Assembly: GCA_965199825.1 (NCBI GenBank)
Contig: OZ241329.1
Coordinates: forward strand, 192,001 to 256,000
DNA length: 64,000 nucleotides
Origin: Bdellovibrionales bacterium
Lineage (GTDB): Bacteria; Bdellovibrionota; Bdellovibrionia; Bdellovibrionales; UBA1609
Reading direction: 5' to 3'
The notes under the pieces are model-generated. The model did no database searches. It worked only from the letters and a program-made list of their open reading frames with translations, and had not been told where the DNA came from. The translations under genes were made by a program, and so were the position numbers. Of this stretch, positions 1 to 64,000 are shown in pieces (position 1 is the stretch's first letter; each line of letters begins with the position of its first letter).

Positions 1-1231
1 AGCAATCACGAACCACCTTGTTGATTCGGTATTGGTCATTATCTCTGGTGAAAAAGCGATCGAGTCGGTCTTTGGAAACATGTTTTTCGATACCCTTGGA
101 AAAAAGTCCTGTGCGGGCTTTTTTGATGATCTCATCGCCAACATCGGTCCCATAAATTTTGATCGCGTATTTGGTTTTAGATTTTTGGAGGCATTCAAGA
201 AGGCCGATTGCTATCGTGTAGACCTCTTCCCCAGTAGAACAACCTGGAACCCAAATACGAATCTGTAAATCCTCTGCGTGATTTTTTATAATTTCTGGAA
301 AAACCTTGCTCTGCAAATATTCAAAAACTTCGGGGCCTCTAAAAAAATAAGTGACGTTAATAATAAAATCTTGAAAAAGCGCCTGCACCTCTTCGGGAGA
401 ACTTAAAAGCAGAGAGAGATAGTCCTTCATGCTGTCCATACTGTTCAGGAGCATTCGTCTTTTAAGGCGGCGTAAAATTGTCGGATGTTTATAAACCGAG
501 AAATCAGTACCTGTCTTTGATCGCACCGCCAAAAATATTTTTCTTAAGTGGCCTTCATCGTCTGGAGCTAGCTTTTCTGGATCTACAATTAGAAGCTTTT
601 TAAAACGAGGATTTTTAGCGATTCGCACAATTTCATCGACGATTCCGGCAACCGACAAGATGCGATCAGGATGATCAATCTTAATCGCCATCTTGGGCAT
701 ACCATCAAATTTTGCGGTTGGCGGATCTTGCACCAGTGAAATTCCTCCGGCCGCTTTGATTTCACAAATTCCTTGCGATCCGTCAGAGCCCGTCCCAGAA
801 AGAACAACACCCACCGCTAAGTTCGAATGATCGCGTGCCAGCGAGGATAAAAAAGTATCGACCAGACGATTTGTGCTTTCTTGTTTAGTCATGGAACGCA
901 GAGATAAAATACCGTTTAAGATTTCAAGAACCGAATTTGGCGGAATCACATAAATTTTGTTGGGCTCAACCTTCATTCCGTCTTCAATCTCTATGACGGG
1001 CATCTGAGTAGATCTTTGAAGTATAGCGGCCAACATACTCTCGTGCGTTGGCGAAAGGTGTTGAACCAAAACAAATGCACTTCCGGTATCGTCCGGCATG
1101 CGTTTGAAAAAATCAACGTAAGCCTCAAGTCCGCCAGCTGACGCGCCAATTCCAACGATCGGAAAATTGGTTACTTTAGAATCTGACTTCTTTTTAACGA
1201 TTCGCTTTTTCTTTTTGCTGGTTTTTTTCAA
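1..1231 (-). CDS. CheB methylesterase-CheR methyltransferase fusion (3' end runs off the window)
   Basis: Manual translation from TTG at 1231 gives FPIVGIGASAGG, FVLVQHL and VVLSGTGSDG (CheB), then DFSVYKHPTILRR, NVTYFFR and IRIWVPGCSTGEEVYT (CheR). It is absent from the ORF track because there is no stop in the window. Confidence 0.93.
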   Translation of the reverse strand, partial: MKKTSKKKKRIVKKKSDSKVTNFPIVGIGASAGGLEAYVDFFKRMPDDTGSAFVLVQHLSPTHESMLAAILQRSTQMPVIEIEDGMKVEPNKIYVIPPNSVLEILNGILSLRSMTKQESTNRLVDTFLSSLARDHSNLAVGVVLSGTGSDGSQGICEIKAAGGISLVQDPPTAKFDGMPKMAIKIDHPDRILSVAGIVDEIVRIAKNPRFKKLLIVDPEKLAPDDEGHLRKIFLAVRSKTGTDFSVYKHPTILRRLKRRMLLNSMDSMKDYLSLLLSSPEEVQALFQDFIINVTYFFRGPEVFEYLQSKVFPEIIKNHAEDLQIRIWVPGCSTGEEVYTIAIGLLECLQKSKTKYAIKIYGTDVGDEIIKKARTGLFSKGIEKHVSKDRLDRFFTRDNDQYRINKVVRDC

Positions 1232-1539
1232 AATGACCTTTTCTGTGCTTCGGTGCTGAACTCCAAAGTATTAAACTGACAATACATTTAACGATAGAGT
1301 GTGTTACGATAAAATCAAATGAAAGAGCTCAAATCAAAGGTGCATCTTGAGACGATGCGTTTGAGCTGTTCAATCTTTGGTAACTTGGTTCGATTTGTTA
1401 TAATAAATTCAATTTATACAGCAAAAAAATTTGAAAACTAAGATGCTTCAGATCAAAAACGACAAATCAAGTACTTAAAATTTATTTACAAACAAATTTT
1501 ATATTAATTGCCGGCTAGAGTGTGCGATGGGATTAAGAA

Positions 1540-2262
1540 TTACTGAATTGCCCTGATCAAGAGACGCTCACACTGCAAAACTTTGTTTGAGCGGAAATCT
1601 ATAAAGTGAAGAATTTTTGGAAAAAGACCTTTTGTTTTTTGAGTGATCACATCAAACTCACCCATTCCACCAAGCTGAACCCTGTATTGATGAGGAGTCG
1701 CGGTTGGCTTGGGAAGTTGTGCAAAAGAGCGATCGGTGACAAAGCCCTCATCAAACAAACTGATCCGAACGAGTTCACGATCAGAAGCTTTTTGTGGATC
1801 AGAAGGTAAAAAGGCATCAAAGATCAGCTCCTCAGATGAGCCGCCTAAATCCATAAATTTGAGCTGTGATAATCGGTTTTTTGCTGAAAATTTGAGGTTC
1901 ATGGTGTTTTGAAATTTTGTGCGGATTCGGTCAATAAGACTCCAATCTAATCGAAGCGAACCGTCTGCAACATTGTCATTGTAGTTTGCAACCGAACTAA
2001 ATTCTTCGACGGCTATGTCATTATAATCTTGAGGTCCTGCGCTCATCAGAACAAGAACTCGGTTCGACTGAAGGACCATCAGTTTTAAAAAATATTTCGA
2101 TTGAACGCCCGATAAAGCGTTGGACTGAAATATATAATTTTCTTTAAAAAAAGATCGGATCACCGAATATCTTGTGGAATTCATTGTGATGTTGATGGTC
2201 GTTTCGCCTACCGAATTTTGGGCAAATCCAAACGTTAAAAAAAAACAAAAAAAATTGATCAC
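1540..2262 (-). CDS. Secreted hypothetical protein (~240 aa), paralog of 4201..4959
   Basis: GTG at 2262 overlaps the upstream TGA (GTGA) and yields a signal-peptide-like N-terminus (VINFFCFFLTFGFAQ). It shares SLRxDxxLIDxIR, SQLK and DAFxxxDPxxAS with the 4201..4959 product. Confidence 0.75.
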   Translation of the reverse strand: MINFFCFFLTFGFAQNSVGETTINITMNSTRYSVIRSFFKENYIFQSNALSGVQSKYFLKLMVLQSNRVLVLMSAGPQDYNDIAVEEFSSVANYNDNVADGSLRLDWSLIDRIRTKFQNTMNLKFSAKNRLSQLKFMDLGGSSEELIFDAFLPSDPQKASDRELVRISLFDEGFVTDRSFAQLPKPTATPHQYRVQLGGMGEFDVITQKTKGLFPKILHFIDFRSNKVLQCERLLIRAIQ

Positions 2263-4175
2263 CGAATTTGTCCAAGTAAGTTGGAACAGCTGTCGGGATC
2301 TTCGAATAAAGCCAAATAAACTGCGGGGGTGATCTTTTCTTTTGCAAAAACTTGTTTGTCTTTCTTTTTCCAATTCTCAAAAAGTTCATCGGTTTTAGAG
2401 TTTAATATCTTTGCACTGACAAGGCCCTGATAAGCACGCAGAACGTAGTCGCTGTCATCGAGCAATTTGATATATTCCGCTTGGAGAAATTCGTTATTCT
2501 TTACCAGCGAACGACTCAAATAAAAGCGATATTCAAAATTGGGTTGACCACTGTTAACCAATCTTTGAGCGTCCACTGCTCGAAGAGGTTTTTTTTGGTA
2601 GTACCAGTTCATGTATTTGATCACCTGAACTAACACCTGCTCGTGCATTTCAAAAAGTTCATCCTGGGGTTGTGTTTGCAGGAGTCGAAAGCCCAGCTCC
2701 AATAATTTTTGATCATAAATACGATAATCTTGGGCGTAGCTTAAAAGATGAGCGAACAAGGCAAAGTCTTCTTTAGTTCCGGGCTCAAGCTGTTGGTTCA
2801 CGAGATCCTCAAAGTTTTTTTCATCCTCGTAGTCGAGCGACCGACGCTCACCCTTATTATCCCTAATCGCATTGAGCCGCTGACGGTTTAGTCGCAACGC
2901 TTGGGACAGTTTTTTATCTAAGTTTTCTTTGGTGTAAAGTTGCAAGGAAAGATTTGGGGCAAAAATAGTCGATGTTGAGAGGAGCTGCACATTATCCAGA
3001 ATTTTTTTTCGTTTATACATGTCCAGCTTAAGTCCTTTGACCAAATCTAGAGAGGCTAAAGCAGCAGGATCAAAGTTATTTAGATTTAAATTTGCCAATA
3101 CAAGAGGATGCACTTCCTTGTTCCGAGCAATAATATGATTCAAAAGTATTTGCCTAAAATCGAGCACCGAATCATCAACGTTTGAGAAAATATCTTTGGT
3201 GGTAGTAAGAAAATATTTAAAGTTGGGATACGTAGGCTCAACTTTCAAGAGCAAAATGCCTACTTCCTTTCGTAAAACTTGAAGCGCAATTTTTACCTTT
3301 AAGGATGCCCGCTTGATGGGGGTAAAATAAAGAACCGAAACCAAGCCGCGTAAAAAAGAGGAATCGACCGATACTAAAGTCTTATCAGCAACTCTTACCA
3401 AATTTGTTAGCTGTTCAATTTTTGATGCAGTACTCAATTCTAATTTCAGCTCAGGACCCAAAATATCGCGCAAATATTGAGAAATCACCGAAGGCTTATT
3501 CAATTGCTTTTCTGTGTTCAGAAATTTTTTAGAGCACTCCTCAATCAATTGGTCTGCCAGGCTCGGCGGAGGATTTTCGAGTCGGCGCTTCACTTCAGGT
3601 TTGAGATCATAAATATCAAAGTTGGTTTGAATCTTTAAAAGATACTGACCCAGTTTAAAGCGTTGATCCTGGTCAGATGGTGAAATTAAACATAAGGCAT
3701 CGCGCACCCTTGGATACTCAGGATTGAGCAACTGCAAAAAGGCATTGACCAAATCGAGATCCCGAAGTGCGGTGACTCGATAATATAAAACGGGTCCGGG
3801 ATTGTCATTGTGGGCGGTGAATTTAGGATTGCTCCGAGGTTTATCGGTAAAAACACCGGTCACATATTTTGAAGGTATGTCACCGCGATTTTTTGCATTT
3901 ATTCTGAGGTGAGGTGCTGCAAGTGATATTGAAAGCATCTCAACAATGTCGACTAAAGCCTGATTTCCATCACCTTCATAGAGTTCATCAATTAAGTGCC
4001 AAATATATGCGGGCTTATTTAAAGGCCCAACATATTTTCGATCGATCGAATTTGCACGGCGAACCATTGCGAGAGGCGAACGTTTGAGCTGTTCTTGTTG
4101 GAAGACACCAACATTTGTGGCGTTGGCAAAAAAGCAAAACACGAAAAGCGGCAGAAACTTAAATTGTGATGGCAT
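2259..4175 (-). CDS. Secreted hypothetical protein, 638 aa, probably alpha-helical
   Basis: Long ORF with a signal peptide (MPSQFKFLPLFVFCFFANA) and C-terminal CSNLL. No family recognised. Confidence 0.8.
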   Translation of the reverse strand: MPSQFKFLPLFVFCFFANATNVGVFQQEQLKRSPLAMVRRANSIDRKYVGPLNKPAYIWHLIDELYEGDGNQALVDIVEMLSISLAAPHLRINAKNRGDIPSKYVTGVFTDKPRSNPKFTAHNDNPGPVLYYRVTALRDLDLVNAFLQLLNPEYPRVRDALCLISPSDQDQRFKLGQYLLKIQTNFDIYDLKPEVKRRLENPPPSLADQLIEECSKKFLNTEKQLNKPSVISQYLRDILGPELKLELSTASKIEQLTNLVRVADKTLVSVDSSFLRGLVSVLYFTPIKRASLKVKIALQVLRKEVGILLLKVEPTYPNFKYFLTTTKDIFSNVDDSVLDFRQILLNHIIARNKEVHPLVLANLNLNNFDPAALASLDLVKGLKLDMYKRKKILDNVQLLSTSTIFAPNLSLQLYTKENLDKKLSQALRLNRQRLNAIRDNKGERRSLDYEDEKNFEDLVNQQLEPGTKEDFALFAHLLSYAQDYRIYDQKLLELGFRLLQTQPQDELFEMHEQVLVQVIKYMNWYYQKKPLRAVDAQRLVNSGQPNFEYRFYLSRSLVKNNEFLQAEYIKLLDDSDYVLRAYQGLVSAKILNSKTDELFENWKKKDKQVFAKEKITPAVYLALFEDPDSCSNLLGQIR

Positions 4176-4186
4176 AGAGGGGGTTT

Positions 4187-4202
4187 AGCAAACAACGTGC
4201 CT
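4187..4202 (-). promoter_or_regulatory. Putative sigma54 (-24/-12) promoter
   Basis: Minus strand reads AGGCACGTTGTTTGCT (GG-N10-GC), 12 nt before the ATG at 4175, with no SD. Confidence 0.65.
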
Positions 4203-4959
4203 AACGGTTTAAGATTTGTTCGCAGATAAAAACACTGCTGTTATCGACAGTTTTAAAGAACAAAACATCTGGAATATTAATCCGAATTTTCTCGCCCAGT
4301 GACGAAAAATAATGCTCCGATTGATTTTTAAAAATGACCACAAACTCGCCAATCCGCGAGAATTTTACAAGGTAGCGTTGATCGTGCTCAAGGGGTCCGT
4401 GGAGGTTATTTTCTTCCGGGGTGAGCTCACGAATCGATTCGACAAAGTTATGATCTCTAAAAAATCCCGCATTTAAGAGTCCTAAGCGAGCAAGCTCTAA
4501 GGGTGAGGCTTGGGTGGGATCACCTTTCATAAAGGCATCATAAATACGTAACTGGGGATTTAAAACTTTAAGTTGAGAAAATCGTTTTAAGGCAACCGCT
4601 TGAATTTGTTTTTGTGATGGATGTGTTTCACGGATTTGGTCAATCAAATCATAATCAATTCTGAGAGACCGATCGCTCACAGTTTTATTGTATTCATACA
4701 TATTATTAAAATTGATCTCAAAGAATCCAGGCTTTTGGCTTATAAAAATGATCCGAACTTTATTGTCTGGAAAGATAATCACACGTTCAAATTCTCGAGA
4801 TGGAACAGAGGCTTCTTTTAAAAATGTATCACTCAAAAAAGTTTTTGTGTGATGATAAGCGAGTCGCTCCCCACGAATTTCAATCTTGGGTTGGTCATCA
4901 ATTTCGTTCGGCAACAAACCAAAACAAAAATTTAAGAAGAGAAAAAGCAAAGTGCTCAT
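4201..4959 (-). CDS. Secreted hypothetical protein, 252 aa, paralog of 1540..2262
   Basis: Hydrophobic N-terminus, motifs shared with the paralog, C-terminal CEQIL. Confidence 0.8.
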   Translation of the reverse strand: MSTLLFLFLNFCFGLLPNEIDDQPKIEIRGERLAYHHTKTFLSDTFLKEASVPSREFERVIIFPDNKVRIIFISQKPGFFEINFNNMYEYNKTVSDRSLRIDYDLIDQIRETHPSQKQIQAVALKRFSQLKVLNPQLRIYDAFMKGDPTQASPLELARLGLLNAGFFRDHNFVESIRELTPEENNLHGPLEHDQRYLVKFSRIGEFVVIFKNQSEHYFSSLGEKIRINIPDVLFFKTVDNSSVFICEQILNR

Positions 4960-4964
4960 TGGCG

Positions 4965-5447
4965 TTAGAGATCAATGGTGTTGTCGGGAGAAATTCGGCG
5001 CTCAAAATTTTCGCGATAAAAATGTGTCATACGATTCACCAGCTCCAACGCATGTTGATCAAAAGTTTTTTTGCTGTTTTTAATCGTGTACTCGATTTTT
5101 TGCAAACAACTCAAATCTAAACACAATATGACACCAATTGTTGTTCGCGAATTCAAAGCAATCGTGAGCAAATCAATCTGATCGGCGGGCCCGTAGGCAT
5201 GACACCAATCACAAAGCCTCCCTGTTTGGGTGTCCTTTTGATGATGGTTTCGTTTAAACACGATCCCGCAAAGTTGATTTTCATGAGGAAAAACCAAATA
5301 GCGATGGGCTCCCGAAGGCTCGCTCCAAGTGAGGTAGTATTCGAATTCAAAGGGGAATATGAATTTCTTGGGCAGTTCGACATGCTTTCGGTCGCGCAGT
5401 CGAAAAGCTTTGATTAAGGCTCTATCAGATAAAATCCGAGTGATCAT
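4965..5447 (-). CDS. FBP_C (FusB-like treble-clef zinc finger) domain protein
   Basis: YLTWSEP...YLVF...GIVF, CDWC and TIGVILCLDLSC match the standalone FBP C-terminal zinc-finger pattern. Confidence 0.75.
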   Translation of the reverse strand: MITRILSDRALIKAFRLRDRKHVELPKKFIFPFEFEYYLTWSEPSGAHRYLVFPHENQLCGIVFKRNHHQKDTQTGRLCDWCHAYGPADQIDLLTIALNSRTTIGVILCLDLSCLQKIEYTIKNSKKTFDQHALELVNRMTHFYRENFERRISPDNTIDL

Positions 5448-5473
5448 AAACTGCAGTTTTACATAAAAAACTT

Positions 5474-6643
5474 TTATACGACAGAAAAGTTTGGCAACTG
5501 GAGTTGCCTTTGTTTTGCCAAGTTTTGGGCCGCCACACTGTAGCCGCCGTCGCTCCCATCAATCAGATGGATATGGCCACCCTGGTTAAGATTTTCAACC
5601 AAACAGGTCATCAACGCATGCGACGAAACAAAAGTGCCGTAGAAAATTTCTCCCCGCTCGTACAAAACATGAAGAAGAGTTTCGACCGCCACAATTTCGT
5701 TCTTTGAGCAATCCAGCACCAAGCGCAATGTGTCGTCGTACTTTCGATAATCAGAATGGTTTGAAAGTCCATTGATATAGGCCTTGGCATCAAATGGAAC
5801 AGGTAAACCAAAACGAAATGCCCATTGGCACACCAAAATTTGGGTCAGTCGACCCAATGCCTGCATCGAAAATTTATTTTCGATCAATCTCCATTCTTTG
5901 CGAATCGATGCGAAGAAACCCTGATAACGAAAACTTTTTTGCGAAACTGGGTTGGCAATATCGAGATCGCCACCAAATATTTTTTTAAACTCTAAAAGTA
6001 AATTTTCAAAAATTTTTGTGCTGTCAAAAAGTCGGGGCTGTACAAGTAATGACAACATCTGCCCCCGTTGCGAGGCCAGCGGCTGCCAACGACAAGATAA
6101 GGAGTTTAATGCGAGCCCCGAAATTTCTTGAGCTGCTTTGATGCTGTATTTTCGTGGGCTGGATTTAATTGTGTATTCGGCCCAGGCAAGCCCACCCCCA
6201 CGAATAAAGGCGGTGCACTTTCCACTGGCGCCATCAAATTTTGCGACCTCGAGCTTTGATCCTGAACTTTTGATTTCTTGTACACTCACCACACCAACAC
6301 GAAGTTCGATATCAAATTGCTTGATACAAAACAGTTTGTATTGAGCCAATTTTTTTTTGATTTCATCGATCTGACTGGGAGCGATCAAAAAGCTTGCACC
6401 GTCGCCACCAAACACAAAGGCCAATTCGTCAGAGGGCATTACAGATTGGACAACCACAATTGCGCCCGCACCAATGGTGTTGACGTCGCGATATTTTCCT
6501 AAGGAAATATGCTGAGTCGATTTTTCGACATCACAGATCACCACGAACCAATCGTTTGGGACCTCAGTATAAATACGGTCTGTTGAGAGAAGATCAAAAT
6601 TAGAAAAAGATTTTAAATTTTTATAAAAATCATTAAGGCCCAA
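5474..6643 (-). CDS. DUF3095 family protein (nucleotidyl-cyclase-like)
   Basis: Motifs VPNDWFVVICDVEKST, YRDVNTIGA, FVFGGDGA, LSCRW, SDYRKYDDTLR and HIHLIDGSDGGY. Probable TTG start at 6643 after GGGGGA; the ORF track starts at 6691. Confidence 0.85.
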   Translation of the reverse strand: MGLNDFYKNLKSFSNFDLLSTDRIYTEVPNDWFVVICDVEKSTQHISLGKYRDVNTIGAGAIVVVQSVMPSDELAFVFGGDGASFLIAPSQIDEIKKKLAQYKLFCIKQFDIELRVGVVSVQEIKSSGSKLEVAKFDGASGKCTAFIRGGGLAWAEYTIKSSPRKYSIKAAQEISGLALNSLSCRWQPLASQRGQMLSLLVQPRLFDSTKIFENLLLEFKKIFGGDLDIANPVSQKSFRYQGFFASIRKEWRLIENKFSMQALGRLTQILVCQWAFRFGLPVPFDAKAYINGLSNHSDYRKYDDTLRLVLDCSKNEIVAVETLLHVLYERGEIFYGTFVSSHALMTCLVENLNQGGHIHLIDGSDGGYSVAAQNLAKQRQLQLPNFSVV

Positions 6644-9074
6644 CCGTTCCCCCGTATGCTGATCCGTTAGCAACTGGACTTCCTCCAACATACAAAGTTC
6701 CAGCCGATCCTGATGTGGATGTGTCTTGAGTGTGTACCGTGTTGCTATTTAAGGAAAGGCTAGAAGTGTAAAGGGAATAACCGCTAAGATAAATTGATCC
6801 AGCCGCTAAAACAAAGGGCGTATTGTTTGCGGTCACATCACTGGTCAAAACAACTTGTGAACTTAAATTGTTCACTGTTAGTGTTCCCGTCGGAACGTTG
6901 TTCGAATACACTGCACTAAAATTTTGCACTCCGCTGCCAACAAAGATTAAATTGCTTGAGCTCTGAATTGTGCCACCAATGCTGACATCTTTGGAAACCT
7001 GAATGGTTCCACCATTGAGGTATGGACCATAATTTCCACTGGTCAGAGCAAGATTTCCCGCCACATTTAGGGTTCCGCTCAAGCTTATTGCTGAGCAATA
7101 CGACCCGTCCACTGAGACATTGTTATAGATCTGGTTACCAGGATTGAAGGTGATGTAACCGGAGTTTAAATAACAACCGCCGAATTTGAGAGTGGACCCC
7201 GCAGCACTAATTGTTCCCGATGTGTAGGTAAACCCATCAGTCACTGCGACAGTTCCAGACAAAGTTGTGGTTCCTGAAGAAGCCACTTCTAAATTAGGGA
7301 AGGACCCATTTCCCGAAATGGTTTGGTTCACACCGATTGCGCGAACTAAACCACTTCCGCCATTGAGTGCATAACCCAAAAACGAGATATTGCCCTTCAC
7401 ATTGACGGTGCCACTATTCAATTTGGGAAAAAAATTACTTCCATCCACATTGAAGTCTCCATCGATTGCCCAAGTGTTCACAATGTCGGCCTGGCCTCCG
7501 TAGCTAAGATCAAGATGAACATTGTTAAATACATTATTTGCAACATCATACGTGTGAGCAACCGGCCCATTAGGAACATTGAATAAACAAGAATTATTTG
7601 TGAAAGTTGAATTTGCAAATGTCACACTCCCGCCAACCTGCAGAGTGCCACTCGACGCCTTGTAGCTCCCGCCTCTTACACGTAAATCCCTATTCATCGT
7701 GGTGTTAAATCCAGTTGCACCAATATAATTTCCTGAGAGCTGCACCCAGTCGGTTTCGATCGTGGAGGAGAAATTTCCCTGAGTGATTGTTCCTGAATAA
7801 TTTGAGGCCATGCGAACACCACCCACATCGATCGCCGAATCAATCGTTGGTGAACAATTAGAAACGCAAGTTCCATCAAACAAAGCGACAGCCGAAGAAT
7901 TCGGAGGGTTCCCTCCCGACCAGTTTGCTCCTACTCCCCACCCAGGAGTGCCACTCCCCCCTGTCCAAACAAAGGGGTTGGTCGTGATGTTTTCGGTTTG
8001 AGTGCCTGGGACATAACCCGACATTGCAGCTGTGACAGTGAGAGGTCCTGTGGACGATGGTAGAAAATAAAACGGTGCCGATGAAGTCGACCGAGCAGCT
8101 ATGGAAAGATTGCTTATCGAGTTGTTGCAATCCGAATCAGAATAAAATGAAAGACCTGACCCACTGAGATTCAAGGTCTGTGGACTTGCAGAAGTGACAT
8201 TGACACTCGCAGAAATGGCACCTGAGCATAAACCGTTCGCAACGGTTTGCGGTGCTCCAGTTAATTTCACCGCGGCAACTGGAGGTACAAAAATTCCGCA
8301 AGAGGTCCCAATACCAAAGAGCTGCTGCATTTGTGAAAGGGTAAGAGCCTGAGTGACTGACACCGCAACTTCGGCAATCGACCCGCCAAAATAATTACTT
8401 GAAGGCTGATTGGGCCAACTGCCGATGTTGTCGTATCCGATATGAAGATACCCAGTATAGTTCTGTCCAGTGGTCACAGAGTTTGTACTGACGTCACTTC
8501 CGTCGATACTTAAAAGCATACCGGAGGGTCCCATGCTTGCGGCCACCATGTGCCAATTGTTATCATTGTAAGTTAAGCTCGAGCTCAAAGTCGTAACGTT
8601 ACCATCGTACACGCCAAACAAAATGTTGCCATTGTTTGTCATATAGATGTGTCGATCATAGTTGCTGGAACTTATGATCCCATCTCCATAGCCGATTATT
8701 TTTCCACCATTTGTGGTCGATGTTTTAAACCACATGACAAAGCTAAATACGTTTGGCGCCTGATAGGCAGAAAATGTCGGAACAAAACTCGCTGACCCAT
8801 CCAATAAAATTGATTCGGACGGCATAACCAATGGCCCCGGCAGATGACGAATGATGGAATTGTAATAAAACCCTTGAGTTACTCCTAAGAGATCTGATGC
8901 AAAGGGTGGCGAAGGGTCTGAAAATCGCCAATAACTAGTAAATCCTAAAGAAGGGATAAGGCCTTGATAGGAGTTGCACACATTTTGTGAGAGGTTCAGG
9001 CTTGCGCCTGGTCCCGCATAAACAAATTGAGTTGATGTGAATAGGGCAAGCGCTATCAGTGATTTACGAAGCAT
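6633..9074 (-). CDS. Secreted LamG/concanavalin-A-like lectin plus beta-helix protein (~813 aa); partner of fibre 1
   Basis: ATG at 9074 overlaps the fibre TAA (TAATG). Signal peptide MLRKSLIALALFTSTQFVYA, LamG-like FSFVMWFKT...YDRHIYM...NDNNWHMVA...FGGSIAEVAV, then WTGG...NWSGG and a G/N/S-rich beta-solenoid. Confidence 0.85.
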   Translation of the reverse strand: MLRKSLIALALFTSTQFVYAGPGASLNLSQNVCNSYQGLIPSLGFTSYWRFSDPSPPFASDLLGVTQGFYYNSIIRHLPGPLVMPSESILLDGSASFVPTFSAYQAPNVFSFVMWFKTSTTNGGKIIGYGDGIISSSNYDRHIYMTNNGNILFGVYDGNVTTLSSSLTYNDNNWHMVAASMGPSGMLLSIDGSDVSTNSVTTGQNYTGYLHIGYDNIGSWPNQPSSNYFGGSIAEVAVSVTQALTLSQMQQLFGIGTSCGIFVPPVAAVKLTGAPQTVANGLCSGAISASVNVTSASPQTLNLSGSGLSFYSDSDCNNSISNLSIAARSTSSAPFYFLPSSTGPLTVTAAMSGYVPGTQTENITTNPFVWTGGSGTPGWGVGANWSGGNPPNSSAVALFDGTCVSNCSPTIDSAIDVGGVRMASNYSGTITQGNFSSTIETDWVQLSGNYIGATGFNTTMNRDLRVRGGSYKASSGTLQVGGSVTFANSTFTNNSCLFNVPNGPVAHTYDVANNVFNNVHLDLSYGGQADIVNTWAIDGDFNVDGSNFFPKLNSGTVNVKGNISFLGYALNGGSGLVRAIGVNQTISGNGSFPNLEVASSGTTTLSGTVAVTDGFTYTSGTISAAGSTLKFGGCYLNSGYITFNPGNQIYNNVSVDGSYCSAISLSGTLNVAGNLALTSGNYGPYLNGGTIQVSKDVSIGGTIQSSSNLIFVGSGVQNFSAVYSNNVPTGTLTVNNLSSQVVLTSDVTANNTPFVLAAGSIYLSGYSLYTSSLSLNSNTVHTQDTSTSGSAGTLYVGGSPVANGSAYGGTVGP

Positions 9075-12000
9075 TAGGGCCAACCTGTGGACCATGAAAC
9101 ATAGCAATAACTGCCAACACGTTGAATATTATAAATAGAACCTGTTGCTGCTCGATTTGATGATACCGGCATCATCGATGTTGTTAAAGAAGTTGATCCA
9201 TTATCAGAATAACAATTTACAGTGGTTGTTCCAGCCGCAGATCCGCGCACGGCAACTGTATACGACCCACCATTAGTTAAATTGTTTATATTCAGAGTGA
9301 TGTTTGTTTGTGAACCAACATTCCACTCCAGCGCTGAATTCGAACTTGTATCAAACGTTAATGGCGAAGTTGCCGATGAACTGGTTGCTGTGGTAGTCGA
9401 TCCGCCTCCGCTTGCGGGAGTTGACCAAGATAAAACTCCGCTGCCGTTGGTGGTGAGCACTTGGTTTGCTGCTCCATCAGCGGTGGGCAATGTCCAAATT
9501 GTGTTTCCGGCATATGCGGCAGATTGAAAACCAGAATATCCATTTGCAGAGCCAGAAAGTCGCATTGTGCCTTTAACATCGAGAGCTGCACCCGGCGTTG
9601 TTGTGCCGATGCCTACGTTACCCGACGAATCAATCCGCATCCGTTCTTGGATACCAGTGCGATTATTTGCGGCGGTATGAAAGGCCAACGCACCGGCACG
9701 CCAATTGTTATCAAGGCCAGGCCCTGCATCCACCGCATCGATTGCTGCGAGTGAATCGACATTTCCACTGATGGTTAAGCCTGAAAATGTTAAGGCAGGA
9801 ACTCTCTGGCCAGTTTGAACACTCGCATTGTTATGAATATTTATTCCAATGACAGAGGTGTAAGCACTTGAATCCGAATTTGTACTCGTCACATTGACTT
9901 GCGGAACTCCAGCATAAAGAGGCGCATCGGGATATTCAAGTTGAACCCCACCCGACGTCCCAGACCAACTTCCGACTTGAAGTGCAGCCATGGGCGCAGT
10001 TGTTCCGATCCCTACATTGCCGTTGGCCAATATTCGAACTGCCTCTGAACCATTTGTTGATAAACCAATTGTGTTTGTAGCAGGCGAAAACATTCCGGTG
10101 TTTGTATTTCCATTAAATGCATAACCAGGAGCAGCGGCTGTTCCTGTAGATGCAGGTAATCCTCCGCTTGCTGAAGCCCATGAGGGAAGCCCACTTGCCA
10201 CAGTTAAAACTTGTCCGTTTGTGCCTGCAGGCAATCTTGAAAGTCCGGTGGTTGAAGAAGCGTAGAGTATGTCGCCGACTGAGTAAGAGGATTGCCCAGT
10301 TCCACCATTTGCAGCGGTGACGCTGCCGCTGATCTGCGATGATGGTAAACTAATATTTGTGCACGACATCACATCGCCCACAGAATTGTAAGTCAGAGTC
10401 TGATTACTCAAACAGGAATTTGCAAATTGATTGGTGCCCGTGACTGTGGATCGCAAATCTGTCATTGCGGTAAATCCAGGCGACCAAGCAGAACCATTCC
10501 ATCTTAGGGCTTGCCCTGCGGTTGTTGGTGCACTTGCGCTGACTGCACTTCCTTGAAGTTTGGTGACCGTGAACGCACCAGCGTCGGTCATTGTTGCATC
10601 ACCTGAAGGTGTGACCGCTGCGGCTGTTCCGCCGCTGTTACCAACGAGTATTTTGCCGTCGGCAAGTGTGTTACTCAATTTGTTATTAAAGGTTGTGTAG
10701 TCCGAATTTGAGAGGAGACCCGCAGTCACCGACGCTGCCGAAGCCATTGGAATATTTAATGTGTGGGTGCTTGATCCGCTTACGAATGCAGGAGTCGTTC
10801 CTGTCGTGCCCGTCGCAAAATTTTGCGAAGTGGTTGTTAAACCATTGAGCGACGATATTCCAGTCCCTGCAGGTGTCGACCATGCCAGCACTCCGCTGCC
10901 GTTGGTGGTGAGCACTTGATTGGCGCTACCATCGTTCGCAGGCAAGGTCCAAATGGTTGAGCCAGCTACAGCTGCGGGTTGAAATCCTGCGTAGCCGCTT
11001 GTTGATCCCAACATGCGAATCGATCCATTGACATCCAAAGCAGCGCCGGGAGTGGCGGTTCCAATGCCCACATTTCCACCTGCGGGATTGAGGGTGAGGG
11101 GAAATGATGTTCCATAGGTGTTGTGGGACTGAATCCACTGCGCGTAATTTGTTGATGCGGTTCCGAGTCCAAAACTCAATATTTGATTGCCTGATTCAAA
11201 TGACACTGCCCCAAGGCTTGATGCGCTCAACGACGGATCAGATGAGATCACAGCACCTTGTGTTCCAACCTGAAGACGAGCTCCTGGATTTGTTGATCCG
11301 ATACCGACGTTGCCATTCGCATCGATTCTCATCTGTTCTTTGTTGACCCCAGCACCAATTGAATTTCCGCTTGTTGAAAACAAGAGCGCCGTATTGTCAT
11401 CGGTATATCCTGGTTTTCTTTGTGCGGTGATGGAGGCCCATGTTGAACTGGTACTCGCAGCTGAGCTAAATGCAATCGTTCCAAGATTGGAATTGTCCGA
11501 TGGATTCGATTGCGAATCATGAAACCAAAATGTTGGAGCCGTAGCCGCAATATCTAATCGACCTTGTGGATTTGTTGTTCCAACCCCAATATTTCCGGAA
11601 CTGTCGATGCGCATCCGCTCAACAGAATTTGTTGAGAAGCCTAAAGTGGCGGTTGACGCGAGATACATTCCATCATTTGCTTCATTCGAAAATGAGTAAG
11701 AAGGCGCTGACGGACTTCCGTTACTTGCCAAAACAGAGGACGAAGTTTGAATGTAACCCACAACATCGAGTGGGCGCACTGGAGCAGTTGTGCCAATGCC
11801 CACATTTCCAAAAGCATCCATTCGCATGCGCTCTAAACCACCCGTACTCGCCGCAAGTGTCGAAGCCAAAGGCCTAAACCAGCCGGTGCCCGCATCGCCG
11901 GAAAAAGAATATGTTGGAGCTGCAGCAGTTCCTGCAGCAGAAGTCATATTTGCTCCACCGGTCACGGGCGAAACCATACCCGCGCTTGATAAATTAAATA

Positions 12001-14302
12001 TGTTTGTGCCTTCAGCTGCAATACCGATCACATCATTTGAGCCTGAGTCAAAAAATCCGGTGTTGGTGTCGCCCGAAAATGTCAACGACGGCGCGCTCGA
12101 GGATCCTGCACCCACTCCCACCGAACTGTAGCTACTCGTCCCGCCACTCAAAGGGATGGGTGTTCGTGTGGTGCCCACTGTTAAATAATAATTTGTCCCA
12201 TCGTACTCGACTGAACCATCTTCGGCAGTTGTGACTAAGGGACCAGCTGAAAATTTAAGAGGAGCAGCGCCCGCACTTGTCGTGCCCGCCTTCAATTGCA
12301 AAACAGCGCTAGGACTGGTCGTGCCCACTCCCACTTTTCCAGAAGGAAGAACAGTCAGACCAACCACATTATTTGCTTTTAACGAAAAACTTGTCGCATC
12401 GGTCGTGCCCACCGATGCGCTCACGCCAAACGCATTGCCACCATTTTTAAAATAAGTCGTGTCGTATCCCCCAGAAGGCAGATCACTCGAAGCCAAAGCA
12501 CGAAATGTTGCAGCACCGGCTCCACCGCTGGATGGACCCGCAAGTACCGCATTCTGCGCTTGCGACCCAAAGCTTGAAGCTCCAACCGAAATTGTGGCGC
12601 AAGAATATGTATCAGTCACAGCAGAGTAAGTCAGAGTTTGTGATGAGGTGCAATTGGTTGGAAACAGCGGAGCACTTCCGGCAAGCGAAGAGCGCAAATC
12701 GGCAACGCCTAAAAATGCCGGCGCATATTGTGTTGAGCCATCATAGCGGAGCACTTGTCCAGCCGATGTGGGAGTGCTCGAAGAAATTGGTGTCGATTGA
12801 ATTCCTGCGACTCGTGGAGCTGGATAATTTCCGGAAAGATCACCACTCGCGGCGCCCGTACTCCCAGTTGATGAAATCGTTATTAATCCCGCACCATTCG
12901 TAATCGCAACACCAGTCCCCGCGGTTAAACTGGCGGCAACAGGTGCAGCACCGGTTGAGCCCACAAAAACTTGACCGTTGGTCAAAGGTGAAGCTTCAAC
13001 AATTGCACCGCCACTCGATATCATCAAACGATTATTATTTAGAGCTACAGTCGAGTTGGTCCCCCCGTTGGCCACGGCTAATGTGCCCAACGACAAAACT
13101 CCAGATCCTGAGTTATAAATTAATGGCGCAGTTGCCGAAATTGATGCACGCGCATTGGTATCGCTGTAAGGAGTGGTCCAAGATAAAATTCCCGCAGTGG
13201 TGCTGGTCAAGACCTGACCGTTCGAAACTGGCGCAGCGGTTGGCCATGTTAATGTGTAAGAGGCAGACACCGTCGATGGAGCTTGCAGAGTTACCGAATT
13301 TGAGGCGCTATCGCGAGCAACAATTGAACTGGTCGAAACGCTGCTTGCCGAAAAACCACCCGATGAATCCCGCTTGACGATCATGCTGTTCGTATCAAGG
13401 GGTGTGGCCGCATTACTCAACAATTCTGCAGAGTGCACATTCGCAGCTGTTGATCCGCCAACACTCGACACGGTGGTCGCAGCGAGACTTCCAGTCACAT
13501 CACCCGAAAGCGATCCACTCGCGGTGCTTAAAACTTGGGTTGTAGAACCGTTATAATATTTGACCATGTTTGAGGTCGAATCGTACCAAACGCTTCCTGC
13601 AGCTGGCGATGTTGGTGGACTCGATGTGGAATAACTGGGAAGTGAAGCCCCACTTGATGTGGTTGATGAAACATAGTTTCCACCACCCGCAAGCAATGAA
13701 GTCAGCTTTGGGTAATTGGTATTTGAAAATACCGAAGACAAAGAAGTTTGATTGAGTTGTGTTGTGGAGTCAGCTTGAAGAATATTTCCGGTGGTGATGC
13801 CGTTTAAACTTTCGGCCACGAGTGCTGAGGGCACCGAATTCAATTTCATATCGGGTGACAGTGTCACTTGCACATTTGTGGACGAAGGTAAGACCACAAC
13901 TCTCAAATAGCGTTGATCTCCTGCGGTGGGCACATAAGTACAAGCAGCCCCATTGATGGCAGAGCGCCCATTGATAACGCTTAAATTTTGATAAACGCTT
14001 GCCATGTAATTGCCAGAATCAATCGACGAACGCTTCACATCCGTTGGGCTTGAGCCCACCGAAATATTGAAATACCCATTGCTCGAACTGGTGTTGATAT
14101 TTTGGGTTTCTTCATAAAGTATACAAGATTTGTTTGGATCTAAAACCTGGAGTCTTAAATTAACAGAATTATCTAAGAGCGGATTTGATCCACTTGAAGA
14201 ATTGTAGAGCCGGCCATCGAGGGTAAAGCTTTGTGAAGCTTCTCCTAGACCAAAAGACTGCGTGCTGATTAAAAAAATGAATAACCCAACAATACGTACC
14301 AC
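9074..14302 (-). CDS. Fibre 1: MAT-like phage-tail-fibre-like surface protein, 1742 aa, YVSW-type C-terminal domain, no S74
   Basis: Signal peptide, conserved FTLDGRLYN...CILYEE N-domain, many GNVGIGTT repeats, ends CYVSWSTGWP. Confidence 0.9.
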   Translation of the reverse strand: MVRIVGLFIFLISTQSFGLGEASQSFTLDGRLYNSSSGSNPLLDNSVNLRLQVLDPNKSCILYEETQNINTSSSNGYFNISVGSSPTDVKRSSIDSGNYMASVYQNLSVINGRSAINGAACTYVPTAGDQRYLRVVVLPSSTNVQVTLSPDMKLNSVPSALVAESLNGITTGNILQADSTTQLNQTSLSSVFSNTNYPKLTSLLAGGGNYVSSTTSSGASLPSYSTSSPPTSPAAGSVWYDSTSNMVKYYNGSTTQVLSTASGSLSGDVTGSLAATTVSSVGGSTAANVHSAELLSNAATPLDTNSMIVKRDSSGGFSASSVSTSSIVARDSASNSVTLQAPSTVSASYTLTWPTAAPVSNGQVLTSTTAGILSWTTPYSDTNARASISATAPLIYNSGSGVLSLGTLAVANGGTNSTVALNNNRLMISSGGAIVEASPLTNGQVFVGSTGAAPVAASLTAGTGVAITNGAGLITISSTGSTGAASGDLSGNYPAPRVAGIQSTPISSSTPTSAGQVLRYDGSTQYAPAFLGVADLRSSLAGSAPLFPTNCTSSQTLTYSAVTDTYSCATISVGASSFGSQAQNAVLAGPSSGGAGAATFRALASSDLPSGGYDTTYFKNGGNAFGVSASVGTTDATSFSLKANNVVGLTVLPSGKVGVGTTSPSAVLQLKAGTTSAGAAPLKFSAGPLVTTAEDGSVEYDGTNYYLTVGTTRTPIPLSGGTSSYSSVGVGAGSSSAPSLTFSGDTNTGFFDSGSNDVIGIAAEGTNIFNLSSAGMVSPVTGGANMTSAAGTAAAPTYSFSGDAGTGWFRPLASTLAASTGGLERMRMDAFGNVGIGTTAPVRPLDVVGYIQTSSSVLASNGSPSAPSYSFSNEANDGMYLASTATLGFSTNSVERMRIDSSGNIGVGTTNPQGRLDIAATAPTFWFHDSQSNPSDNSNLGTIAFSSAASTSSTWASITAQRKPGYTDDNTALLFSTSGNSIGAGVNKEQMRIDANGNVGIGSTNPGARLQVGTQGAVISSDPSLSASSLGAVSFESGNQILSFGLGTASTNYAQWIQSHNTYGTSFPLTLNPAGGNVGIGTATPGAALDVNGSIRMLGSTSGYAGFQPAAVAGSTIWTLPANDGSANQVLTTNGSGVLAWSTPAGTGISSLNGLTTTSQNFATGTTGTTPAFVSGSSTHTLNIPMASAASVTAGLLSNSDYTTFNNKLSNTLADGKILVGNSGGTAAAVTPSGDATMTDAGAFTVTKLQGSAVSASAPTTAGQALRWNGSAWSPGFTAMTDLRSTVTGTNQFANSCLSNQTLTYNSVGDVMSCTNISLPSSQISGSVTAANGGTGQSSYSVGDILYASSTTGLSRLPAGTNGQVLTVASGLPSWASASGGLPASTGTAAAPGYAFNGNTNTGMFSPATNTIGLSTNGSEAVRILANGNVGIGTTAPMAALQVGSWSGTSGGVQLEYPDAPLYAGVPQVNVTSTNSDSSAYTSVIGINIHNNASVQTGQRVPALTFSGLTISGNVDSLAAIDAVDAGPGLDNNWRAGALAFHTAANNRTGIQERMRIDSSGNVGIGTTTPGAALDVKGTMRLSGSANGYSGFQSAAYAGNTIWTLPTADGAANQVLTTNGSGVLSWSTPASGGGSTTTATSSSATSPLTFDTSSNSALEWNVGSQTNITLNINNLTNGGSYTVAVRGSAAGTTTVNCYSDNGSTSLTTSMMPVSSNRAATGSIYNIQRVGSYCYVSWSTGWP

Positions 14303-14309
14303 GACTAAG

Positions 14310-14337
14310 GTATCGACAGATTGAGCTAATTTTTTGA
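14310..14337 (-). promoter_or_regulatory. Sigma28/FliA-like promoter of fibre 1
   Basis: TCAA-N16-GTCGATAC. GTCGATA ends 8 nt before the GTG start. Confidence 0.6.
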
Positions 14338-14484
14338 GTAATACTTAAGGTTTGTTTCAAATTGAGGCGCGGAAGACAAATATTTGAAACGTATTGGACC
14401 TGGGCGAGCAAGTTTTCTAAATTAACTGAATCCGCACTTCAACAATTTTCCGAGATGGTAAAATCAGACTTTCAAGGTCTTTCA

Positions 14485-16563
14485 TCAAAATAAGAGATTA
14501 AAGGTTTTGAGGACCGCATTGTCGTTGGTGATAAAAAGTGAAGATCCACTTACGGCGATTGCGGTCGGATAAATGAGCGCTCCCGGCAAAGCTCCAAGTA
14601 AAAAACCCATCTTCGTTCGACTCCCCAAAATTGTAGACACAACTCCTGCAGGAGTAATCTTACGAATCAGATTATTATTGGTGTCTGCAACATAGAGATT
14701 TCCTGCAGAGTCGACAGCGATGCCTTGAGGCAAATTAAAAGATGCCGCTGTTCCTTGGCCATCGTCAAACCCTGCTGTTTGAGTTCCAGCAAGAGTTGTG
14801 ACTTCTCCACTTGGAGAAATTTTTCGGATGGTTTGATTTCCGGCGTCGGTAACATACAAGATGTTAGAAGAATCAATTGCGATATAAGCTGGTGAACCAA
14901 AACTTGCCGCTGCTCCGTTTGCATCTGTAGATCCAAAATTGCCGGCAGTGCCGGCAAAAGTTGAGACATATCCAGTTGGAGTAATTTTCCGAATCGTAAA
15001 GTTGTATGAGTCAGCAACAAAAACATTGCCAAAAGAATCACATGCCAATCCCACAGGATTATTAAAACTTGCAGAAGCGCCCTGCCCATCATTTGATCCA
15101 GAAACTCCATCGCTCCCAGCAAAAGTCGTTACCACACCCGCTGGAGAAATTTTTCGAATTGTAAAACGATTTTGATCCGAAACAAAAAGGTTCCCATCTT
15201 TATCCAAGGCTATACCTGTTGGAACTGAAAATCGGGCGCTAGTTCCAACGCCGTCAGCAGAGCCGGAGTTGGTGGAACTTCCTGCAAACGTTGATACATT
15301 TCCCGCTGAATCGATTTTTCGAATATCGGAATTGTTCTGTTCGGTGACGTACGCATTATTTAAACTATCGACCACAATTCCGTAGGGGTGGGCAAACGTG
15401 GCCGCAGCGCCTTGCCCATCGTCTGAACCAAAAACGATGTTAGATCCAGCAATCGTGCTCACTATGTTTGAGGTGTTTATTTTTCGAATTTTGAAATTTC
15501 CAAGATCCGAAATATAGAGATTTCCATTAGTATCGATTGTAATTCCAAAGGGAAAATAAAACCTCGCATCACTGCCATGTCCATCGACATCTTGATACTG
15601 TCCAGCAGCGCCTGCCAAAGTTGACACAACCCCTGAGCTGGTGATTTTTCGAATGGTGCTATTAAAACTGTCGACTACATAAACATTTTTTAAACTATCA
15701 ACTGTAATACCTGAGGGATTGTTGAAAGTCGCAGCAGCGCCTGTTCCATCATTCGACCCATTGAAACCAGGCGAACCTGCGAGAGTGCTTACTAAACCTG
15801 AGGGAGTGATCATCCGAATTGTTGAGTTCACGGTATCGGTGACATAAATTTGATCCATATTATCAATTGCAATCCCTTGAGGGAAATAAAATTGTGCGGC
15901 ATTACCTAAGCCATCAGACGATCCTGAATTGCCCGTCGAGCCAGCAAATGTGCTAACAGTACCAGAGGATGTAATCTTCCGAATTGTGCTATTAAAGGCG
16001 TCAGCAACGTATAAATTTCCGGAGCTATCGATAGCAATTCCAGTTGGAAAATTAAATGTTGCAGCAGACCCGACTCCGTCATCAGACCCAAGTACTCCGG
16101 GCGTTCCAGCAAAGGTGGTGACCACTCCAGTAGCGGAGATTTTTCGGATTGTTTGATTTAATGAATCGACAACAAATACATTTCCGCTTGAGTCACCTGC
16201 TATACCTCTAGGACTATTGAACTGTGCAGCTGATCCAATCCCATCAGCAGAGCCTTTAACAAAACTGCCAGCAAATGTGGTAACACTTCCACTAAGAGTC
16301 ATCTTGCGAATCGAATTGGTACCAACGTCAGTAATCAAAATATTGCCCGAAGCATCTACAGCAAGAGAATAAGGCTGATAAAAACTAGCTCCACTGCCGA
16401 CTCCATCGATGTTTCCGGGACCGTAGACTGAGCCTGCAAGTAAAAGAATTTGATTCAAAAGAGTCGCTTTAAAAAATCCAAAAGGTATTTGAGCAACCGC
16501 AGCTGCTACAAATGTGAATTGAAAAACCAAAATTGAAACAGCAAAAACTTTTATAAATTTCAT
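14485..16563 (-). CDS. Secreted NHL-repeat beta-propeller protein (~692 aa); partner of fibre 2
   Basis: ATG at 16563 lies 4 nt after the fibre stop. Signal peptide MKFIKVFAVSILVFQFTFVAAAVA, then QIPFGFFK, then about 11-12 repeats of FxxPxGIAxDxxGNxYVxDxxNxxIRKI. Confidence 0.9.
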   Translation of the reverse strand: MKFIKVFAVSILVFQFTFVAAAVAQIPFGFFKATLLNQILLLAGSVYGPGNIDGVGSGASFYQPYSLAVDASGNILITDVGTNSIRKMTLSGSVTTFAGSFVKGSADGIGSAAQFNSPRGIAGDSSGNVFVVDSLNQTIRKISATGVVTTFAGTPGVLGSDDGVGSAATFNFPTGIAIDSSGNLYVADAFNSTIRKITSSGTVSTFAGSTGNSGSSDGLGNAAQFYFPQGIAIDNMDQIYVTDTVNSTIRMITPSGLVSTLAGSPGFNGSNDGTGAAATFNNPSGITVDSLKNVYVVDSFNSTIRKITSSGVVSTLAGAAGQYQDVDGHGSDARFYFPFGITIDTNGNLYISDLGNFKIRKINTSNIVSTIAGSNIVFGSDDGQGAAATFAHPYGIVVDSLNNAYVTEQNNSDIRKIDSAGNVSTFAGSSTNSGSADGVGTSARFSVPTGIALDKDGNLFVSDQNRFTIRKISPAGVVTTFAGSDGVSGSNDGQGASASFNNPVGLACDSFGNVFVADSYNFTIRKITPTGYVSTFAGTAGNFGSTDANGAAASFGSPAYIAIDSSNILYVTDAGNQTIRKISPSGEVTTLAGTQTAGFDDGQGTAASFNLPQGIAVDSAGNLYVADTNNNLIRKITPAGVVSTILGSRTKMGFLLGALPGALIYPTAIAVSGSSLFITNDNAVLKTFNLLF

Positions 16564-16567
16564 TTGT

Positions 16568-19500
16568 TTATTGAAATCCTGCGATCCATGAGACGTACAC
16601 GGTCGTGCCAATGCGTTGAAAGCTATATACGGTTTGTTGACCCGCGCTACGGCTGCCATTGGCAGGGCTGTAAAGAAACGTGAGTCCCGATTGTGCAAAC
16701 ACACATTGAGTCGCCGTAGTTTCGGTAACTGCCAAAATGTACGTGCCCCCATCAAGCATATTTGCAAAAGTGGTGTTTGTACACGCCACACTCATGGATT
16801 GAGCATTGCCATTATTCCAATCTACGCTAGACGAAGAATTGATTTTTGTCGCTCCACCACTGCCGGTCGATCGCGTTTGACCGCGAACTTCTAAAGCCGC
16901 CTGTGGGTTTGTTGTTCCAATCCCAACATTGCCGTTGGTGTGCAGTCGCATCAGCTCGCTGCCGCTCATCAAAAACATGAGTGCGCGACTCGATCCGGAG
17001 CCGTTTTTTTCGGTGCCAATAAAAGCATCTGATCCAACACCCGAATACTGGTTAAAACCAAAAGTCAGACGTTCATAATCGCTGGGATTATTCGCGAGAG
17101 TGTTAGTGGTGCGGTAAACTTCAACCACCGCAGTCTGATCGGTTTGACCACCGATTTTTAAATCTGTCGCCGCAGTTGAGCTCTGAATAATTGCGGTTGC
17201 TCCTCCAGGTCCAACAACGTGGAGTCCTCCGAGTGGCGCAGTTGTTCCGATCCCAACACTTCCGCTGGGAAGAATACGCATCGCTTCTGCACCATTGGTA
17301 GCTAAACCAATTGTGTTTGTGTCCGCACCAAACATTCCGGTATTTGTATTTCCTAAAAATGCATACCCAGGTGCAGCCGCCGTTCCTGGTGCAGCCGGAA
17401 GTCCGCCACCCCCACTTGCAGCCGACCACGAGGGAATTCCGCTTGCTAATGTTAAGACTTGCCCGTTCGCGCCTGCAGGCAATCGCGAAAGTGCGCTTGT
17501 AGATGAGGCATAGAGCAAATCACCCACGGCATAGTTGGATTGGCCCGTTCCGCCGTTGGCCGTTGCAACACTGCCAGTAATTTGCGACGTCGGTAAACTG
17601 ATGTTTGCACACGACATCACATCGCCCACCGAGTTGTAGGTCAGGGTTTGATTGTTCAAACACGATGAAGCAAATTGGTTTGTTCCAGTTACTTTTGATC
17701 TTAAGTCCGTCATGGCGATAAAGCCGGGCGCCCACGCAGAACCGCTCCATCTTAGAGCTTGTCCTGCGGTTGTTGGTGCAGTGGCGCTAACTGTTGTGCC
17801 TTGAAGTTTTCCGACGGTGAACGCACCAGCGTCGGTCATTGTTGCATCACCTGAAGGTGTTACTGCTGCGGCTGTTCCGCCGCTGTTACCAACAAATATT
17901 TTTCCATCAGCAAGAGTGCTGGTGAGTTTGTTTGTGAAAGTAGTGTAGTCCGAATTTGAGAGGAGACCCGCAGTCACCAAAGCCGTTGAGGCTAAAGGAA
18001 TATTTAAGGTGTGAGTGCTTGTTGCTGAAGTGAACGAAGGTGCAGTGCCGGTTGTGCCCGTTGCAAAGGTTTGCGAAGTGGTGGTTAAACCATTGAGTGA
18101 CGATATCCCAGTCCCTGCAGGTGTCGACCATGCCAGCACTCCACTGCCATTGGTGGTGAGCACTTGGTTGGCGCTACCATCGTTCGCAGGCAAGGTCCAA
18201 ATGGTTGAGCCAGCTACAGCTGCGGGTTGAAATCCTGTATAACCGCTTGTGGAGCCCGACATGCGGATCGCGCCATTAACATCCAAAGCCGCGCCGGGAG
18301 TAGCGGTGCCGATACCGACATTTCCACCGGCTGCATTGAGCACGAGAGGAAAGGATGACCCATAGGCATTATGTGATTGGATCCACTGGGCATAATTTGT
18401 TGATCCAGTACCAAGTCCAAAACTTAATATCTGATTGCCCGATTCAAACGACACTGCCCCAAGGTTTGATGCGCTGAGCGACGGATCAGATGAAATGACC
18501 ACGCCTTGTGTTCCAACTTGAAGTCGAGCACCTGGGCTTGTTGTTCCGATTCCGACATTACCGGAAGCATCGACCGTCATCCTTGCCGTATTATTAGTCT
18601 GTAAGGTTAGAGGAAGACTATTGTAGGTTCCAACTTGCAGACCGTTTGTCGTCTCGATGATTTGGGCCTGATTTGTTCCCCCACCAGAATTATTAAATAA
18701 AGCAATACTCGAATAGTTGGCTGTTCCAGATGGATAAATATTAAGAGAGGTTGCGTAATTCAAGATCGAAGATTGCAGCATGGTATCACCATTGCCGTAC
18801 AAAGTTGAAAATGTACCGCCTGTTGGGATTATGACTGACCCAGACACTCGAGCGTTTCCAACAATGTCTAAAGCTTGAGCTGGCGCAGTTGTTCCAATAC
18901 CCACTTGTCCGCTGGCTGTTACACGGACTACCTCTGCACCATTGGTAGATAAACCAATTGTGTTTGTAGCTGGAGAAAACATTCCGGTATTTGTATTTCC
19001 CGAAAATGCATACCCAGGAGCTGCAGCCGTTCCGGCAGACGCAGGTAAGCCTCCGCCCGATGAAGCCCATGAGGGCAATCCACTTGCGACTGTTAAAACT
19101 TGTCCGTTCGTGCCCGCTGGCAATCGTGAAAGAGCAGTCGTTGACGAAGCGTAAAGCACATCACCAACCGCATAAATGGTTTGGCCCGTTCCACCGTTTG
19201 CGGGCGTGATCGATCCCGTTAATTGTGAAGAAGGTAAACTAATGTTTGTGCACGCCATCACATCGCCCACAGAGTTGTAAGTCAGCGTTTGATTGCTCAA
19301 ACATGAATTTGCAAATTGATTAGTGCCTGTGACTGTTGAACGAAGATCAGTCATTGCGATAAAGCCTGGCGACCAACTTGAGCCGCTCCATCTGAGAGCT
19401 TGGCCTGCGGTTGTTGGGGCAGTGGCACTGACGGCGCTGCCTTGCATTTTTGCAACTGTCAATGCACCCGTGTCGGCCATTGTGACATCGCCTGAAGGTG

Positions 19501-22500
19501 TAACGGCTGTAGCTGTACCGCCGCTATTGCCGACAAATATTTTTCCATCAGCAAGAGTGCTGGTGAGTTTGTTTGTAAAGCTTGTGTAGTCCGTATTGCT
19601 GAGGAGACCCGCAGTCACCGAGGCTGATGATGCGAGAGGAATATTTAAGGTGTGAGTGCTCGTTGCAGAAACAAAAGCAGGTGCGGTACCGGTCGTGCCC
19701 GTTGCAAAATTTTGTGATGTTGAATTAAGGCCATTTAAGCTCGAGATGCCCGTGCCTGAAGGTGTCGACCAAGTGAGTATACCGCTACCATTTGTTGTCA
19801 AGGTTTGGTTCGCTGTACCATCGTTCGCAGGCAAGGTCCAAACAGTGCTGCCGGCTGCAGCCGCGGGTTGAAATCCTGTGTAGCCGCTTGTTGATCCCGA
19901 CATGCGGATTGCACCTTTAACGTCTAGGGCCGCGCCGGGTGATGTCGTGCCGATGCCGACATTGCCTTGAACTATCAATCCATCAGCTGGAGCAATCGTG
20001 TTATAGCCGTAGCCATTCCCACTGCCGACTGCGGCTCCGCTTGATGTCACCGAAAATCGAGCGGTTCCAGTCCCAGTACCACTTGAACCACTTCCATCTA
20101 CTAATACTCTAAAATTACCTTGATTCAATGCCATGATCGTTGATGGCCCTGTGCCAAGACGGTAAAATCCATCTGCTTTTACATATTCCGCATTAGCTCC
20201 GATGCTCACAGTGGGATCGAATGAATCGCCAGCAAAAAAATTCAGTGAGGAACTGTTGCTTCCGTTATTGAGCGACGCTGTTGGACCGCTGACGTAGAGA
20301 CCGCTGAGGCGTGCACTTCCAGAAACATCGAGACTATAAAGAGGCGTAGTCGTTCCGATTCCAACTTTGCCACTCGCAAGTATCCGCATCGCTTCTACAC
20401 CGTTGGTTGAAAATCCAACCGAATTTGTGATTGGAGAAAACATTCCGGTGTTCGTGTTGCCAACAAAAGCATATCCAGGAGCAGCGGCGGTTCCTGCAGC
20501 AGCAGGGAGGCCACTGACTGAAGCGGTCCAAGCAGGCAGTCCACTCGACACAGACAGCACTTGTCCGTTCGTGCCCGCAGGCAATCGCGAAAGCGCAGTG
20601 GTGGACGAAGCATAAAGCACATCGCCAACAGCATAAGTAGTCTGACCTGTTCCACCATTTGCGGGCGTGACTGATCCGGTGATTTGTGAAGAAGGTAAAC
20701 TGATATTTGTACACGACATCACATCGCCCACAGAATTGTAAGTTAGCGTTTGATTACTCAAACATGAATTTGCAAATTGGTTCGTGCCCGTCACTGTGGA
20801 CCGCAAATCTGTCATTGCGATAAAGCCGGGCGCCCAAGCAGAGCCGCTCCATCTTAAAGCTTGTCCTGCGGTGGTTGGTGCGGTTGCGCTCACAGGTGAT
20901 CCTTGAAGTTTTGCAACTGTGAATGCGCCGGTATCGGCCATTGTGACATCACCAGATGGTGTCACAGCGGTTGCAACGCTTGACCCGTTACCAACAAAAA
21001 TCTTTCCATCAGCAAGTATGCTGGTCAGTTTATTTGTGAAATTTGTGTAATCGGAATTTGAGAGGAGACCTGCAGTCACCGACGTCGTTGAGGCTAAAGG
21101 AATATTTAATGTGTGGGTACTTGTCGCACTGACGAATGCTGGTGCCGTTCCTGTCGTGCCCGTCGCAAAACTTTGTGAAGTTGATGTGAGTCCATTTAAG
21201 GAGGATAAGCCAGTACCTGCTGGTGTGGACCAAGTAAGTATTCCGCTCCCATTAGTTGTCAAAGTTTGGTTTGCTGTACCATCGTTCGCAGGCAAAGTCC
21301 AAACGGTGCCGCCTGCTGCGGCTGCGGGTTGAAAACCCGTGTAGCCGCTTGTCGATCCCGACATGCGGATCGCACCTTTGACGTCGAGAGGGGCGCCTGG
21401 TGTGGTTGTGCCGATGCCGACGTTACCGGCATTGGTCACCGTCATGCTGTATCCGCCACCTGAGCTTGCAGTTTGAAAGGTGTAATAGCTATTGCTAGTT
21501 CCAGAAGTTTCAACAAACAAACCTGTGTTGTAATTGGCACCTTTGCCTGATGAGCCTGCAGCAATGTGCAAACGTGCACCAGGATTAGTTGTTCCGATTC
21601 CTACACTGGCATTTGAACCATTGGTTGAGTTACCCGGCATAAGGATAATATTGCCGCCATTGTTTGATCCTCCAGCGCCTGCATTTTGAGAGTAAAGGTA
21701 AAGATTTCCGCCATCGGTACTTGCTGCTGCGGTTCCGGCGCGAACGTCGAATGCACCCTGCGGAGTTGTAGTTCCAATGCCGAAATTTCCGCCTTTGAAA
21801 AAAGTTGGAGTTCCTTGGCTTGCTGATATTTGAACATTGGTAGTTCCGTTCGCTCCAAGTGAAAATCGTCCCGTTGCACTGCCTTCATCAGTAAGCATTC
21901 CATAATTGGTTGCACCATTTGTAAGTGCAAACCCATCGAAAGCAGCGGATGTATTTAAGGTTAGCTTTGAAGAGGGATTTGTCGTCCCAATCCCAACATT
22001 CCCACCAAAAGCGTTGAGTACTAGAGGTCTGGTAGAAACTAAATATTTATCCGCCTGAATGTAGCCCGCATCAATGCTCATGTCATAACCCATGCGGAGT
22101 CCGTAATTGGCTCCTCCGCCTCCTGGATTACTCACCCGAAAACCACCTAACGAACTTGAATAAGATGCGGTGGAATCTTGAATTTCGGTTTTGGAAATTG
22201 GAGTTGTAGTTCCAATCCCCACATTCCCCGAAGCATCCACCCGCATTCGCTCTACACCACCCGTACTCGCCGCAAGAGTCGAAGCAAGTGGTCGAAACCA
22301 ACCCGTCCCCGCATCTCCCGCAAAAGAATACGTTGGAGCCGCAGCAGTTCCTGCAGCAGAAGTCACGGACGCTCCACCCGTCACAGGTGAAACCATCCCG
22401 GCCGAAGATAAATTAAATATGTTTGTACCACCGGCCGCCACACCGATCACATCATTCGAGCCTGAATCAAAAAATCCAGTATTAGTGTCGCCTGAAAATG

Positions 22501-24676
22501 TGAGCGAAGGTGCGCTTGAAGATCCCATACCTGCGCCAACAGTGCTGTAACTTGTAGCTCCACCGCTCAATGGAATCGGAGTTCTTGCTGTACCAACTGT
22601 TAAATAATAATTTGTACCATCGTACTCAATCGCGCCGTCTTCGGCTGTGGACATTAATGGACCACTAGTTAATTTGAGAGGAGCACTGCTTACGGCTGTT
22701 GTTCCCGCTTTGAGTTGCAAAACTGCAGAAGGTGTTGTTGTACCGATACCCACATTTCCGGTGGGACTTACAATCAGGCGTTCTCCGCCAGTATTATCGT
22801 AAATGTGAAGACCATATTGGTTGTTGTAGAGAGATCTCATCGCTCCAGTATCTCGAGGCATCAACTGTATTTCAGAACTGCCTCCGGATGTTCGAATGGG
22901 CCCGACAACTTCAAGAGGTGCAAGAGGATTGGTCGTCCCAATCCCAACACTTCCTGTAGGAAGCACCGTCATCGCAACATTATTATTTGCCTTTAACGAC
23001 AAAGGAAAATTATCCGCAGTACCGAGAGAAGCTGCAGCACCAAAACTATTTCCACCATTTTTAAAATAAGTGGTGTCATATGCACCAACAGGTAAATCAC
23101 TCGAAGCCAAAGGACGAAATGTAGGCGCACCCGCACCGCCCGAAGAAGGACCAGCAAGCACAGCGTTCTGTGCCTGGCTTCCAAAATTAGACGCTCCAAC
23201 CGAAATTGTGGCGCATGAAAATGTATCGCTCACTGCAGAGTAAGTTAAGGTTTGTGATGACGTGCAATTCGTAGGAAATAATTGAGCACTGCCCGCAAGC
23301 GAAGATCGCAAATCAGCAACGCCTAAAAATGCGGGAGCATATTGAGAAGACCCATTATATCGCAGAACTTGGCCACCCGCGGTTGGCGTTGCCGAAGATA
23401 CAGGCGTCCCCTGCAATCCCGAAACTTTTGGACTGGGATAATTGGCTGACAAATCTCCAGAGGCTGCACCATTGAGACTCAAAACTCCCGAGCTGTAACT
23501 TAAAGGTGCGGTTGCAGAAATCGCTGCTCTCGCATTGGCATCACTATATGGTGTAGTCCACGACAACACGCCCGCCGTTGTCCCCGTCAAAACCTGTCCG
23601 TTTGAAACTGGTGCAGCGGTTGGCCATGTTAAAGTGTACGACGCCGACACTGTCGAAGGCGCTTGAAGAGTGACCGAATTCGATGCGCCGTCGCGAGCAA
23701 CAATCGAACTTGTCGAAACACTGCCTGCCGAAAATCCACCGGAAGAATCTCGACGAACAATCATATTGTTGGTGTTATTTGAAGTTGCCGAATTGGCCAA
23801 CAGCTCAGCCGCATGAACATTCGAAGCCGATGAGCCACCCACCGTTGCAACCGTAGTCGCACTCAAAGTTCCGGTGACATCACCTGAAAGTGCGCCGGTT
23901 GCTGAACTTAAAACTTGAGTGGTTGATCCATTAAAATATTTTACTGTGCCTGAGGTCGAATCAAACCAGACACTTCCGGCAAGGGGGGATGCCGGTGGGG
24001 TGGAAGTTGAAAAACTGGGAAGTGATGCTCCACTTGATGTGGTTGATGAAACATAGTTTCCACCACCCGCGAGCAGTGATGTCAGCTTTGGATAATTGGT
24101 ATTTGAAAATACCGACGACAAACTCGATTGATTAAGCTGTGTTGTCGAATCGGCTTGGAGAATATTTCCGGTAGAGATTCCATTTAAACTTTCGGCCACC
24201 ACTGCCGAAGGCACCGAATTTAATTTCATATCGGGCGCAAGTGTCACTTGCACATTGGTTGAAGACGGAAGAACAACCACACGCAAAAATCTTTGATCTC
24301 CAGCGACAGGCAAATAGCTACAAGCTCCACCACTGGTGACCGAACGACCATTGATGGTGCTCAAGTTTTGAAAAACCCCGGCCATGTAATTGCCAGAGTC
24401 GATGCTTGTACGTTTTGAATCTGTGGTTGCAGAGCCGACCGAGATATTAAAATATCCATTACTGGCACTGGTGCTGACGTTTTGAGTCTCTTCATAAAGT
24501 ATACAATTTTTGTTTGTATCAAGAATCTGAAGACGAAGATTGACCGAGTTGTCTAATAAAGGGTTTGATCCGACCGAAGAATTATACAATCGTCCATCAA
24601 GTGTAAAGCCTTGTGGTCCCTCACTTAAACCAAATGAGTTTATACAATAAAAAACGAAAAGAATAAAACGTGTCAC
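16568..24676 (-). CDS. Fibre 2: MAT-like fibre protein, 2702 aa, YVSW-type C-terminal domain
   Basis: Same N-domain and GNVGIGTT repeats, three copies of the ~320-aa shaft module, ends VDWNNGNAQS...VYVSWIAGFQ. Confidence 0.9.
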   Translation of the reverse strand: MTRFILFVFYCINSFGLSEGPQGFTLDGRLYNSSVGSNPLLDNSVNLRLQILDTNKNCILYEETQNVSTSASNGYFNISVGSATTDSKRTSIDSGNYMAGVFQNLSTINGRSVTSGGACSYLPVAGDQRFLRVVVLPSSTNVQVTLAPDMKLNSVPSAVVAESLNGISTGNILQADSTTQLNQSSLSSVFSNTNYPKLTSLLAGGGNYVSSTTSSGASLPSFSTSTPPASPLAGSVWFDSTSGTVKYFNGSTTQVLSSATGALSGDVTGTLSATTVATVGGSSASNVHAAELLANSATSNNTNNMIVRRDSSGGFSAGSVSTSSIVARDGASNSVTLQAPSTVSASYTLTWPTAAPVSNGQVLTGTTAGVLSWTTPYSDANARAAISATAPLSYSSGVLSLNGAASGDLSANYPSPKVSGLQGTPVSSATPTAGGQVLRYNGSSQYAPAFLGVADLRSSLAGSAQLFPTNCTSSQTLTYSAVSDTFSCATISVGASNFGSQAQNAVLAGPSSGGAGAPTFRPLASSDLPVGAYDTTYFKNGGNSFGAAASLGTADNFPLSLKANNNVAMTVLPTGSVGIGTTNPLAPLEVVGPIRTSGGSSEIQLMPRDTGAMRSLYNNQYGLHIYDNTGGERLIVSPTGNVGIGTTTPSAVLQLKAGTTAVSSAPLKLTSGPLMSTAEDGAIEYDGTNYYLTVGTARTPIPLSGGATSYSTVGAGMGSSSAPSLTFSGDTNTGFFDSGSNDVIGVAAGGTNIFNLSSAGMVSPVTGGASVTSAAGTAAAPTYSFAGDAGTGWFRPLASTLAASTGGVERMRVDASGNVGIGTTTPISKTEIQDSTASYSSSLGGFRVSNPGGGGANYGLRMGYDMSIDAGYIQADKYLVSTRPLVLNAFGGNVGIGTTNPSSKLTLNTSAAFDGFALTNGATNYGMLTDEGSATGRFSLGANGTTNVQISASQGTPTFFKGGNFGIGTTTPQGAFDVRAGTAAASTDGGNLYLYSQNAGAGGSNNGGNIILMPGNSTNGSNASVGIGTTNPGARLHIAAGSSGKGANYNTGLFVETSGTSNSYYTFQTASSGGGYSMTVTNAGNVGIGTTTPGAPLDVKGAIRMSGSTSGYTGFQPAAAAGGTVWTLPANDGTANQTLTTNGSGILTWSTPAGTGLSSLNGLTSTSQSFATGTTGTAPAFVSATSTHTLNIPLASTTSVTAGLLSNSDYTNFTNKLTSILADGKIFVGNGSSVATAVTPSGDVTMADTGAFTVAKLQGSPVSATAPTTAGQALRWSGSAWAPGFIAMTDLRSTVTGTNQFANSCLSNQTLTYNSVGDVMSCTNISLPSSQITGSVTPANGGTGQTTYAVGDVLYASSTTALSRLPAGTNGQVLSVSSGLPAWTASVSGLPAAAGTAAAPGYAFVGNTNTGMFSPITNSVGFSTNGVEAMRILASGKVGIGTTTPLYSLDVSGSARLSGLYVSGPTASLNNGSNSSSLNFFAGDSFDPTVSIGANAEYVKADGFYRLGTGPSTIMALNQGNFRVLVDGSGSSGTGTGTARFSVTSSGAAVGSGNGYGYNTIAPADGLIVQGNVGIGTTSPGAALDVKGAIRMSGSTSGYTGFQPAAAAGSTVWTLPANDGTANQTLTTNGSGILTWSTPSGTGISSLNGLNSTSQNFATGTTGTAPAFVSATSTHTLNIPLASSASVTAGLLSNTDYTSFTNKLTSTLADGKIFVGNSGGTATAVTPSGDVTMADTGALTVAKMQGSAVSATAPTTAGQALRWSGSSWSPGFIAMTDLRSTVTGTNQFANSCLSNQTLTYNSVGDVMACTNISLPSSQLTGSITPANGGTGQTIYAVGDVLYASSTTALSRLPAGTNGQVLTVASGLPSWASSGGGLPASAGTAAAPGYAFSGNTNTGMFSPATNTIGLSTNGAEVVRVTASGQVGIGTTAPAQALDIVGNARVSGSVIIPTGGTFSTLYGNGDTMLQSSILNYATSLNIYPSGTANYSSIALFNNSGGGTNQAQIIETTNGLQVGTYNSLPLTLQTNNTARMTVDASGNVGIGTTSPGARLQVGTQGVVISSDPSLSASNLGAVSFESGNQILSFGLGTGSTNYAQWIQSHNAYGSSFPLVLNAAGGNVGIGTATPGAALDVNGAIRMSGSTSGYTGFQPAAVAGSTIWTLPANDGSANQVLTTNGSGVLAWSTPAGTGISSLNGLTTTSQTFATGTTGTAPSFTSATSTHTLNIPLASTALVTAGLLSNSDYTTFTNKLTSTLADGKIFVGNSGGTAAAVTPSGDATMTDAGAFTVGKLQGTTVSATAPTTAGQALRWSGSAWAPGFIAMTDLRSKVTGTNQFASSCLNNQTLTYNSVGDVMSCANISLPTSQITGSVATANGGTGQSNYAVGDLLYASSTSALSRLPAGANGQVLTLASGIPSWSAASGGGGLPAAPGTAAAPGYAFLGNTNTGMFGADTNTIGLATNGAEAMRILPSGSVGIGTTAPLGGLHVVGPGGATAIIQSSTAATDLKIGGQTDQTAVVEVYRTTNTLANNPSDYERLTFGFNQYSGVGSDAFIGTEKNGSGSSRALMFLMSGSELMRLHTNGNVGIGTTNPQAALEVRGQTRSTGSGGATKINSSSSVDWNNGNAQSMSVACTNTTFANMLDGGTYILAVTETTATQCVFAQSGLTFLYSPANGSRSAGQQTVYSFQRIGTTVYVSWIAGFQ

Positions 24677-24683
24677 GTCTAAC

Positions 24684-24710
24684 TTATCGACAATTTTTTG
24701 GTATTATTAA
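24684..24710 (-). promoter_or_regulatory. Sigma28/FliA-like promoter of fibre 2
   Basis: TTAA-N15-GTCGATAA. GTCGATA ends 8 nt before the GTG at 24676. Confidence 0.7.
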
Positions 24711-24779
24711 GCAGTTCAGTTCGAACTCATAAAAACACGTCCAAAGGTCTTGATACGACAAGACGATGGTCAAGCCCAT

Positions 24780-24984
24780 TTATTTTGAACGAAACGAAGC
24801 CATGACCATGTCATAACAACTTGCGGGCGAAAACGTATTCACAATTAAAGTTGAACCCATATTATTTTGAATTTTATATTCAACAGTATTTCCGTTTTGT
24901 GTCGAAATTGATGTAAATGGTCCACTTGGCGTCGCGTGTTGAAATGCGTTGATGTAAAAAAAGATCATCGCTTTGTTTTCATTC
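24780..24984 (-). pseudogene. 3' fragment of a second copy of the 234-aa partner gene
   Basis: Translates to MIFFYINAFQHATPSGPF...NTFSPASCYDMVMASFRSK, matching the C-terminus of 32891..33595. The 5' part and signal peptide are missing. Confidence 0.85.
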
Positions 24985-25029
24985 TCAACCAGTCATGAAG
25001 CAAACGAAATGTCATTCGCCGCATTAAAA

Positions 25030-25210
25030 TAACCGTTGCTGCACTTGTACAAAGGTTTTGAGTCTCATATTCGATAAAAAAATTTTTGTCTGTATCAAAA
25101 ATCTGTAAACGCAGATTAACAGGATTATCTAGTAATGGGTTTGGCCCTGAAGAGGAGATGTTAAAGCATTCATCAAATATAATTTTTTGCAGCACATCAA
25201 ATAAACACAA
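25030..25210 (-). pseudogene. Degenerate 5' remnant of a sixth fibre gene
   Basis: SSSGPNPLLDNPVNLRLQIFDTDKNFFIEYETQNLCTSA resembles the intact SSSGSNPLLDNSVNLRLQVLDPNKSCILYEETQNINTSS. Similarity stops abruptly. Confidence 0.85.
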
Positions 25211-25269
25211 ATAGTTTATAAGCAGTAATGTTAGGGCAATTAAGACACCATCAATTAACCCTAGAGAAA

Positions 25270-28200
25270 TTAATTGCAGAATGGGGCGTTCGAATCTTTA
25301 GCGCAAAGATAAGCTTTTAGCTTTTCATTTTCAGCTTTCAGCGCCGCGATCTCACGCTCTTCACTTTTAAACTTCGCATAGAGCTCTTTAACAGCGTTAA
25401 CAATAGTCCAAATAATAGAATCATTCGTAAGATGCAAAAAGCCTTTATCGTCAGTACTCACCGCTTCGGGAATTACCTTAAGTGCATCTTGGGCTTTTAC
25501 TCCAACAAATTCTTTATCAGATGGAAGCTGCAAAGGATTATTATTTTTGTATTTAAAATAAATTGTGTTTAATCCATTGAGAGCATCAAGCCCTCGAGTG
25601 AATGGAGCACGAATCTCTTTTAGACGCTCGTCAGATGCAATTGTCCATGTGCTGGTGCCAGGTTTTGCTGCTGAGTCGGTACCAAGCTGAAGTAAGTATG
25701 TTGGATTTGTTGTACCAATCCCAACTTTTCCAGAACCGCTTGGTTTTATGATAATGTTTTGACTAGTAGAATTGTTAAAACCCGAAGTGATGAATAAATC
25801 TTGGCCTGTAGGAGACGTGATAGACTGATGTAGAATATTGCTATCATATCCCATTGCTATGTTACCGTTGAAATCTATATTGCCATACTCGTCGAGACGA
25901 AAGTAATTTCCATTTGAGGCTTCAACTTTAAATCCCGGAACTCCACTGTTGTAGGGGTAAACAACATGAAGCTTAGCACTCGGCGCACTTGTACCAATGC
26001 CAACGTTGCCAGTTGTTGCGTCGATTCGCATCTTCTCGATGCCAGCCTGTTGAAATAGCAATGGAACATTCAAAGTGTATGTATTTATAAAAGTGTTTGG
26101 AGAGGTGGTAGAGCCTTGAGAACCAACTCGTAAGGTTGCTCCATAAGAAGAAAATGATGTTTGTGCACTTCCCGCGGTATTTAAATTTTCAATCGTTTCT
26201 TGAATAACACTTCCGCTATTTCCAGAGACGTGGAACAAGCTGTTCGGCGCCGTTGTTCCAATCCCAACATTACCGCCCGAAGAATTGATCGCAAGTGGCG
26301 CAGGGCCCACCGCCCCATAGAATGCCCTGATCTCACCGTATCCTGAATTCGAGTTCGTACCATGTGCAAACATCGCAATATTAGCGTTGCCACCGCCAGT
26401 AACTCCTGACCCGTCCGCCGATGTTGCGATAATCCCATTGGCGTTATCCGCGACGATATTGCCGTTGACCTCTAGTGAATTGAGCGGATTTGTTGTGCCG
26501 ATACCAACGTTGCCTGCGTCGGTAATACGCAAGCGCTCGTTATTGCCACCGCCGACGTTAAAAGCGAGATCACTCACAGCACCGCTAGGATTAAGCAAAA
26601 TGTTGCGAATCGTGGCCGTCGCACCATAAGTGTTGGCAGTTGAAAAAATAAGATCGGCTTCGTTGCCGGCTGCCTGTGTTGCCGAGTTGACCAAAGCTAG
26701 AGCATTTGTGGCGCCTCCGGAATTCGATTTGCCAAATGAAACAAGTGGAGAATACGCAGGTAGCGAAGTCGAACTTGATCCGACTTGGAAAGCAAATGAC
26801 GGTGATGTTGTCCCGATGCCGACGGCGCCATTCGCTAGAACTCGCATCGCCTCAACTCCATTCGTTGATAAACCAACTTGATTTGTAGCGGGTGAAAAGA
26901 TACCTGTATTTGTATTACCTGAAAATGCATATCCCGGAGCTGCAGCGGATCCTGCCGAAGCAGGTAAGCCTCCACTCGCCGATGCCCACGAAGGCATTCC
27001 ACTTGAAACCGTTAAGACTTGTCCGTTCGTGCCCGCAGGAAGTCGTGAAAGCGCAGTCGTCGATGAAGCATAAAGCACATCCCCAACTGCGTAGCTAGTT
27101 TGCCCTGTTCCACCATTCGTAGGCGTCACACTGCCGGTGATTTGTGAGGATGGTAAACTAATATTTGTGCACGACATGACGTCGCCCACAGAATTGTAGG
27201 TCAAAGTTTGATTGCTCAAACATGAATTTGCGAATTGATTTGTGCCGGTCACCGTTGAACGAAGATCAGTGATTGCAATAAAATTCGGCGTCCATGCAGA
27301 GCCACTCCATCTGAGTGCTTGCCCCGCAGTTGTAGGTGATGTCGCACTCACAGGCGATCCTTGAAGTTTTGCAACCGTAAATGCACCGCTGTCACTTATT
27401 GTTGCATCGCCTGAAGGTGTGACTGCTGTTGCTGCTCCGCCGCTGTTGCCGACAAAGATTTTTCCATCAGCAAGAGCGCTGGTGAGTTTATTTGTGAATG
27501 TTGTGTAATCGGTATTACTGAGGAGACCCGCAGTCACCGAGGTTGCTGAAGCTAACGGAATATTTAATGTGTGAATACTTATTCCACTCACGAAAGCGGG
27601 AGCTGTTCCTGTTGTGCCCGTTGCAAAACTTTGTGATGTCGCAGTTAACCCATTTAAGCTTGTTATTCCAGTTCCTGCAGGAGTTGACCATGCGAGTATT
27701 CCACTACCGTTTGTAGTAAGAACTTGGTTTGCGCTACCATCGTTCACAGGTAAAGTCCAAACTGTGCTACCCGCAGCAGCTGCGGGTTGAAATCCTGTGT
27801 AGCCGCTGGTTGATCCCGACATGCGGATCGCACCTTTGACGTCAAGAAGAGCTCCGGGATTTGTTGTTCCGATACCAACTTTCCCGCTAACACTTGGCTT
27901 TAAAATAATATTGTAACCTGTAACAGTGTTTCCAAGTCCAGAGGTGATATATGTGTTTCCTGCGGAGGTAAACGCAGCGCTGTTTACATTACTGTCATAA
28001 GGAGCCAAGGTAAGATTAGATCCTGCTCCGCCATTAACAAAAAGTTGACCAGCGCTATCGACATAAAGATTCGATGTGCCATCACTAGCTTGCCATTCCT
28101 GAAGATTCCCAGTTTGGCTTGCGGCTCCTTGTATCACCAAGCCCTTATTAGCGACCGCACCGGTATTAAGAAAAAGCTGAGCTGTGATGTCCGTCGTTAC

Positions 28201-31200
28201 GTGAGTATTGATTTCAAGCTTTGATACGGGCGCAGTCGTTCCTATCCCAACATTTCCATTTGCAAGAACTCGCATCGCCTCAACACCATTTGTTGATAAA
28301 CCAATTTGATTTGTAGAGGGCGAAAACATTCCAGTATTTAAATTGCCTACAAAAGCGTAACCAGGAGTAGCCGCAGTACCCGCAACTGCAGGCAGTGCGC
28401 TTGCTGAAGGACCCCAACTTGGAAGTCCACTTGCAACTGTCAGTACTTGGCCATTTACTCCTGCAGGCAAACGTGAAAGTGCGGTTGTTGATGAAGCATA
28501 GAGCACATCACCAACGGCATAGGTCGACTGACCTGTTCCACCATTTGCAGGCGTCACACTGCCAGTGATTTGTGAGGATGGAAGACTGATGTTCGTACAC
28601 GACATCACATCGCCTACCGAATTGTAAGTGAGAGTTTGATTACTCAAACATGAATTTGCAAATTGATTAGTGCCTGTGACCGTTGATCGCAGATCTGTCA
28701 TCGCGATAAAACCTGGAGACCAATTTGATCCGCTCCATCTTAAAGCTTGTCCTGCAGTTGCTGGTGCTGTTGCACTTACAGGTGATCCCTGAAGCTTAGT
28801 CACCGTAATTGCACCTGTGTCATTCATTGTTGCATCACCAGAAGGTGTGACTGCTGTTGCAACGCTTGACCCGTTACCAACAAAAATCTTTCCGTCAGCC
28901 AGTGTGCTGGTCAGTTTATTTGTGAAGTTTGTGTAATCCGAATTGCTAAGGAGACCTGCAGTCACTGACGCAGACGAAGCCATTGGAATATTTAAGGTGT
29001 GAGTACTCGTCCCACTAACGAATGCTGGTGCCGTTCCTGTCGTGCCCGTCGCAAATGTTTGTGAAGTTGATGTGAGGCCATTCAAGGAGGATAAGCCAGT
29101 ACCTGCTGGTGTGGACCAAGTAAGTATTCCGCTCCCATTAGTTGTCAAAGTTTGGTTTGCTGTACCATCGTTCGCAGGCAAAGTCCAAATGGTGCTGCCT
29201 GCTGCGGCTGCGGGTTGAAATCCTGTATAGCCGCTTGTTGAACCCGACATGCGGATCGCACCTTTAACGTCGAGCAGTGCACCTGGGGTGGTTGTGCCGA
29301 TGCCGACATTGCCATTTTTCAAAACTGTAAATGCCGTCGAAGGGGAGGTAAACCCGTTACCGACTCTAAAGATTGGATCCGTTGCCACCCAGGAGCTCGA
29401 ATTCTCTCCGCCAGTGGCATTGTAAGAACCAACGACGGTTTCGTAAGCAGAGATCGCCTTAACATTCGAGCCGAATGCATTTGTGGTGTTGCCAATCGAC
29501 AAAGCGTTGTAACCGATAGCAACTGCGGACTGCGAAGTTGAAGTCGCTCCTTGACCGATCGCGACTGAATAATTATTGGCAGCTACGGCACTCGGACCTA
29601 AAGCAATTGCGGCTGCGCCCGATGCCTGGGCGTTGACTGACTGGATCGAGCCGGAGTTCAGAACAACGAAATTAGAAGCGTTACCCGAATTGATATCAAA
29701 CGCCGCCACCTGTGCATTGGCGGTATTGTGCGAAGTAGCCGTTGTGCCAAAAGCTCCGCGAGTCAAACCGGTGAAAGTTGTTCCCGTTAAACCTGTATAG
29801 GTGATGGCTTCACGTTCCAGCCAAAGTGTTCCAGATGGTGGATATCCCGACGTTGAGACAACGGACAATGTCGTTGCTGAGTTATCGATCGTTGCGTACT
29901 GATTAGTTGATAAGGTTGTCGGCGTATTGAAACGGCCCGTCCCTGCAACTTCTAAACGCTGTAATGGATTGGTCGTTCCGATACCAACGTTGCCGCCAGG
30001 AGCAATTCGCATATACTCAGAGGTTAAATTAGCGTTCACTGAAGGTGCAGCCGCAAATGCCAAAAAGTTATAGTTGTCACTTAAGGTCGTGCCAAGAGCA
30101 TCGTTTTGCTGAATCTTAAATGTGGCTGATCCAACTGTATTATTTCGAAAATAAAATCCGTTCGATCCTCGAACATCAAGAGTTCCAGCTGGGGCTGTCG
30201 TTCCAATTCCAACATTGCCAGAAGCATCAACACGAATGCGCTCCACACCGCCCGTACTCGCCGCAAGCGTCGAAGCCAAAGGCCGAAACCAACCTGTACC
30301 AGTATCTCCCGCAAAAGAATAAGTTGGAGCTGCAGCAGTTCCTGCAGCTGAAGTCATATTCGCGCCGCCGGTTGTGGGTGAAACAATACCGCTCGAAGAT
30401 AAATTAAATATGTTTGTACCACCGGCTGCCACACCGATCGCATCATTTGAGCCTGAATTAAAAAATCCAGTATTGGTATCACCAGAAAACGTAAGCGAAG
30501 GTGCACTCGAGGATCCTGCACCAGCACCGACCGTGCTATAACTTGTTGCTCCACCACTCAAAGGAATCGGAGTTCGTGTTGCGCCAACTGTGAGGAAGTA
30601 ATTTGTTCCATCGTACTCAATTGCGCCGTCTTCGGCTGATGTCATCAGTGGGCCAGAGGTGAGTTTTAATGGAGCCGTTCCTGCTGTTGTACTGCCTGCT
30701 TTAATTTGCAAAGCTGCGCTAGGTGAATTCAAACCGACGCCTACATTTCCTTTAACGTAGAGATCTCCCGTACTTCCAAGCCCCATCAAAAAGGTGCCAC
30801 CATTATAAAAACGATAACCCGATAAAACGTGATCGTTTCCAAAATAAAAATTTCCACCATTAGTATTTATAAAAGTGTCGTTACCATTACTTGCAAACTC
30901 GGTCCCTGTTACGCCTGCACTCTGCAAAAGAATTTGTGATCCGCTGCTAGGAGCAGCGTTTGTGTTATTAACGAGTAATGCAATTGGCGACGTGCTTGCG
31001 CCGTTGACGTCAATTTCGAGTGAAGCTTGCGGCGCCGTTGTGCCAATCCCAACATTGCCCGAAGGCAACACAGTCATCGCAACATTATTATTTGCCTTTA
31101 ACAACAACGGAAAATTATCCGCAGTACCGAGGGAAGCTGCAGCACCGAAACTATTTCCACCATTTTTAAAATAAGTAGAATCAAAAACACCTGCTGGTAA

Positions 31201-32787
31201 ATCACTCGCAGCCAAAGCACGAAATGTCGGAGCACCCGTGCCACCAGTTGACGGTCCTGCAAGTACAGCATTCTGCGCTTGGTTTCCAAAGTTCGAAGCA
31301 CTTACAGAAATTGTGGCGCAAGAAAATGTATCGCTAACTGCAGAATACGTCAGCGTTTGCGAGGACGTGCAGTTCGTAGGAAACATTTGTGCATTGCCAA
31401 CAAGGCTTGAGCGCAAATCGGCGATACCTAAAAATACTGGTGCATATTGTGAAGACCCATTGTAACGCATCACTTGGCCCGCAGTTGTAGGTGCACTTGC
31501 AGATATTGGAACACCTTGAAGACCTGCAACTTTTGGAGCCGGATAAGTTGCTGACAAATCCCCCGAAGCCGCACCACTCAAAGCCAAAACTCCAGTCCCC
31601 GAATTATAATTTAAAGGTGCAGTTGCCGAAATCGCCGCTCTCGCATTGGTATCACCATAAGGTGTGGTCCACGATAAAACGCCCGCAGTGGTGCTTATCA
31701 AAACTTGGCCATTTGAAACAGGAGCTGCGGTTGGCCATGTTAAAGTGTACGACGCCGACACGGTGGAAGGCGCTTGAAGGGTCACCGAATTTGCGGCGCC
31801 GTCGCGAGCAACAATCGAACTTGTTGAAACACTGCCTGCTGAAAATCCACCAGATGAATCTCGGCGAACAATCATGTTATGTGTATTGGAAGAAGTAGCC
31901 GAATTGGCCAACAGCTCAGCCGCATGAACATTTGATGCCGATGATCCACCCACTGTCGAAACCGTAGTTGCACCCAAAGTTCCGGTGACATCACCAGAAA
32001 GTGCGCCACTTGCTGCACTCAATACTTGAGTGGTTGATCCATTAAAATATTTTACTGTTCCTGAGGTTGAATCAAACCAAACACTTCCCGCAAGCGGCGA
32101 AGCCGGTGGAGTCGAAGTTGAAAAACTGGGAAGCGATGCTCCACTTGATGTGGTCGACGTAACATAGTTCCCACCACCCGCAAGAAGCGAGGTCAGTTTT
32201 GGATAATTGGTATTTGAAAATACCGAAGATAAACTCGATTGATTGAGCTGTGTTGATGAATCGGCTTGAAGAATATTTCCTGTGGTGATGCCATTTAAAC
32301 TTTCGGCCACCACTGCGGAAGGAACCGAATTTAATTTCATGTCGGGCGCAAGTGTTACTTGCACATTGGTTGTAGATGGAAGAACTACCACGCGGAGAAA
32401 TCTTTGGTCTCCCGCTACGGGCACATAACTGCAAGCTCCACCATTTGTGACTGAACGACCATTGATCGAAGCTAAATTTTGAAATACACCAGCCATATAA
32501 TTGCCGGAGTCGATGCTCGATCGTTTTGAATCTGTGGTGGCCGAACCTACCGAAATATTAAAATATCCATTGCTTGCACTGGTGCTGACGTTTTGGGTTT
32601 CTTCATAAAGTATACAATTTTTGTTTGGATCAAGAATTTGCAGGCGAAGATTTATCGAATTATCTAATAAAGGACTTGATCCGGCCGAAGAATTATATAA
32701 TCGTCCATCAAGTGTAAAACCCTGCGGGCCCTCACTTAAACTAAATGAGTTTATACAATAAAATATGATAAGAATAAGACGTGTCAC
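25270..32787 (-). CDS. Fibre 3: MAT-like fibre protein, 2505 aa, with C-terminal S74 intramolecular chaperone
   Basis: Conserved N-domain, two shaft modules, YadA-head-like AIALG/SVAIG repeats, then AAKPGTSTWTIASDERLK...GVKAQD and a terminal coiled coil (S74 pattern). Confidence 0.92.
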   Translation of the reverse strand: MTRLILIIFYCINSFSLSEGPQGFTLDGRLYNSSAGSSPLLDNSINLRLQILDPNKNCILYEETQNVSTSASNGYFNISVGSATTDSKRSSIDSGNYMAGVFQNLASINGRSVTNGGACSYVPVAGDQRFLRVVVLPSTTNVQVTLAPDMKLNSVPSAVVAESLNGITTGNILQADSSTQLNQSSLSSVFSNTNYPKLTSLLAGGGNYVTSTTSSGASLPSFSTSTPPASPLAGSVWFDSTSGTVKYFNGSTTQVLSAASGALSGDVTGTLGATTVSTVGGSSASNVHAAELLANSATSSNTHNMIVRRDSSGGFSAGSVSTSSIVARDGAANSVTLQAPSTVSASYTLTWPTAAPVSNGQVLISTTAGVLSWTTPYGDTNARAAISATAPLNYNSGTGVLALSGAASGDLSATYPAPKVAGLQGVPISASAPTTAGQVMRYNGSSQYAPVFLGIADLRSSLVGNAQMFPTNCTSSQTLTYSAVSDTFSCATISVSASNFGNQAQNAVLAGPSTGGTGAPTFRALAASDLPAGVFDSTYFKNGGNSFGAAASLGTADNFPLLLKANNNVAMTVLPSGNVGIGTTAPQASLEIDVNGASTSPIALLVNNTNAAPSSGSQILLQSAGVTGTEFASNGNDTFINTNGGNFYFGNDHVLSGYRFYNGGTFLMGLGSTGDLYVKGNVGVGLNSPSAALQIKAGSTTAGTAPLKLTSGPLMTSAEDGAIEYDGTNYFLTVGATRTPIPLSGGATSYSTVGAGAGSSSAPSLTFSGDTNTGFFNSGSNDAIGVAAGGTNIFNLSSSGIVSPTTGGANMTSAAGTAAAPTYSFAGDTGTGWFRPLASTLAASTGGVERIRVDASGNVGIGTTAPAGTLDVRGSNGFYFRNNTVGSATFKIQQNDALGTTLSDNYNFLAFAAAPSVNANLTSEYMRIAPGGNVGIGTTNPLQRLEVAGTGRFNTPTTLSTNQYATIDNSATTLSVVSTSGYPPSGTLWLEREAITYTGLTGTTFTGLTRGAFGTTATSHNTANAQVAAFDINSGNASNFVVLNSGSIQSVNAQASGAAAIALGPSAVAANNYSVAIGQGATSTSQSAVAIGYNALSIGNTTNAFGSNVKAISAYETVVGSYNATGGENSSSWVATDPIFRVGNGFTSPSTAFTVLKNGNVGIGTTTPGALLDVKGAIRMSGSTSGYTGFQPAAAAGSTIWTLPANDGTANQTLTTNGSGILTWSTPAGTGLSSLNGLTSTSQTFATGTTGTAPAFVSGTSTHTLNIPMASSASVTAGLLSNSDYTNFTNKLTSTLADGKIFVGNGSSVATAVTPSGDATMNDTGAITVTKLQGSPVSATAPATAGQALRWSGSNWSPGFIAMTDLRSTVTGTNQFANSCLSNQTLTYNSVGDVMSCTNISLPSSQITGSVTPANGGTGQSTYAVGDVLYASSTTALSRLPAGVNGQVLTVASGLPSWGPSASALPAVAGTAATPGYAFVGNLNTGMFSPSTNQIGLSTNGVEAMRVLANGNVGIGTTAPVSKLEINTHVTTDITAQLFLNTGAVANKGLVIQGAASQTGNLQEWQASDGTSNLYVDSAGQLFVNGGAGSNLTLAPYDSNVNSAAFTSAGNTYITSGLGNTVTGYNIILKPSVSGKVGIGTTNPGALLDVKGAIRMSGSTSGYTGFQPAAAAGSTVWTLPVNDGSANQVLTTNGSGILAWSTPAGTGITSLNGLTATSQSFATGTTGTAPAFVSGISIHTLNIPLASATSVTAGLLSNTDYTTFTNKLTSALADGKIFVGNSGGAATAVTPSGDATISDSGAFTVAKLQGSPVSATSPTTAGQALRWSGSAWTPNFIAITDLRSTVTGTNQFANSCLSNQTLTYNSVGDVMSCTNISLPSSQITGSVTPTNGGTGQTSYAVGDVLYASSTTALSRLPAGTNGQVLTVSSGMPSWASASGGLPASAGSAAAPGYAFSGNTNTGIFSPATNQVGLSTNGVEAMRVLANGAVGIGTTSPSFAFQVGSSSTSLPAYSPLVSFGKSNSGGATNALALVNSATQAAGNEADLIFSTANTYGATATIRNILLNPSGAVSDLAFNVGGGNNERLRITDAGNVGIGTTNPLNSLEVNGNIVADNANGIIATSADGSGVTGGGNANIAMFAHGTNSNSGYGEIRAFYGAVGPAPLAINSSGGNVGIGTTAPNSLFHVSGNSGSVIQETIENLNTAGSAQTSFSSYGATLRVGSQGSTTSPNTFINTYTLNVPLLFQQAGIEKMRIDATTGNVGIGTSAPSAKLHVVYPYNSGVPGFKVEASNGNYFRLDEYGNIDFNGNIAMGYDSNILHQSITSPTGQDLFITSGFNNSTSQNIIIKPSGSGKVGIGTTNPTYLLQLGTDSAAKPGTSTWTIASDERLKEIRAPFTRGLDALNGLNTIYFKYKNNNPLQLPSDKEFVGVKAQDALKVIPEAVSTDDKGFLHLTNDSIIWTIVNAVKELYAKFKSEEREIAALKAENEKLKAYLCAKDSNAPFCN

Positions 32788-32794
32788 GTCTAAC

Positions 32795-32821
32795 TTATCG
32801 ACAATTTATGGATATTATTGA
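32795..32821 (-). promoter_or_regulatory. Sigma28/FliA-like promoter of fibre 3
   Basis: TCAA-N15-GTCGATAA. GTCGATA ends 8 nt before the GTG at 32787. Confidence 0.7.
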
Positions 32822-32890
32822 GCAGTTCAGTTCGAACTCGTGGAAACACGTCCAAAGGTCTTGATACGACAAGACGATGGTCAAGCCGAT

Positions 32891-33595
32891 TTATTTTGAA
32901 CGAAACGAAGCCATGACCATGTCATAACAACTTGCGGGCGAAAACGTATTGGCAATCGTTGTCGCACCCGTGTTGTTCTGAATTTTATATTCAACAGCAT
33001 TTCCGTTTTGTGTCGATGCTGAAATAAAGGGTCCACTCGGGGTCGCAGTTTGAAATGCGATGATGTACGAAAATATCATCGCTTTATTATTATTCACAAC
33101 TAAAGTTGGGGAAAATGAACTCACATCCGGCCCACTAGTTGAAGTGCCCGAATTATCCAGCTGTGTGCTGACCAATGGATTTTTAAATTCGTGACACGAA
33201 ATTTCTCGGTGGGTGTTACTTCCACTCATTGTCATTGTGGTTTTGAAAGTCGAGCCACCCGTCGTGACCTTGGTATAATAAATCGCCATGTTTGTGGCCG
33301 AATCGCATTGCTTACTTGCACCAGGAAAGTTGACCGCTTGAGTGTAGGTGTTCGAGCCCGTATCAGTGACACTGCTTAATGTTTTTGAGTTGTCATAAAG
33401 AATCGCACACACAATTAAATTACCCGCAACAACTGTAGAACTAAACGCAGTCGTCACAAGTGTGCTTCCGCTTGCGGTTGAATAAGCCTCTGCTTTTTGA
33501 AAGTATGTCATTTGAGGCGATGTGCGCTTCCACATTGCTGCGGGAATGACGCCCGCTTGAGCAGCAAAAAATATAAATAAGAATGGTACCATCAC
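32891..33595 (-). CDS. Secreted Ser/Thr-rich beta-sandwich protein, 234 aa; partner of fibre 4
   Basis: Starts 7 nt after the fibre 4 stop with SD GGGGAG. Signal peptide, then GVIPAAMWKR. VAGNLIVC...SVTDTGSNTY resembles tail- or surface-associated beta domains. Confidence 0.85.
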   Translation of the reverse strand: MMVPFLFIFFAAQAGVIPAAMWKRTSPQMTYFQKAEAYSTASGSTLVTTAFSSTVVAGNLIVCAILYDNSKTLSSVTDTGSNTYTQAVNFPGASKQCDSATNMAIYYTKVTTGGSTFKTTMTMSGSNTHREISCHEFKNPLVSTQLDNSGTSTSGPDVSSFSPTLVVNNNKAMIFSYIIAFQTATPSGPFISASTQNGNAVEYKIQNNTGATTIANTFSPASCYDMVMASFRSK

Positions 33596-33602
33596 ACTCC
33601 CC

Positions 33603-36600
33603 TTACAGACCTGTTACCCATGACACATACAAGTCTGTGCCCATAACAAGGAAGGTGTAAAGCGTATGTTTCGATGCTGTGGTCGCTCCATGATCAGGCG
33701 GCATATGAACTGTCAATGCAGTCGTGCCCGCATCGCTGTAAGCCAAAAATGAACATGTGCCCGATGTTGCCGACTTCACCGCAAAAGAATAAGCGCCGCC
33801 GTCTTTTAAATTATTTAATTTAAAGTTCGAAGCACACGTTGCGGTAGTAAATTGCAAATTGCCGGTTGAGAAATCGACTGCTGTGGTAGTGGGTGCACCC
33901 CATGAAGAGGCAGGACCATTGATCGATGCGCCTGCAACCTCTAACGCTGCACGAGGAGTTGTTGTGCCGATGCCGACATTCCCGCCACTCGTGATTCGCA
34001 TCCGACCCGTCGACCCAGTTTCAAAAGAAAGATCTTGTGATCCACCTGTACCGATACGACCCAAGGGTGTGGTGTCGTATTCAATATAAACATAATCACC
34101 ACTACCGGAGTTAGGCCCGAATAAAGAGCCCGAGTTTGAGTTGGTGAAGAATCCGTTTGTGCCTCTGATGTTTCCTGCGACGTCCAGTTTTTGTCCCGGC
34201 GTCGTCGTACCGATCCCGACATTTCCAGAGCTTAGAATCCGCACTTTCTCCGTACCAGCGGTAGCAAAACCAAGAATTTGAGTTCCGCCCAAGAACATCC
34301 CGGTGTCACCACCGTTTGTAAATGTGAACGAAGGTGCAGCAGCAGACCCGTTTTTACCAAGGATTGCCGCTGAGCTTTGTATATCGCCTGTGACATCAAG
34401 TTGGACAGCTGGGTTGGTTGTCCCAATACCAACTTTCCCGCTCTGATCAATTCTAAATCGCTCGGTGACGGCACCCGCACCATTGGCGGTTGTTGAGAGT
34501 GCGATGTAGGATCCATGAGCGGTGCTTGACCAATTTTGAGTTGCTCCAAATATGACATTTGTACCCACGTTATTGGCTTGACCACCACCCGTTGAACCCG
34601 ATCCATAAATTTCACCAAGAATGTCTCCGCTTTGAATAGCTGAAGTTGGACCAACGAAAGTGCCTCGTAGATTAAGTAAATTGAGTACCGGATATCCAGA
34701 AGCGGCAGAGCCCATGTAGTTGACAGCTGCCAACGATGGATTTTGCGAACTTGATGAATCACGATTCATAACTGCCATCACTGGCGATGCATTAGTGGCG
34801 TCGACATCTAAAAGATAATTAGGAGCGGTGGTTCCAATTCCAACATTGCCGCTTGCCGTAACTCTCATGGCTTCTACGCCATTCGTAGATAAACCAACTG
34901 TGTTTGCAGCTGGCGAAAACATTCCAGTATTTGTATTTCCCGAAAACGCATACCCAGGAGCCGCCGCAGTTCCTGCAGCTGCAGGTAACCCACCACTAGC
35001 AGCAGACCATGATGGAATTCCACTTGCGAGAGTTAAAACTTGTCCGTTCGTGCCCGCGGGCAATCGTGAAAGTGCGGTGGTTGACGAAGCATAAAGTAAA
35101 TCGCCTACTGCATAATTGGTTTGACCTGTTCCGCCATTTGCCGCTGCAACTGAACCAGTGATTTGAGAAGCAGGCAGACTAATGTTTGCACACGACATCA
35201 CATCGCCCACTGAGTTGTAAGTCAGTGTTTGATTGCTGAGACATGACGATGCAAATTGATTTGTTCCAGTGATGGTTGAGCGCAAATCTGTAATCGCAAT
35301 AAAATTTGGAGTCCAAGCTGACCCGCTCCATCTGAGGGCTTGTCCAGCTGTCACAGGTGTGGTTGCGCTCACTGCTGAGCCTTGCAGTTTAGTGACAGTG
35401 AATGCGCCAGCATCGGTCATTGTTGCATCACCCGAAGGAGTCACAGCGGTTGCGACTCCGCCACTATTTCCAACATAGATTTTTCCATCAGCAAGAGCTG
35501 TGGACATTTTTCCGTTGAATGTTGTGTAGTCCGCATTCGAAAGGAGACCCGCAGTCACCGAGGCTGCTGAAGCTAGAGGAATATTTAATGTGTGAGTGCT
35601 TGTAGCTGATGAAAAGGCCGGAGCAGTTCCGGTTGTGCCGATTGCAAATGTTTGAGATGCCGTAGTTAATCCATTTAAACTTGAGATACCAGTTCCTGCA
35701 GGAGTCGACCACGCGAGCACGCCGCTGCCATTTGTGGTAAGCACTTGGTTAGCGCTACCATCGTTCGCAGGCAAGGTCCAAACGGTGCTGCCCGCTGCGG
35801 CTGCAGGTTGAAATCCTGTGTATCCACTGGTGGACCCCGACATACGGATTGCACCTTTGACGTCGAGTGTGGCGCCTGGGTTTGTGTTATTGATACCCAC
35901 GTTCCCAGCGGCCTGTATTGTTATTCTCTCAGCCGCATTTGTGAAGAGTCCCATTTCTAGTGCGCGTGGCTGTTGGATAAATGTAATCGAATTGCTTGGT
36001 GGAGCTGCACTACTCTGTACAGAATCGAATGCGAACCAGCCCGCATTCACGTCACCATGATAAACTTGAAGTTTGCCAGCAGGTGCCGTAGTCCCGATCC
36101 CAACATTTCCCGCGGGTGATGCAAGTGTGCCGTTCATCCCAGTGGCAAAAATCGCATTTCCAATATTTAAAAAATTATTTGTGGCCGCAGCTGGAGTGTC
36201 GACAGAATTGCTTGTACCAATCAAAATATTGTTGCTGCCTGTTTGCAATGTCTGTGAGCCGACACTATTTCCAACAGCAACGTTACTTGAACCTGTGCTA
36301 TTTTTTGATAATGCAAAATAACCGAGTGAAGTATTGTTATTTCCAGAGGTTGTCCCATACTGTGCCTGCCAACCAAAAGCGGTATTACTTGATCCGCCCG
36401 CATTTTGAATCAGAGCCTGAGCCCCTGTTGCTGTGTTGTAGTTTCCGGCTTGATTCAATTGTAGAGCTTGATATCCGAGAGCGGTGTTATTGCTCCCACC
36501 TGTGTCTTGCTGAATAGCTTCAAAACCGATCGCAGTATTTGAGACGGCAGCCGTCGTCATCGATCCACTTGCTAAAGTAAAATAACCAACTGCAGTATTT

Positions 36601-39600
36601 CCATAGGCTGCGGAGGAGGGTTGGTTACCCAATGCGCCTGCACCTATTGCGATACTTGCACCTGCACCATTTGAATCACTTGATGGAAACGAAATCCCAT
36701 TTAAACCGGCAATATTTATCGCGCCATTCACATCCAAAGTTGCCGATGGATTTGTAGTTCCAATTCCAACCTTACCACTAGGCAGGATGCGCATTGCTTC
36801 AACACCATTTGTTGATAAACCTAATGTGTTTGTAGCAGCATCGAACATTCCAGTGTTTGTGTTTCCAACAAAAGCATATCCCGGAGCCGTCGCCGTCCCT
36901 GCAGCTGCAGGTAATCCACCACTTGCAGAAGCCCATGATGGAAGTCCGCTGGCCAAGGTCAGCACTTGTCCATTCGTGCCCGCAGGCAATCTCGAAAGCG
37001 CAGTGGTTGATGAAGCATAAAGCACATCCCCAACCGCATAAGTTGTTTGACCTGTTCCACCATTTGCTGGCGTGACCGATCCAGTAATCTGCGATGAAGG
37101 TAGACTGATATTGGTGCACGACATGACGTCGCCTACAGAATTGTATGTTAGTGTCTGATTGCTCAAACAGGAATTTGCAAATTGGTTCGTGCCCGTCACT
37201 GTTGAACGAAGATCTGTCATTGCGATGAAACCTGGAGCCCATGCAGAGCCACTCCATCTTAAAGCTTGGCCCGCAGTTGATGGAGTTGTTGCACTCACGG
37301 CGCTGCCTTGTAATTTTGCGACTGTAAAAGCGCCGGTGTCGGTCATTGTTGCATCACCTGATGGTGTGACAGCTGTTGCGACACTTGATCCATTTCCAAC
37401 TAAGATTTTACCATCGGCTAGTGTTGCACTCTGTTTAGCTGCGAAATTTGTGTAGTCCGTATTGGAGAGGAGACCCGCAGTCACCGAAGCCGTTGCTGCT
37501 AATGGAATATTTAATGTGTGAGTACTTGTTGCAGATGTGAACGAAGGTGCAGTTCCAGATGTTCCGTTTGCAAAAGTTTGTGAATTTGATGTCAGACCAT
37601 TCAAGGAAGATATGCCAGTTCCTGCAGGTGTCGACCATGCAAGCACGCCACTGCCGTTTGTGGTGAGAACTTGATTGGCTGTACCATCGTTCGCAGGTAA
37701 AGTCCAAACTGTGCTGCCTGCTGCAGCTGCAGGTTGAAACCCTGTGTAGCCGCTGGTAGAACCCGACATGCGGATCGCACCTTTGACGTCGAGGGCAGCG
37801 CCAGGGTTTGTGTTATTGATACCCACATTTCCAGCGGCCTGTATCGTTATTCTCTCAGCCGCATTTGTGAATAAACCCATTTCTAATGGGCGTGGCTGTT
37901 GGATAAACGTAATTGAATTACTTGGTGGTGGAACACTATTTTGTACAGAATCAAATGCGAACCAACCCGCATTGACGTCGCCATTATAAACCTGAAGTTT
38001 GCCTATGGGCGCTGTTGTTCCGATTCCCACAGACCCTTGCAGATTTGCTAAAATAATATTTCCATTTGTACCAGTGCCGTTCTTAGCGCCACCGTTCAAA
38101 ACAATATTGCCACCAACGCCGTTGGGCAATCCACCGTTACCTGCAGTGACAGTGACAACTCCACCTTTAGCGTTGCCACCCGCATTACCCGCCGTAATAT
38201 TAATTGGGCCACCAGGATTCGCACCCCCACCACTCGCACTTGAGATATTGAGGCTGAGTGGAATTGCTGTATCTAACGATTTACCAGACGATATATTCAT
38301 ATTGGCGCCCGCTTTAAGCGTCATATCACCGTCGGGTGACTCAATATAAACCGTACCTGCAGTTTGTTGCCCAGAACCAGAAATTAAAGAGATTGATCCA
38401 CCAGCGTTCGGATTCCATCCATAACCGCCCTGAACTTTCAAAGCATATGAACCTGTGACCGAAGGATCAGCTTGTACAATATCGAGCAACGCTCCAGGAG
38501 TTGTCGTTCCAATTCCCACATCTCCGCTTGGAAGAATTCGCATGGCTTCTGCACCATTTGTCGAAAAACCTAATGTGTTTGTCGCTGCATCAAACATCCC
38601 TGTGTTTGTGTTGCCAACAAACGCATATCCTGGTGCTGCTGCTGTTCCGGCTGCTGCAGGAAGACCGCTCACTGATGCACTCCACGCAGGAATTCCGCTT
38701 GCAACTGTAAGAACTTGGCCATTCGTGCCCGCAGGCAATCGTGATAGTGCAGTTGTCGATGAAGCATAAAGCACATCACCAACAGCATAAGTTGTTTGGC
38801 CGGTTCCACCATTTGCAGGCGTAACAGATCCAGTAATTTGCGATGAAGGAAGACTGATGTTCGTACACGACATCACATCGCCCACCGAATTATAAGTCAG
38901 AGTTTGATTACTCAAACATGAATTTGAAAATTGATTTGTACCTGTCACAGTCGATCGCAAATCGGTCATGGCGATAAAGCCTGGAGACCATGCAGAGCCG
39001 CTCCATCTTAAAGCTTGTCCTGCAGTCGTTGGTGCAGTGGCACTGACGGCGCTGCCTTGGAGTTTTGCAACTGTAAATGCACCGGTATCGGCCATCGTGA
39101 CATCACCCGAGGGGGTCACGGCGGTTGCGACACTTGAGCCATTGCCGACTAAGATTTTTCCGTCAGCAAGTGTTGAACTTTGTTTTCCTGCAAAGTTTGT
39201 GTAGTCCGCATTTGAGAGGAGACCTGCAGTCACTGACGCTACCGATGCTAATGGAATATTTAATGTGTGAGTGATTGTCGCAGATGTGAACGCAGGTGCC
39301 GTTCCGGTCGTGCCCGTCGCAAAAGTTTGAGATGTTGCAGTTAAACCATTTAAGCTTGAGAGACCTGTGCCCGTTGGCGTTGACCAAGAAAGAATCCCGC
39401 TGCCATTTGTTGTTAATGTTTGATTGGCTGTACCATCGTTCGCAGGCAAAGTCCAAACTGTGCTGCCTGCTGCAGCTGCTGGTTGGAATCCTGTGTAGCC
39501 GCTGGTAGAACCCGACATGCGAATTGCACCTTTGACGTCGAGGGGGGCGCCAGGTGTGGTCGTGCCGATTCCCATTTGCCCAGAAGAATCAATAACCATA

Positions 39601-42356
39601 CGAGTGAGATTTGAGGTGCGATCGACGACGTAATATTTGTTCGCCACTCCGTAGGTTGCTTCAGCTGCGTTTCCGGCTCCTGCTTCCCATGCGCGTCCCG
39701 ATCCATAATAAAGAATGCCGGTCCGCCCAGTTCCGTCCTGTTCGGTGAGTCTAATTTGTGGTCCAACACCCGACGGCATATTCGCCGTGATCGCTTCCGT
39801 TCCAGATGAAGTCGAAGCGACAGTGAGAGCAAATCCCGGCGCCGTCGTTCCAATCCCAACATTCCCCGAAGCATCCACACGAATGCGCTCCACCCCGCCC
39901 GTACTCGCCGCAAGCGTCGAAGCCAGCGGCCTGAACCAACCCGTCCCGGTATCACCAGCAAAAGAATATGTCGGAGCCGCAGCAGTTCCTGCAGCAGAAG
40001 TCACAGATGCTCCGCCCGTCACGGGCGAAACCATTCCAGAACTTGATAAATTAAATATGTTTGTACCGCCGGCTGACACACCGATGACGTCATTAGATCC
40101 AGAATCATAAAAACCAGTATTGGGATCACCAGAGAAAGCTAGAGTTGGCGTGCTCGCTGAGCCTGCGCCTGCACCCACAGTGCTGTAACTTGCCGATCCA
40201 CCACTTAACGGAATCGCGGTGCGTGTGGTCCCAACAGTTAAATAATAATTTGTACCATCGTACTCAACCGCACCATCTTCGGCGGTGCCAAGCAAAGGAC
40301 CCGAAGTCATTTTGAGTGGTGCAGTTCCAGCAGCCGTCGTGCCCGCTTTCAATTGCAAAGCAGCCGAAGGATTTGTGGTGCCCACTCCCACTTTTCCAGA
40401 AGGAAGAACGGTAAGGCCTACAACATTGTTTGCTTTTAGCGAGAAACTTGTCGCATCGGTCGTGCCCACCGAAGCGTTACTTCCAAAGGCATTGCCACCA
40501 TTTTTAAAATAGGTAGTGTCGTAACCACCCGCGGGCAAATCACTCGAAGCCAAAGCACGAAATGTTGGAGCACCTGCTCCGCCCGTTGAAGGGCCCGCAA
40601 GGATCGCATTCTGAGCTTGCGATCCAAAGTTCGAAGCGCCAACAGAAATTGTGGCGCAAGAAAATGTATCGCTCACTGCTGAATACGTAAGAGTTTGTGA
40701 CGACGTGCAATTGGTCGGAAACATTTGGGCATTGCCGGCAAGCGAAGATCTTAAATCGGCAATACCTAAAAATGCAGGTGAATATTGTGTCGATCCATCA
40801 TAGCGCAACACTTGGCCCGCCGACGTCGGAGTGCTCGATGACACGGGTGTTGATTGAATTCCCGCCACTCGTGGTGCTGGATAATTTCCTGAAAGATCAC
40901 CACTTGCAGCGCCAGTGCTTCCTGTCGATGAAATCGTGATTGAGCCTGCTCCATTGGTAATCGCAACACCTGTTCCGGCTGTTAAACTTGCAGCCACAGG
41001 TGCAGCACCGGTGGATCCCACAAAAACTTGACCGTTCAACAAGGGTGCGGCTTCAACTATTGCACCACCAGTTGAGGTCATCAAACGATTATTATTTAGA
41101 GCCGCGGTCGAATTGGTTCCGCCATTTGCAACAGGCAATGTGCCTAATGCTAAAACTCCAGTGCCACTATTGTAAGATAAAGGTGCGGTTGCAGAAATCG
41201 CTGCACGCGCATTGGTATCACCATAAGGTGTGGTCCAAGACAAAACGCCTGCAGTGGTGCTTGTCAAAACTTGTCCGTTTGAAACAGGAGCAGCGGTTGG
41301 CCATGTTAAAGTGTACGAAGCAGAAACTGCCGAAGGCGCCTGAAGAGTTACTGAGTTTGAGGCGCCATCGCGAGCAACTATCGAACTTGTCGAAACACTG
41401 CTTGCCGAAAATCCACCAGATGAATCTCGCCGAACAATCATGCTGTTGGTGTTATTTGGTGTTGCTGAGTTCGCTAGCAATTCCGCCGCATGAACATTCG
41501 AAGCTGTGGATCCACCTACCGTTGCGACGGTCGTTGCGCCCAGAGTTCCTGTGACATCGCCAGACAAAGCTCCACTTGCTGTGCTGAGAGCTTGAGTGGT
41601 TGATCCATTAAAATATTTTACGGTTCCTGAGGTCGAATCAAACCAAACGCTTCCCGCAAGCGGCGATGCCGGCGGCGTGGACGTAGAAAAACTAGGAAGT
41701 GATGCTCCACTTGATGGGGTTGATGAAACATAGTTTCCACCACCCGCCAATAACGATGTGAGTTTTGGATAATTGGTATTCGAAAATACCGACGACAAAC
41801 TCGATTGATTGAGTTGGGTTGTCGAATCCGCCTGGAGAATATTTCCGGTAGTAATTCCATTTAAAGTTTCGGCGACTACTGCTGAAGGCACCGAATTTAA
41901 CTTCATATCGGGTGCAAGCGTCACCTGAACATTTGTGGTCGAAGGGAGAACGCTCACTCTTAAATATCGAGTATCACCAGGTTGTGGGGTGATGTTGCAG
42001 TTTTGCCCGTTGATGACGAGTCGTCCATTAATACTGGCAAGATTCTGATACACACCTGCCATCGAATTTCCGGTATCGACACTCGAGCGTTTGCCATCAG
42101 TGGTGGCCGATCCCACATTGATATTAAAATATCCATTGCTTGAGGCCGTGTTGATGACTTGAACTTCTTCATAGAGTATACAAGTTTTATTTATATCAAG
42201 AATTTGAATTCGTAAATTGACTGAGTTATCTAAAAGCGGATTTGAACCCGCCGAAGAGTTGTAGAGTCGACCGTCGAGTGTAAAGCTTTGCGGCGCTTCG
42301 CTCAATGCGAAAACCTGCCAACTTGAGAATAAAAGAGCTAAGATTATACGTGCCAC
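33603..42356 (-). CDS. Fibre 4: MAT-like fibre protein (~2917 aa), YVSW-type C-terminal domain
   Basis: GTG at 42356 (VARIILALLFSSWQVFA) is preferred over 42374 because of promoter spacing. Three shaft modules, NTAxG beta-helix repeats, ends VDFSTGNLQ...LYVSWVTGL. Confidence 0.9.
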   Translation of the reverse strand: MARIILALLFSSWQVFALSEAPQSFTLDGRLYNSSAGSNPLLDNSVNLRIQILDINKTCILYEEVQVINTASSNGYFNINVGSATTDGKRSSVDTGNSMAGVYQNLASINGRLVINGQNCNITPQPGDTRYLRVSVLPSTTNVQVTLAPDMKLNSVPSAVVAETLNGITTGNILQADSTTQLNQSSLSSVFSNTNYPKLTSLLAGGGNYVSSTPSSGASLPSFSTSTPPASPLAGSVWFDSTSGTVKYFNGSTTQALSTASGALSGDVTGTLGATTVATVGGSTASNVHAAELLANSATPNNTNSMIVRRDSSGGFSASSVSTSSIVARDGASNSVTLQAPSAVSASYTLTWPTAAPVSNGQVLTSTTAGVLSWTTPYGDTNARAAISATAPLSYNSGTGVLALGTLPVANGGTNSTAALNNNRLMTSTGGAIVEAAPLLNGQVFVGSTGAAPVAASLTAGTGVAITNGAGSITISSTGSTGAASGDLSGNYPAPRVAGIQSTPVSSSTPTSAGQVLRYDGSTQYSPAFLGIADLRSSLAGNAQMFPTNCTSSQTLTYSAVSDTFSCATISVGASNFGSQAQNAILAGPSTGGAGAPTFRALASSDLPAGGYDTTYFKNGGNAFGSNASVGTTDATSFSLKANNVVGLTVLPSGKVGVGTTNPSAALQLKAGTTAAGTAPLKMTSGPLLGTAEDGAVEYDGTNYYLTVGTTRTAIPLSGGSASYSTVGAGAGSASTPTLAFSGDPNTGFYDSGSNDVIGVSAGGTNIFNLSSSGMVSPVTGGASVTSAAGTAAAPTYSFAGDTGTGWFRPLASTLAASTGGVERIRVDASGNVGIGTTAPGFALTVASTSSGTEAITANMPSGVGPQIRLTEQDGTGRTGILYYGSGRAWEAGAGNAAEATYGVANKYYVVDRTSNLTRMVIDSSGQMGIGTTTPGAPLDVKGAIRMSGSTSGYTGFQPAAAAGSTVWTLPANDGTANQTLTTNGSGILSWSTPTGTGLSSLNGLTATSQTFATGTTGTAPAFTSATITHTLNIPLASVASVTAGLLSNADYTNFAGKQSSTLADGKILVGNGSSVATAVTPSGDVTMADTGAFTVAKLQGSAVSATAPTTAGQALRWSGSAWSPGFIAMTDLRSTVTGTNQFSNSCLSNQTLTYNSVGDVMSCTNISLPSSQITGSVTPANGGTGQTTYAVGDVLYASSTTALSRLPAGTNGQVLTVASGIPAWSASVSGLPAAAGTAAAPGYAFVGNTNTGMFDAATNTLGFSTNGAEAMRILPSGDVGIGTTTPGALLDIVQADPSVTGSYALKVQGGYGWNPNAGGSISLISGSGQQTAGTVYIESPDGDMTLKAGANMNISSGKSLDTAIPLSLNISSASGGGANPGGPINITAGNAGGNAKGGVVTVTAGNGGLPNGVGGNIVLNGGAKNGTGTNGNIILANLQGSVGIGTTAPIGKLQVYNGDVNAGWFAFDSVQNSVPPPSNSITFIQQPRPLEMGLFTNAAERITIQAAGNVGINNTNPGAALDVKGAIRMSGSTSGYTGFQPAAAAGSTVWTLPANDGTANQVLTTNGSGVLAWSTPAGTGISSLNGLTSNSQTFANGTSGTAPSFTSATSTHTLNIPLAATASVTAGLLSNTDYTNFAAKQSATLADGKILVGNGSSVATAVTPSGDATMTDTGAFTVAKLQGSAVSATTPSTAGQALRWSGSAWAPGFIAMTDLRSTVTGTNQFANSCLSNQTLTYNSVGDVMSCTNISLPSSQITGSVTPANGGTGQTTYAVGDVLYASSTTALSRLPAGTNGQVLTLASGLPSWASASGGLPAAAGTATAPGYAFVGNTNTGMFDAATNTLGLSTNGVEAMRILPSGKVGIGTTNPSATLDVNGAINIAGLNGISFPSSDSNGAGASIAIGAGALGNQPSSAAYGNTAVGYFTLASGSMTTAAVSNTAIGFEAIQQDTGGSNNTALGYQALQLNQAGNYNTATGAQALIQNAGGSSNTAFGWQAQYGTTSGNNNTSLGYFALSKNSTGSSNVAVGNSVGSQTLQTGSNNILIGTSNSVDTPAAATNNFLNIGNAIFATGMNGTLASPAGNVGIGTTAPAGKLQVYHGDVNAGWFAFDSVQSSAAPPSNSITFIQQPRALEMGLFTNAAERITIQAAGNVGINNTNPGATLDVKGAIRMSGSTSGYTGFQPAAAAGSTVWTLPANDGSANQVLTTNGSGVLAWSTPAGTGISSLNGLTTASQTFAIGTTGTAPAFSSATSTHTLNIPLASAASVTAGLLSNADYTTFNGKMSTALADGKIYVGNSGGVATAVTPSGDATMTDAGAFTVTKLQGSAVSATTPVTAGQALRWSGSAWTPNFIAITDLRSTITGTNQFASSCLSNQTLTYNSVGDVMSCANISLPASQITGSVAAANGGTGQTNYAVGDLLYASSTTALSRLPAGTNGQVLTLASGIPSWSAASGGLPAAAGTAAAPGYAFSGNTNTGMFSPAANTVGLSTNGVEAMRVTASGNVGIGTTAPNYLLDVDATNASPVMAVMNRDSSSSQNPSLAAVNYMGSAASGYPVLNLLNLRGTFVGPTSAIQSGDILGEIYGSGSTGGGQANNVGTNVIFGATQNWSSTAHGSYIALSTTANGAGAVTERFRIDQSGKVGIGTTNPAVQLDVTGDIQSSAAILGKNGSAAAPSFTFTNGGDTGMFLGGTQILGFATAGTEKVRILSSGNVGIGTTTPGQKLDVAGNIRGTNGFFTNSNSGSLFGPNSGSGDYVYIEYDTTPLGRIGTGGSQDLSFETGSTGRMRITSGGNVGIGTTTPRAALEVAGASINGPASSWGAPTTTAVDFSTGNLQFTTATCASNFKLNNLKDGGAYSFAVKSATSGTCSFLAYSDAGTTALTVHMPPDHGATTASKHTLYTFLVMGTDLYVSWVTGL

Positions 42357-42362
42357 ATAATC

Positions 42363-42389
42363 ATATCGACACAATTGGCCAACTTCATA
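42363..42389 (-). promoter_or_regulatory. Sigma28-like -10 box of fibre 4
   Basis: TGTCGATAT. GTCGATA ends 7 nt before the GTG at 42356; the -35 is weak. Confidence 0.55.
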
Positions 42390-42543
42390 AGTCTTGGTTT
42401 GAGACGAATCTGCGAGACAAAGGTCTATTTAAGGCAGTTGGTAAACATCAGCGGCGCGAGTAACTTGCGCGGTTGGCCACTGAGCCTGATATCGATGTAG
42501 AGATTCAACTTCCACGCTTACATCTTTACTAACCACAACTGGA

Positions 42544-45500
42544 TCACTTGTACTTGTGGAGCATATTTTCAATTCGGTCCAATCGAGATTTGATTTCAGC
42601 ATTTTCTTGTTTAAGCTTTTTGTTCTCGTCCTCGAGTTTTTGAACCTGAGTATCCACTTCCACTTTATCAACCTTCGAGGCGATCATTCGGTCCTGGATA
42701 ACTTGATGACTCTTCATGCCTGTGATGCGGTTGTTGAGTGTTTTTATAGCCTCTGTAATCCAAGGAATAAAGGCGTCATAATAAACTTGTAAGAAGCCGT
42801 CTTCATCTTGACGAACGAATTCAGGCGCAACCTTTTGTACCTCTTGAGCTTTGTAACCCGTTTTGCGGTTGTCGGCTGACGAAGTCTTGAAATTATAAGT
42901 CACGGCCTGAAGTTGCAGGATCCGATCAAGAGCAAAATTGCTTGAAACATCCTGGAAGTTTTCTTTGAGTCGTTCATCTGAAGAACAGGCGATGCCTGAA
43001 CCCGAAGAAGCCGGTGTGATTGTGCATGTTCCATCAACGTTTTGGAAGTTTGCAACTGCTACACCTGTACCGACTGAAGCACTTCCCACATGAAGAAGTT
43101 TTGCTGGAGCCGTATTACCTATGCCGAGGTTGCCGTTTGAATTGAGACGCATTTTTTCAATACCCGCTTGTTGGAACTGAAGAGGAATGCCAACGGTGTA
43201 AGTGTTGATGTAAGTGTAAGGAGTAGATAAATCTCCCGCGGCACCGACCCGCAGGTCTGAGCCATACGCCCCAAATTCTGCTTGCGCGGTCCCACCACTG
43301 CCTACATAACCATTTTGAATATTTTCACCGACGCTTCCACTTGAATTCGAACCGTTGATTTGCAGATTGGTGCTCGGGTTTGTAGTCCCGATGCCGACGT
43401 TGCCGCTGACGATCATCCCGTTAGTTGGAGCTGCCGTAGTCCCAGCATAAGATCCGACGCTCATACCGCCCGCAACATCGAGTCGAGACTGTGCAATGCC
43501 GGCACCCACTATCACATTCTGGCCAGAGCTTGACTGAAGAGAGATTTGCGATCCATCAAGGGACAAGACTTTGTATTGAAAAGCATCGTGATCATAAGCT
43601 TTGATTGATCCAGTGCCGCTATTGTAATTCATTTCTATTCCAGCACCTGTTGATGGCGACGAAGTTCCCATCATTCGAGATCCTCCAGCGACATCCAAAG
43701 TTGCTGCTGGGGCCGTAGTTCCGATGCCTACGTTGCCAGCAACGTACATGTTGCCGGAGTTATCAAGCGAACTAATTAGACCGTTTGAATTCAAATATCG
43801 GACCGCAAAAGCGGTGGTTGATGGCACTCCAGTAGTCACTTGCATTGTATAAGCGTTTCCCGAACCTGGGTTGCCGGTCACTGCGAAAACGTTTGAACCG
43901 TTATAATTCAAGGTGGCCCCATATGGCCCAACATTAAAAATATTGTTTAAGTTTGTCGATCCCACTACATCGAGCGCGTTCGAAGGAGTTGTAGTACCTA
44001 TACCAACGAATCCAGTAGAAGAGATGCGCATCGCCTCTGCCCCATTCGTCGATAAACCAATTGTATTTGTAGCCGGTGAAAACATCCCCGTATTCAAATT
44101 TCCCGAAAACGCATACCCCGGCGCCGCGGCTGTTCCCGCAGCGGCAGGAAGTCCACCACTTGCCGAAGTCCATGACGGCAATCCACTAGCGAGTGTTAAA
44201 ACTTGTCCGTTCGTCCCCGCAGGCAGTCTAGAAAGTGCAGTCGTCGATGAAGCATAAAGCACGTCACCAACTGCAAACGTTGTCTGACCAGTTCCACCAT
44301 TTGCTGGCGTAACTGATCCGGTAATTTGCGACGAGGGTAAACTAATATTCGTACACGACATGACGTCGCCCACAGAATTGTAAGTGAGCGTTTGATTGCT
44401 CAAGCACGATGACGCGAATTGGTTTGTACCCGTCACTGTTGATCGAAGATCAGTCATCGCAATAAAGTTTGGAGTCCATGCAGAGCCACTCCATCTTAGC
44501 GCTTGTCCCGCAGTTGCTGGGGCTGTGGCACTCACTGCTGAGCCTTGCAGTTTAGTCACCGTGAATGCGCCGGTGTCCGCCATTGTTGCATCACCCGAGG
44601 GTGTGACTGCGGTGGCAACTCCACCGCTATTCCCAACATAGATTTTTCCATCAGCAAGTGCTGTGGACATTTTGCCGCTGAATGATGTGTAATCTGCATT
44701 TGAAAGGAGACCTGCAGTCACTGAGGCTGCTGATGCTAAAGGAATATTTAGTGTGTGAGTGCTTGTAGCTGATGTGAACGAAGGTGCAGTTCCTGTCGTT
44801 CCATTTGCAAATGTTTGCGACGGTGCAGTTAAACCATTTAAGTTTGATATTCCAGTGCCCGTTGGTGTGGACCAAGTGAGTATTCCACTGCCGTTTGTAG
44901 TCAAAGTTTGATTTGCTGTACCATCGTTCGCAGGCAAAGTCCAAACTGTGCTTCCTGCCGCAGCTGCAGGCTGAAATCCTGTATAGCCGCTTGTGGAACC
45001 CGACATGCGGATGGCACCTTTGACGTCGAGAGATGCGCCTGGGGTGGCTGTACCGACTCCAACAAAACCATTTCCAGACGGCATAAGTATGATATTTTTA
45101 GCAGCATTATGACTGATGCCGCTTGTGATATAGGTATCACCAATTGATGAATAAGCTCTGTTGAAGCTGATATTAGAATCCGCAGCCAGAACAAGAAGGC
45201 CATCAATTAAAAACTGCCCGTATTGATCGTAAGTGACATTGCCAGCGTTGGCTGATGACATCGAAAGCACAGCACCTGTTCCCGCCGGCGGTTGAAAAAC
45301 GTGAAGCAGTGCTGAGGGTGCGGTCGTGCCGATGCCGACGTTGCCGCCGGATTTCAGATAAATAGAGTTTGCAGCCGCGCCTTTTTCAACTGTAAGTGGA
45401 ACGACGCTATTTGCGCCATCACGGATTACGAAACTGGTGTTTCCATTCTCTCCAATCAACCAAGAGGACGATTGCGCGTAGAAATTAATATTACTGTAAT

Positions 45501-48500
45501 TGGAGAAATTTGAAGTCACGAGGAGACTCGCGGTCGCACTTGGATTATTTTGAGAGGTCTCAATTGCCGCCAATGCGTTCCCTGTATTGCTGTAAACATG
45601 AAGCTGTTGGGATGGGGCTGTTGTTCCAATGCCGACGTTGCCGGACGGGTCGATACGCATGCGTTCCGCATAGGCTGTTGCACCGGTCTGTTGGCCAATA
45701 ACAATTGATGGCGTTGAGCCAGAGCTATTTGAAACCGCGCCGAGATAGGCCCTTTGAAAGGTTGCAGCTCCGTTTTTCGCATCGATCGCGATCCCACTAA
45801 ATGAATTATCCGCTTGATTGGTGTTGTCGAATATTCCGGAATATCCTGGTGGCAGACTAACGGTCGAACTCGAAGGCGCATACGGTGTAGTGTTGAAGAC
45901 ATCTGCCTGCATTGTATTTTGAAAAACGGCTTGCCCCGATGTGGAGTACGAGGCTGCAACAACGTTTCCCGCACTGTCGACTTTAAATTGGCTTGAAGGT
46001 CCAACTGCTAATAACGCTCCGGGAGACGTTGTGCCAATACCGACATTGCCCGCACTAGTTAGTGTCATCTTCGTTGTATCTGTTGTACCCGTTGTGAAAT
46101 TGATGGCGCCTTGGTGAGATGTTAGGATGAGACTGCCTGAACTCACATTACCGAAAACGATATCCCCGGCCACTGACGTCGGAGAAAAATCACCAGCATT
46201 CGATGCAATTCCCCACACACTTTCTTCAAAAGTCCTACCAAGTCCGTAAGCTGAATAATAAGAGTTGTTCCCGCTGAGAACACGGATAGCAGGATTCCCG
46301 GCAGCAACAACATCGAGCTTCGCCCCAGGCGATGTCGTCCCAATTCCCACATTCCCTGAAGCATCCATACGCATGCGCTCTAAACCACCCGTACTTGCAG
46401 CAAGCGTAGAAGCCAAAGGCCTGAACCAACCCGTTCCCGTATCCCCCGCAAAAGAATAAGTGGGAGCCGCAGCACTCCCTGCCGCAGAAGTCACGGTCGC
46501 TCCACCCGTCACCGGCGAAACCATACCCGCACTAGATAAATTAAATATGTTTGTCCCACCGGCTGCAACACCAATGACATTATTGGATCCTGAATCAAAG
46601 AATCCTGTATCCGCATCACTCGAAAATGAAAGTGAAGGTGAGCCAGCTGATCCCGCGCCTGCACCCACCGTATTGTAACTTGCCGATCCGCCGCTGAGTG
46701 GAATCGCGGTGCGTGTCGTGCCTGCGGTTAAATAATAATTTGTCCCATCGTACTCGATGGCGCCGTCTTCGGCGGTGGTCATCAATGGACCAGAATTTAA
46801 TTTTAATGGAGCCGTGCCCGCAGTTGTCGTGCCCGCCTTCAATTGCAAAGTTGCGGATGGATTCGTAGTGCCGACACCCACGTTACCCTGGACAAATAAA
46901 TTTCCATTGCTGCCAAGGCCCATTAGACGAGTGCCGCCGTTATAAAACTGGTAGCCCGACAAAACATGATTGGCGCCGAAATAAAAATTTCCGCCGTTTG
47001 TATCCATCGAGATGTCATTTCCATTGCTGCCGAATGAGAATCCCGTGACTCCATGAGTTTGCATTACAAACTGTGAACCGCTTGCCGCTGCCGCATTGGT
47101 ATTGTTGATCAATATTGCTGAGGGCGCACCGCCCGCTGCATTCACATCGATTTCTAACTGAGCATTCGGAGATGTTGTTCCGATGCCCACTTTTCCTAAT
47201 GGCGAAAGCGTCATCCCAACAACATTGTTCGATTTCAAAGATAAATTAAAATTGTCTGAGGTCCCGAGTGCAGCGTCTGCACCAAAAGAATTTCCACCAT
47301 CTTTAAAATAGGTGGTGTCGAATGCACCAGTGGGTAAATCTGCTGCAGTCAATGCACGAAATGTGGGCGCGCCCACTCCACCGCTCGATGGGCCTGCGAG
47401 AACCGCGTTCTGCGCTTGGTTGGCAAAATTTGTTGCACTCACCGAAAGGCTCACGCAAGAAAATGTGTCGGTGACAGAAGAGTAACTTAAAGTTTGTGTG
47501 GAGGTGCAGTTTGTTGGCAGCAGCTGTGCACTACCCACTAAGCTTGAGCGCAAATCGGCAATGCCTAAAAATGCTGGCGCATATTGGGTCGATCCGTCAT
47601 AACGCAAAACTTGACCCGCATTTGTTGGGGTCGAACCAGAAATCGGTGTGCCTTGAAGCCCCGAAACTTTTGGCGTGGGAAAGCTTCCTGATAAATCGCC
47701 AGCCGCTGTTCCACTTAGTGCAAGGACTCCTGTGGTCGAATTATAATTGAGTGGTGCGGTTGCCGAAATCGCTGCGCGTGCAGCACTGTCGCTGTAAGGC
47801 GCACTCCACGACAGCACTCCTGCCGTTGTACTCGAGAGCACTTGTCCGTTTGCTAAAGGAGCAGCTGCGGGCCAAGTCACAGTGTAGGACGCCGACACGG
47901 TTGCAGGTGCACGAACGGTAACCGAGTTTGAAGCACTGTCGCGCAAAACTAATGACGAAGCTCCTACCGCACTGCCCGAGAAATTTCCCGAAGCATCGCG
48001 CCTAACGATCATGCTGTTGGTATCTGCAGAGGTTGCCGAGTTTGCCAACAATTCGGCGGCATGAAGATTCGATGCCGAAGATCCACCCACCGTTGAGACA
48101 GTGTTTGCACCCAAGGTGCCCGTCACATCTCCAGACAATGCGCCTGAGGCTGAACTCAAGACTTGAGTGGTTGTGCCGTTATAATATTTCACTGTGCCCG
48201 ATGTCGAATCATACCACACGCTGCCTGCAGTGGGAGTCGTGGGGGGACTCGTAGTCGCATAGCTCGGAAGAGTCGCTCCAGCCGATGAACTTGAAGACAC
48301 ATAGTTGGCATTGCCCGCAAGAAGCGAAGTCAGTTTGGGATAGTTCGAATTTGAAAATATATTAGAGAGATTAATTTGACTCAATTGAGTCGCGGAGTCC
48401 GCTTGCAAAATATTTGTTGTCGTAATGCCGTTGAGGCTCTCGGCCACTAATGCTGTGGGAACCGAATTGAGTTTCATGTCGGGCGCTAAAGTGACCTGAA

Positions 48501-48927
48501 TATTTGTGGACGATGGTAGAACAATAACCCGAAGATAGCGCATCTCTCCAGGTTGCGGATTGTAAATGCAAACTTGGCCGTTTGAAACAAGACGCCCATT
48601 GATCGCACTTAAATTTTGATAAATATTTGCCATGCTGTTGCCAGCATCGGTGGTTGAGCGCTTTGCATCCGTAGTCGCAGAGCCCACGTTGATATTAAAA
48701 TAACCATTACTTGCCGCGGTGTTGACGAGTTCAGACTCTTCATAAAGAACACAAGTTTTGTTGCTATCTAAAATCTGAACCCGAAGATTAACCGAATTGT
48801 CCATCAGCGGATTTTGGCCATTAGCCGAATTATAAAGCCGACCATCCAAAGTAAAACTTTGGGGCGCTTCGCTTAAAGCAGAAGCTTGAAAACTTATGAG
48901 AATAAGAAGAGAGATCAAATTGTCCAC
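42544..48927 (-). CDS. Fibre 5: MAT-like fibre protein, 2127 aa, with C-terminal S74 chaperone
   Basis: Conserved N-domain, one shaft module, then GIACSSDERLKENF...TGYKAQEVQKVAPE and a coiled coil. Confidence 0.92.
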   Translation of the reverse strand: MDNLISLLILISFQASALSEAPQSFTLDGRLYNSANGQNPLMDNSVNLRVQILDSNKTCVLYEESELVNTAASNGYFNINVGSATTDAKRSTTDAGNSMANIYQNLSAINGRLVSNGQVCIYNPQPGEMRYLRVIVLPSSTNIQVTLAPDMKLNSVPTALVAESLNGITTTNILQADSATQLSQINLSNIFSNSNYPKLTSLLAGNANYVSSSSSAGATLPSYATTSPPTTPTAGSVWYDSTSGTVKYYNGTTTQVLSSASGALSGDVTGTLGANTVSTVGGSSASNLHAAELLANSATSADTNSMIVRRDASGNFSGSAVGASSLVLRDSASNSVTVRAPATVSASYTVTWPAAAPLANGQVLSSTTAGVLSWSAPYSDSAARAAISATAPLNYNSTTGVLALSGTAAGDLSGSFPTPKVSGLQGTPISGSTPTNAGQVLRYDGSTQYAPAFLGIADLRSSLVGSAQLLPTNCTSTQTLSYSSVTDTFSCVSLSVSATNFANQAQNAVLAGPSSGGVGAPTFRALTAADLPTGAFDTTYFKDGGNSFGADAALGTSDNFNLSLKSNNVVGMTLSPLGKVGIGTTSPNAQLEIDVNAAGGAPSAILINNTNAAAASGSQFVMQTHGVTGFSFGSNGNDISMDTNGGNFYFGANHVLSGYQFYNGGTRLMGLGSNGNLFVQGNVGVGTTNPSATLQLKAGTTTAGTAPLKLNSGPLMTTAEDGAIEYDGTNYYLTAGTTRTAIPLSGGSASYNTVGAGAGSAGSPSLSFSSDADTGFFDSGSNNVIGVAAGGTNIFNLSSAGMVSPVTGGATVTSAAGSAAAPTYSFAGDTGTGWFRPLASTLAASTGGLERMRMDASGNVGIGTTSPGAKLDVVAAGNPAIRVLSGNNSYYSAYGLGRTFEESVWGIASNAGDFSPTSVAGDIVFGNVSSGSLILTSHQGAINFTTGTTDTTKMTLTSAGNVGIGTTSPGALLAVGPSSQFKVDSAGNVVAASYSTSGQAVFQNTMQADVFNTTPYAPSSSTVSLPPGYSGIFDNTNQADNSFSGIAIDAKNGAATFQRAYLGAVSNSSGSTPSIVIGQQTGATAYAERMRIDPSGNVGIGTTAPSQQLHVYSNTGNALAAIETSQNNPSATASLLVTSNFSNYSNINFYAQSSSWLIGENGNTSFVIRDGANSVVPLTVEKGAAANSIYLKSGGNVGIGTTAPSALLHVFQPPAGTGAVLSMSSANAGNVTYDQYGQFLIDGLLVLAADSNISFNRAYSSIGDTYITSGISHNAAKNIILMPSGNGFVGVGTATPGASLDVKGAIRMSGSTSGYTGFQPAAAAGSTVWTLPANDGTANQTLTTNGSGILTWSTPTGTGISNLNGLTAPSQTFANGTTGTAPSFTSATSTHTLNIPLASAASVTAGLLSNADYTSFSGKMSTALADGKIYVGNSGGVATAVTPSGDATMADTGAFTVTKLQGSAVSATAPATAGQALRWSGSAWTPNFIAMTDLRSTVTGTNQFASSCLSNQTLTYNSVGDVMSCTNISLPSSQITGSVTPANGGTGQTTFAVGDVLYASSTTALSRLPAGTNGQVLTLASGLPSWTSASGGLPAAAGTAAAPGYAFSGNLNTGMFSPATNTIGLSTNGAEAMRISSTGFVGIGTTTPSNALDVVGSTNLNNIFNVGPYGATLNYNGSNVFAVTGNPGSGNAYTMQVTTGVPSTTAFAVRYLNSNGLISSLDNSGNMYVAGNVGIGTTAPAATLDVAGGSRMMGTSSPSTGAGIEMNYNSGTGSIKAYDHDAFQYKVLSLDGSQISLQSSSGQNVIVGAGIAQSRLDVAGGMSVGSYAGTTAAPTNGMIVSGNVGIGTTNPSTNLQINGSNSSGSVGENIQNGYVGSGGTAQAEFGAYGSDLRVGAAGDLSTPYTYINTYTVGIPLQFQQAGIEKMRLNSNGNLGIGNTAPAKLLHVGSASVGTGVAVANFQNVDGTCTITPASSGSGIACSSDERLKENFQDVSSNFALDRILQLQAVTYNFKTSSADNRKTGYKAQEVQKVAPEFVRQDEDGFLQVYYDAFIPWITEAIKTLNNRITGMKSHQVIQDRMIASKVDKVEVDTQVQKLEDENKKLKQENAEIKSRLDRIENMLHKYK

Positions 48928-48933
48928 TTGAGC

Positions 48934-48960
48934 TTATCGACATGTTGCAAAACCAAAAGA
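48934..48960 (-). promoter_or_regulatory. Sigma28-like -10 box of fibre 5
   Basis: TGTCGATAA. GTCGATA ends 7 nt before the GTG at 48927; the -35 is weak. Confidence 0.55.
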
Positions 48961-49001
48961 GTCTTGCTCAATTGATTAAAGACTTAAGTCCAATATCGAT
49001 T

Positions 49002-50000
49002 CTACTTCATGTCGTAATAAGTTTTCGACCATGCATTCACCCAGACGTCTTGCTCTTCAGAATTTGCACCAGCCAAGATAAACTGATCTGCCGGCGCCCA
49101 ACTCGAGTAAACAGAAAATATAAAAAGATTGCCCAGTGAGTTCATCCAATGAATTGCCGAGGTGATGTAAGCCGCATCCCCACCGCCTGCTCCCCATTCT
49201 GAAAGCCCCACTTTTACATTTTGGCTTTGAGCAAATGTGACCAACCAATCTAAATCGAAGGCTCCACCGCTTTGAGTTTTTTGCCAGTTGCCGATGTTGG
49301 TTTGGTAAATATCCATCGACACCACATCCACATACTGAGAACCTGGCCAATAATCGAGTGGTGTGCCCGCATTTGAACCGTCGGAATAAGTGTAGGGCCC
49401 ATCTTCCCAGTTTGTGCAAAATTCGATTTGCACACCGGGAACAGTGGTGCGCAAAATTCCGACGATGCGCCTAAAAGTTGCGATGTAATTGGCTGCGGTG
49501 TTGTTTGTGCCCGCAGGACCACCGATCGACCAGGGATACCAATTTCCATTCATTTCCCAACCAATGCGAACAAACATCTTGTTGCCAGCTTGCGCTAAAG
49601 TTTGGGACATTGCGATGTAATGAGAATCATAAGCTCCCGATGCCGCCTGTCCCAAATCGGTTGCACCCACACTGTCCCAACCCGAAATCGAAAGCATCGG
49701 GAACGAAACATCAACCGCATAAGATTTTGGAATCCCACCCCACCACCATCCACTCATAACGATTGTTGCCGCACTCATATCCAGTGGACGCCCAAGCCAA
49801 GCATTCACCGATGCGAGATCTTGTTCTGCGGTGTTATCGCTTGCTGTGTAACCAATGCGGTAAGGGATCGCGACGCGGTCAGAGGCGGAACTAAGGCCTC
49901 CGCTCGACTCCAAATGTGAAGATGAAATCTTTGAACAGTTAACGAAAAAGCAAAGACTGAAAGTGCTTAAAAAAAGTGCGAGAGATTTTCGGCTGGCCAT
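49002..50000 (-). CDS. Glycoside hydrolase family 26 (beta-mannanase-like) lipoprotein
   Basis: RIGWEMNGNWYPW, YWPGSQYVDVVSMDIY and GLSEWG motifs; lipobox-like FFVNC. Confidence 0.85.
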   Translation of the reverse strand: MASRKSLALFLSTFSLCFFVNCSKISSSHLESSGGLSSASDRVAIPYRIGYTASDNTAEQDLASVNAWLGRPLDMSAATIVMSGWWWGGIPKSYAVDVSFPMLSISGWDSVGATDLGQAASGAYDSHYIAMSQTLAQAGNKMFVRIGWEMNGNWYPWSIGGPAGTNNTAANYIATFRRIVGILRTTVPGVQIEFCTNWEDGPYTYSDGSNAGTPLDYWPGSQYVDVVSMDIYQTNIGNWQKTQSGGAFDLDWLVTFAQSQNVKVGLSEWGAGGGDAAYITSAIHWMNSLGNLFIFSVYSSWAPADQFILAGANSEEQDVWVNAWSKTYYDMK

Positions 50001-50182
50001 TGCTCAATTTTAACTCACATCAACGAATGACACATTGATATTTCGATTTTAAATCTGAAAATGAGACAATATTTAGTAAATACCTTCGTTCACTTTATAT
50101 GTATCAAACTGGGAAGTCTTCGCCTCAGCATCAGAAACATGCTATTCTTAAAGCTAACCTGAATAATGAATCGAAATTTTTT

Positions 50183-52411
50183 ATGCAGCCCAATCGAACA
50201 AAATTATTTAAATCACTGGGCACTGCTGGATTGCTTTTTTGCCTTTTGATTCCATTTCAAAATTGCGGAAAATTATCGGCGATTTCGACTCACCTACTCG
50301 ATAGCAGCAGCACCGCCCCGACCCCGCAAGTTTTTCTGCCAGCGCCCAATGCTGAGCCCACCACAAGTTGGTTTGGCAATAGTTTCGGTAAAGCCCCTCA
50401 AGTGATGCCTCTTGATGTTGAATCTCTTTTTGTTGATCCAACGGGACATGTGTTTTCAAACGCCTATTGGTCCGAAACAGGAAATCAAAGCGGAATATTC
50501 AAAGAGGGATCAAGCCTCGCCTTTATGGAAGGGCTTCAAGGTTGGGGGCGCACCGGCGGCTATGCGGTCGCAGCCAGTGACAATTTCGTTTTTATCGCGA
50601 TGACTCAATCCGGTTGCGATGGGGGCAATGATCTTCTCAACAGCAACGGCGTGCGACAGTATCCTCCCTGCGGCACTGCTTGGATTGCGATTCGCCGTTA
50701 TGATCGCAGTGGTCATGCCGCACCGTTTGCTGGTGGCGTGGGATACGATGGTTCGATGAAAATCATAAATTCGCTCAGCACCAACGACGGTCATGTGATT
50801 CAACCCGCGATCCCGCGAGGTATGCATGTGCTCGGCACAAATCTTTATGTGGCCGACCCTGTCTCCAATCAGATTTTAATTTATTCCATTTCGGATTTGA
50901 GTGCGGTTTCGAGTTTCAATGTCACTTCGCCTTTATCAATTACCCATGATGCAAATAATTTTTTGTGGATTGGACAAACAGATGGATCGATCCGTCAATA
51001 CACCGTCTTAGGAGCGCTGACTGGACTGAGTGTTCATGTGCCAAATTTAGTCGGTCTTGCTGTGGATTTACAAAATCGGCTGCTGGTTGCCGATGGCGGA
51101 CCGGATCAAAATATAAAAATCGTAACTGGCCTCACTGCAACTCCAACTGTCACCGGATCCATCGGCGAGGTTGGTGGCGTTGGTGGTGGAAGTCTTCCCG
51201 GAGCTCTTGGTGATTTAAAATTTAATGGACTAGTTGGGGTTGGTGCCGACAACTCAGGAAATATCTACGTCGCACAAAACGGCAAAGGTGTGGCGCGCGA
51301 TGCCGGATTTAATTTTAATGTAGAAATCAAATCGTTAAGTCCAAACCTCTCTGTCAACTGGCATCTGTTTACCAATGAGTATGTCAACGGCGGAGTTTTT
51401 GATCCTCTCGGTGACGGCCAAAGTGTGTACACCACATTTATGCACTACACTTCGAGTGTTGCGGATAGTGCGACGTTCAGCCGATTTGGATTTCCCGACG
51501 ATCCCCGAAATCATATCGGCCGGGGATTTTTACATCCGATTGCTCTTCGCTGGATCAATGGTAAAAAGTTTTTGTTTATGAGCGGAATGTTTCCGGCAGG
51601 TTTATTTATTTTTAAATTTGATGGTGAACTCGCAACTCCCTCTGGCATTTTATCATCCAGTTTAATTTCAGATTCTAATTCGCAGCCCTGGCCTGTGAAT
51701 CAGCCGACCGCCAACAATGGAGCCTGGATCTGGCGCGATCAAAATGGCGATTCAAGCCAAAACAGCAACGAGTACGAAGCGGGCGACTCCGGCGGCAACG
51801 ACCGGTATGGATGGTGGGTGGATCTGAATGGCGACGTCTGGCAAGGAACTCAAGATGGTGTACGAAGGTATCAGATCCAAAGTTTAGATCCCAACGGCAA
51901 TCCGATTTATCATCTGGCCAACTCCACATTGTTTCCGCTGCCCGCAAATTTAACTTGGATTGGTCGCCTCATCCACCAAGAGGCCACCGATACCGTTTTT
52001 ATAACGGGCTACCAAGGATCTGAAACCGATGACGGATGCTGGGGCACACTCGGAAAAACTCTTGTACGATTGGATCACTTCACCACTAACCCCACAATCG
52101 CTTGGCAAACAAAAATGCCTTTTAACTGTTCCACTGGCGAAGCGCCAAAGGCGATGGACATTGCCGGACAAGCTTTGTTTACCGCAGAGTCGACAGATGG
52201 TGGCAGCGGCGGCGGATATGTGCGGGTGTATGACATCGCAACAGGAATACAAACGGTGCAATTTTATCCAGGCTCGGCTGTGGGAGGATCAAACGGTGTG
52301 AGCTGGACCGATATTCCTTATGCTCTTCATGCCTTTGAACGTCGCAACGGACAATATTTACTTTTAAATGAAGACGATCTTTTTGGAAAAATTCTGTCGT
52401 ACTCGTGGTGA
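50183..52411 (+). CDS. Beta-propeller (NHL/SMP-30-like) lipoprotein, ~742 aa
   Basis: ATG at 50183 gives MQPNRTKLF...LLIPFQNC (lipobox). Contains TSWFGNSFG and LYVAD/LLVADGGPDQNI/GVGADNSGNIYV blade motifs. Confidence 0.75.
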   Translation: MQPNRTKLFKSLGTAGLLFCLLIPFQNCGKLSAISTHLLDSSSTAPTPQVFLPAPNAEPTTSWFGNSFGKAPQVMPLDVESLFVDPTGHVFSNAYWSETGNQSGIFKEGSSLAFMEGLQGWGRTGGYAVAASDNFVFIAMTQSGCDGGNDLLNSNGVRQYPPCGTAWIAIRRYDRSGHAAPFAGGVGYDGSMKIINSLSTNDGHVIQPAIPRGMHVLGTNLYVADPVSNQILIYSISDLSAVSSFNVTSPLSITHDANNFLWIGQTDGSIRQYTVLGALTGLSVHVPNLVGLAVDLQNRLLVADGGPDQNIKIVTGLTATPTVTGSIGEVGGVGGGSLPGALGDLKFNGLVGVGADNSGNIYVAQNGKGVARDAGFNFNVEIKSLSPNLSVNWHLFTNEYVNGGVFDPLGDGQSVYTTFMHYTSSVADSATFSRFGFPDDPRNHIGRGFLHPIALRWINGKKFLFMSGMFPAGLFIFKFDGELATPSGILSSSLISDSNSQPWPVNQPTANNGAWIWRDQNGDSSQNSNEYEAGDSGGNDRYGWWVDLNGDVWQGTQDGVRRYQIQSLDPNGNPIYHLANSTLFPLPANLTWIGRLIHQEATDTVFITGYQGSETDDGCWGTLGKTLVRLDHFTTNPTIAWQTKMPFNCSTGEAPKAMDIAGQALFTAESTDGGSGGGYVRVYDIATGIQTVQFYPGSAVGGSNGVSWTDIPYALHAFERRNGQYLLLNEDDLFGKILSYSW

Positions 52412-52412
52412 T

Positions 52413-53753
52413 TTAAAAAAACGAATCAAACGAAGTCACCTCAAACTTTTGTTTGAGGTACATAAAAAACGCAATGAGGGCAGCCGCATCTTTTGGATTT
52501 TTTGATTCTAGTGACATTTTGTCTGAGCTGAAATTTTCCTTAAACATCTGCGGACGACGTCCAAAGATTTGATTAAATTTCTTCGTCTGAATTTGAACAA
52601 AAGCTCGAAATCGAATCCTATCAGAGTCATCAAAATAATTTTCGATCCCCTCTTCGGTTACAAAGTGTAGCTCAAGGTCGACCGAAACTTTACCATCAAA
52701 TGTTCGTCCCAAAACTAAGGATAAAAGATTCTGACCTTGTTCGTTTTTGTAAATCAACAAAGGAGGCGAAAAATAGACATCTATTTCGTTAAGCTCCTGA
52801 TTGCGAATGGCTTGAGCCCATGGAGCGGTCTCTCGCCAAAATGGCAAAAGCTCTGAGAAGGCACTTAAAAAATAAAGCTGATCGTCGCTTTCAAGCAACG
52901 AGTCCAACCTCTGACCTTGAACCAACAAGCGGCGAACGAGTGAAGTGTCGAGAAGCATCTTCATAATTCTTTCCACATCCCAATCATTCTCAAGCGTTTG
53001 GGCGCCTTCGATTGTTCGACTCTTCTGGATGCTCTCCACTGTGAATTTGAACGGCAATCGAAGACTTGGAGTTAAACTCCGCCTGTCACGAGCGATTTGC
53101 ATCGCCTCAGAGGACGATTCAAATATAAAATTTAAATATCTCCATGGATCTTTGGGCTGATCAATTCCGGTGATTTGGTCAAAAAATTTGGCTTGTCTCT
53201 CAAGATGGGGATGTCGAACTTCATTGCCAGTGAGATAGCGCCGCACTGCCAATTGCTCCGACGGAGCTTGGTCCGTATGACTTTGAGTTGCAAGTGCGAT
53301 CCTTGTGTCCACATTCTGTGAGCGCACCCCTTCCATGTAGGCCAAAAAACTATTTCGCAACCGAGTGTGAATATCTTTAGAAAATCCGTTGACCACTTCA
53401 CCCCGTGACATCGACATAATGCTCTCACGTGCGGCATCCACATCGGCAACACTGTGAGATAATTCTTTCCACTGCGTGTATTCGTCTTCGGTCCAAAGCG
53501 TAGGTCCATACTCTGAAATAAAGATGATATTTTTTTGAAAAAGATTTTGTGAAACGCCTAAAAGTTCATTTTTCCAAACACTTTTAGGGTTTGATTTAAG
53601 AAAGGCTTGAATATCTTTCGGCGATTTCAAGATTAAAAATTTTTTAGCGGGCTTCTCATAAATTTTGAGGACAGAGGTCGTCAAAAAGAGCCGACACATC
53701 GACCGCTCTTGCGCGTAAGAACTGAAAGACAAAAAAATGAATAGGGCAACCAT
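52413..53753 (-). CDS. Secreted hypothetical protein, 446 aa
   Basis: Signal peptide MVALFIFLSFSSYA followed by SMCRLFL. No family recognised. Confidence 0.8.
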   Translation of the reverse strand: MVALFIFLSFSSYAQERSMCRLFLTTSVLKIYEKPAKKFLILKSPKDIQAFLKSNPKSVWKNELLGVSQNLFQKNIIFISEYGPTLWTEDEYTQWKELSHSVADVDAARESIMSMSRGEVVNGFSKDIHTRLRNSFLAYMEGVRSQNVDTRIALATQSHTDQAPSEQLAVRRYLTGNEVRHPHLERQAKFFDQITGIDQPKDPWRYLNFIFESSSEAMQIARDRRSLTPSLRLPFKFTVESIQKSRTIEGAQTLENDWDVERIMKMLLDTSLVRRLLVQGQRLDSLLESDDQLYFLSAFSELLPFWRETAPWAQAIRNQELNEIDVYFSPPLLIYKNEQGQNLLSLVLGRTFDGKVSVDLELHFVTEEGIENYFDDSDRIRFRAFVQIQTKKFNQIFGRRPQMFKENFSSDKMSLESKNPKDAAALIAFFMYLKQKFEVTSFDSFF

Positions 53754-53766
53754 AGAGCGGCTTTAA

Positions 53767-53782
53767 AGCAATTCAAAGGCCA
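53767..53782 (-). promoter_or_regulatory. Putative sigma54 promoter
   Basis: TGGCCTTTGAATTGCT (GG-N10-GC), 14 nt before the ATG at 53753, with no SD. Confidence 0.55.
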
Positions 53783-54207
53783 GTTAGTGAGTTGGGAAAT
53801 TTTAAGATGATTTCCTACAAATAGACGGAGTAGTTGATCAAATGGTTTTTGGAAATTTTGACTACAGGTCAGATTTCGATTCTTAAGGTAGTTTGAACCC
53901 CTACGGCATGGAGCAGTTTAACACAGTGCTATGATTGCAATGTGATGTGTCTGCTGTGACCACTCCGGCGAGAACATTCTTTTGGCATGTTGCGCAGACC
54001 TGATTCAAGTGCTGGTTCACACGTTGGCAAAATATTGAAGTCAGTGTGATGCGATTGATGAGTTTTCTTGAGTGACAGTGCTGTCAGGGTTGGTAAACTT
54101 GGTTAGAGTTTTCGTGCTCTTTTAGGTTTGAAGTCGAAACGAGTAAGAGGTTTTATTTTTTCACAAAATAATGACACTGCCCCGAATTTTTGTTTTCGTT
54201 TTCACTC

Positions 54208-54320
54208 GAAGTTATCGTGCCCGCCCGAAGTTATCGTGCCCGCCCGAAGTTATCGTGCCCGCCCGAAGTTATCGTGCCCGCCCGAAGTTATCGTGCCCGC
54301 CCGAAGTTATCGTGCCCGCT
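54208..54320. repeat. Tandem array 1: 6 x 19 bp GAAGTTATCGTGCCCGCCC
   Basis: Read directly from the sequence. Confidence 0.95.
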
Positions 54321-54750
54321 CGGCTACAAAATCACGTTTCCCAGTTTAACCAAAGAATTTCCAAAGGTGTTCAAAACTTTATTAAATAATTAGCTTCTGC
54401 TTCTCGTGTCCGCCAATTTTAAAATTAAACCAAAGACTAACACCGCCGGAAATTTTGTCGTGCCCACTGAAAGTTGTCGTGCCCACTGAAAGTTGTCGTG
54501 CCCACTGAAAGTTGTCGTGCCCACTCAAAGTTGTCGTGCTCACTCAAAGTTGTCGTGCTCACTCAAAGTTGTCGTGCTCACTCAAAGTTGTCGTGCTCAC
54601 TCAAAGTTGTCGTGCCCGCTCGGCTACAAAATCACGTTTCCCAGTTTAACCAACAAATTTCCAAAGGTGTTCAAAACTTTATTAAATAATTAGCTTCTGC
54701 TTCTCGTGTCCGCCAATTTTAAAATTAAACCAAAGACGAACACCGCCGGA
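54321..54750. repeat. Two copies of a ~130-bp linker (54321 and 54621; 300-bp period) enclosing array 2: 9 x 19 bp AAAGTTGTCGTGC(C/T)CACT(G/C)
   Basis: The linker cggctacaaaatcacgtttccc...caccgccgga occurs twice with about 3 substitutions. Confidence 0.95.
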
Positions 54751-54860
54751 AATTTTGTCGTGCCCGCTGACTTTGTCGTGCCCGCTGACTTTGTCGTGCC
54801 CGCTGACTTTGTCGTGCCCGCTGACTTTGTCGTGCCTACTCACTTTGTCGTGCCCACTAA
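54751..54860. repeat. Tandem array 3: 6 x 18 bp ACTTTGTCGTGCCCGCTG
   Basis: Read directly; the last two units are degenerate. Confidence 0.95.
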
Positions 54861-54999
54861 AAATTAAGAAACAAAACCACAATACTGCACTCAATTTTTT
54901 CTAGAAAAATGACATTGCCCCAACATTTATAAATCAAAAATATTTTTATCAAATTCAATTTTGATTGCATTTCTTTATACATAAATATAGTTTATAGAA

Positions 55000-55539
55000 A
55001 TGAAACAGCTTCCACTTTTTTCGCTTTCAAATCAGAAATCTTACGGCGGCAAAATGAAGGGGTGTCGAAAAATCATGCGACCACTCGACAAAAAACGATT
55101 ACACCATGTGATTCTAAAATCTCAGCATGCCAAAGGTGATCGAAGTTTTAAAAAATTCGACATGCAGATCAAATATAAAAATTTGATTTATTCAAAAGCT
55201 AAAAGATATGGCGTGCGAATTGCTGCATTCAGCAATGTGGGCAACCACTTTCACTTGCTCATCAGGTTTCAAGACCGCGCTCTTATCAAAACTTTTTTTA
55301 AAGTTGTTGCGGGTTTAATCGCTAGACTCGCAGCGGGCGCCCAAAAAGGTAAAAGGTTTGGTAGATTCTGGGATTCGGTGCTGTTCACTCGGATTGTGAG
55401 CCAAGGCCGTGATGAAGCTCGAATGTTTGATTATTTAGAAGCAAACTTAATTCAGGCCCACTTTGGAAAACAGGCTCGCAGTCATTTTGAATTTATCTGT
55501 AAAGAGTATTGGAAGGATCTTTCTAAAACCTCTCCTTAA
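55000..55539 (+). CDS. RAYT/IS200-like Y1 HUH transposase (REP-associated tyrosine transposase-like)
   Basis: HHVILKS, HUH motif GNHFHLL, FWDSVLFTRIV and a candidate catalytic Tyr in DYLEAN; 179 aa. Confidence 0.85.
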   Translation: MKQLPLFSLSNQKSYGGKMKGCRKIMRPLDKKRLHHVILKSQHAKGDRSFKKFDMQIKYKNLIYSKAKRYGVRIAAFSNVGNHFHLLIRFQDRALIKTFFKVVAGLIARLAAGAQKGKRFGRFWDSVLFTRIVSQGRDEARMFDYLEANLIQAHFGKQARSHFEFICKEYWKDLSKTSP

Positions 55540-55734
55540 GACCTCGATTCACTTCGCGATTGAGCATCATTTTTCTAAAATCACTTCTTAAGATCTCTTG
55601 TCATCCGCAATCAAGTCCGATCTTTCCAAAGCCCCGCGTGAGACTTTCAGTCACTTCAAAATCAATCATGATCTAACAAAATTGAGCACAAAGATTCGCT
55701 TTTTAAAGAGGTTAAACGATCACTCTTAAACGAC

Positions 55735-56271
55735 TTAATTCGAACCAGGCTTCTCGACTAAACTTTTAAGATTATTCAATCCCTTTTCAAACATGCCACC
55801 TACAAGCTTGTCCATGTTCATAAACAAACACATCAAGCGACTCATAAAATGATTTTCGCCGTGCACCTGCCACGTGACCACGGTTGAATCGCCTTTGGAT
55901 TCGAGAATGTATTCGGCATTTTGGGTCATGGTCATTGGCTTCGTGTAATCAAGCTTGATCCGAATATTTTTATTCGCAAGAGATTCAACAATGGTGGCGC
56001 TCCCCGTTCCGAGTTTTCCATCGCTCTCCCAAGAGGCTTTTGCGCCCACGCCTTCGTCAATTCCTGAGTAAACCATTTTTGCATGAGGGTCGACCTCGGG
56101 CCAAGGACTCCACTTTTCACTCATTGCCTGATTATTCAGATAAGGAAAGATTTTTTGGGCGGGGGCATGAATTTCGATTGAGCGTGAGATGAGATAATTT
56201 TTTGGCTTCAAAGCCGCACACAACAAAACGGTCAACACCAGTGCGGTTAAAACAAAAATTCCGTATTTCAT
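55735..56271 (-). CDS. SRPBCC (START-like/polyketide cyclase) family protein with N-terminal membrane anchor
   Basis: ISRSIEIHAP, WSPW, GVGAKASW and MDKLVGGMFEKGLNNLK. ATG at 56271 has SD AAGGA. Confidence 0.88.
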   Translation of the reverse strand: MKYGIFVLTALVLTVLLCAALKPKNYLISRSIEIHAPAQKIFPYLNNQAMSEKWSPWPEVDPHAKMVYSGIDEGVGAKASWESDGKLGTGSATIVESLANKNIRIKLDYTKPMTMTQNAEYILESKGDSTVVTWQVHGENHFMSRLMCLFMNMDKLVGGMFEKGLNNLKSLVEKPGSN

Positions 56272-56278
56272 ATTTTCC

Positions 56279-57955
56279 TTATCCGAAAGTAAATGCGTAA
56301 ACCTCAGCCTCAGAATCTTCAAACTCAATTTCTAAAAGATGATTTTTGTTGACCTCATCTTTTTTAATTTTGATCAATTGATACAGTCGGTGCCCATCGA
56401 TCGCGCCATGACCCTCTTGATCAATATCAAGACCATGATCTTCTCCTGGAGCTTTGCCGTCCAAACGAATTTTAAAACCAATTTTTTTATTGCCACCCAA
56501 AACCAAGTGGACCGCTTCGGCATTAAATTCTAGGGCAAGTGAGGCGTGAGGTTTTTGAACCACCGCTCGCTCATTCTCAACCAACCACTCGCCATCGAGA
56601 GTCCATTCGTTAGGATTTAAAGTTTTGGCTCGTTGATATTTTTTGGTTTCGTTTTCGTTGATCTCATCGGCGGGCACAAAGTTTTTGGCTCGTGACCAGC
56701 CGATATAAGTTTCGGGCGTGCGCTTTAACGCCTTGGCTTGATCTTCAATTCCGATCGCCTCGATCTTTGCCAAATCTTGCGAGACCGATCCCTCTTCACT
56801 CAGTAATTTTCGAATCAGCTGCTCGGACTCTTCATAAGCGCCTTCGCCAAAATGATGATGGCGAACTTGTCCTTTGCGATCTATAAAATAATGGGCCGGC
56901 CAAGCCTGATTTTTAAATTCGTTCCAAACCAAAAACTCATTATCAAGTGCAACCGGATAAGTGATCTTTAAATCGGTCACCGCTTTTTGCACATTGCCCA
57001 AATCTTTTTCGAAACCGAATTCGGGAGTGTGAATCCCAATAATCACCAATCCATCTTTTTTATAAGTCTCATACCAAGCTTTTAAATACGGCAAGGTTCG
57101 TAAACAATTAATACATGAGTAGGTCCAAAAATCGATGATGACCACTTTACCTTTGAGCGAATCAGGAGTGAGGGCATCAGAATTGATCCAGTTTTTTGCA
57201 GCCGCAATCGAAGGCATTGGACCTTCGCTCACCGCTTTGGTCTCAAGCCCCGCATATTGAATCAGCTTTTGCTCGATTGATCCGGTTTCAAATTTCGACA
57301 ACTGGGTCAGTAAAGTGCGATCAAGATTAAACGCAATAATCACCACACCAAACAAAACCAAAACACCCAAAGTTTTTTTGACGATGCGGTCGTAGCCCAA
57401 AGATTTTTTCATCACCTTAAATGCCCGATTGCCCGCGAGCAGTGCGACTGACAAAGATGTGGCCGAGCCCAAGGAGTACGCAACCAAAAGTCCAATCGAC
57501 TTTGATAAGCTGTGTTGCGAAGCCGCACCGGTGAGGACCAAACCTAAGATCGGCCCCGCACAGGGCGCCCATAAAAGACCAGTTCCAACCCCGATGAGGA
57601 TTGAGCCTTTCACACTTGTGGAGTCGGCCTTTTGATTGATGTTCGAGCCGAACTGAGTGAGTGGTGCAATAAATGATTCAAGCGTGTGTGGAAATAACAG
57701 CGACAGCCCTAAAAGAGTCATCATCACCAAAGCCAGAATGCGCCCGTAATCATTGGCCCGCCCGATCCAATCTGCGCCTGCAATTGCAACCACCGAAAAA
57801 ACCGAAAAGGTCAGCATCATTCCAAACAGCAAGGGTAAACCCGTTTTATAGAATGAGCCTTGCGACTTAGAAAATACAAAAGGCAAAACAGGCAAAATAC
57901 ACGGGCTTAAGATGGTGAGCACGCCTGCAAGATAAGTTATGATAAATAAAATCAT
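56279..57955 (-). CDS. dipZ: DipZ: CcdA/DsbD-beta membrane domain fused to a thioredoxin-like domain and a C-terminal domain
   Basis: LSPCILPVLP, WAPCAGPILG, DFWTYSCINC, NQAWPAHY, TPETY and YAFTFG. Confidence 0.92.
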   Translation of the reverse strand: MILFIITYLAGVLTILSPCILPVLPFVFSKSQGSFYKTGLPLLFGMMLTFSVFSVVAIAGADWIGRANDYGRILALVMMTLLGLSLLFPHTLESFIAPLTQFGSNINQKADSTSVKGSILIGVGTGLLWAPCAGPILGLVLTGAASQHSLSKSIGLLVAYSLGSATSLSVALLAGNRAFKVMKKSLGYDRIVKKTLGVLVLFGVVIIAFNLDRTLLTQLSKFETGSIEQKLIQYAGLETKAVSEGPMPSIAAAKNWINSDALTPDSLKGKVVIIDFWTYSCINCLRTLPYLKAWYETYKKDGLVIIGIHTPEFGFEKDLGNVQKAVTDLKITYPVALDNEFLVWNEFKNQAWPAHYFIDRKGQVRHHHFGEGAYEESEQLIRKLLSEEGSVSQDLAKIEAIGIEDQAKALKRTPETYIGWSRAKNFVPADEINENETKKYQRAKTLNPNEWTLDGEWLVENERAVVQKPHASLALEFNAEAVHLVLGGNKKIGFKIRLDGKAPGEDHGLDIDQEGHGAIDGHRLYQLIKIKKDEVNKNHLLEIEFEDSEAEVYAFTFG

Positions 57956-58443
57956 TATTTTTTATCAAAGAGTTTTTCAAACTCCTTGTATCCTTCTTTT
58001 TTTAAATCTTTTTTTGCCACAAATTTAAGTGCTGCAGAATTGATGCAGTAACGAAGGCCCGTAAGTTTTGGCCCATCCTTAAACACATGGCCTAAGTGAG
58101 AGGTTTGGCTGCGCACTTCGGTTCGCTCTGAGACCATACCGTGATCGGTTTTTTCGATGATGCTCGTCTTATTTATAGGTTTAGTAAAACTTGGCCAGCC
58201 TGTGTGTGAATCAAACTTGTCGGTCGAGCTAAATAAAGGCTCACCCGTCACGATGTCGACATAGATCCCAGGCTCTTCGTTATGGAAGTATTCGTTTTGG
58301 AACGGCCTCTCGGTGCCCTCTTTTTGGGTGACTTCGTATTGGATCGGGGTCATCTTTTTTTTAAGCTCTTCTTGGCTATAAGTCTTTTTTGGATTTTGCC
58401 AAGCAAGCGCAAACAACATGGAGGTCAAATAAATATGAAGCAT
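57955..58443 (-). CDS. msrB: Peptide methionine-R-sulfoxide reductase, exported
   Basis: GTERPF, GWPSF, HLGHVF and RYCINSAAL. Start uncertain (58443 or 58419). Confidence 0.93.
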
Positions 58444-59070
58444 TTGTCTATTGTGCGCGAGAGAATTTTGATTGTGCAAGTCTTGCTTCTTTTTTTTATA
58501 CCTACCTTCGTTCAAGCTTTAGAGACCGCAACCTTTGCAGCCGGTTGTTTTTGGGGAAGCGAGGAGTTTTTTAAAAAAATTCCTGGTGTGGTTTCAACCC
58601 AAGTGGGCTACGCGGGGGGTAAGACCTCTCAGCCAAAATATTCTGAGGTTTCAAGCGGCACAACAGGCCATGCCGAATCGGTACAGGTCCAGTTTGATCC
58701 GAAAAAAGTAAGTTACGAGCAACTGCTCAACTCGTTTTTTAAAATGCATGACCCCACCACAAAAGATCAGCAAGGCAATGACCGCGGGAGCCAGTACCGC
58801 TCGGCCATCTTTTACCAAAACGACTCCCAGAAAAAAACCGCCGAAGAATTTATGAAGAGAGTCGACAAGTCTAAGGCTTGGAAAAAACCGGTGGTCACCG
58901 AAATCTCAAAAGCTGCTCAATTTTGGCCCGCCGAAGACTACCATCAAAATTATTTAACCAAAAATAAAGGGGGCTATGACAACCATTACTTAAGAGATAT
59001 TTCCTTTGGGATAACTCCGGCTGCGCCAGAGGATGGGAAGCCCAAGAGCAGTTTGAAACAGAGCCACTAG
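58435..59070 (+). CDS. msrA: Peptide methionine-S-sulfoxide reductase, exported
   Basis: [24 protein letters not shown] and AEDYHQ. Signal-like N-terminus; start uncertain (58435 or 58474). Confidence 0.93.
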
Positions 59071-60012
59071 ACTTAAAACCGCAAAGAAAACCATATTGAG
59101 CGGCGCAAATACAATTCCGAGTGGTGAAAAGTTACCGTGCTGCTTTTGTATGACAAATAAAGCGATCATCGCATAAACAAGAAATCCGTCTGGATTTAAA
59201 AACAAACGCACAATCAAAAAAACTTCGCAAAAAATAATTAGACTTGAGTACGGAAGTCCAAGTCTAAAAAGTCGAATCCAGCCATTCACAAATTCTTTAA
59301 GATTTAAAAACATCTGCACCTGGTAGAGTGTTGCAAAGGGGTAAAGGGCTATTTTTTTATTATTTTTTATAAATAAACGCCCAAGCTCAATATCATCCAC
59401 CAAATTGTGGGCAATCGCTTTGTGTCCTCCGACTTCGAGATAACTTGAGCGCTTCACCAAAATATACTGGCCAATCACAAACAATCGATCAAAGGTTGGC
59501 CGTTTTAAATAGGCGGTGGTGAGCAAAAGCATCAGATGAAAAAGCCCGCTCAGCTTTTCAAAACCGACCTCACAGCGATGATAGGGAGGCGCCGAAACCA
59601 AGTCGGCCTTTTGCTGATTCAAAAAACTAAGTGCCGTATTTAAAGAATGGGGCAAGTGCAAGGTGTCGGCATCGGTAAATAATAAAAATGGTGAATCCGA
59701 ATTTAAAAAACCTTGGTGACAGGCCCAATTTTTACCGGCCCACCCTTCTGGTTTTGGCCCAGCATCAACCACCTTTACAAAAGAAAATTGGGCGGCAACT
59801 TCTCGGGTGCGGTCGATTGAACTGTCATCAACCACAATAATTTCTTGATTAAAATTTTTTAAAGTTGGCAGCAAGCGCGCAATATTATTTTCTTCATTTC
59901 GACAGGGAATAATAATGCTGACCTTGGCATCAACAACCGCAAGTCCTTTTTCTTTTCGCCATGGCTTAAATCGCCACAAAAACAATGCTAGACCTACAAC
60001 AGATAACTTCAC
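58990..60012 (-). CDS. GT2 glycosyltransferase, probably carotenoid-modifying (CrtQ/CruC-like)
   Basis: SIIIPCRNEE, VVDDSS, GWAGKNWAC, FTDAD and DDIEL. GTGA-coupled to crtB. Confidence 0.85.
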   Translation of the reverse strand: MKLSVVGLALFLWRFKPWRKEKGLAVVDAKVSIIIPCRNEENNIARLLPTLKNFNQEIIVVDDSSIDRTREVAAQFSFVKVVDAGPKPEGWAGKNWACHQGFLNSDSPFLLFTDADTLHLPHSLNTALSFLNQQKADLVSAPPYHRCEVGFEKLSGLFHLMLLLTTAYLKRPTFDRLFVIGQYILVKRSSYLEVGGHKAIAHNLVDDIELGRLFIKNNKKIALYPFATLYQVQMFLNLKEFVNGWIRLFRLGLPYSSLIIFCEVFLIVRLFLNPDGFLVYAMIALFVIQKQHGNFSPLGIVFAPLNMVFFAVLSLVALFQTALGLPILWRSRSYPKGNIS

Positions 60013-60812
60013 GAGTAGGCTTTCCGAATTCCTTTAAGCGCTAATCGCAGCTTGGGTAAAAATGGAATGGTCATGCGCATATCAAGAGCGGATGGCCCTT
60101 GGCGCAAAATTTTACGGCCAATCTCGGCGTAAATTTCGCTTGCGATACTCACCGCGACCGCGGCTCGAAAAGGCAAAAAGTGATATCCCCTTTGACCTTC
60201 GCGGTACAATTCCTCAGCCCGGTAAAGAAGTTTTTGGACCACAGGAAAAACCTTTTCGTTTTCAAGCGGTATGCGCTCTTCGCTCACACCCGCATCGCGA
60301 AGCCATTGGAGTGGCAAGTACACACGTCCTCGGGCATGATCCTCTGTCACATCACGAGCGATGTTTGTGAGCTGCATTGCAATACCTAAACTTTTTGCCG
60401 GCGCCATCGCTCGTTGATCTTTCACATTCATAATATGAGACATCATAAGGCCCACAGTTCCCGCGACCCGATAGGCATAAACTTCAAGATCTTCGAGCGA
60501 AAAAAATCTTTCGAATTTGGCATCTTGATCAAAACCAGAAATCATATCGAGCGCCAAAGTTTTTGGAATCTGATATTTGTGACAAAGCTGATCGAAGTCA
60601 TTAAAGATCGGTGTCGATCCTTTAAGTGTTTGATCCAAAATATCGGCCACGGCCTGAGCGGGATTCGCGGTGTGGTCAACCAAATCATCACAGTGCCTGC
60701 ACCATCGGTAAAGAATCCAACAGGCTTTTCGCATTCGCTTTGGAAAAAACAGGCTCGCAAGAAAAAAACTTTTCGATCCTTTAAATATGATCGAAATTAG
60801 AGAGTGCTTCAA
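60009..60812 (-). CDS. crtB: Phytoene synthase
   Basis: GSKSF, YRWCRHCDDLVD, YAYRVAGTVG and QLTNIARDVTED...GRVYLP. Confidence 0.93.
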   Translation of the reverse strand: MKHSLISIIFKGSKSFFLASLFFPKRMRKACWILYRWCRHCDDLVDHTANPAQAVADILDQTLKGSTPIFNDFDQLCHKYQIPKTLALDMISGFDQDAKFERFFSLEDLEVYAYRVAGTVGLMMSHIMNVKDQRAMAPAKSLGIAMQLTNIARDVTEDHARGRVYLPLQWLRDAGVSEERIPLENEKVFPVVQKLLYRAEELYREGQRGYHFLPFRAAVAVSIASEIYAEIGRKILRQGPSALDMRMTIPFLPKLRLALKGIRKAYS

Positions 60813-62290
60813 CTCAAGTCCTGTTGAACTAGCGCAGCGGTGGCTTTGGCCGATGAGATCACCCCCGGCACACCCGCACCGGGATGAGTTCCTGCACCCA
60901 CGAAATAAAGACCTTTTAAATGATCATCACGGTTGTGAGTTCTAAAAAAAGCACTCTGAGTTAAAATCGGCTCTAACGAAAAGGCCGAGCCCACATGGGC
61001 ATTCAATTCTGTCTTAAAATCCATAGGTGTAAATATTTTTTGAAACACGATCGACTCTTTTAATCCCGGCATATACTTTTGCTCTAAATAATTTAAAATC
61101 TTTTCGGCGTAGCGTGGTCCTTCAACTGCCCAATCCATTTCCATCAAACCCAGATGAGCCACCGGCGATAAAACATAAAATCCTTGATGCCCTTTAGGCG
61201 CAAGGCTCGGATCCGATTTGGTTGGCATATGGAGATATAAACTAAAGTCGTCGGGCAATACTCCATTCTTAAAAATATCTTTGAGCAATTCTTTATAACG
61301 TGGACCAAAAATAATATTGTGATGCTCAAGATTTGGAAAATCTTTGTTTGTTCCAAAATAAATCAAAAACAACGACATGCTTTGCCTCATATGATTGAGA
61401 CGATTGCCAGTGGAGGCCACCATTTTTTCATCTTTTAAAAGATGCTGATAGGTGTGCACCACATCGCCATTGCTGATGATGGTATCAAATTTTAAAACCT
61501 CACCCGACTTGACTTGCAGACCACCCACCTGACCCTCAACCGTAACAATCTTTTGGATTTCGCTATTGAGGTGAAGCACTCCTCCTAAATCTTTAAACAA
61601 ATTGACCAAGGCCCACACCAAGGCGCCCGTCCCACCGCGCGGAAAGTGCACTCCGCCTTTGCGTTCTAGATAATGAATCAATGTATAAATCGATGAGGTG
61701 TTAAATGGATTTCCACCAACAAGTAGACTATGAAAACTAAATGCCTCACGCAGTTTTTCATTCTTAATAAAATGGGCAACAGTTTGATACACACTGCGAT
61801 CGGCCCGGAGCTTCATCAACTGTGGCGCAGTTTGAATCATGCTCCACCAATTTAAAAAAGGTTTATGGGCAAGCTTGGTAAACCCCTCGTCGTAAACTTC
61901 TTTAGAGTAATCAAGAAATTTTATGTAACCCTCTTCATCACTGGGAGACATCTTGCGGATTTGCTTCAAGGTGGTTTCGAGACTGCCACTATAATTAAAA
62001 ACAGTACCGTCATCCCACATCAATTTATAAAAGGGATCGATTGGCATCATCTCGACATAGTCGCTCATCTTTCGACCACTGAGTTCAAAAAGCTCACTCA
62101 AAGTTTCAGGTGCGGTGATCACGGTGGGGCCGGCATCAAAGGTAAAACCTTTTTCGCGATACACATAAGCCCTGCCGCCGGGCTGATCGCGTTTTTCAAA
62201 AACGGTAACCTGATAGCCCGCACTTTGTAGACGGATCGCTGCTGCCAATCCACCAAAACCCGAACCAATTACCGCAATTTTTTTAGTCAT
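60809..62290 (-). CDS. crtI: Phytoene desaturase
   Basis: GSGFGG FAD motif, FDAGPTVI, FSFHSLLVGGNP and GAGTHPGAGVPGV. Confidence 0.96.
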   Translation of the reverse strand: MTKKIAVIGSGFGGLAAAIRLQSAGYQVTVFEKRDQPGGRAYVYREKGFTFDAGPTVITAPETLSELFELSGRKMSDYVEMMPIDPFYKLMWDDGTVFNYSGSLETTLKQIRKMSPSDEEGYIKFLDYSKEVYDEGFTKLAHKPFLNWWSMIQTAPQLMKLRADRSVYQTVAHFIKNEKLREAFSFHSLLVGGNPFNTSSIYTLIHYLERKGGVHFPRGGTGALVWALVNLFKDLGGVLHLNSEIQKIVTVEGQVGGLQVKSGEVLKFDTIISNGDVVHTYQHLLKDEKMVASTGNRLNHMRQSMSLFLIYFGTNKDFPNLEHHNIIFGPRYKELLKDIFKNGVLPDDFSLYLHMPTKSDPSLAPKGHQGFYVLSPVAHLGLMEMDWAVEGPRYAEKILNYLEQKYMPGLKESIVFQKIFTPMDFKTELNAHVGSAFSLEPILTQSAFFRTHNRDDHLKGLYFVGAGTHPGAGVPGVISSAKATAALVQQDLS

Positions 62291-63293
62291 AGTTACTCAT
62301 CAATATTTGTTTAAATTTTTTAAGCTGCTCAAATTCTTCAGTATTCAAAGTCAATTCATGTTTGAGATCTAAGATCGCTTGATCCAAAAAAATCTCGGCA
62401 CTTTGACGTGCTTGTTTTAAAACTCCGGTCTGATCCAAATAATCTTTGACCTCTAAAAACGTCAGAGGCAGCTCGGCACACAATTTTTTAAATTGCGAAA
62501 ACTGCTCGGACGTCATCAGTCGTGCCGCTTGCGCGATAATATATCCCAGCCGTTTGAGTTTGAGATCTTCGGCCTTTTTGGCCGGATTGTGGAGCGAGGT
62601 CACGTTCCCGATATCATCAAACATTTGAAGGGCCATTCCCAAGCGCGAGCCCAAATCCTCGATGCAATCGGCGACTTTGGCGTTAGCTCCCGCAACGATC
62701 GCTCCAGCTTTTAAAGCAAACCCCGCAAGTACACCCGACTTGAGTTCAATGGTTGCAAGCGAGGCTTCATAAATTCGCTCTTGTTCTAATTCACTACTCA
62801 TCACACCCACATCAAGAGCTTGACCAAAATGCGCCCTCAACAAAGTGCGATGACACTCGTGCATCAGGAGTGAGCGGCTTTGATCCGAAATTTTTAAATT
62901 ATTAATTTTTTGAAAGGGCAAAAAATAAAGCCAGTTGGCCGCATTCAAAGCAATCGGCACACCAAAAAGAGTATGGACTGTGGGTCCCCCCCTGCGATTG
63001 GTGCTGCCATCTTCAATATCATCGACAATCAATGATCCCGCATGAAGGAGCTCAATAATTTCGCTCACGCTATAAATTAAATCTTCAGAAATCGATTGCT
63101 CAGACCGGGCCGCTCCCACCTGAAAGCCTAAGAACACAAGATCAGATCTTAAACTTTTTGCGGGTCGTGAGGTGATAGTTTCGATGGGTGAAAATAAAGA
63201 GCGATCAAATAGATCCTCGAGCTCAGCCTGATGTCTGAGTCCCAAAAGATCTTTAAGTTCTTGCCCCTTAGGAAAAAAGTTTTGAAGCCTCAT
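62283..63293 (-). CDS. crtE: Polyprenyl (geranylgeranyl) diphosphate synthase
   Basis: ELLHAGSLIVDDIEDGS..RRG, GQALD and LQMFDD; first gene of the crt operon. Confidence 0.85.
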   Translation of the reverse strand: MRLQNFFPKGQELKDLLGLRHQAELEDLFDRSLFSPIETITSRPAKSLRSDLVFLGFQVGAARSEQSISEDLIYSVSEIIELLHAGSLIVDDIEDGSTNRRGGPTVHTLFGVPIALNAANWLYFLPFQKINNLKISDQSRSLLMHECHRTLLRAHFGQALDVGVMSSELEQERIYEASLATIELKSGVLAGFALKAGAIVAGANAKVADCIEDLGSRLGMALQMFDDIGNVTSLHNPAKKAEDLKLKRLGYIIAQAARLMTSEQFSQFKKLCAELPLTFLEVKDYLDQTGVLKQARQSAEIFLDQAILDLKHELTLNTEEFEQLKKFKQILMSNYD

Positions 63294-63375
63294 GAGTGCT
63301 TCAAACTCATCTTTAACGAATCGGGATCGGTCATACTTGCTTGTCTAACGGACCTTGAACACAGTCAAGAAATGC

Positions 63376-63990
63376 TCAACTGTCCGAGATATTAAAAAAC
63401 GAATTGTTGAGCAGCCTTAGGCAATTTGAAACACGCAAGGGCTCGCCGTGCTTTAAAACAGTATTAGACACCTTTGGCAGCTGTGCTCTTAAAGCTTGAA
63501 AGTCGCGATTGATCCAGTAATCGCGATCTTGGGCATAGCCCCACCATTTGATGCCATTAAAAAAATCATTCGTCTCTGTAACAGAAAAAATGGCGTTACG
63601 CGGATCCGTATGACTTTTGTAAAGCCGAATTGCCGACCACATCTCTTTTGTTTTGTTTAAATCAAAGTCCTGAAATTCGGTTAAGGTTATCAAGCGTTCA
63701 ATATGCCGCCACATCCGATCAAAATAAATCAGAGCCACAAAATGACTATGATACTCAAACCGACTTGTGATGTTGCCTTCTTTTTTTACCGAATTCAAAA
63801 TCGACATGGGCTCAAACCCGTGAGAGAAAAATTTTGATTTATGACCCAAGCTCGCAAATTTTTTAAGCTCAAATGAATCAATCAATGCGTAATACTTGTC
63901 ATCTTTATCAACCAAAAACCACGCGGGCGCAAAACCGGGCTGAGTTTTAGCCTGATCTGTAAATTGATTATTTTTATAAACAATTCTCAT
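63376..63990 (-). CDS. Hypothetical protein (start may lie beyond the window edge)
   Basis: 204-aa ORF with no recognised motif. Confidence 0.55.
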   Translation of the reverse strand: MRIVYKNNQFTDQAKTQPGFAPAWFLVDKDDKYYALIDSFELKKFASLGHKSKFFSHGFEPMSILNSVKKEGNITSRFEYHSHFVALIYFDRMWRHIERLITLTEFQDFDLNKTKEMWSAIRLYKSHTDPRNAIFSVTETNDFFNGIKWWGYAQDRDYWINRDFQALRAQLPKVSNTVLKHGEPLRVSNCLRLLNNSFFNISDS

Positions 63991-64000
63991 TTCTTGCAGA

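Follow-up and report, generated by a model that had tools for sequence, protein, structure and literature searches.

Organization of the fibre locus

The window, by which we mean the whole stretch of DNA analyzed (64,000 nucleotides), carries five giant fibre genes in tandem, three of which each have a gene for a secreted partner protein immediately downstream (Table 1). All five fibres begin with a signal peptide and a conserved N-terminal β domain of ∼130 residues, continue in a shaft of β-helix/capping-loop repeats (5–12 GxVG[IV]GT repeats per fibre), and end in a variable C-terminus, S74-type (SDxxxK) in fibres 3 and 5 and XD1-type in fibres 1, 2 and 4. A profile built from their N-termini matches residues 27–162 of the 1959-residue MAT of B. 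bacteriovorus HD100 (E 2e-19), and phmmer matches a window fibre to Bd2133 (8ond; E 5e-6). The window fibres are MAT-type, and of two kinds: S74-ended, and ended by a small XD1-fold domain. By analogy with their homologues (PMC10769870), we infer that they form homotrimers displayed at the cell surface.

Table 1. Fibre and partner genes of the window, in order along the reverse strand.
Feature	Position	Strand	Description
fibre 5	42544..48927	-	MAT-type, 2127 aa; ends in an S74 chaperone-protease (SDERLK at 42964-42981); without coupled partner
fibre 4	33603..42374	-	MAT-type, 2923 aa; XD1-fold tip ~33606-33878
partner 4	32891..33595	-	secreted, 233-234 aa; N-terminal tag GVIPAAMWKR at 33524-33553
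fibre 3	25270..32787	-	MAT-type, 2505 aa; ends in S74 (SDERLK at 25618-25635); without coupled partner
remnant of sixth fibre + partner unit	24677..25269	-	decayed
fibre 2	16568..24676	-	MAT-type, 2702 aa; XD1-fold tip ~16571-16825
partner 2	14485..16563	-	secreted NHL-repeat propeller, 692 aa; N-terminal tag QIPFGFFK at 16468-16491
fibre 1	9074..14302	-	MAT-type, 1742 aa; XD1-fold tip ~9077-9358
partner 1	6633..9074	-	secreted, 813 aa; LamG module + body; without canonical tag

A preliminary description of this DNA had divided the fibres into S74-ended ones without a coupled gene (3 and 5) and ones that share a C-terminal domain and adjoin a secreted gene (1, 2 and 4), and this division stands. 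Fibres 3 and 5 match Peptidase_S74 (PF13884; E 2.4e-8 and 4.9e-14), while fibres 1, 2 and 4 have a common C-terminal domain of ∼95 residues, with pairwise identities of 32–34% over the last 95 residues, compared with 8–15% to the S74 fibres. Of the motifs assigned to this domain, GGSY/GGTY/GGAY and YVSWxxG are present in all three tips, but fibre 1 has only a degenerate version of the DxxxGN start. The partner genes start at −1, +4 and +7 from the ends of fibres 1, 2 and 4, as described; the last is a GTG start, with an ATG alternative at +10.

The remnant between fibres 2 and 3, overlooked in the preliminary description, consists of a fibre 5′ end (∼25037–25243) fused to a copy of the 3′ end of partner 4 plus spacer; positions 24677–24989 are 87% identical to 32788–33100. 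The remnant shows that fibre and partner were duplicated together as a unit.

Partners 1, 2 and 4 give no blastp match among themselves at E 1e-3. Pfam bears out the LamG and NHL folds proposed for partners 1 and 2, but gives no match for the part of partner 1 that had been proposed as a β-helix. Partner 4, for which a small β-sandwich had been proposed, matches no Pfam family, a close homologue was not found, and its single-sequence fold model (pLDDT 31) is too low in confidence to use.

Coupling of fibre class to the downstream gene

In its own genome, which has 12 MAT genes, a secreted non-MAT neighbour lies at −4 to +7 in 5/5 tip-domain fibres and in 0/7 other MATs (0/6 S74, 0/1 with a fused glycine-rich tip, the only such tip in this genome). 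Across relatives, an adjoining secreted gene follows 96 of 151 distinct tips, a count that comes from genomes related to one another and falls to 53–61% coupled when tips are clustered at 50–70% identity. It follows only 6 of 69 S74 genes, a comparison set in which not every gene is a confirmed MAT and the ORF picks are weak at L178, L179 and L219. These figures exclude two membrane proteins from the tip-positive count (L081 and L086; 98 to 96); the S74 set loses a pilin-like, non-fibre gene (L181; 70 to 69), and its positives lose a locus whose next gene is a MAT (L195). Thus the association between fibre class and downstream gene is more than chance, and the rule without exception that had been claimed for it holds within this genome but not across genomes.

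Under the strict rule, 55 of the 151 tips have no adjoining secreted gene; five of these have one slightly farther off or frameshifted, leaving ∼50, about a third, without a local partner. Among 20 such loci examined, a tagged gene lay upstream in none of the 17 that were informative, and in one genome the usual partner is wholly absent. We also considered fusion of LamG partner bodies onto MAT shafts, but the examined parts of the candidate long ORFs contain no shaft repeats.

Conserved tags on diverse bodies

The preliminary description had placed the peptides QIPFGFFK (partner 2) and VIPAAMWKR (partner 4) directly after the signal peptides and seen none in partner 1, and the sequences agree. 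With anchors chosen by eye and cleavage sites taken from a heuristic, the tag motif occurs in 42 of 96 partners compared with 11 of 393 secreted-like proteins, and position 8 of the mature protein is Trp in 20% compared with 1%. A tag profile built from 40 partners of other genomes ranks partner 4 third and partner 2 sixth among 2510 ORFs, while partner 1 and the partner of a fourth tip fibre of the genome, which lack the tag, rank 193 and 231. The prediction that elsewhere the next gene would encode a secreted protein with an N-terminal motif is thereby borne out: coupling and tag both generalize across the phylum, and the tag persists as bodies change.

Tagged partners carry 8–10 residues ahead of unrelated bodies, 48 of them falling into 23 body families. 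The tag QIPFGFFK, for example, recurs without change in a protein whose body is unrelated and whose fibre has a tip 68% identical. Over 56 pairs of this kind, the tag has an identity of 0.36, compared with 0.14 for the signal peptide and 0.08 for the residues past the tag. The body to which LamG is fused in partner 1 sits directly behind a tag in other partners, and partner 2 shares 45% identity with NHL partners that follow related tips.

In one tip subclass the tag is C-terminal instead: 19 distinct proteins end in P[WV]FFRG[YHF] (e.g. PWFFRGY), with 74% identity in the last 7 residues compared with 14% in the preceding 15. This ending occurs behind 9 of 10 tips of that subclass, behind no other complete adjoining partner, and in none of 1257 proteins of this genome. 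The genes concerned form tandem triplets behind one fibre and also occur alone.

Could tag conservation be a by-product of linkage, with bodies recombining just past a segment inherited together with the tip and no interaction between the proteins? Tip and tag are adjacent on the DNA, and their overall co-variation is weak (permutation p 0.07, which also leaves a strict cognate tip–tag code unsupported). However, the signal peptide is nearer the tip than the tag is, yet less conserved, and the C-terminal tags are far from the tip and kept in solo genes, making this explanation very improbable.

The domains found in partners of relatives are LamG, NHL, RCC1, Kelch, DUF5122, glycine-rich, TSP1, DUF285, Ig-like and TIG; one glycine-rich partner matches Pfam GP38, and no catalytic family is the best Pfam match of any of the 96 partners in the first 480 residues scanned. 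This diversity bears on the possibility, named in advance as fatal to a docking model, that the partners are folding chaperones replacing S74 and absent from the mature fibre, as is T4 gp38. The complementary distribution of partners and S74 ends is what such a role would produce, but the partners have many unrelated, adhesin-type folds behind a conserved tip, and are therefore very unlikely to be chaperones; a third of tips have no partner, and other non-S74 MAT tips fold independently (PMC10769870). We regard the chaperone role as the least probable of the readings considered here.

A tip domain of predicted XD1 fold

The structure model of the tip (pLDDT 91) is a mixed β-sandwich predicted to superpose on residues 80–178 of CBA120 TSP4, the XD1 fold also found in T4 gp9/gp10. 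Against 7rfv 79–180 (VIA) it gives Z 6.3 with an rmsd of 3.1 over 87 aligned residues, a score under 8, within a range of only 6–7 for the fold matches, and tied with that of the Pa223 knob, TNF-like according to its authors. The top seven matches include TSP4, the KP1 baseplate, CpaA and StcE, and overlap the XD1 table of PMC8825819; the TSP4 alignments cover XD1 (chain ranges 40–180 and 79–180) and not XD2/XD3. Foldseek against the PDB gave no match at E≤0.001, and a search of PDB sequences gave nothing significant. Against Pfam and PHROGs the first member had no family, and no family was common to more than 3 of 31 members. The top feature match is PF26209 (Phage_phiTE_241_C; score 0.97, 213/256 features), which is found on about half of the matching cluster's members; described as a putative phage tail fibre C-terminal domain with no function given, it is a lead by feature match only.

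In phage proteins XD1 is described as a spacer, and in CpaA and StcE as a fold that binds glycans; its function is not fully understood, and the domains shown to dock are XD2 and XD3 (PMC8825819). The main rival to docking is accordingly that the tip is itself a glycan-binding adhesive end, its neighbours being independent surface proteins, co-regulated with the fibre, whose tag is read by another sorting or anchoring machine. The presence of CpaA and StcE among the fold matches suits this reading, as do the third of tips without a local partner and the tagged genes away from tip fibres (L181/L413, L315, L318, L406–L409). But S74 fibres in the same genomes seldom have such neighbours, the tag being absent by eye in all 6 that do; moreover, tag type tracks tip subclass, as the C-terminal tags illustrate. 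Phages argue the same way. They have homologues of the tip (HH probability 94%), and for 40 of 61 the next gene opens with a hydrophobic tag; most phage partners lack a signal peptide. On balance we consider the glycan-binding reading unlikely. The phage partners give no GP38 match in Pfam or the PDB, only collagen, glycine-rich, LamG/SPRY or compositional matches, and are therefore not called gp38.

A predicted complex of three fibre 4 tips with the first 32 mature residues of partner 4 scored 0.02; the job being unlike the calibration, this score counts neither for nor against docking.

A proposed two-part fibre

Because the tip-domain fibres of this genome adjoin genes for secreted, usually tagged binding proteins, the fibre likely clips on an exchangeable, prey-gripping head. 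We put at about two in three the probability that the XD1-fold tip is a peptide socket that docks a tagged, exchangeable and separately secreted adhesin; the socket proposed in the preliminary description is partly supported by the sequences. The two kinds of fibre end, the coupling of genes, the tag and the variety of partner folds are observed; the steps from there are proposed. With offsets of −1 to +10, fibre and partner would be translated together, each would be exported by its own signal peptide, and the fibre would trimerize, as in solved MATs. Signal-peptide removal would expose the tag at the new N-terminus of the partner (the tag lying at the C-terminus in one subclass), and the tag would bind the tip trimer, leaving the body (LamG, NHL/RCC1/Kelch propeller, polyglycine sandwich or others) to contact prey or surfaces. 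Specificity could then shift by a body swap behind the tag, or through tandem or solo partner genes.

Binding might instead be transient, the fibre escorting its partner over the outer membrane, or as far as the site of contact with prey, before letting it go. Several partners per fibre, together with solo tagged genes of 700–1900 aa, would fit a pool of cargo, and the accessible part of PMC10769870 describes no MAT export route. Yet the bodies of the partners have binding folds, catalytic families being absent from the best matches noted above, and the phage homologues presumably assemble on virions, where escort hardly makes sense; we consider escort somewhat less likely than a glycan-binding tip.

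Single-chain MAT tips account for only part of the breadth of prey recognition in Bdellovibrio-like predators. If stable docking is correct, the specificity of one MAT class sits in the next gene, and would therefore be missed by tip-only assays and single-gene annotations, while the 8–10-residue tag and 95-residue socket would make a compact display module and give XD1 a role. More tentatively, at slightly worse than even odds, the system may be a phage-derived plug-and-socket display on the predator's own surface, in which the XD1 socket takes any secreted protein with a short aromatic tag at either terminus. One fibre could then draw on a pool of heads encoded in tandem or alone, and the range of prey could shift with the fibre unaltered; this would be the first docking function of XD1, and would account for the widespread phage pair of fibre and tagged adhesin.

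Comparison with known systems

We found no earlier description in the literature of a coupled fibre and tagged, exchangeable partner, and the accessible parts of the main text and supplement of PMC10769870 describe no pairing of fibre and neighbouring gene. The tip of Bd0726 is listed there as XD1-like (Caulton et al. 2024, Table S1), and the 1959-residue HD100 protein CAE78684.1, probably Bd0726 by strain, length and description, carries our tip domain (E 5e-23); a B. bacteriovorus record (L229) has both the tip and a tagged NHL partner. The paper treats each MAT tip as an adhesive end within one chain, whereas here a separate partner is proposed. Bdellovibrio MATs, including the non-S74 Bd0726, resemble the window fibres in signal peptide, N-terminal domain, S74 or non-S74 ends and mosaic shafts; the window fibres are longer (1742–2923 aa).

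In phage S16, gp37 itself bears a cleaved C-terminal chaperone, an arrangement opposite to the partition seen in the window fibres. The T-even gp37–gp38 pair, to which the preliminary description likened this system, has in common with it, here putatively, a fibre trimer that bears at its end a variable adhesin from a gene of its own, anchored through aromatic residues, and some partners here are, like gp38, polyglycine-rich. In S16 gp38 (PDB 6F45; PMC6851490), a helical attachment domain binds the end of the gp37 β-helix through three Trp. The tagged partners have no such domain, and the tip-domain fibres of the window terminate in a separate globular domain; conversely, gp37–gp38 has no XD1 socket, linear tag or signal peptides. 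The comparison thus survives as a functional analogy only, not as membership.

In the branching system of Klebsiella phages KP32, K11 and KP34, a short N-terminal peptide has been shown experimentally to attach one receptor-binding protein to another, on a domain of the latter that derives from gp10 (PMC13352976). These phages and CBA120 TSP4 (PMC8825819) share with the window system a short conserved peptide on a second protein, here locked in position at the mature N-terminus, or at the C-terminus in one subclass. Unlike the jelly-roll XD2/XD3 branching domains of primary phage fibres, the window domain is C-terminal and modelled as XD1; its partners are diverse and probably monomeric, and the system is cellular and secreted.

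Results

Five long genes lie on the minus strand of the window (1742-2923 aa each), with N-terminal regions 73-92% identical. The preliminary description had read them as two fibre classes, and this proved correct: Peptidase_S74 (S74) forms the end of fibres 3 and 5, and fibres 1, 2 and 4 share a C-terminal domain of ~95 aa, here called the tip. Its account of the partners was largely borne out as well. Each tip-bearing fibre is followed by a secreted gene, at offsets of -1, +4 and +7/+10; the partners differ in fold, one containing LamG, one NHL repeats and the third (partner 4), a putative small beta-sandwich, matching no Pfam family; and a short aromatic peptide, the tag, directly follows the signal peptide in partners 2 and 4 and is absent from partner 1. 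The shafts are repeats of one module, with 1-3 copies per fibre, so that fibre length varies with module number. A decayed sixth unit (table), whose copy of the partner 4 end and spacer is 87% identical, points to joint duplication of a fibre and its partner with a later internal deletion. The array is directly preceded, on its own strand, by a gene for a secreted GH26-like protein (PF02156, E = 2.6e-6).

Coordinates of features in the window, elsewhere in the genome (G000 C1) and in loci fetched from other genomes or viral contigs (L labels)
Feature	Location	Strand	Description
Decayed sixth unit	window 24677-25269	-	gap separating fibre 3 from fibre 2; 5' end of a fibre gene, fused to copy of partner 4 3' end and spacer
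GH26-like gene	window 49002-50000	-	
Second MAT array	G000 C1:1322100-1341433	-	four S74 fibres, then tip fibre with secreted partner at -4
Lone tip fibre	G000 C1:2532012-2536724	-	LamG-like partner at -1
MAT with fused glycine-rich C-terminal domain	G000 C1:1283889-1288661	+	
Tip fibre with tandem partners	L405 2736-8850	-	three partners: C-tagged, N-tagged (AQIIPFNFWK), C-tagged
N-tagged partner-type gene	L181 / L413 2581-4752	-	at +9 behind pilin-like gene with weak S74 match; no tip fibre
Viral tip fibre and partner	L292 1631-3678	+	both apparently with signal peptides

A profile grown from the fibre N-termini matches the 1959-aa MAT protein of strain HD100 (E = 2e-19), and fibre 3 matches Bd2133 in the PDB; on sequence, the fibres are assigned to the MAT family, those with the tip being of the non-S74 Bd0726 type. 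The whole genome holds 12 MAT genes. All five that bear a tip have a secreted non-MAT neighbour at -4 to +7, none of the six S74 genes has a secreted partner (next comes nothing or another MAT), and the one with a fused glycine-rich end has no neighbour gene.

To place this coupling in relatives, we sampled 160 loci (those of two earlier tip searches, 100 further listed matches and two own-genome stretches; tip loci were drawn among the matches listed, with 27 others left out). These gave 151 distinct tips, of which this genome supplies four. A partner had to be a non-MAT gene on the same strand, starting at -30 to +50, with a hydrophobic N-terminus; 98 tips passed, and two membrane proteins were dropped by eye. 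Coupling extends beyond this genome: a secreted neighbour was found at 96 of 151 tips versus 6 of 69 S74 genes, the latter from 70 loci of tip-bearing genomes (30, plus 40 more among the matches listed), of which 8 passed before removal of one row that is not a fibre and of one hit that is itself the next MAT. The odds ratio is 18, its significance overstated since the genomes are related, and clustering tips at 50-70% identity leaves 53-61% coupled. Roughly one tip in three is an orphan, lacking an adjacent partner; no tagged gene lies upstream in the 17 informative of 20 orphan loci, and in one orphan-tip genome the usual partner is wholly absent. Behind three S74 fibres (L207, L208, L213), at -1 to +3, lie untagged secreted genes that belong to other families and may represent a separate kind of pairing.

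The 96 partners include LamG, NHL, RCC1, Kelch, DUF5122, glycine-rich, TSP1, DUF285, Ig and TIG domains, and many matched no family in the first 480 aa, the region scanned. That a partner is a folding chaperone we regard as the least likely reading. When mature N-termini are set by a heuristic rule for cleavage, the Trp peak falls at position 8 (20% of partners vs 1% of comparison proteins) and Gln occupies position 1 in 42% vs 9%. The N-terminal motif is carried by 42 of the 96 partners, against 11 of 393 comparison proteins. A tag profile trained on 40 hand-anchored partners, all from other genomes, ranked partner 4 third, partner 2 sixth and partner 1 at 193 among 2510 ORFs; in partner 1, a chimera, a LamG partner is joined to a body that stands directly behind the tag in other partners. 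Identity was compared in 56 pairs of partners whose bodies are unrelated and whose tips are at least 60% identical: it reaches 0.36 in the tag (0.22-0.24 being the baseline due to anchoring), against 0.14 for the signal peptide and 0.08 beyond the tag. Conservation of the tag through linkage only is accordingly a reading to which we give very little weight; overall, tip and tag correlate weakly (p = 0.07). An N-tagged gene also occurs behind a pilin-like gene (table).

Ten tips ending V[NQT]W[SN]SG[YF] form a subclass whose partners lack an N-terminal tag (an eleventh match, L127, belongs to another tip class and was left out); for nine of them, the partner instead ends in a P[WV]FFRG[YHF]-like C-terminal tag. 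We count 19 distinct C-tagged proteins in the sampled loci, including tandem triplets and solo genes, with 74% identity over the last 7 residues vs 14% before them; these proteins are mutually homologous and the pattern was defined post hoc. One tip fibre precedes both tag types (L405). Six loci (L406-L409, L315, L318) carry solo genes, distant from fibres, for secreted glycine-rich proteins that are roughly 700-1900 aa long and have the C-terminal tag.

The tip matched none of the Pfam and PHROG families in the libraries used; PF26209, matching at feature level, is a lead. Within the phylum, 85 of 401 genomes encode the tip, which matches 1808 cluster representatives (E ≤ 0.001) and is C-terminal in 149 of the 150 best matches; two fibres (L024, L085) have an in-frame extra domain of 120-170 aa beyond it, L085 nevertheless with a tagged partner. 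It was also found on the 1959-aa HD100 protein, which we infer from strain, length and description to be Bd0726, whose tip is already labelled XD1-like in Table S1 of PMC10769870. The predicted model (pLDDT 91) gives modest fold matches, all with Z < 8: the Pa223 spike knob (7.1), a tailspike C-terminal domain (6.9), CBA120 TSP4 XD1 (6.3-6.7), a KP1 baseplate protein (6.3), CpaA (4.9) and StcE (4.1). Foldseek returned the same folds plus T4 gp9 and gp10, none significant, and the XD1 family tabulated in PMC8825819 overlaps these matches. The XD1 folds of CpaA and StcE bind glycans (PMC8825819), which favours the main rival explanation, that the tip is itself glycan-binding and the tag serves another machine; orphan tips and solo tagged genes fit it too, and we consider it unlikely.

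A remote tip homologue is encoded on viral contigs (HH probability 94%, E = 1e-7). The next gene carries a hydrophobic tag at its initiator Met for 40 of 61 distinct viral tips, by a rule defined post hoc and with most tagged partners from one family. Two viral tags resemble bacterial ones. A phage origin is plausible. One viral pair has apparent signal peptides (table).

Discussion

Two fibre end types, gene coupling, tags and diverse partner folds are established here. We favour, with a probability of about 0.7, a reading in which the tag of the secreted partner docks in the fibre tip and the partner body is an exchangeable adhesin. Fibre and partner would be co-translated and exported separately via Sec; the fibre would trimerize, the tag would bind the tip, and the partner body would supply adhesion and be open to exchange. 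Docking itself is a probable prediction from the sequences; that the fibre escorts its partner only transiently seems slightly less likely than a glycan-binding tip.

The two-gene MAT fibre variant is real and widespread, and apparently undescribed so far. Our literature search, which covered few subscription papers, returned nothing on MAT partner genes or peptide docking to XD1, and no main-text match to Bd0725-0727; the part of the text and supplement of PMC10769870 covered by term searches describes no MAT partner genes. Among known systems, the branching domain with its conserved peptide (PMC13352976) would work alike, but it differs in a defining feature: the tip aligns to XD1 of TSP4, not to XD2/XD3. 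The proposed analogy with gp37-gp38 would likewise hold for the way of working, but not for two features that define that pair (PMC6851490), the helical attachment domain with three Trp on the adhesin and a docking surface at the end of the fibre beta-helix.
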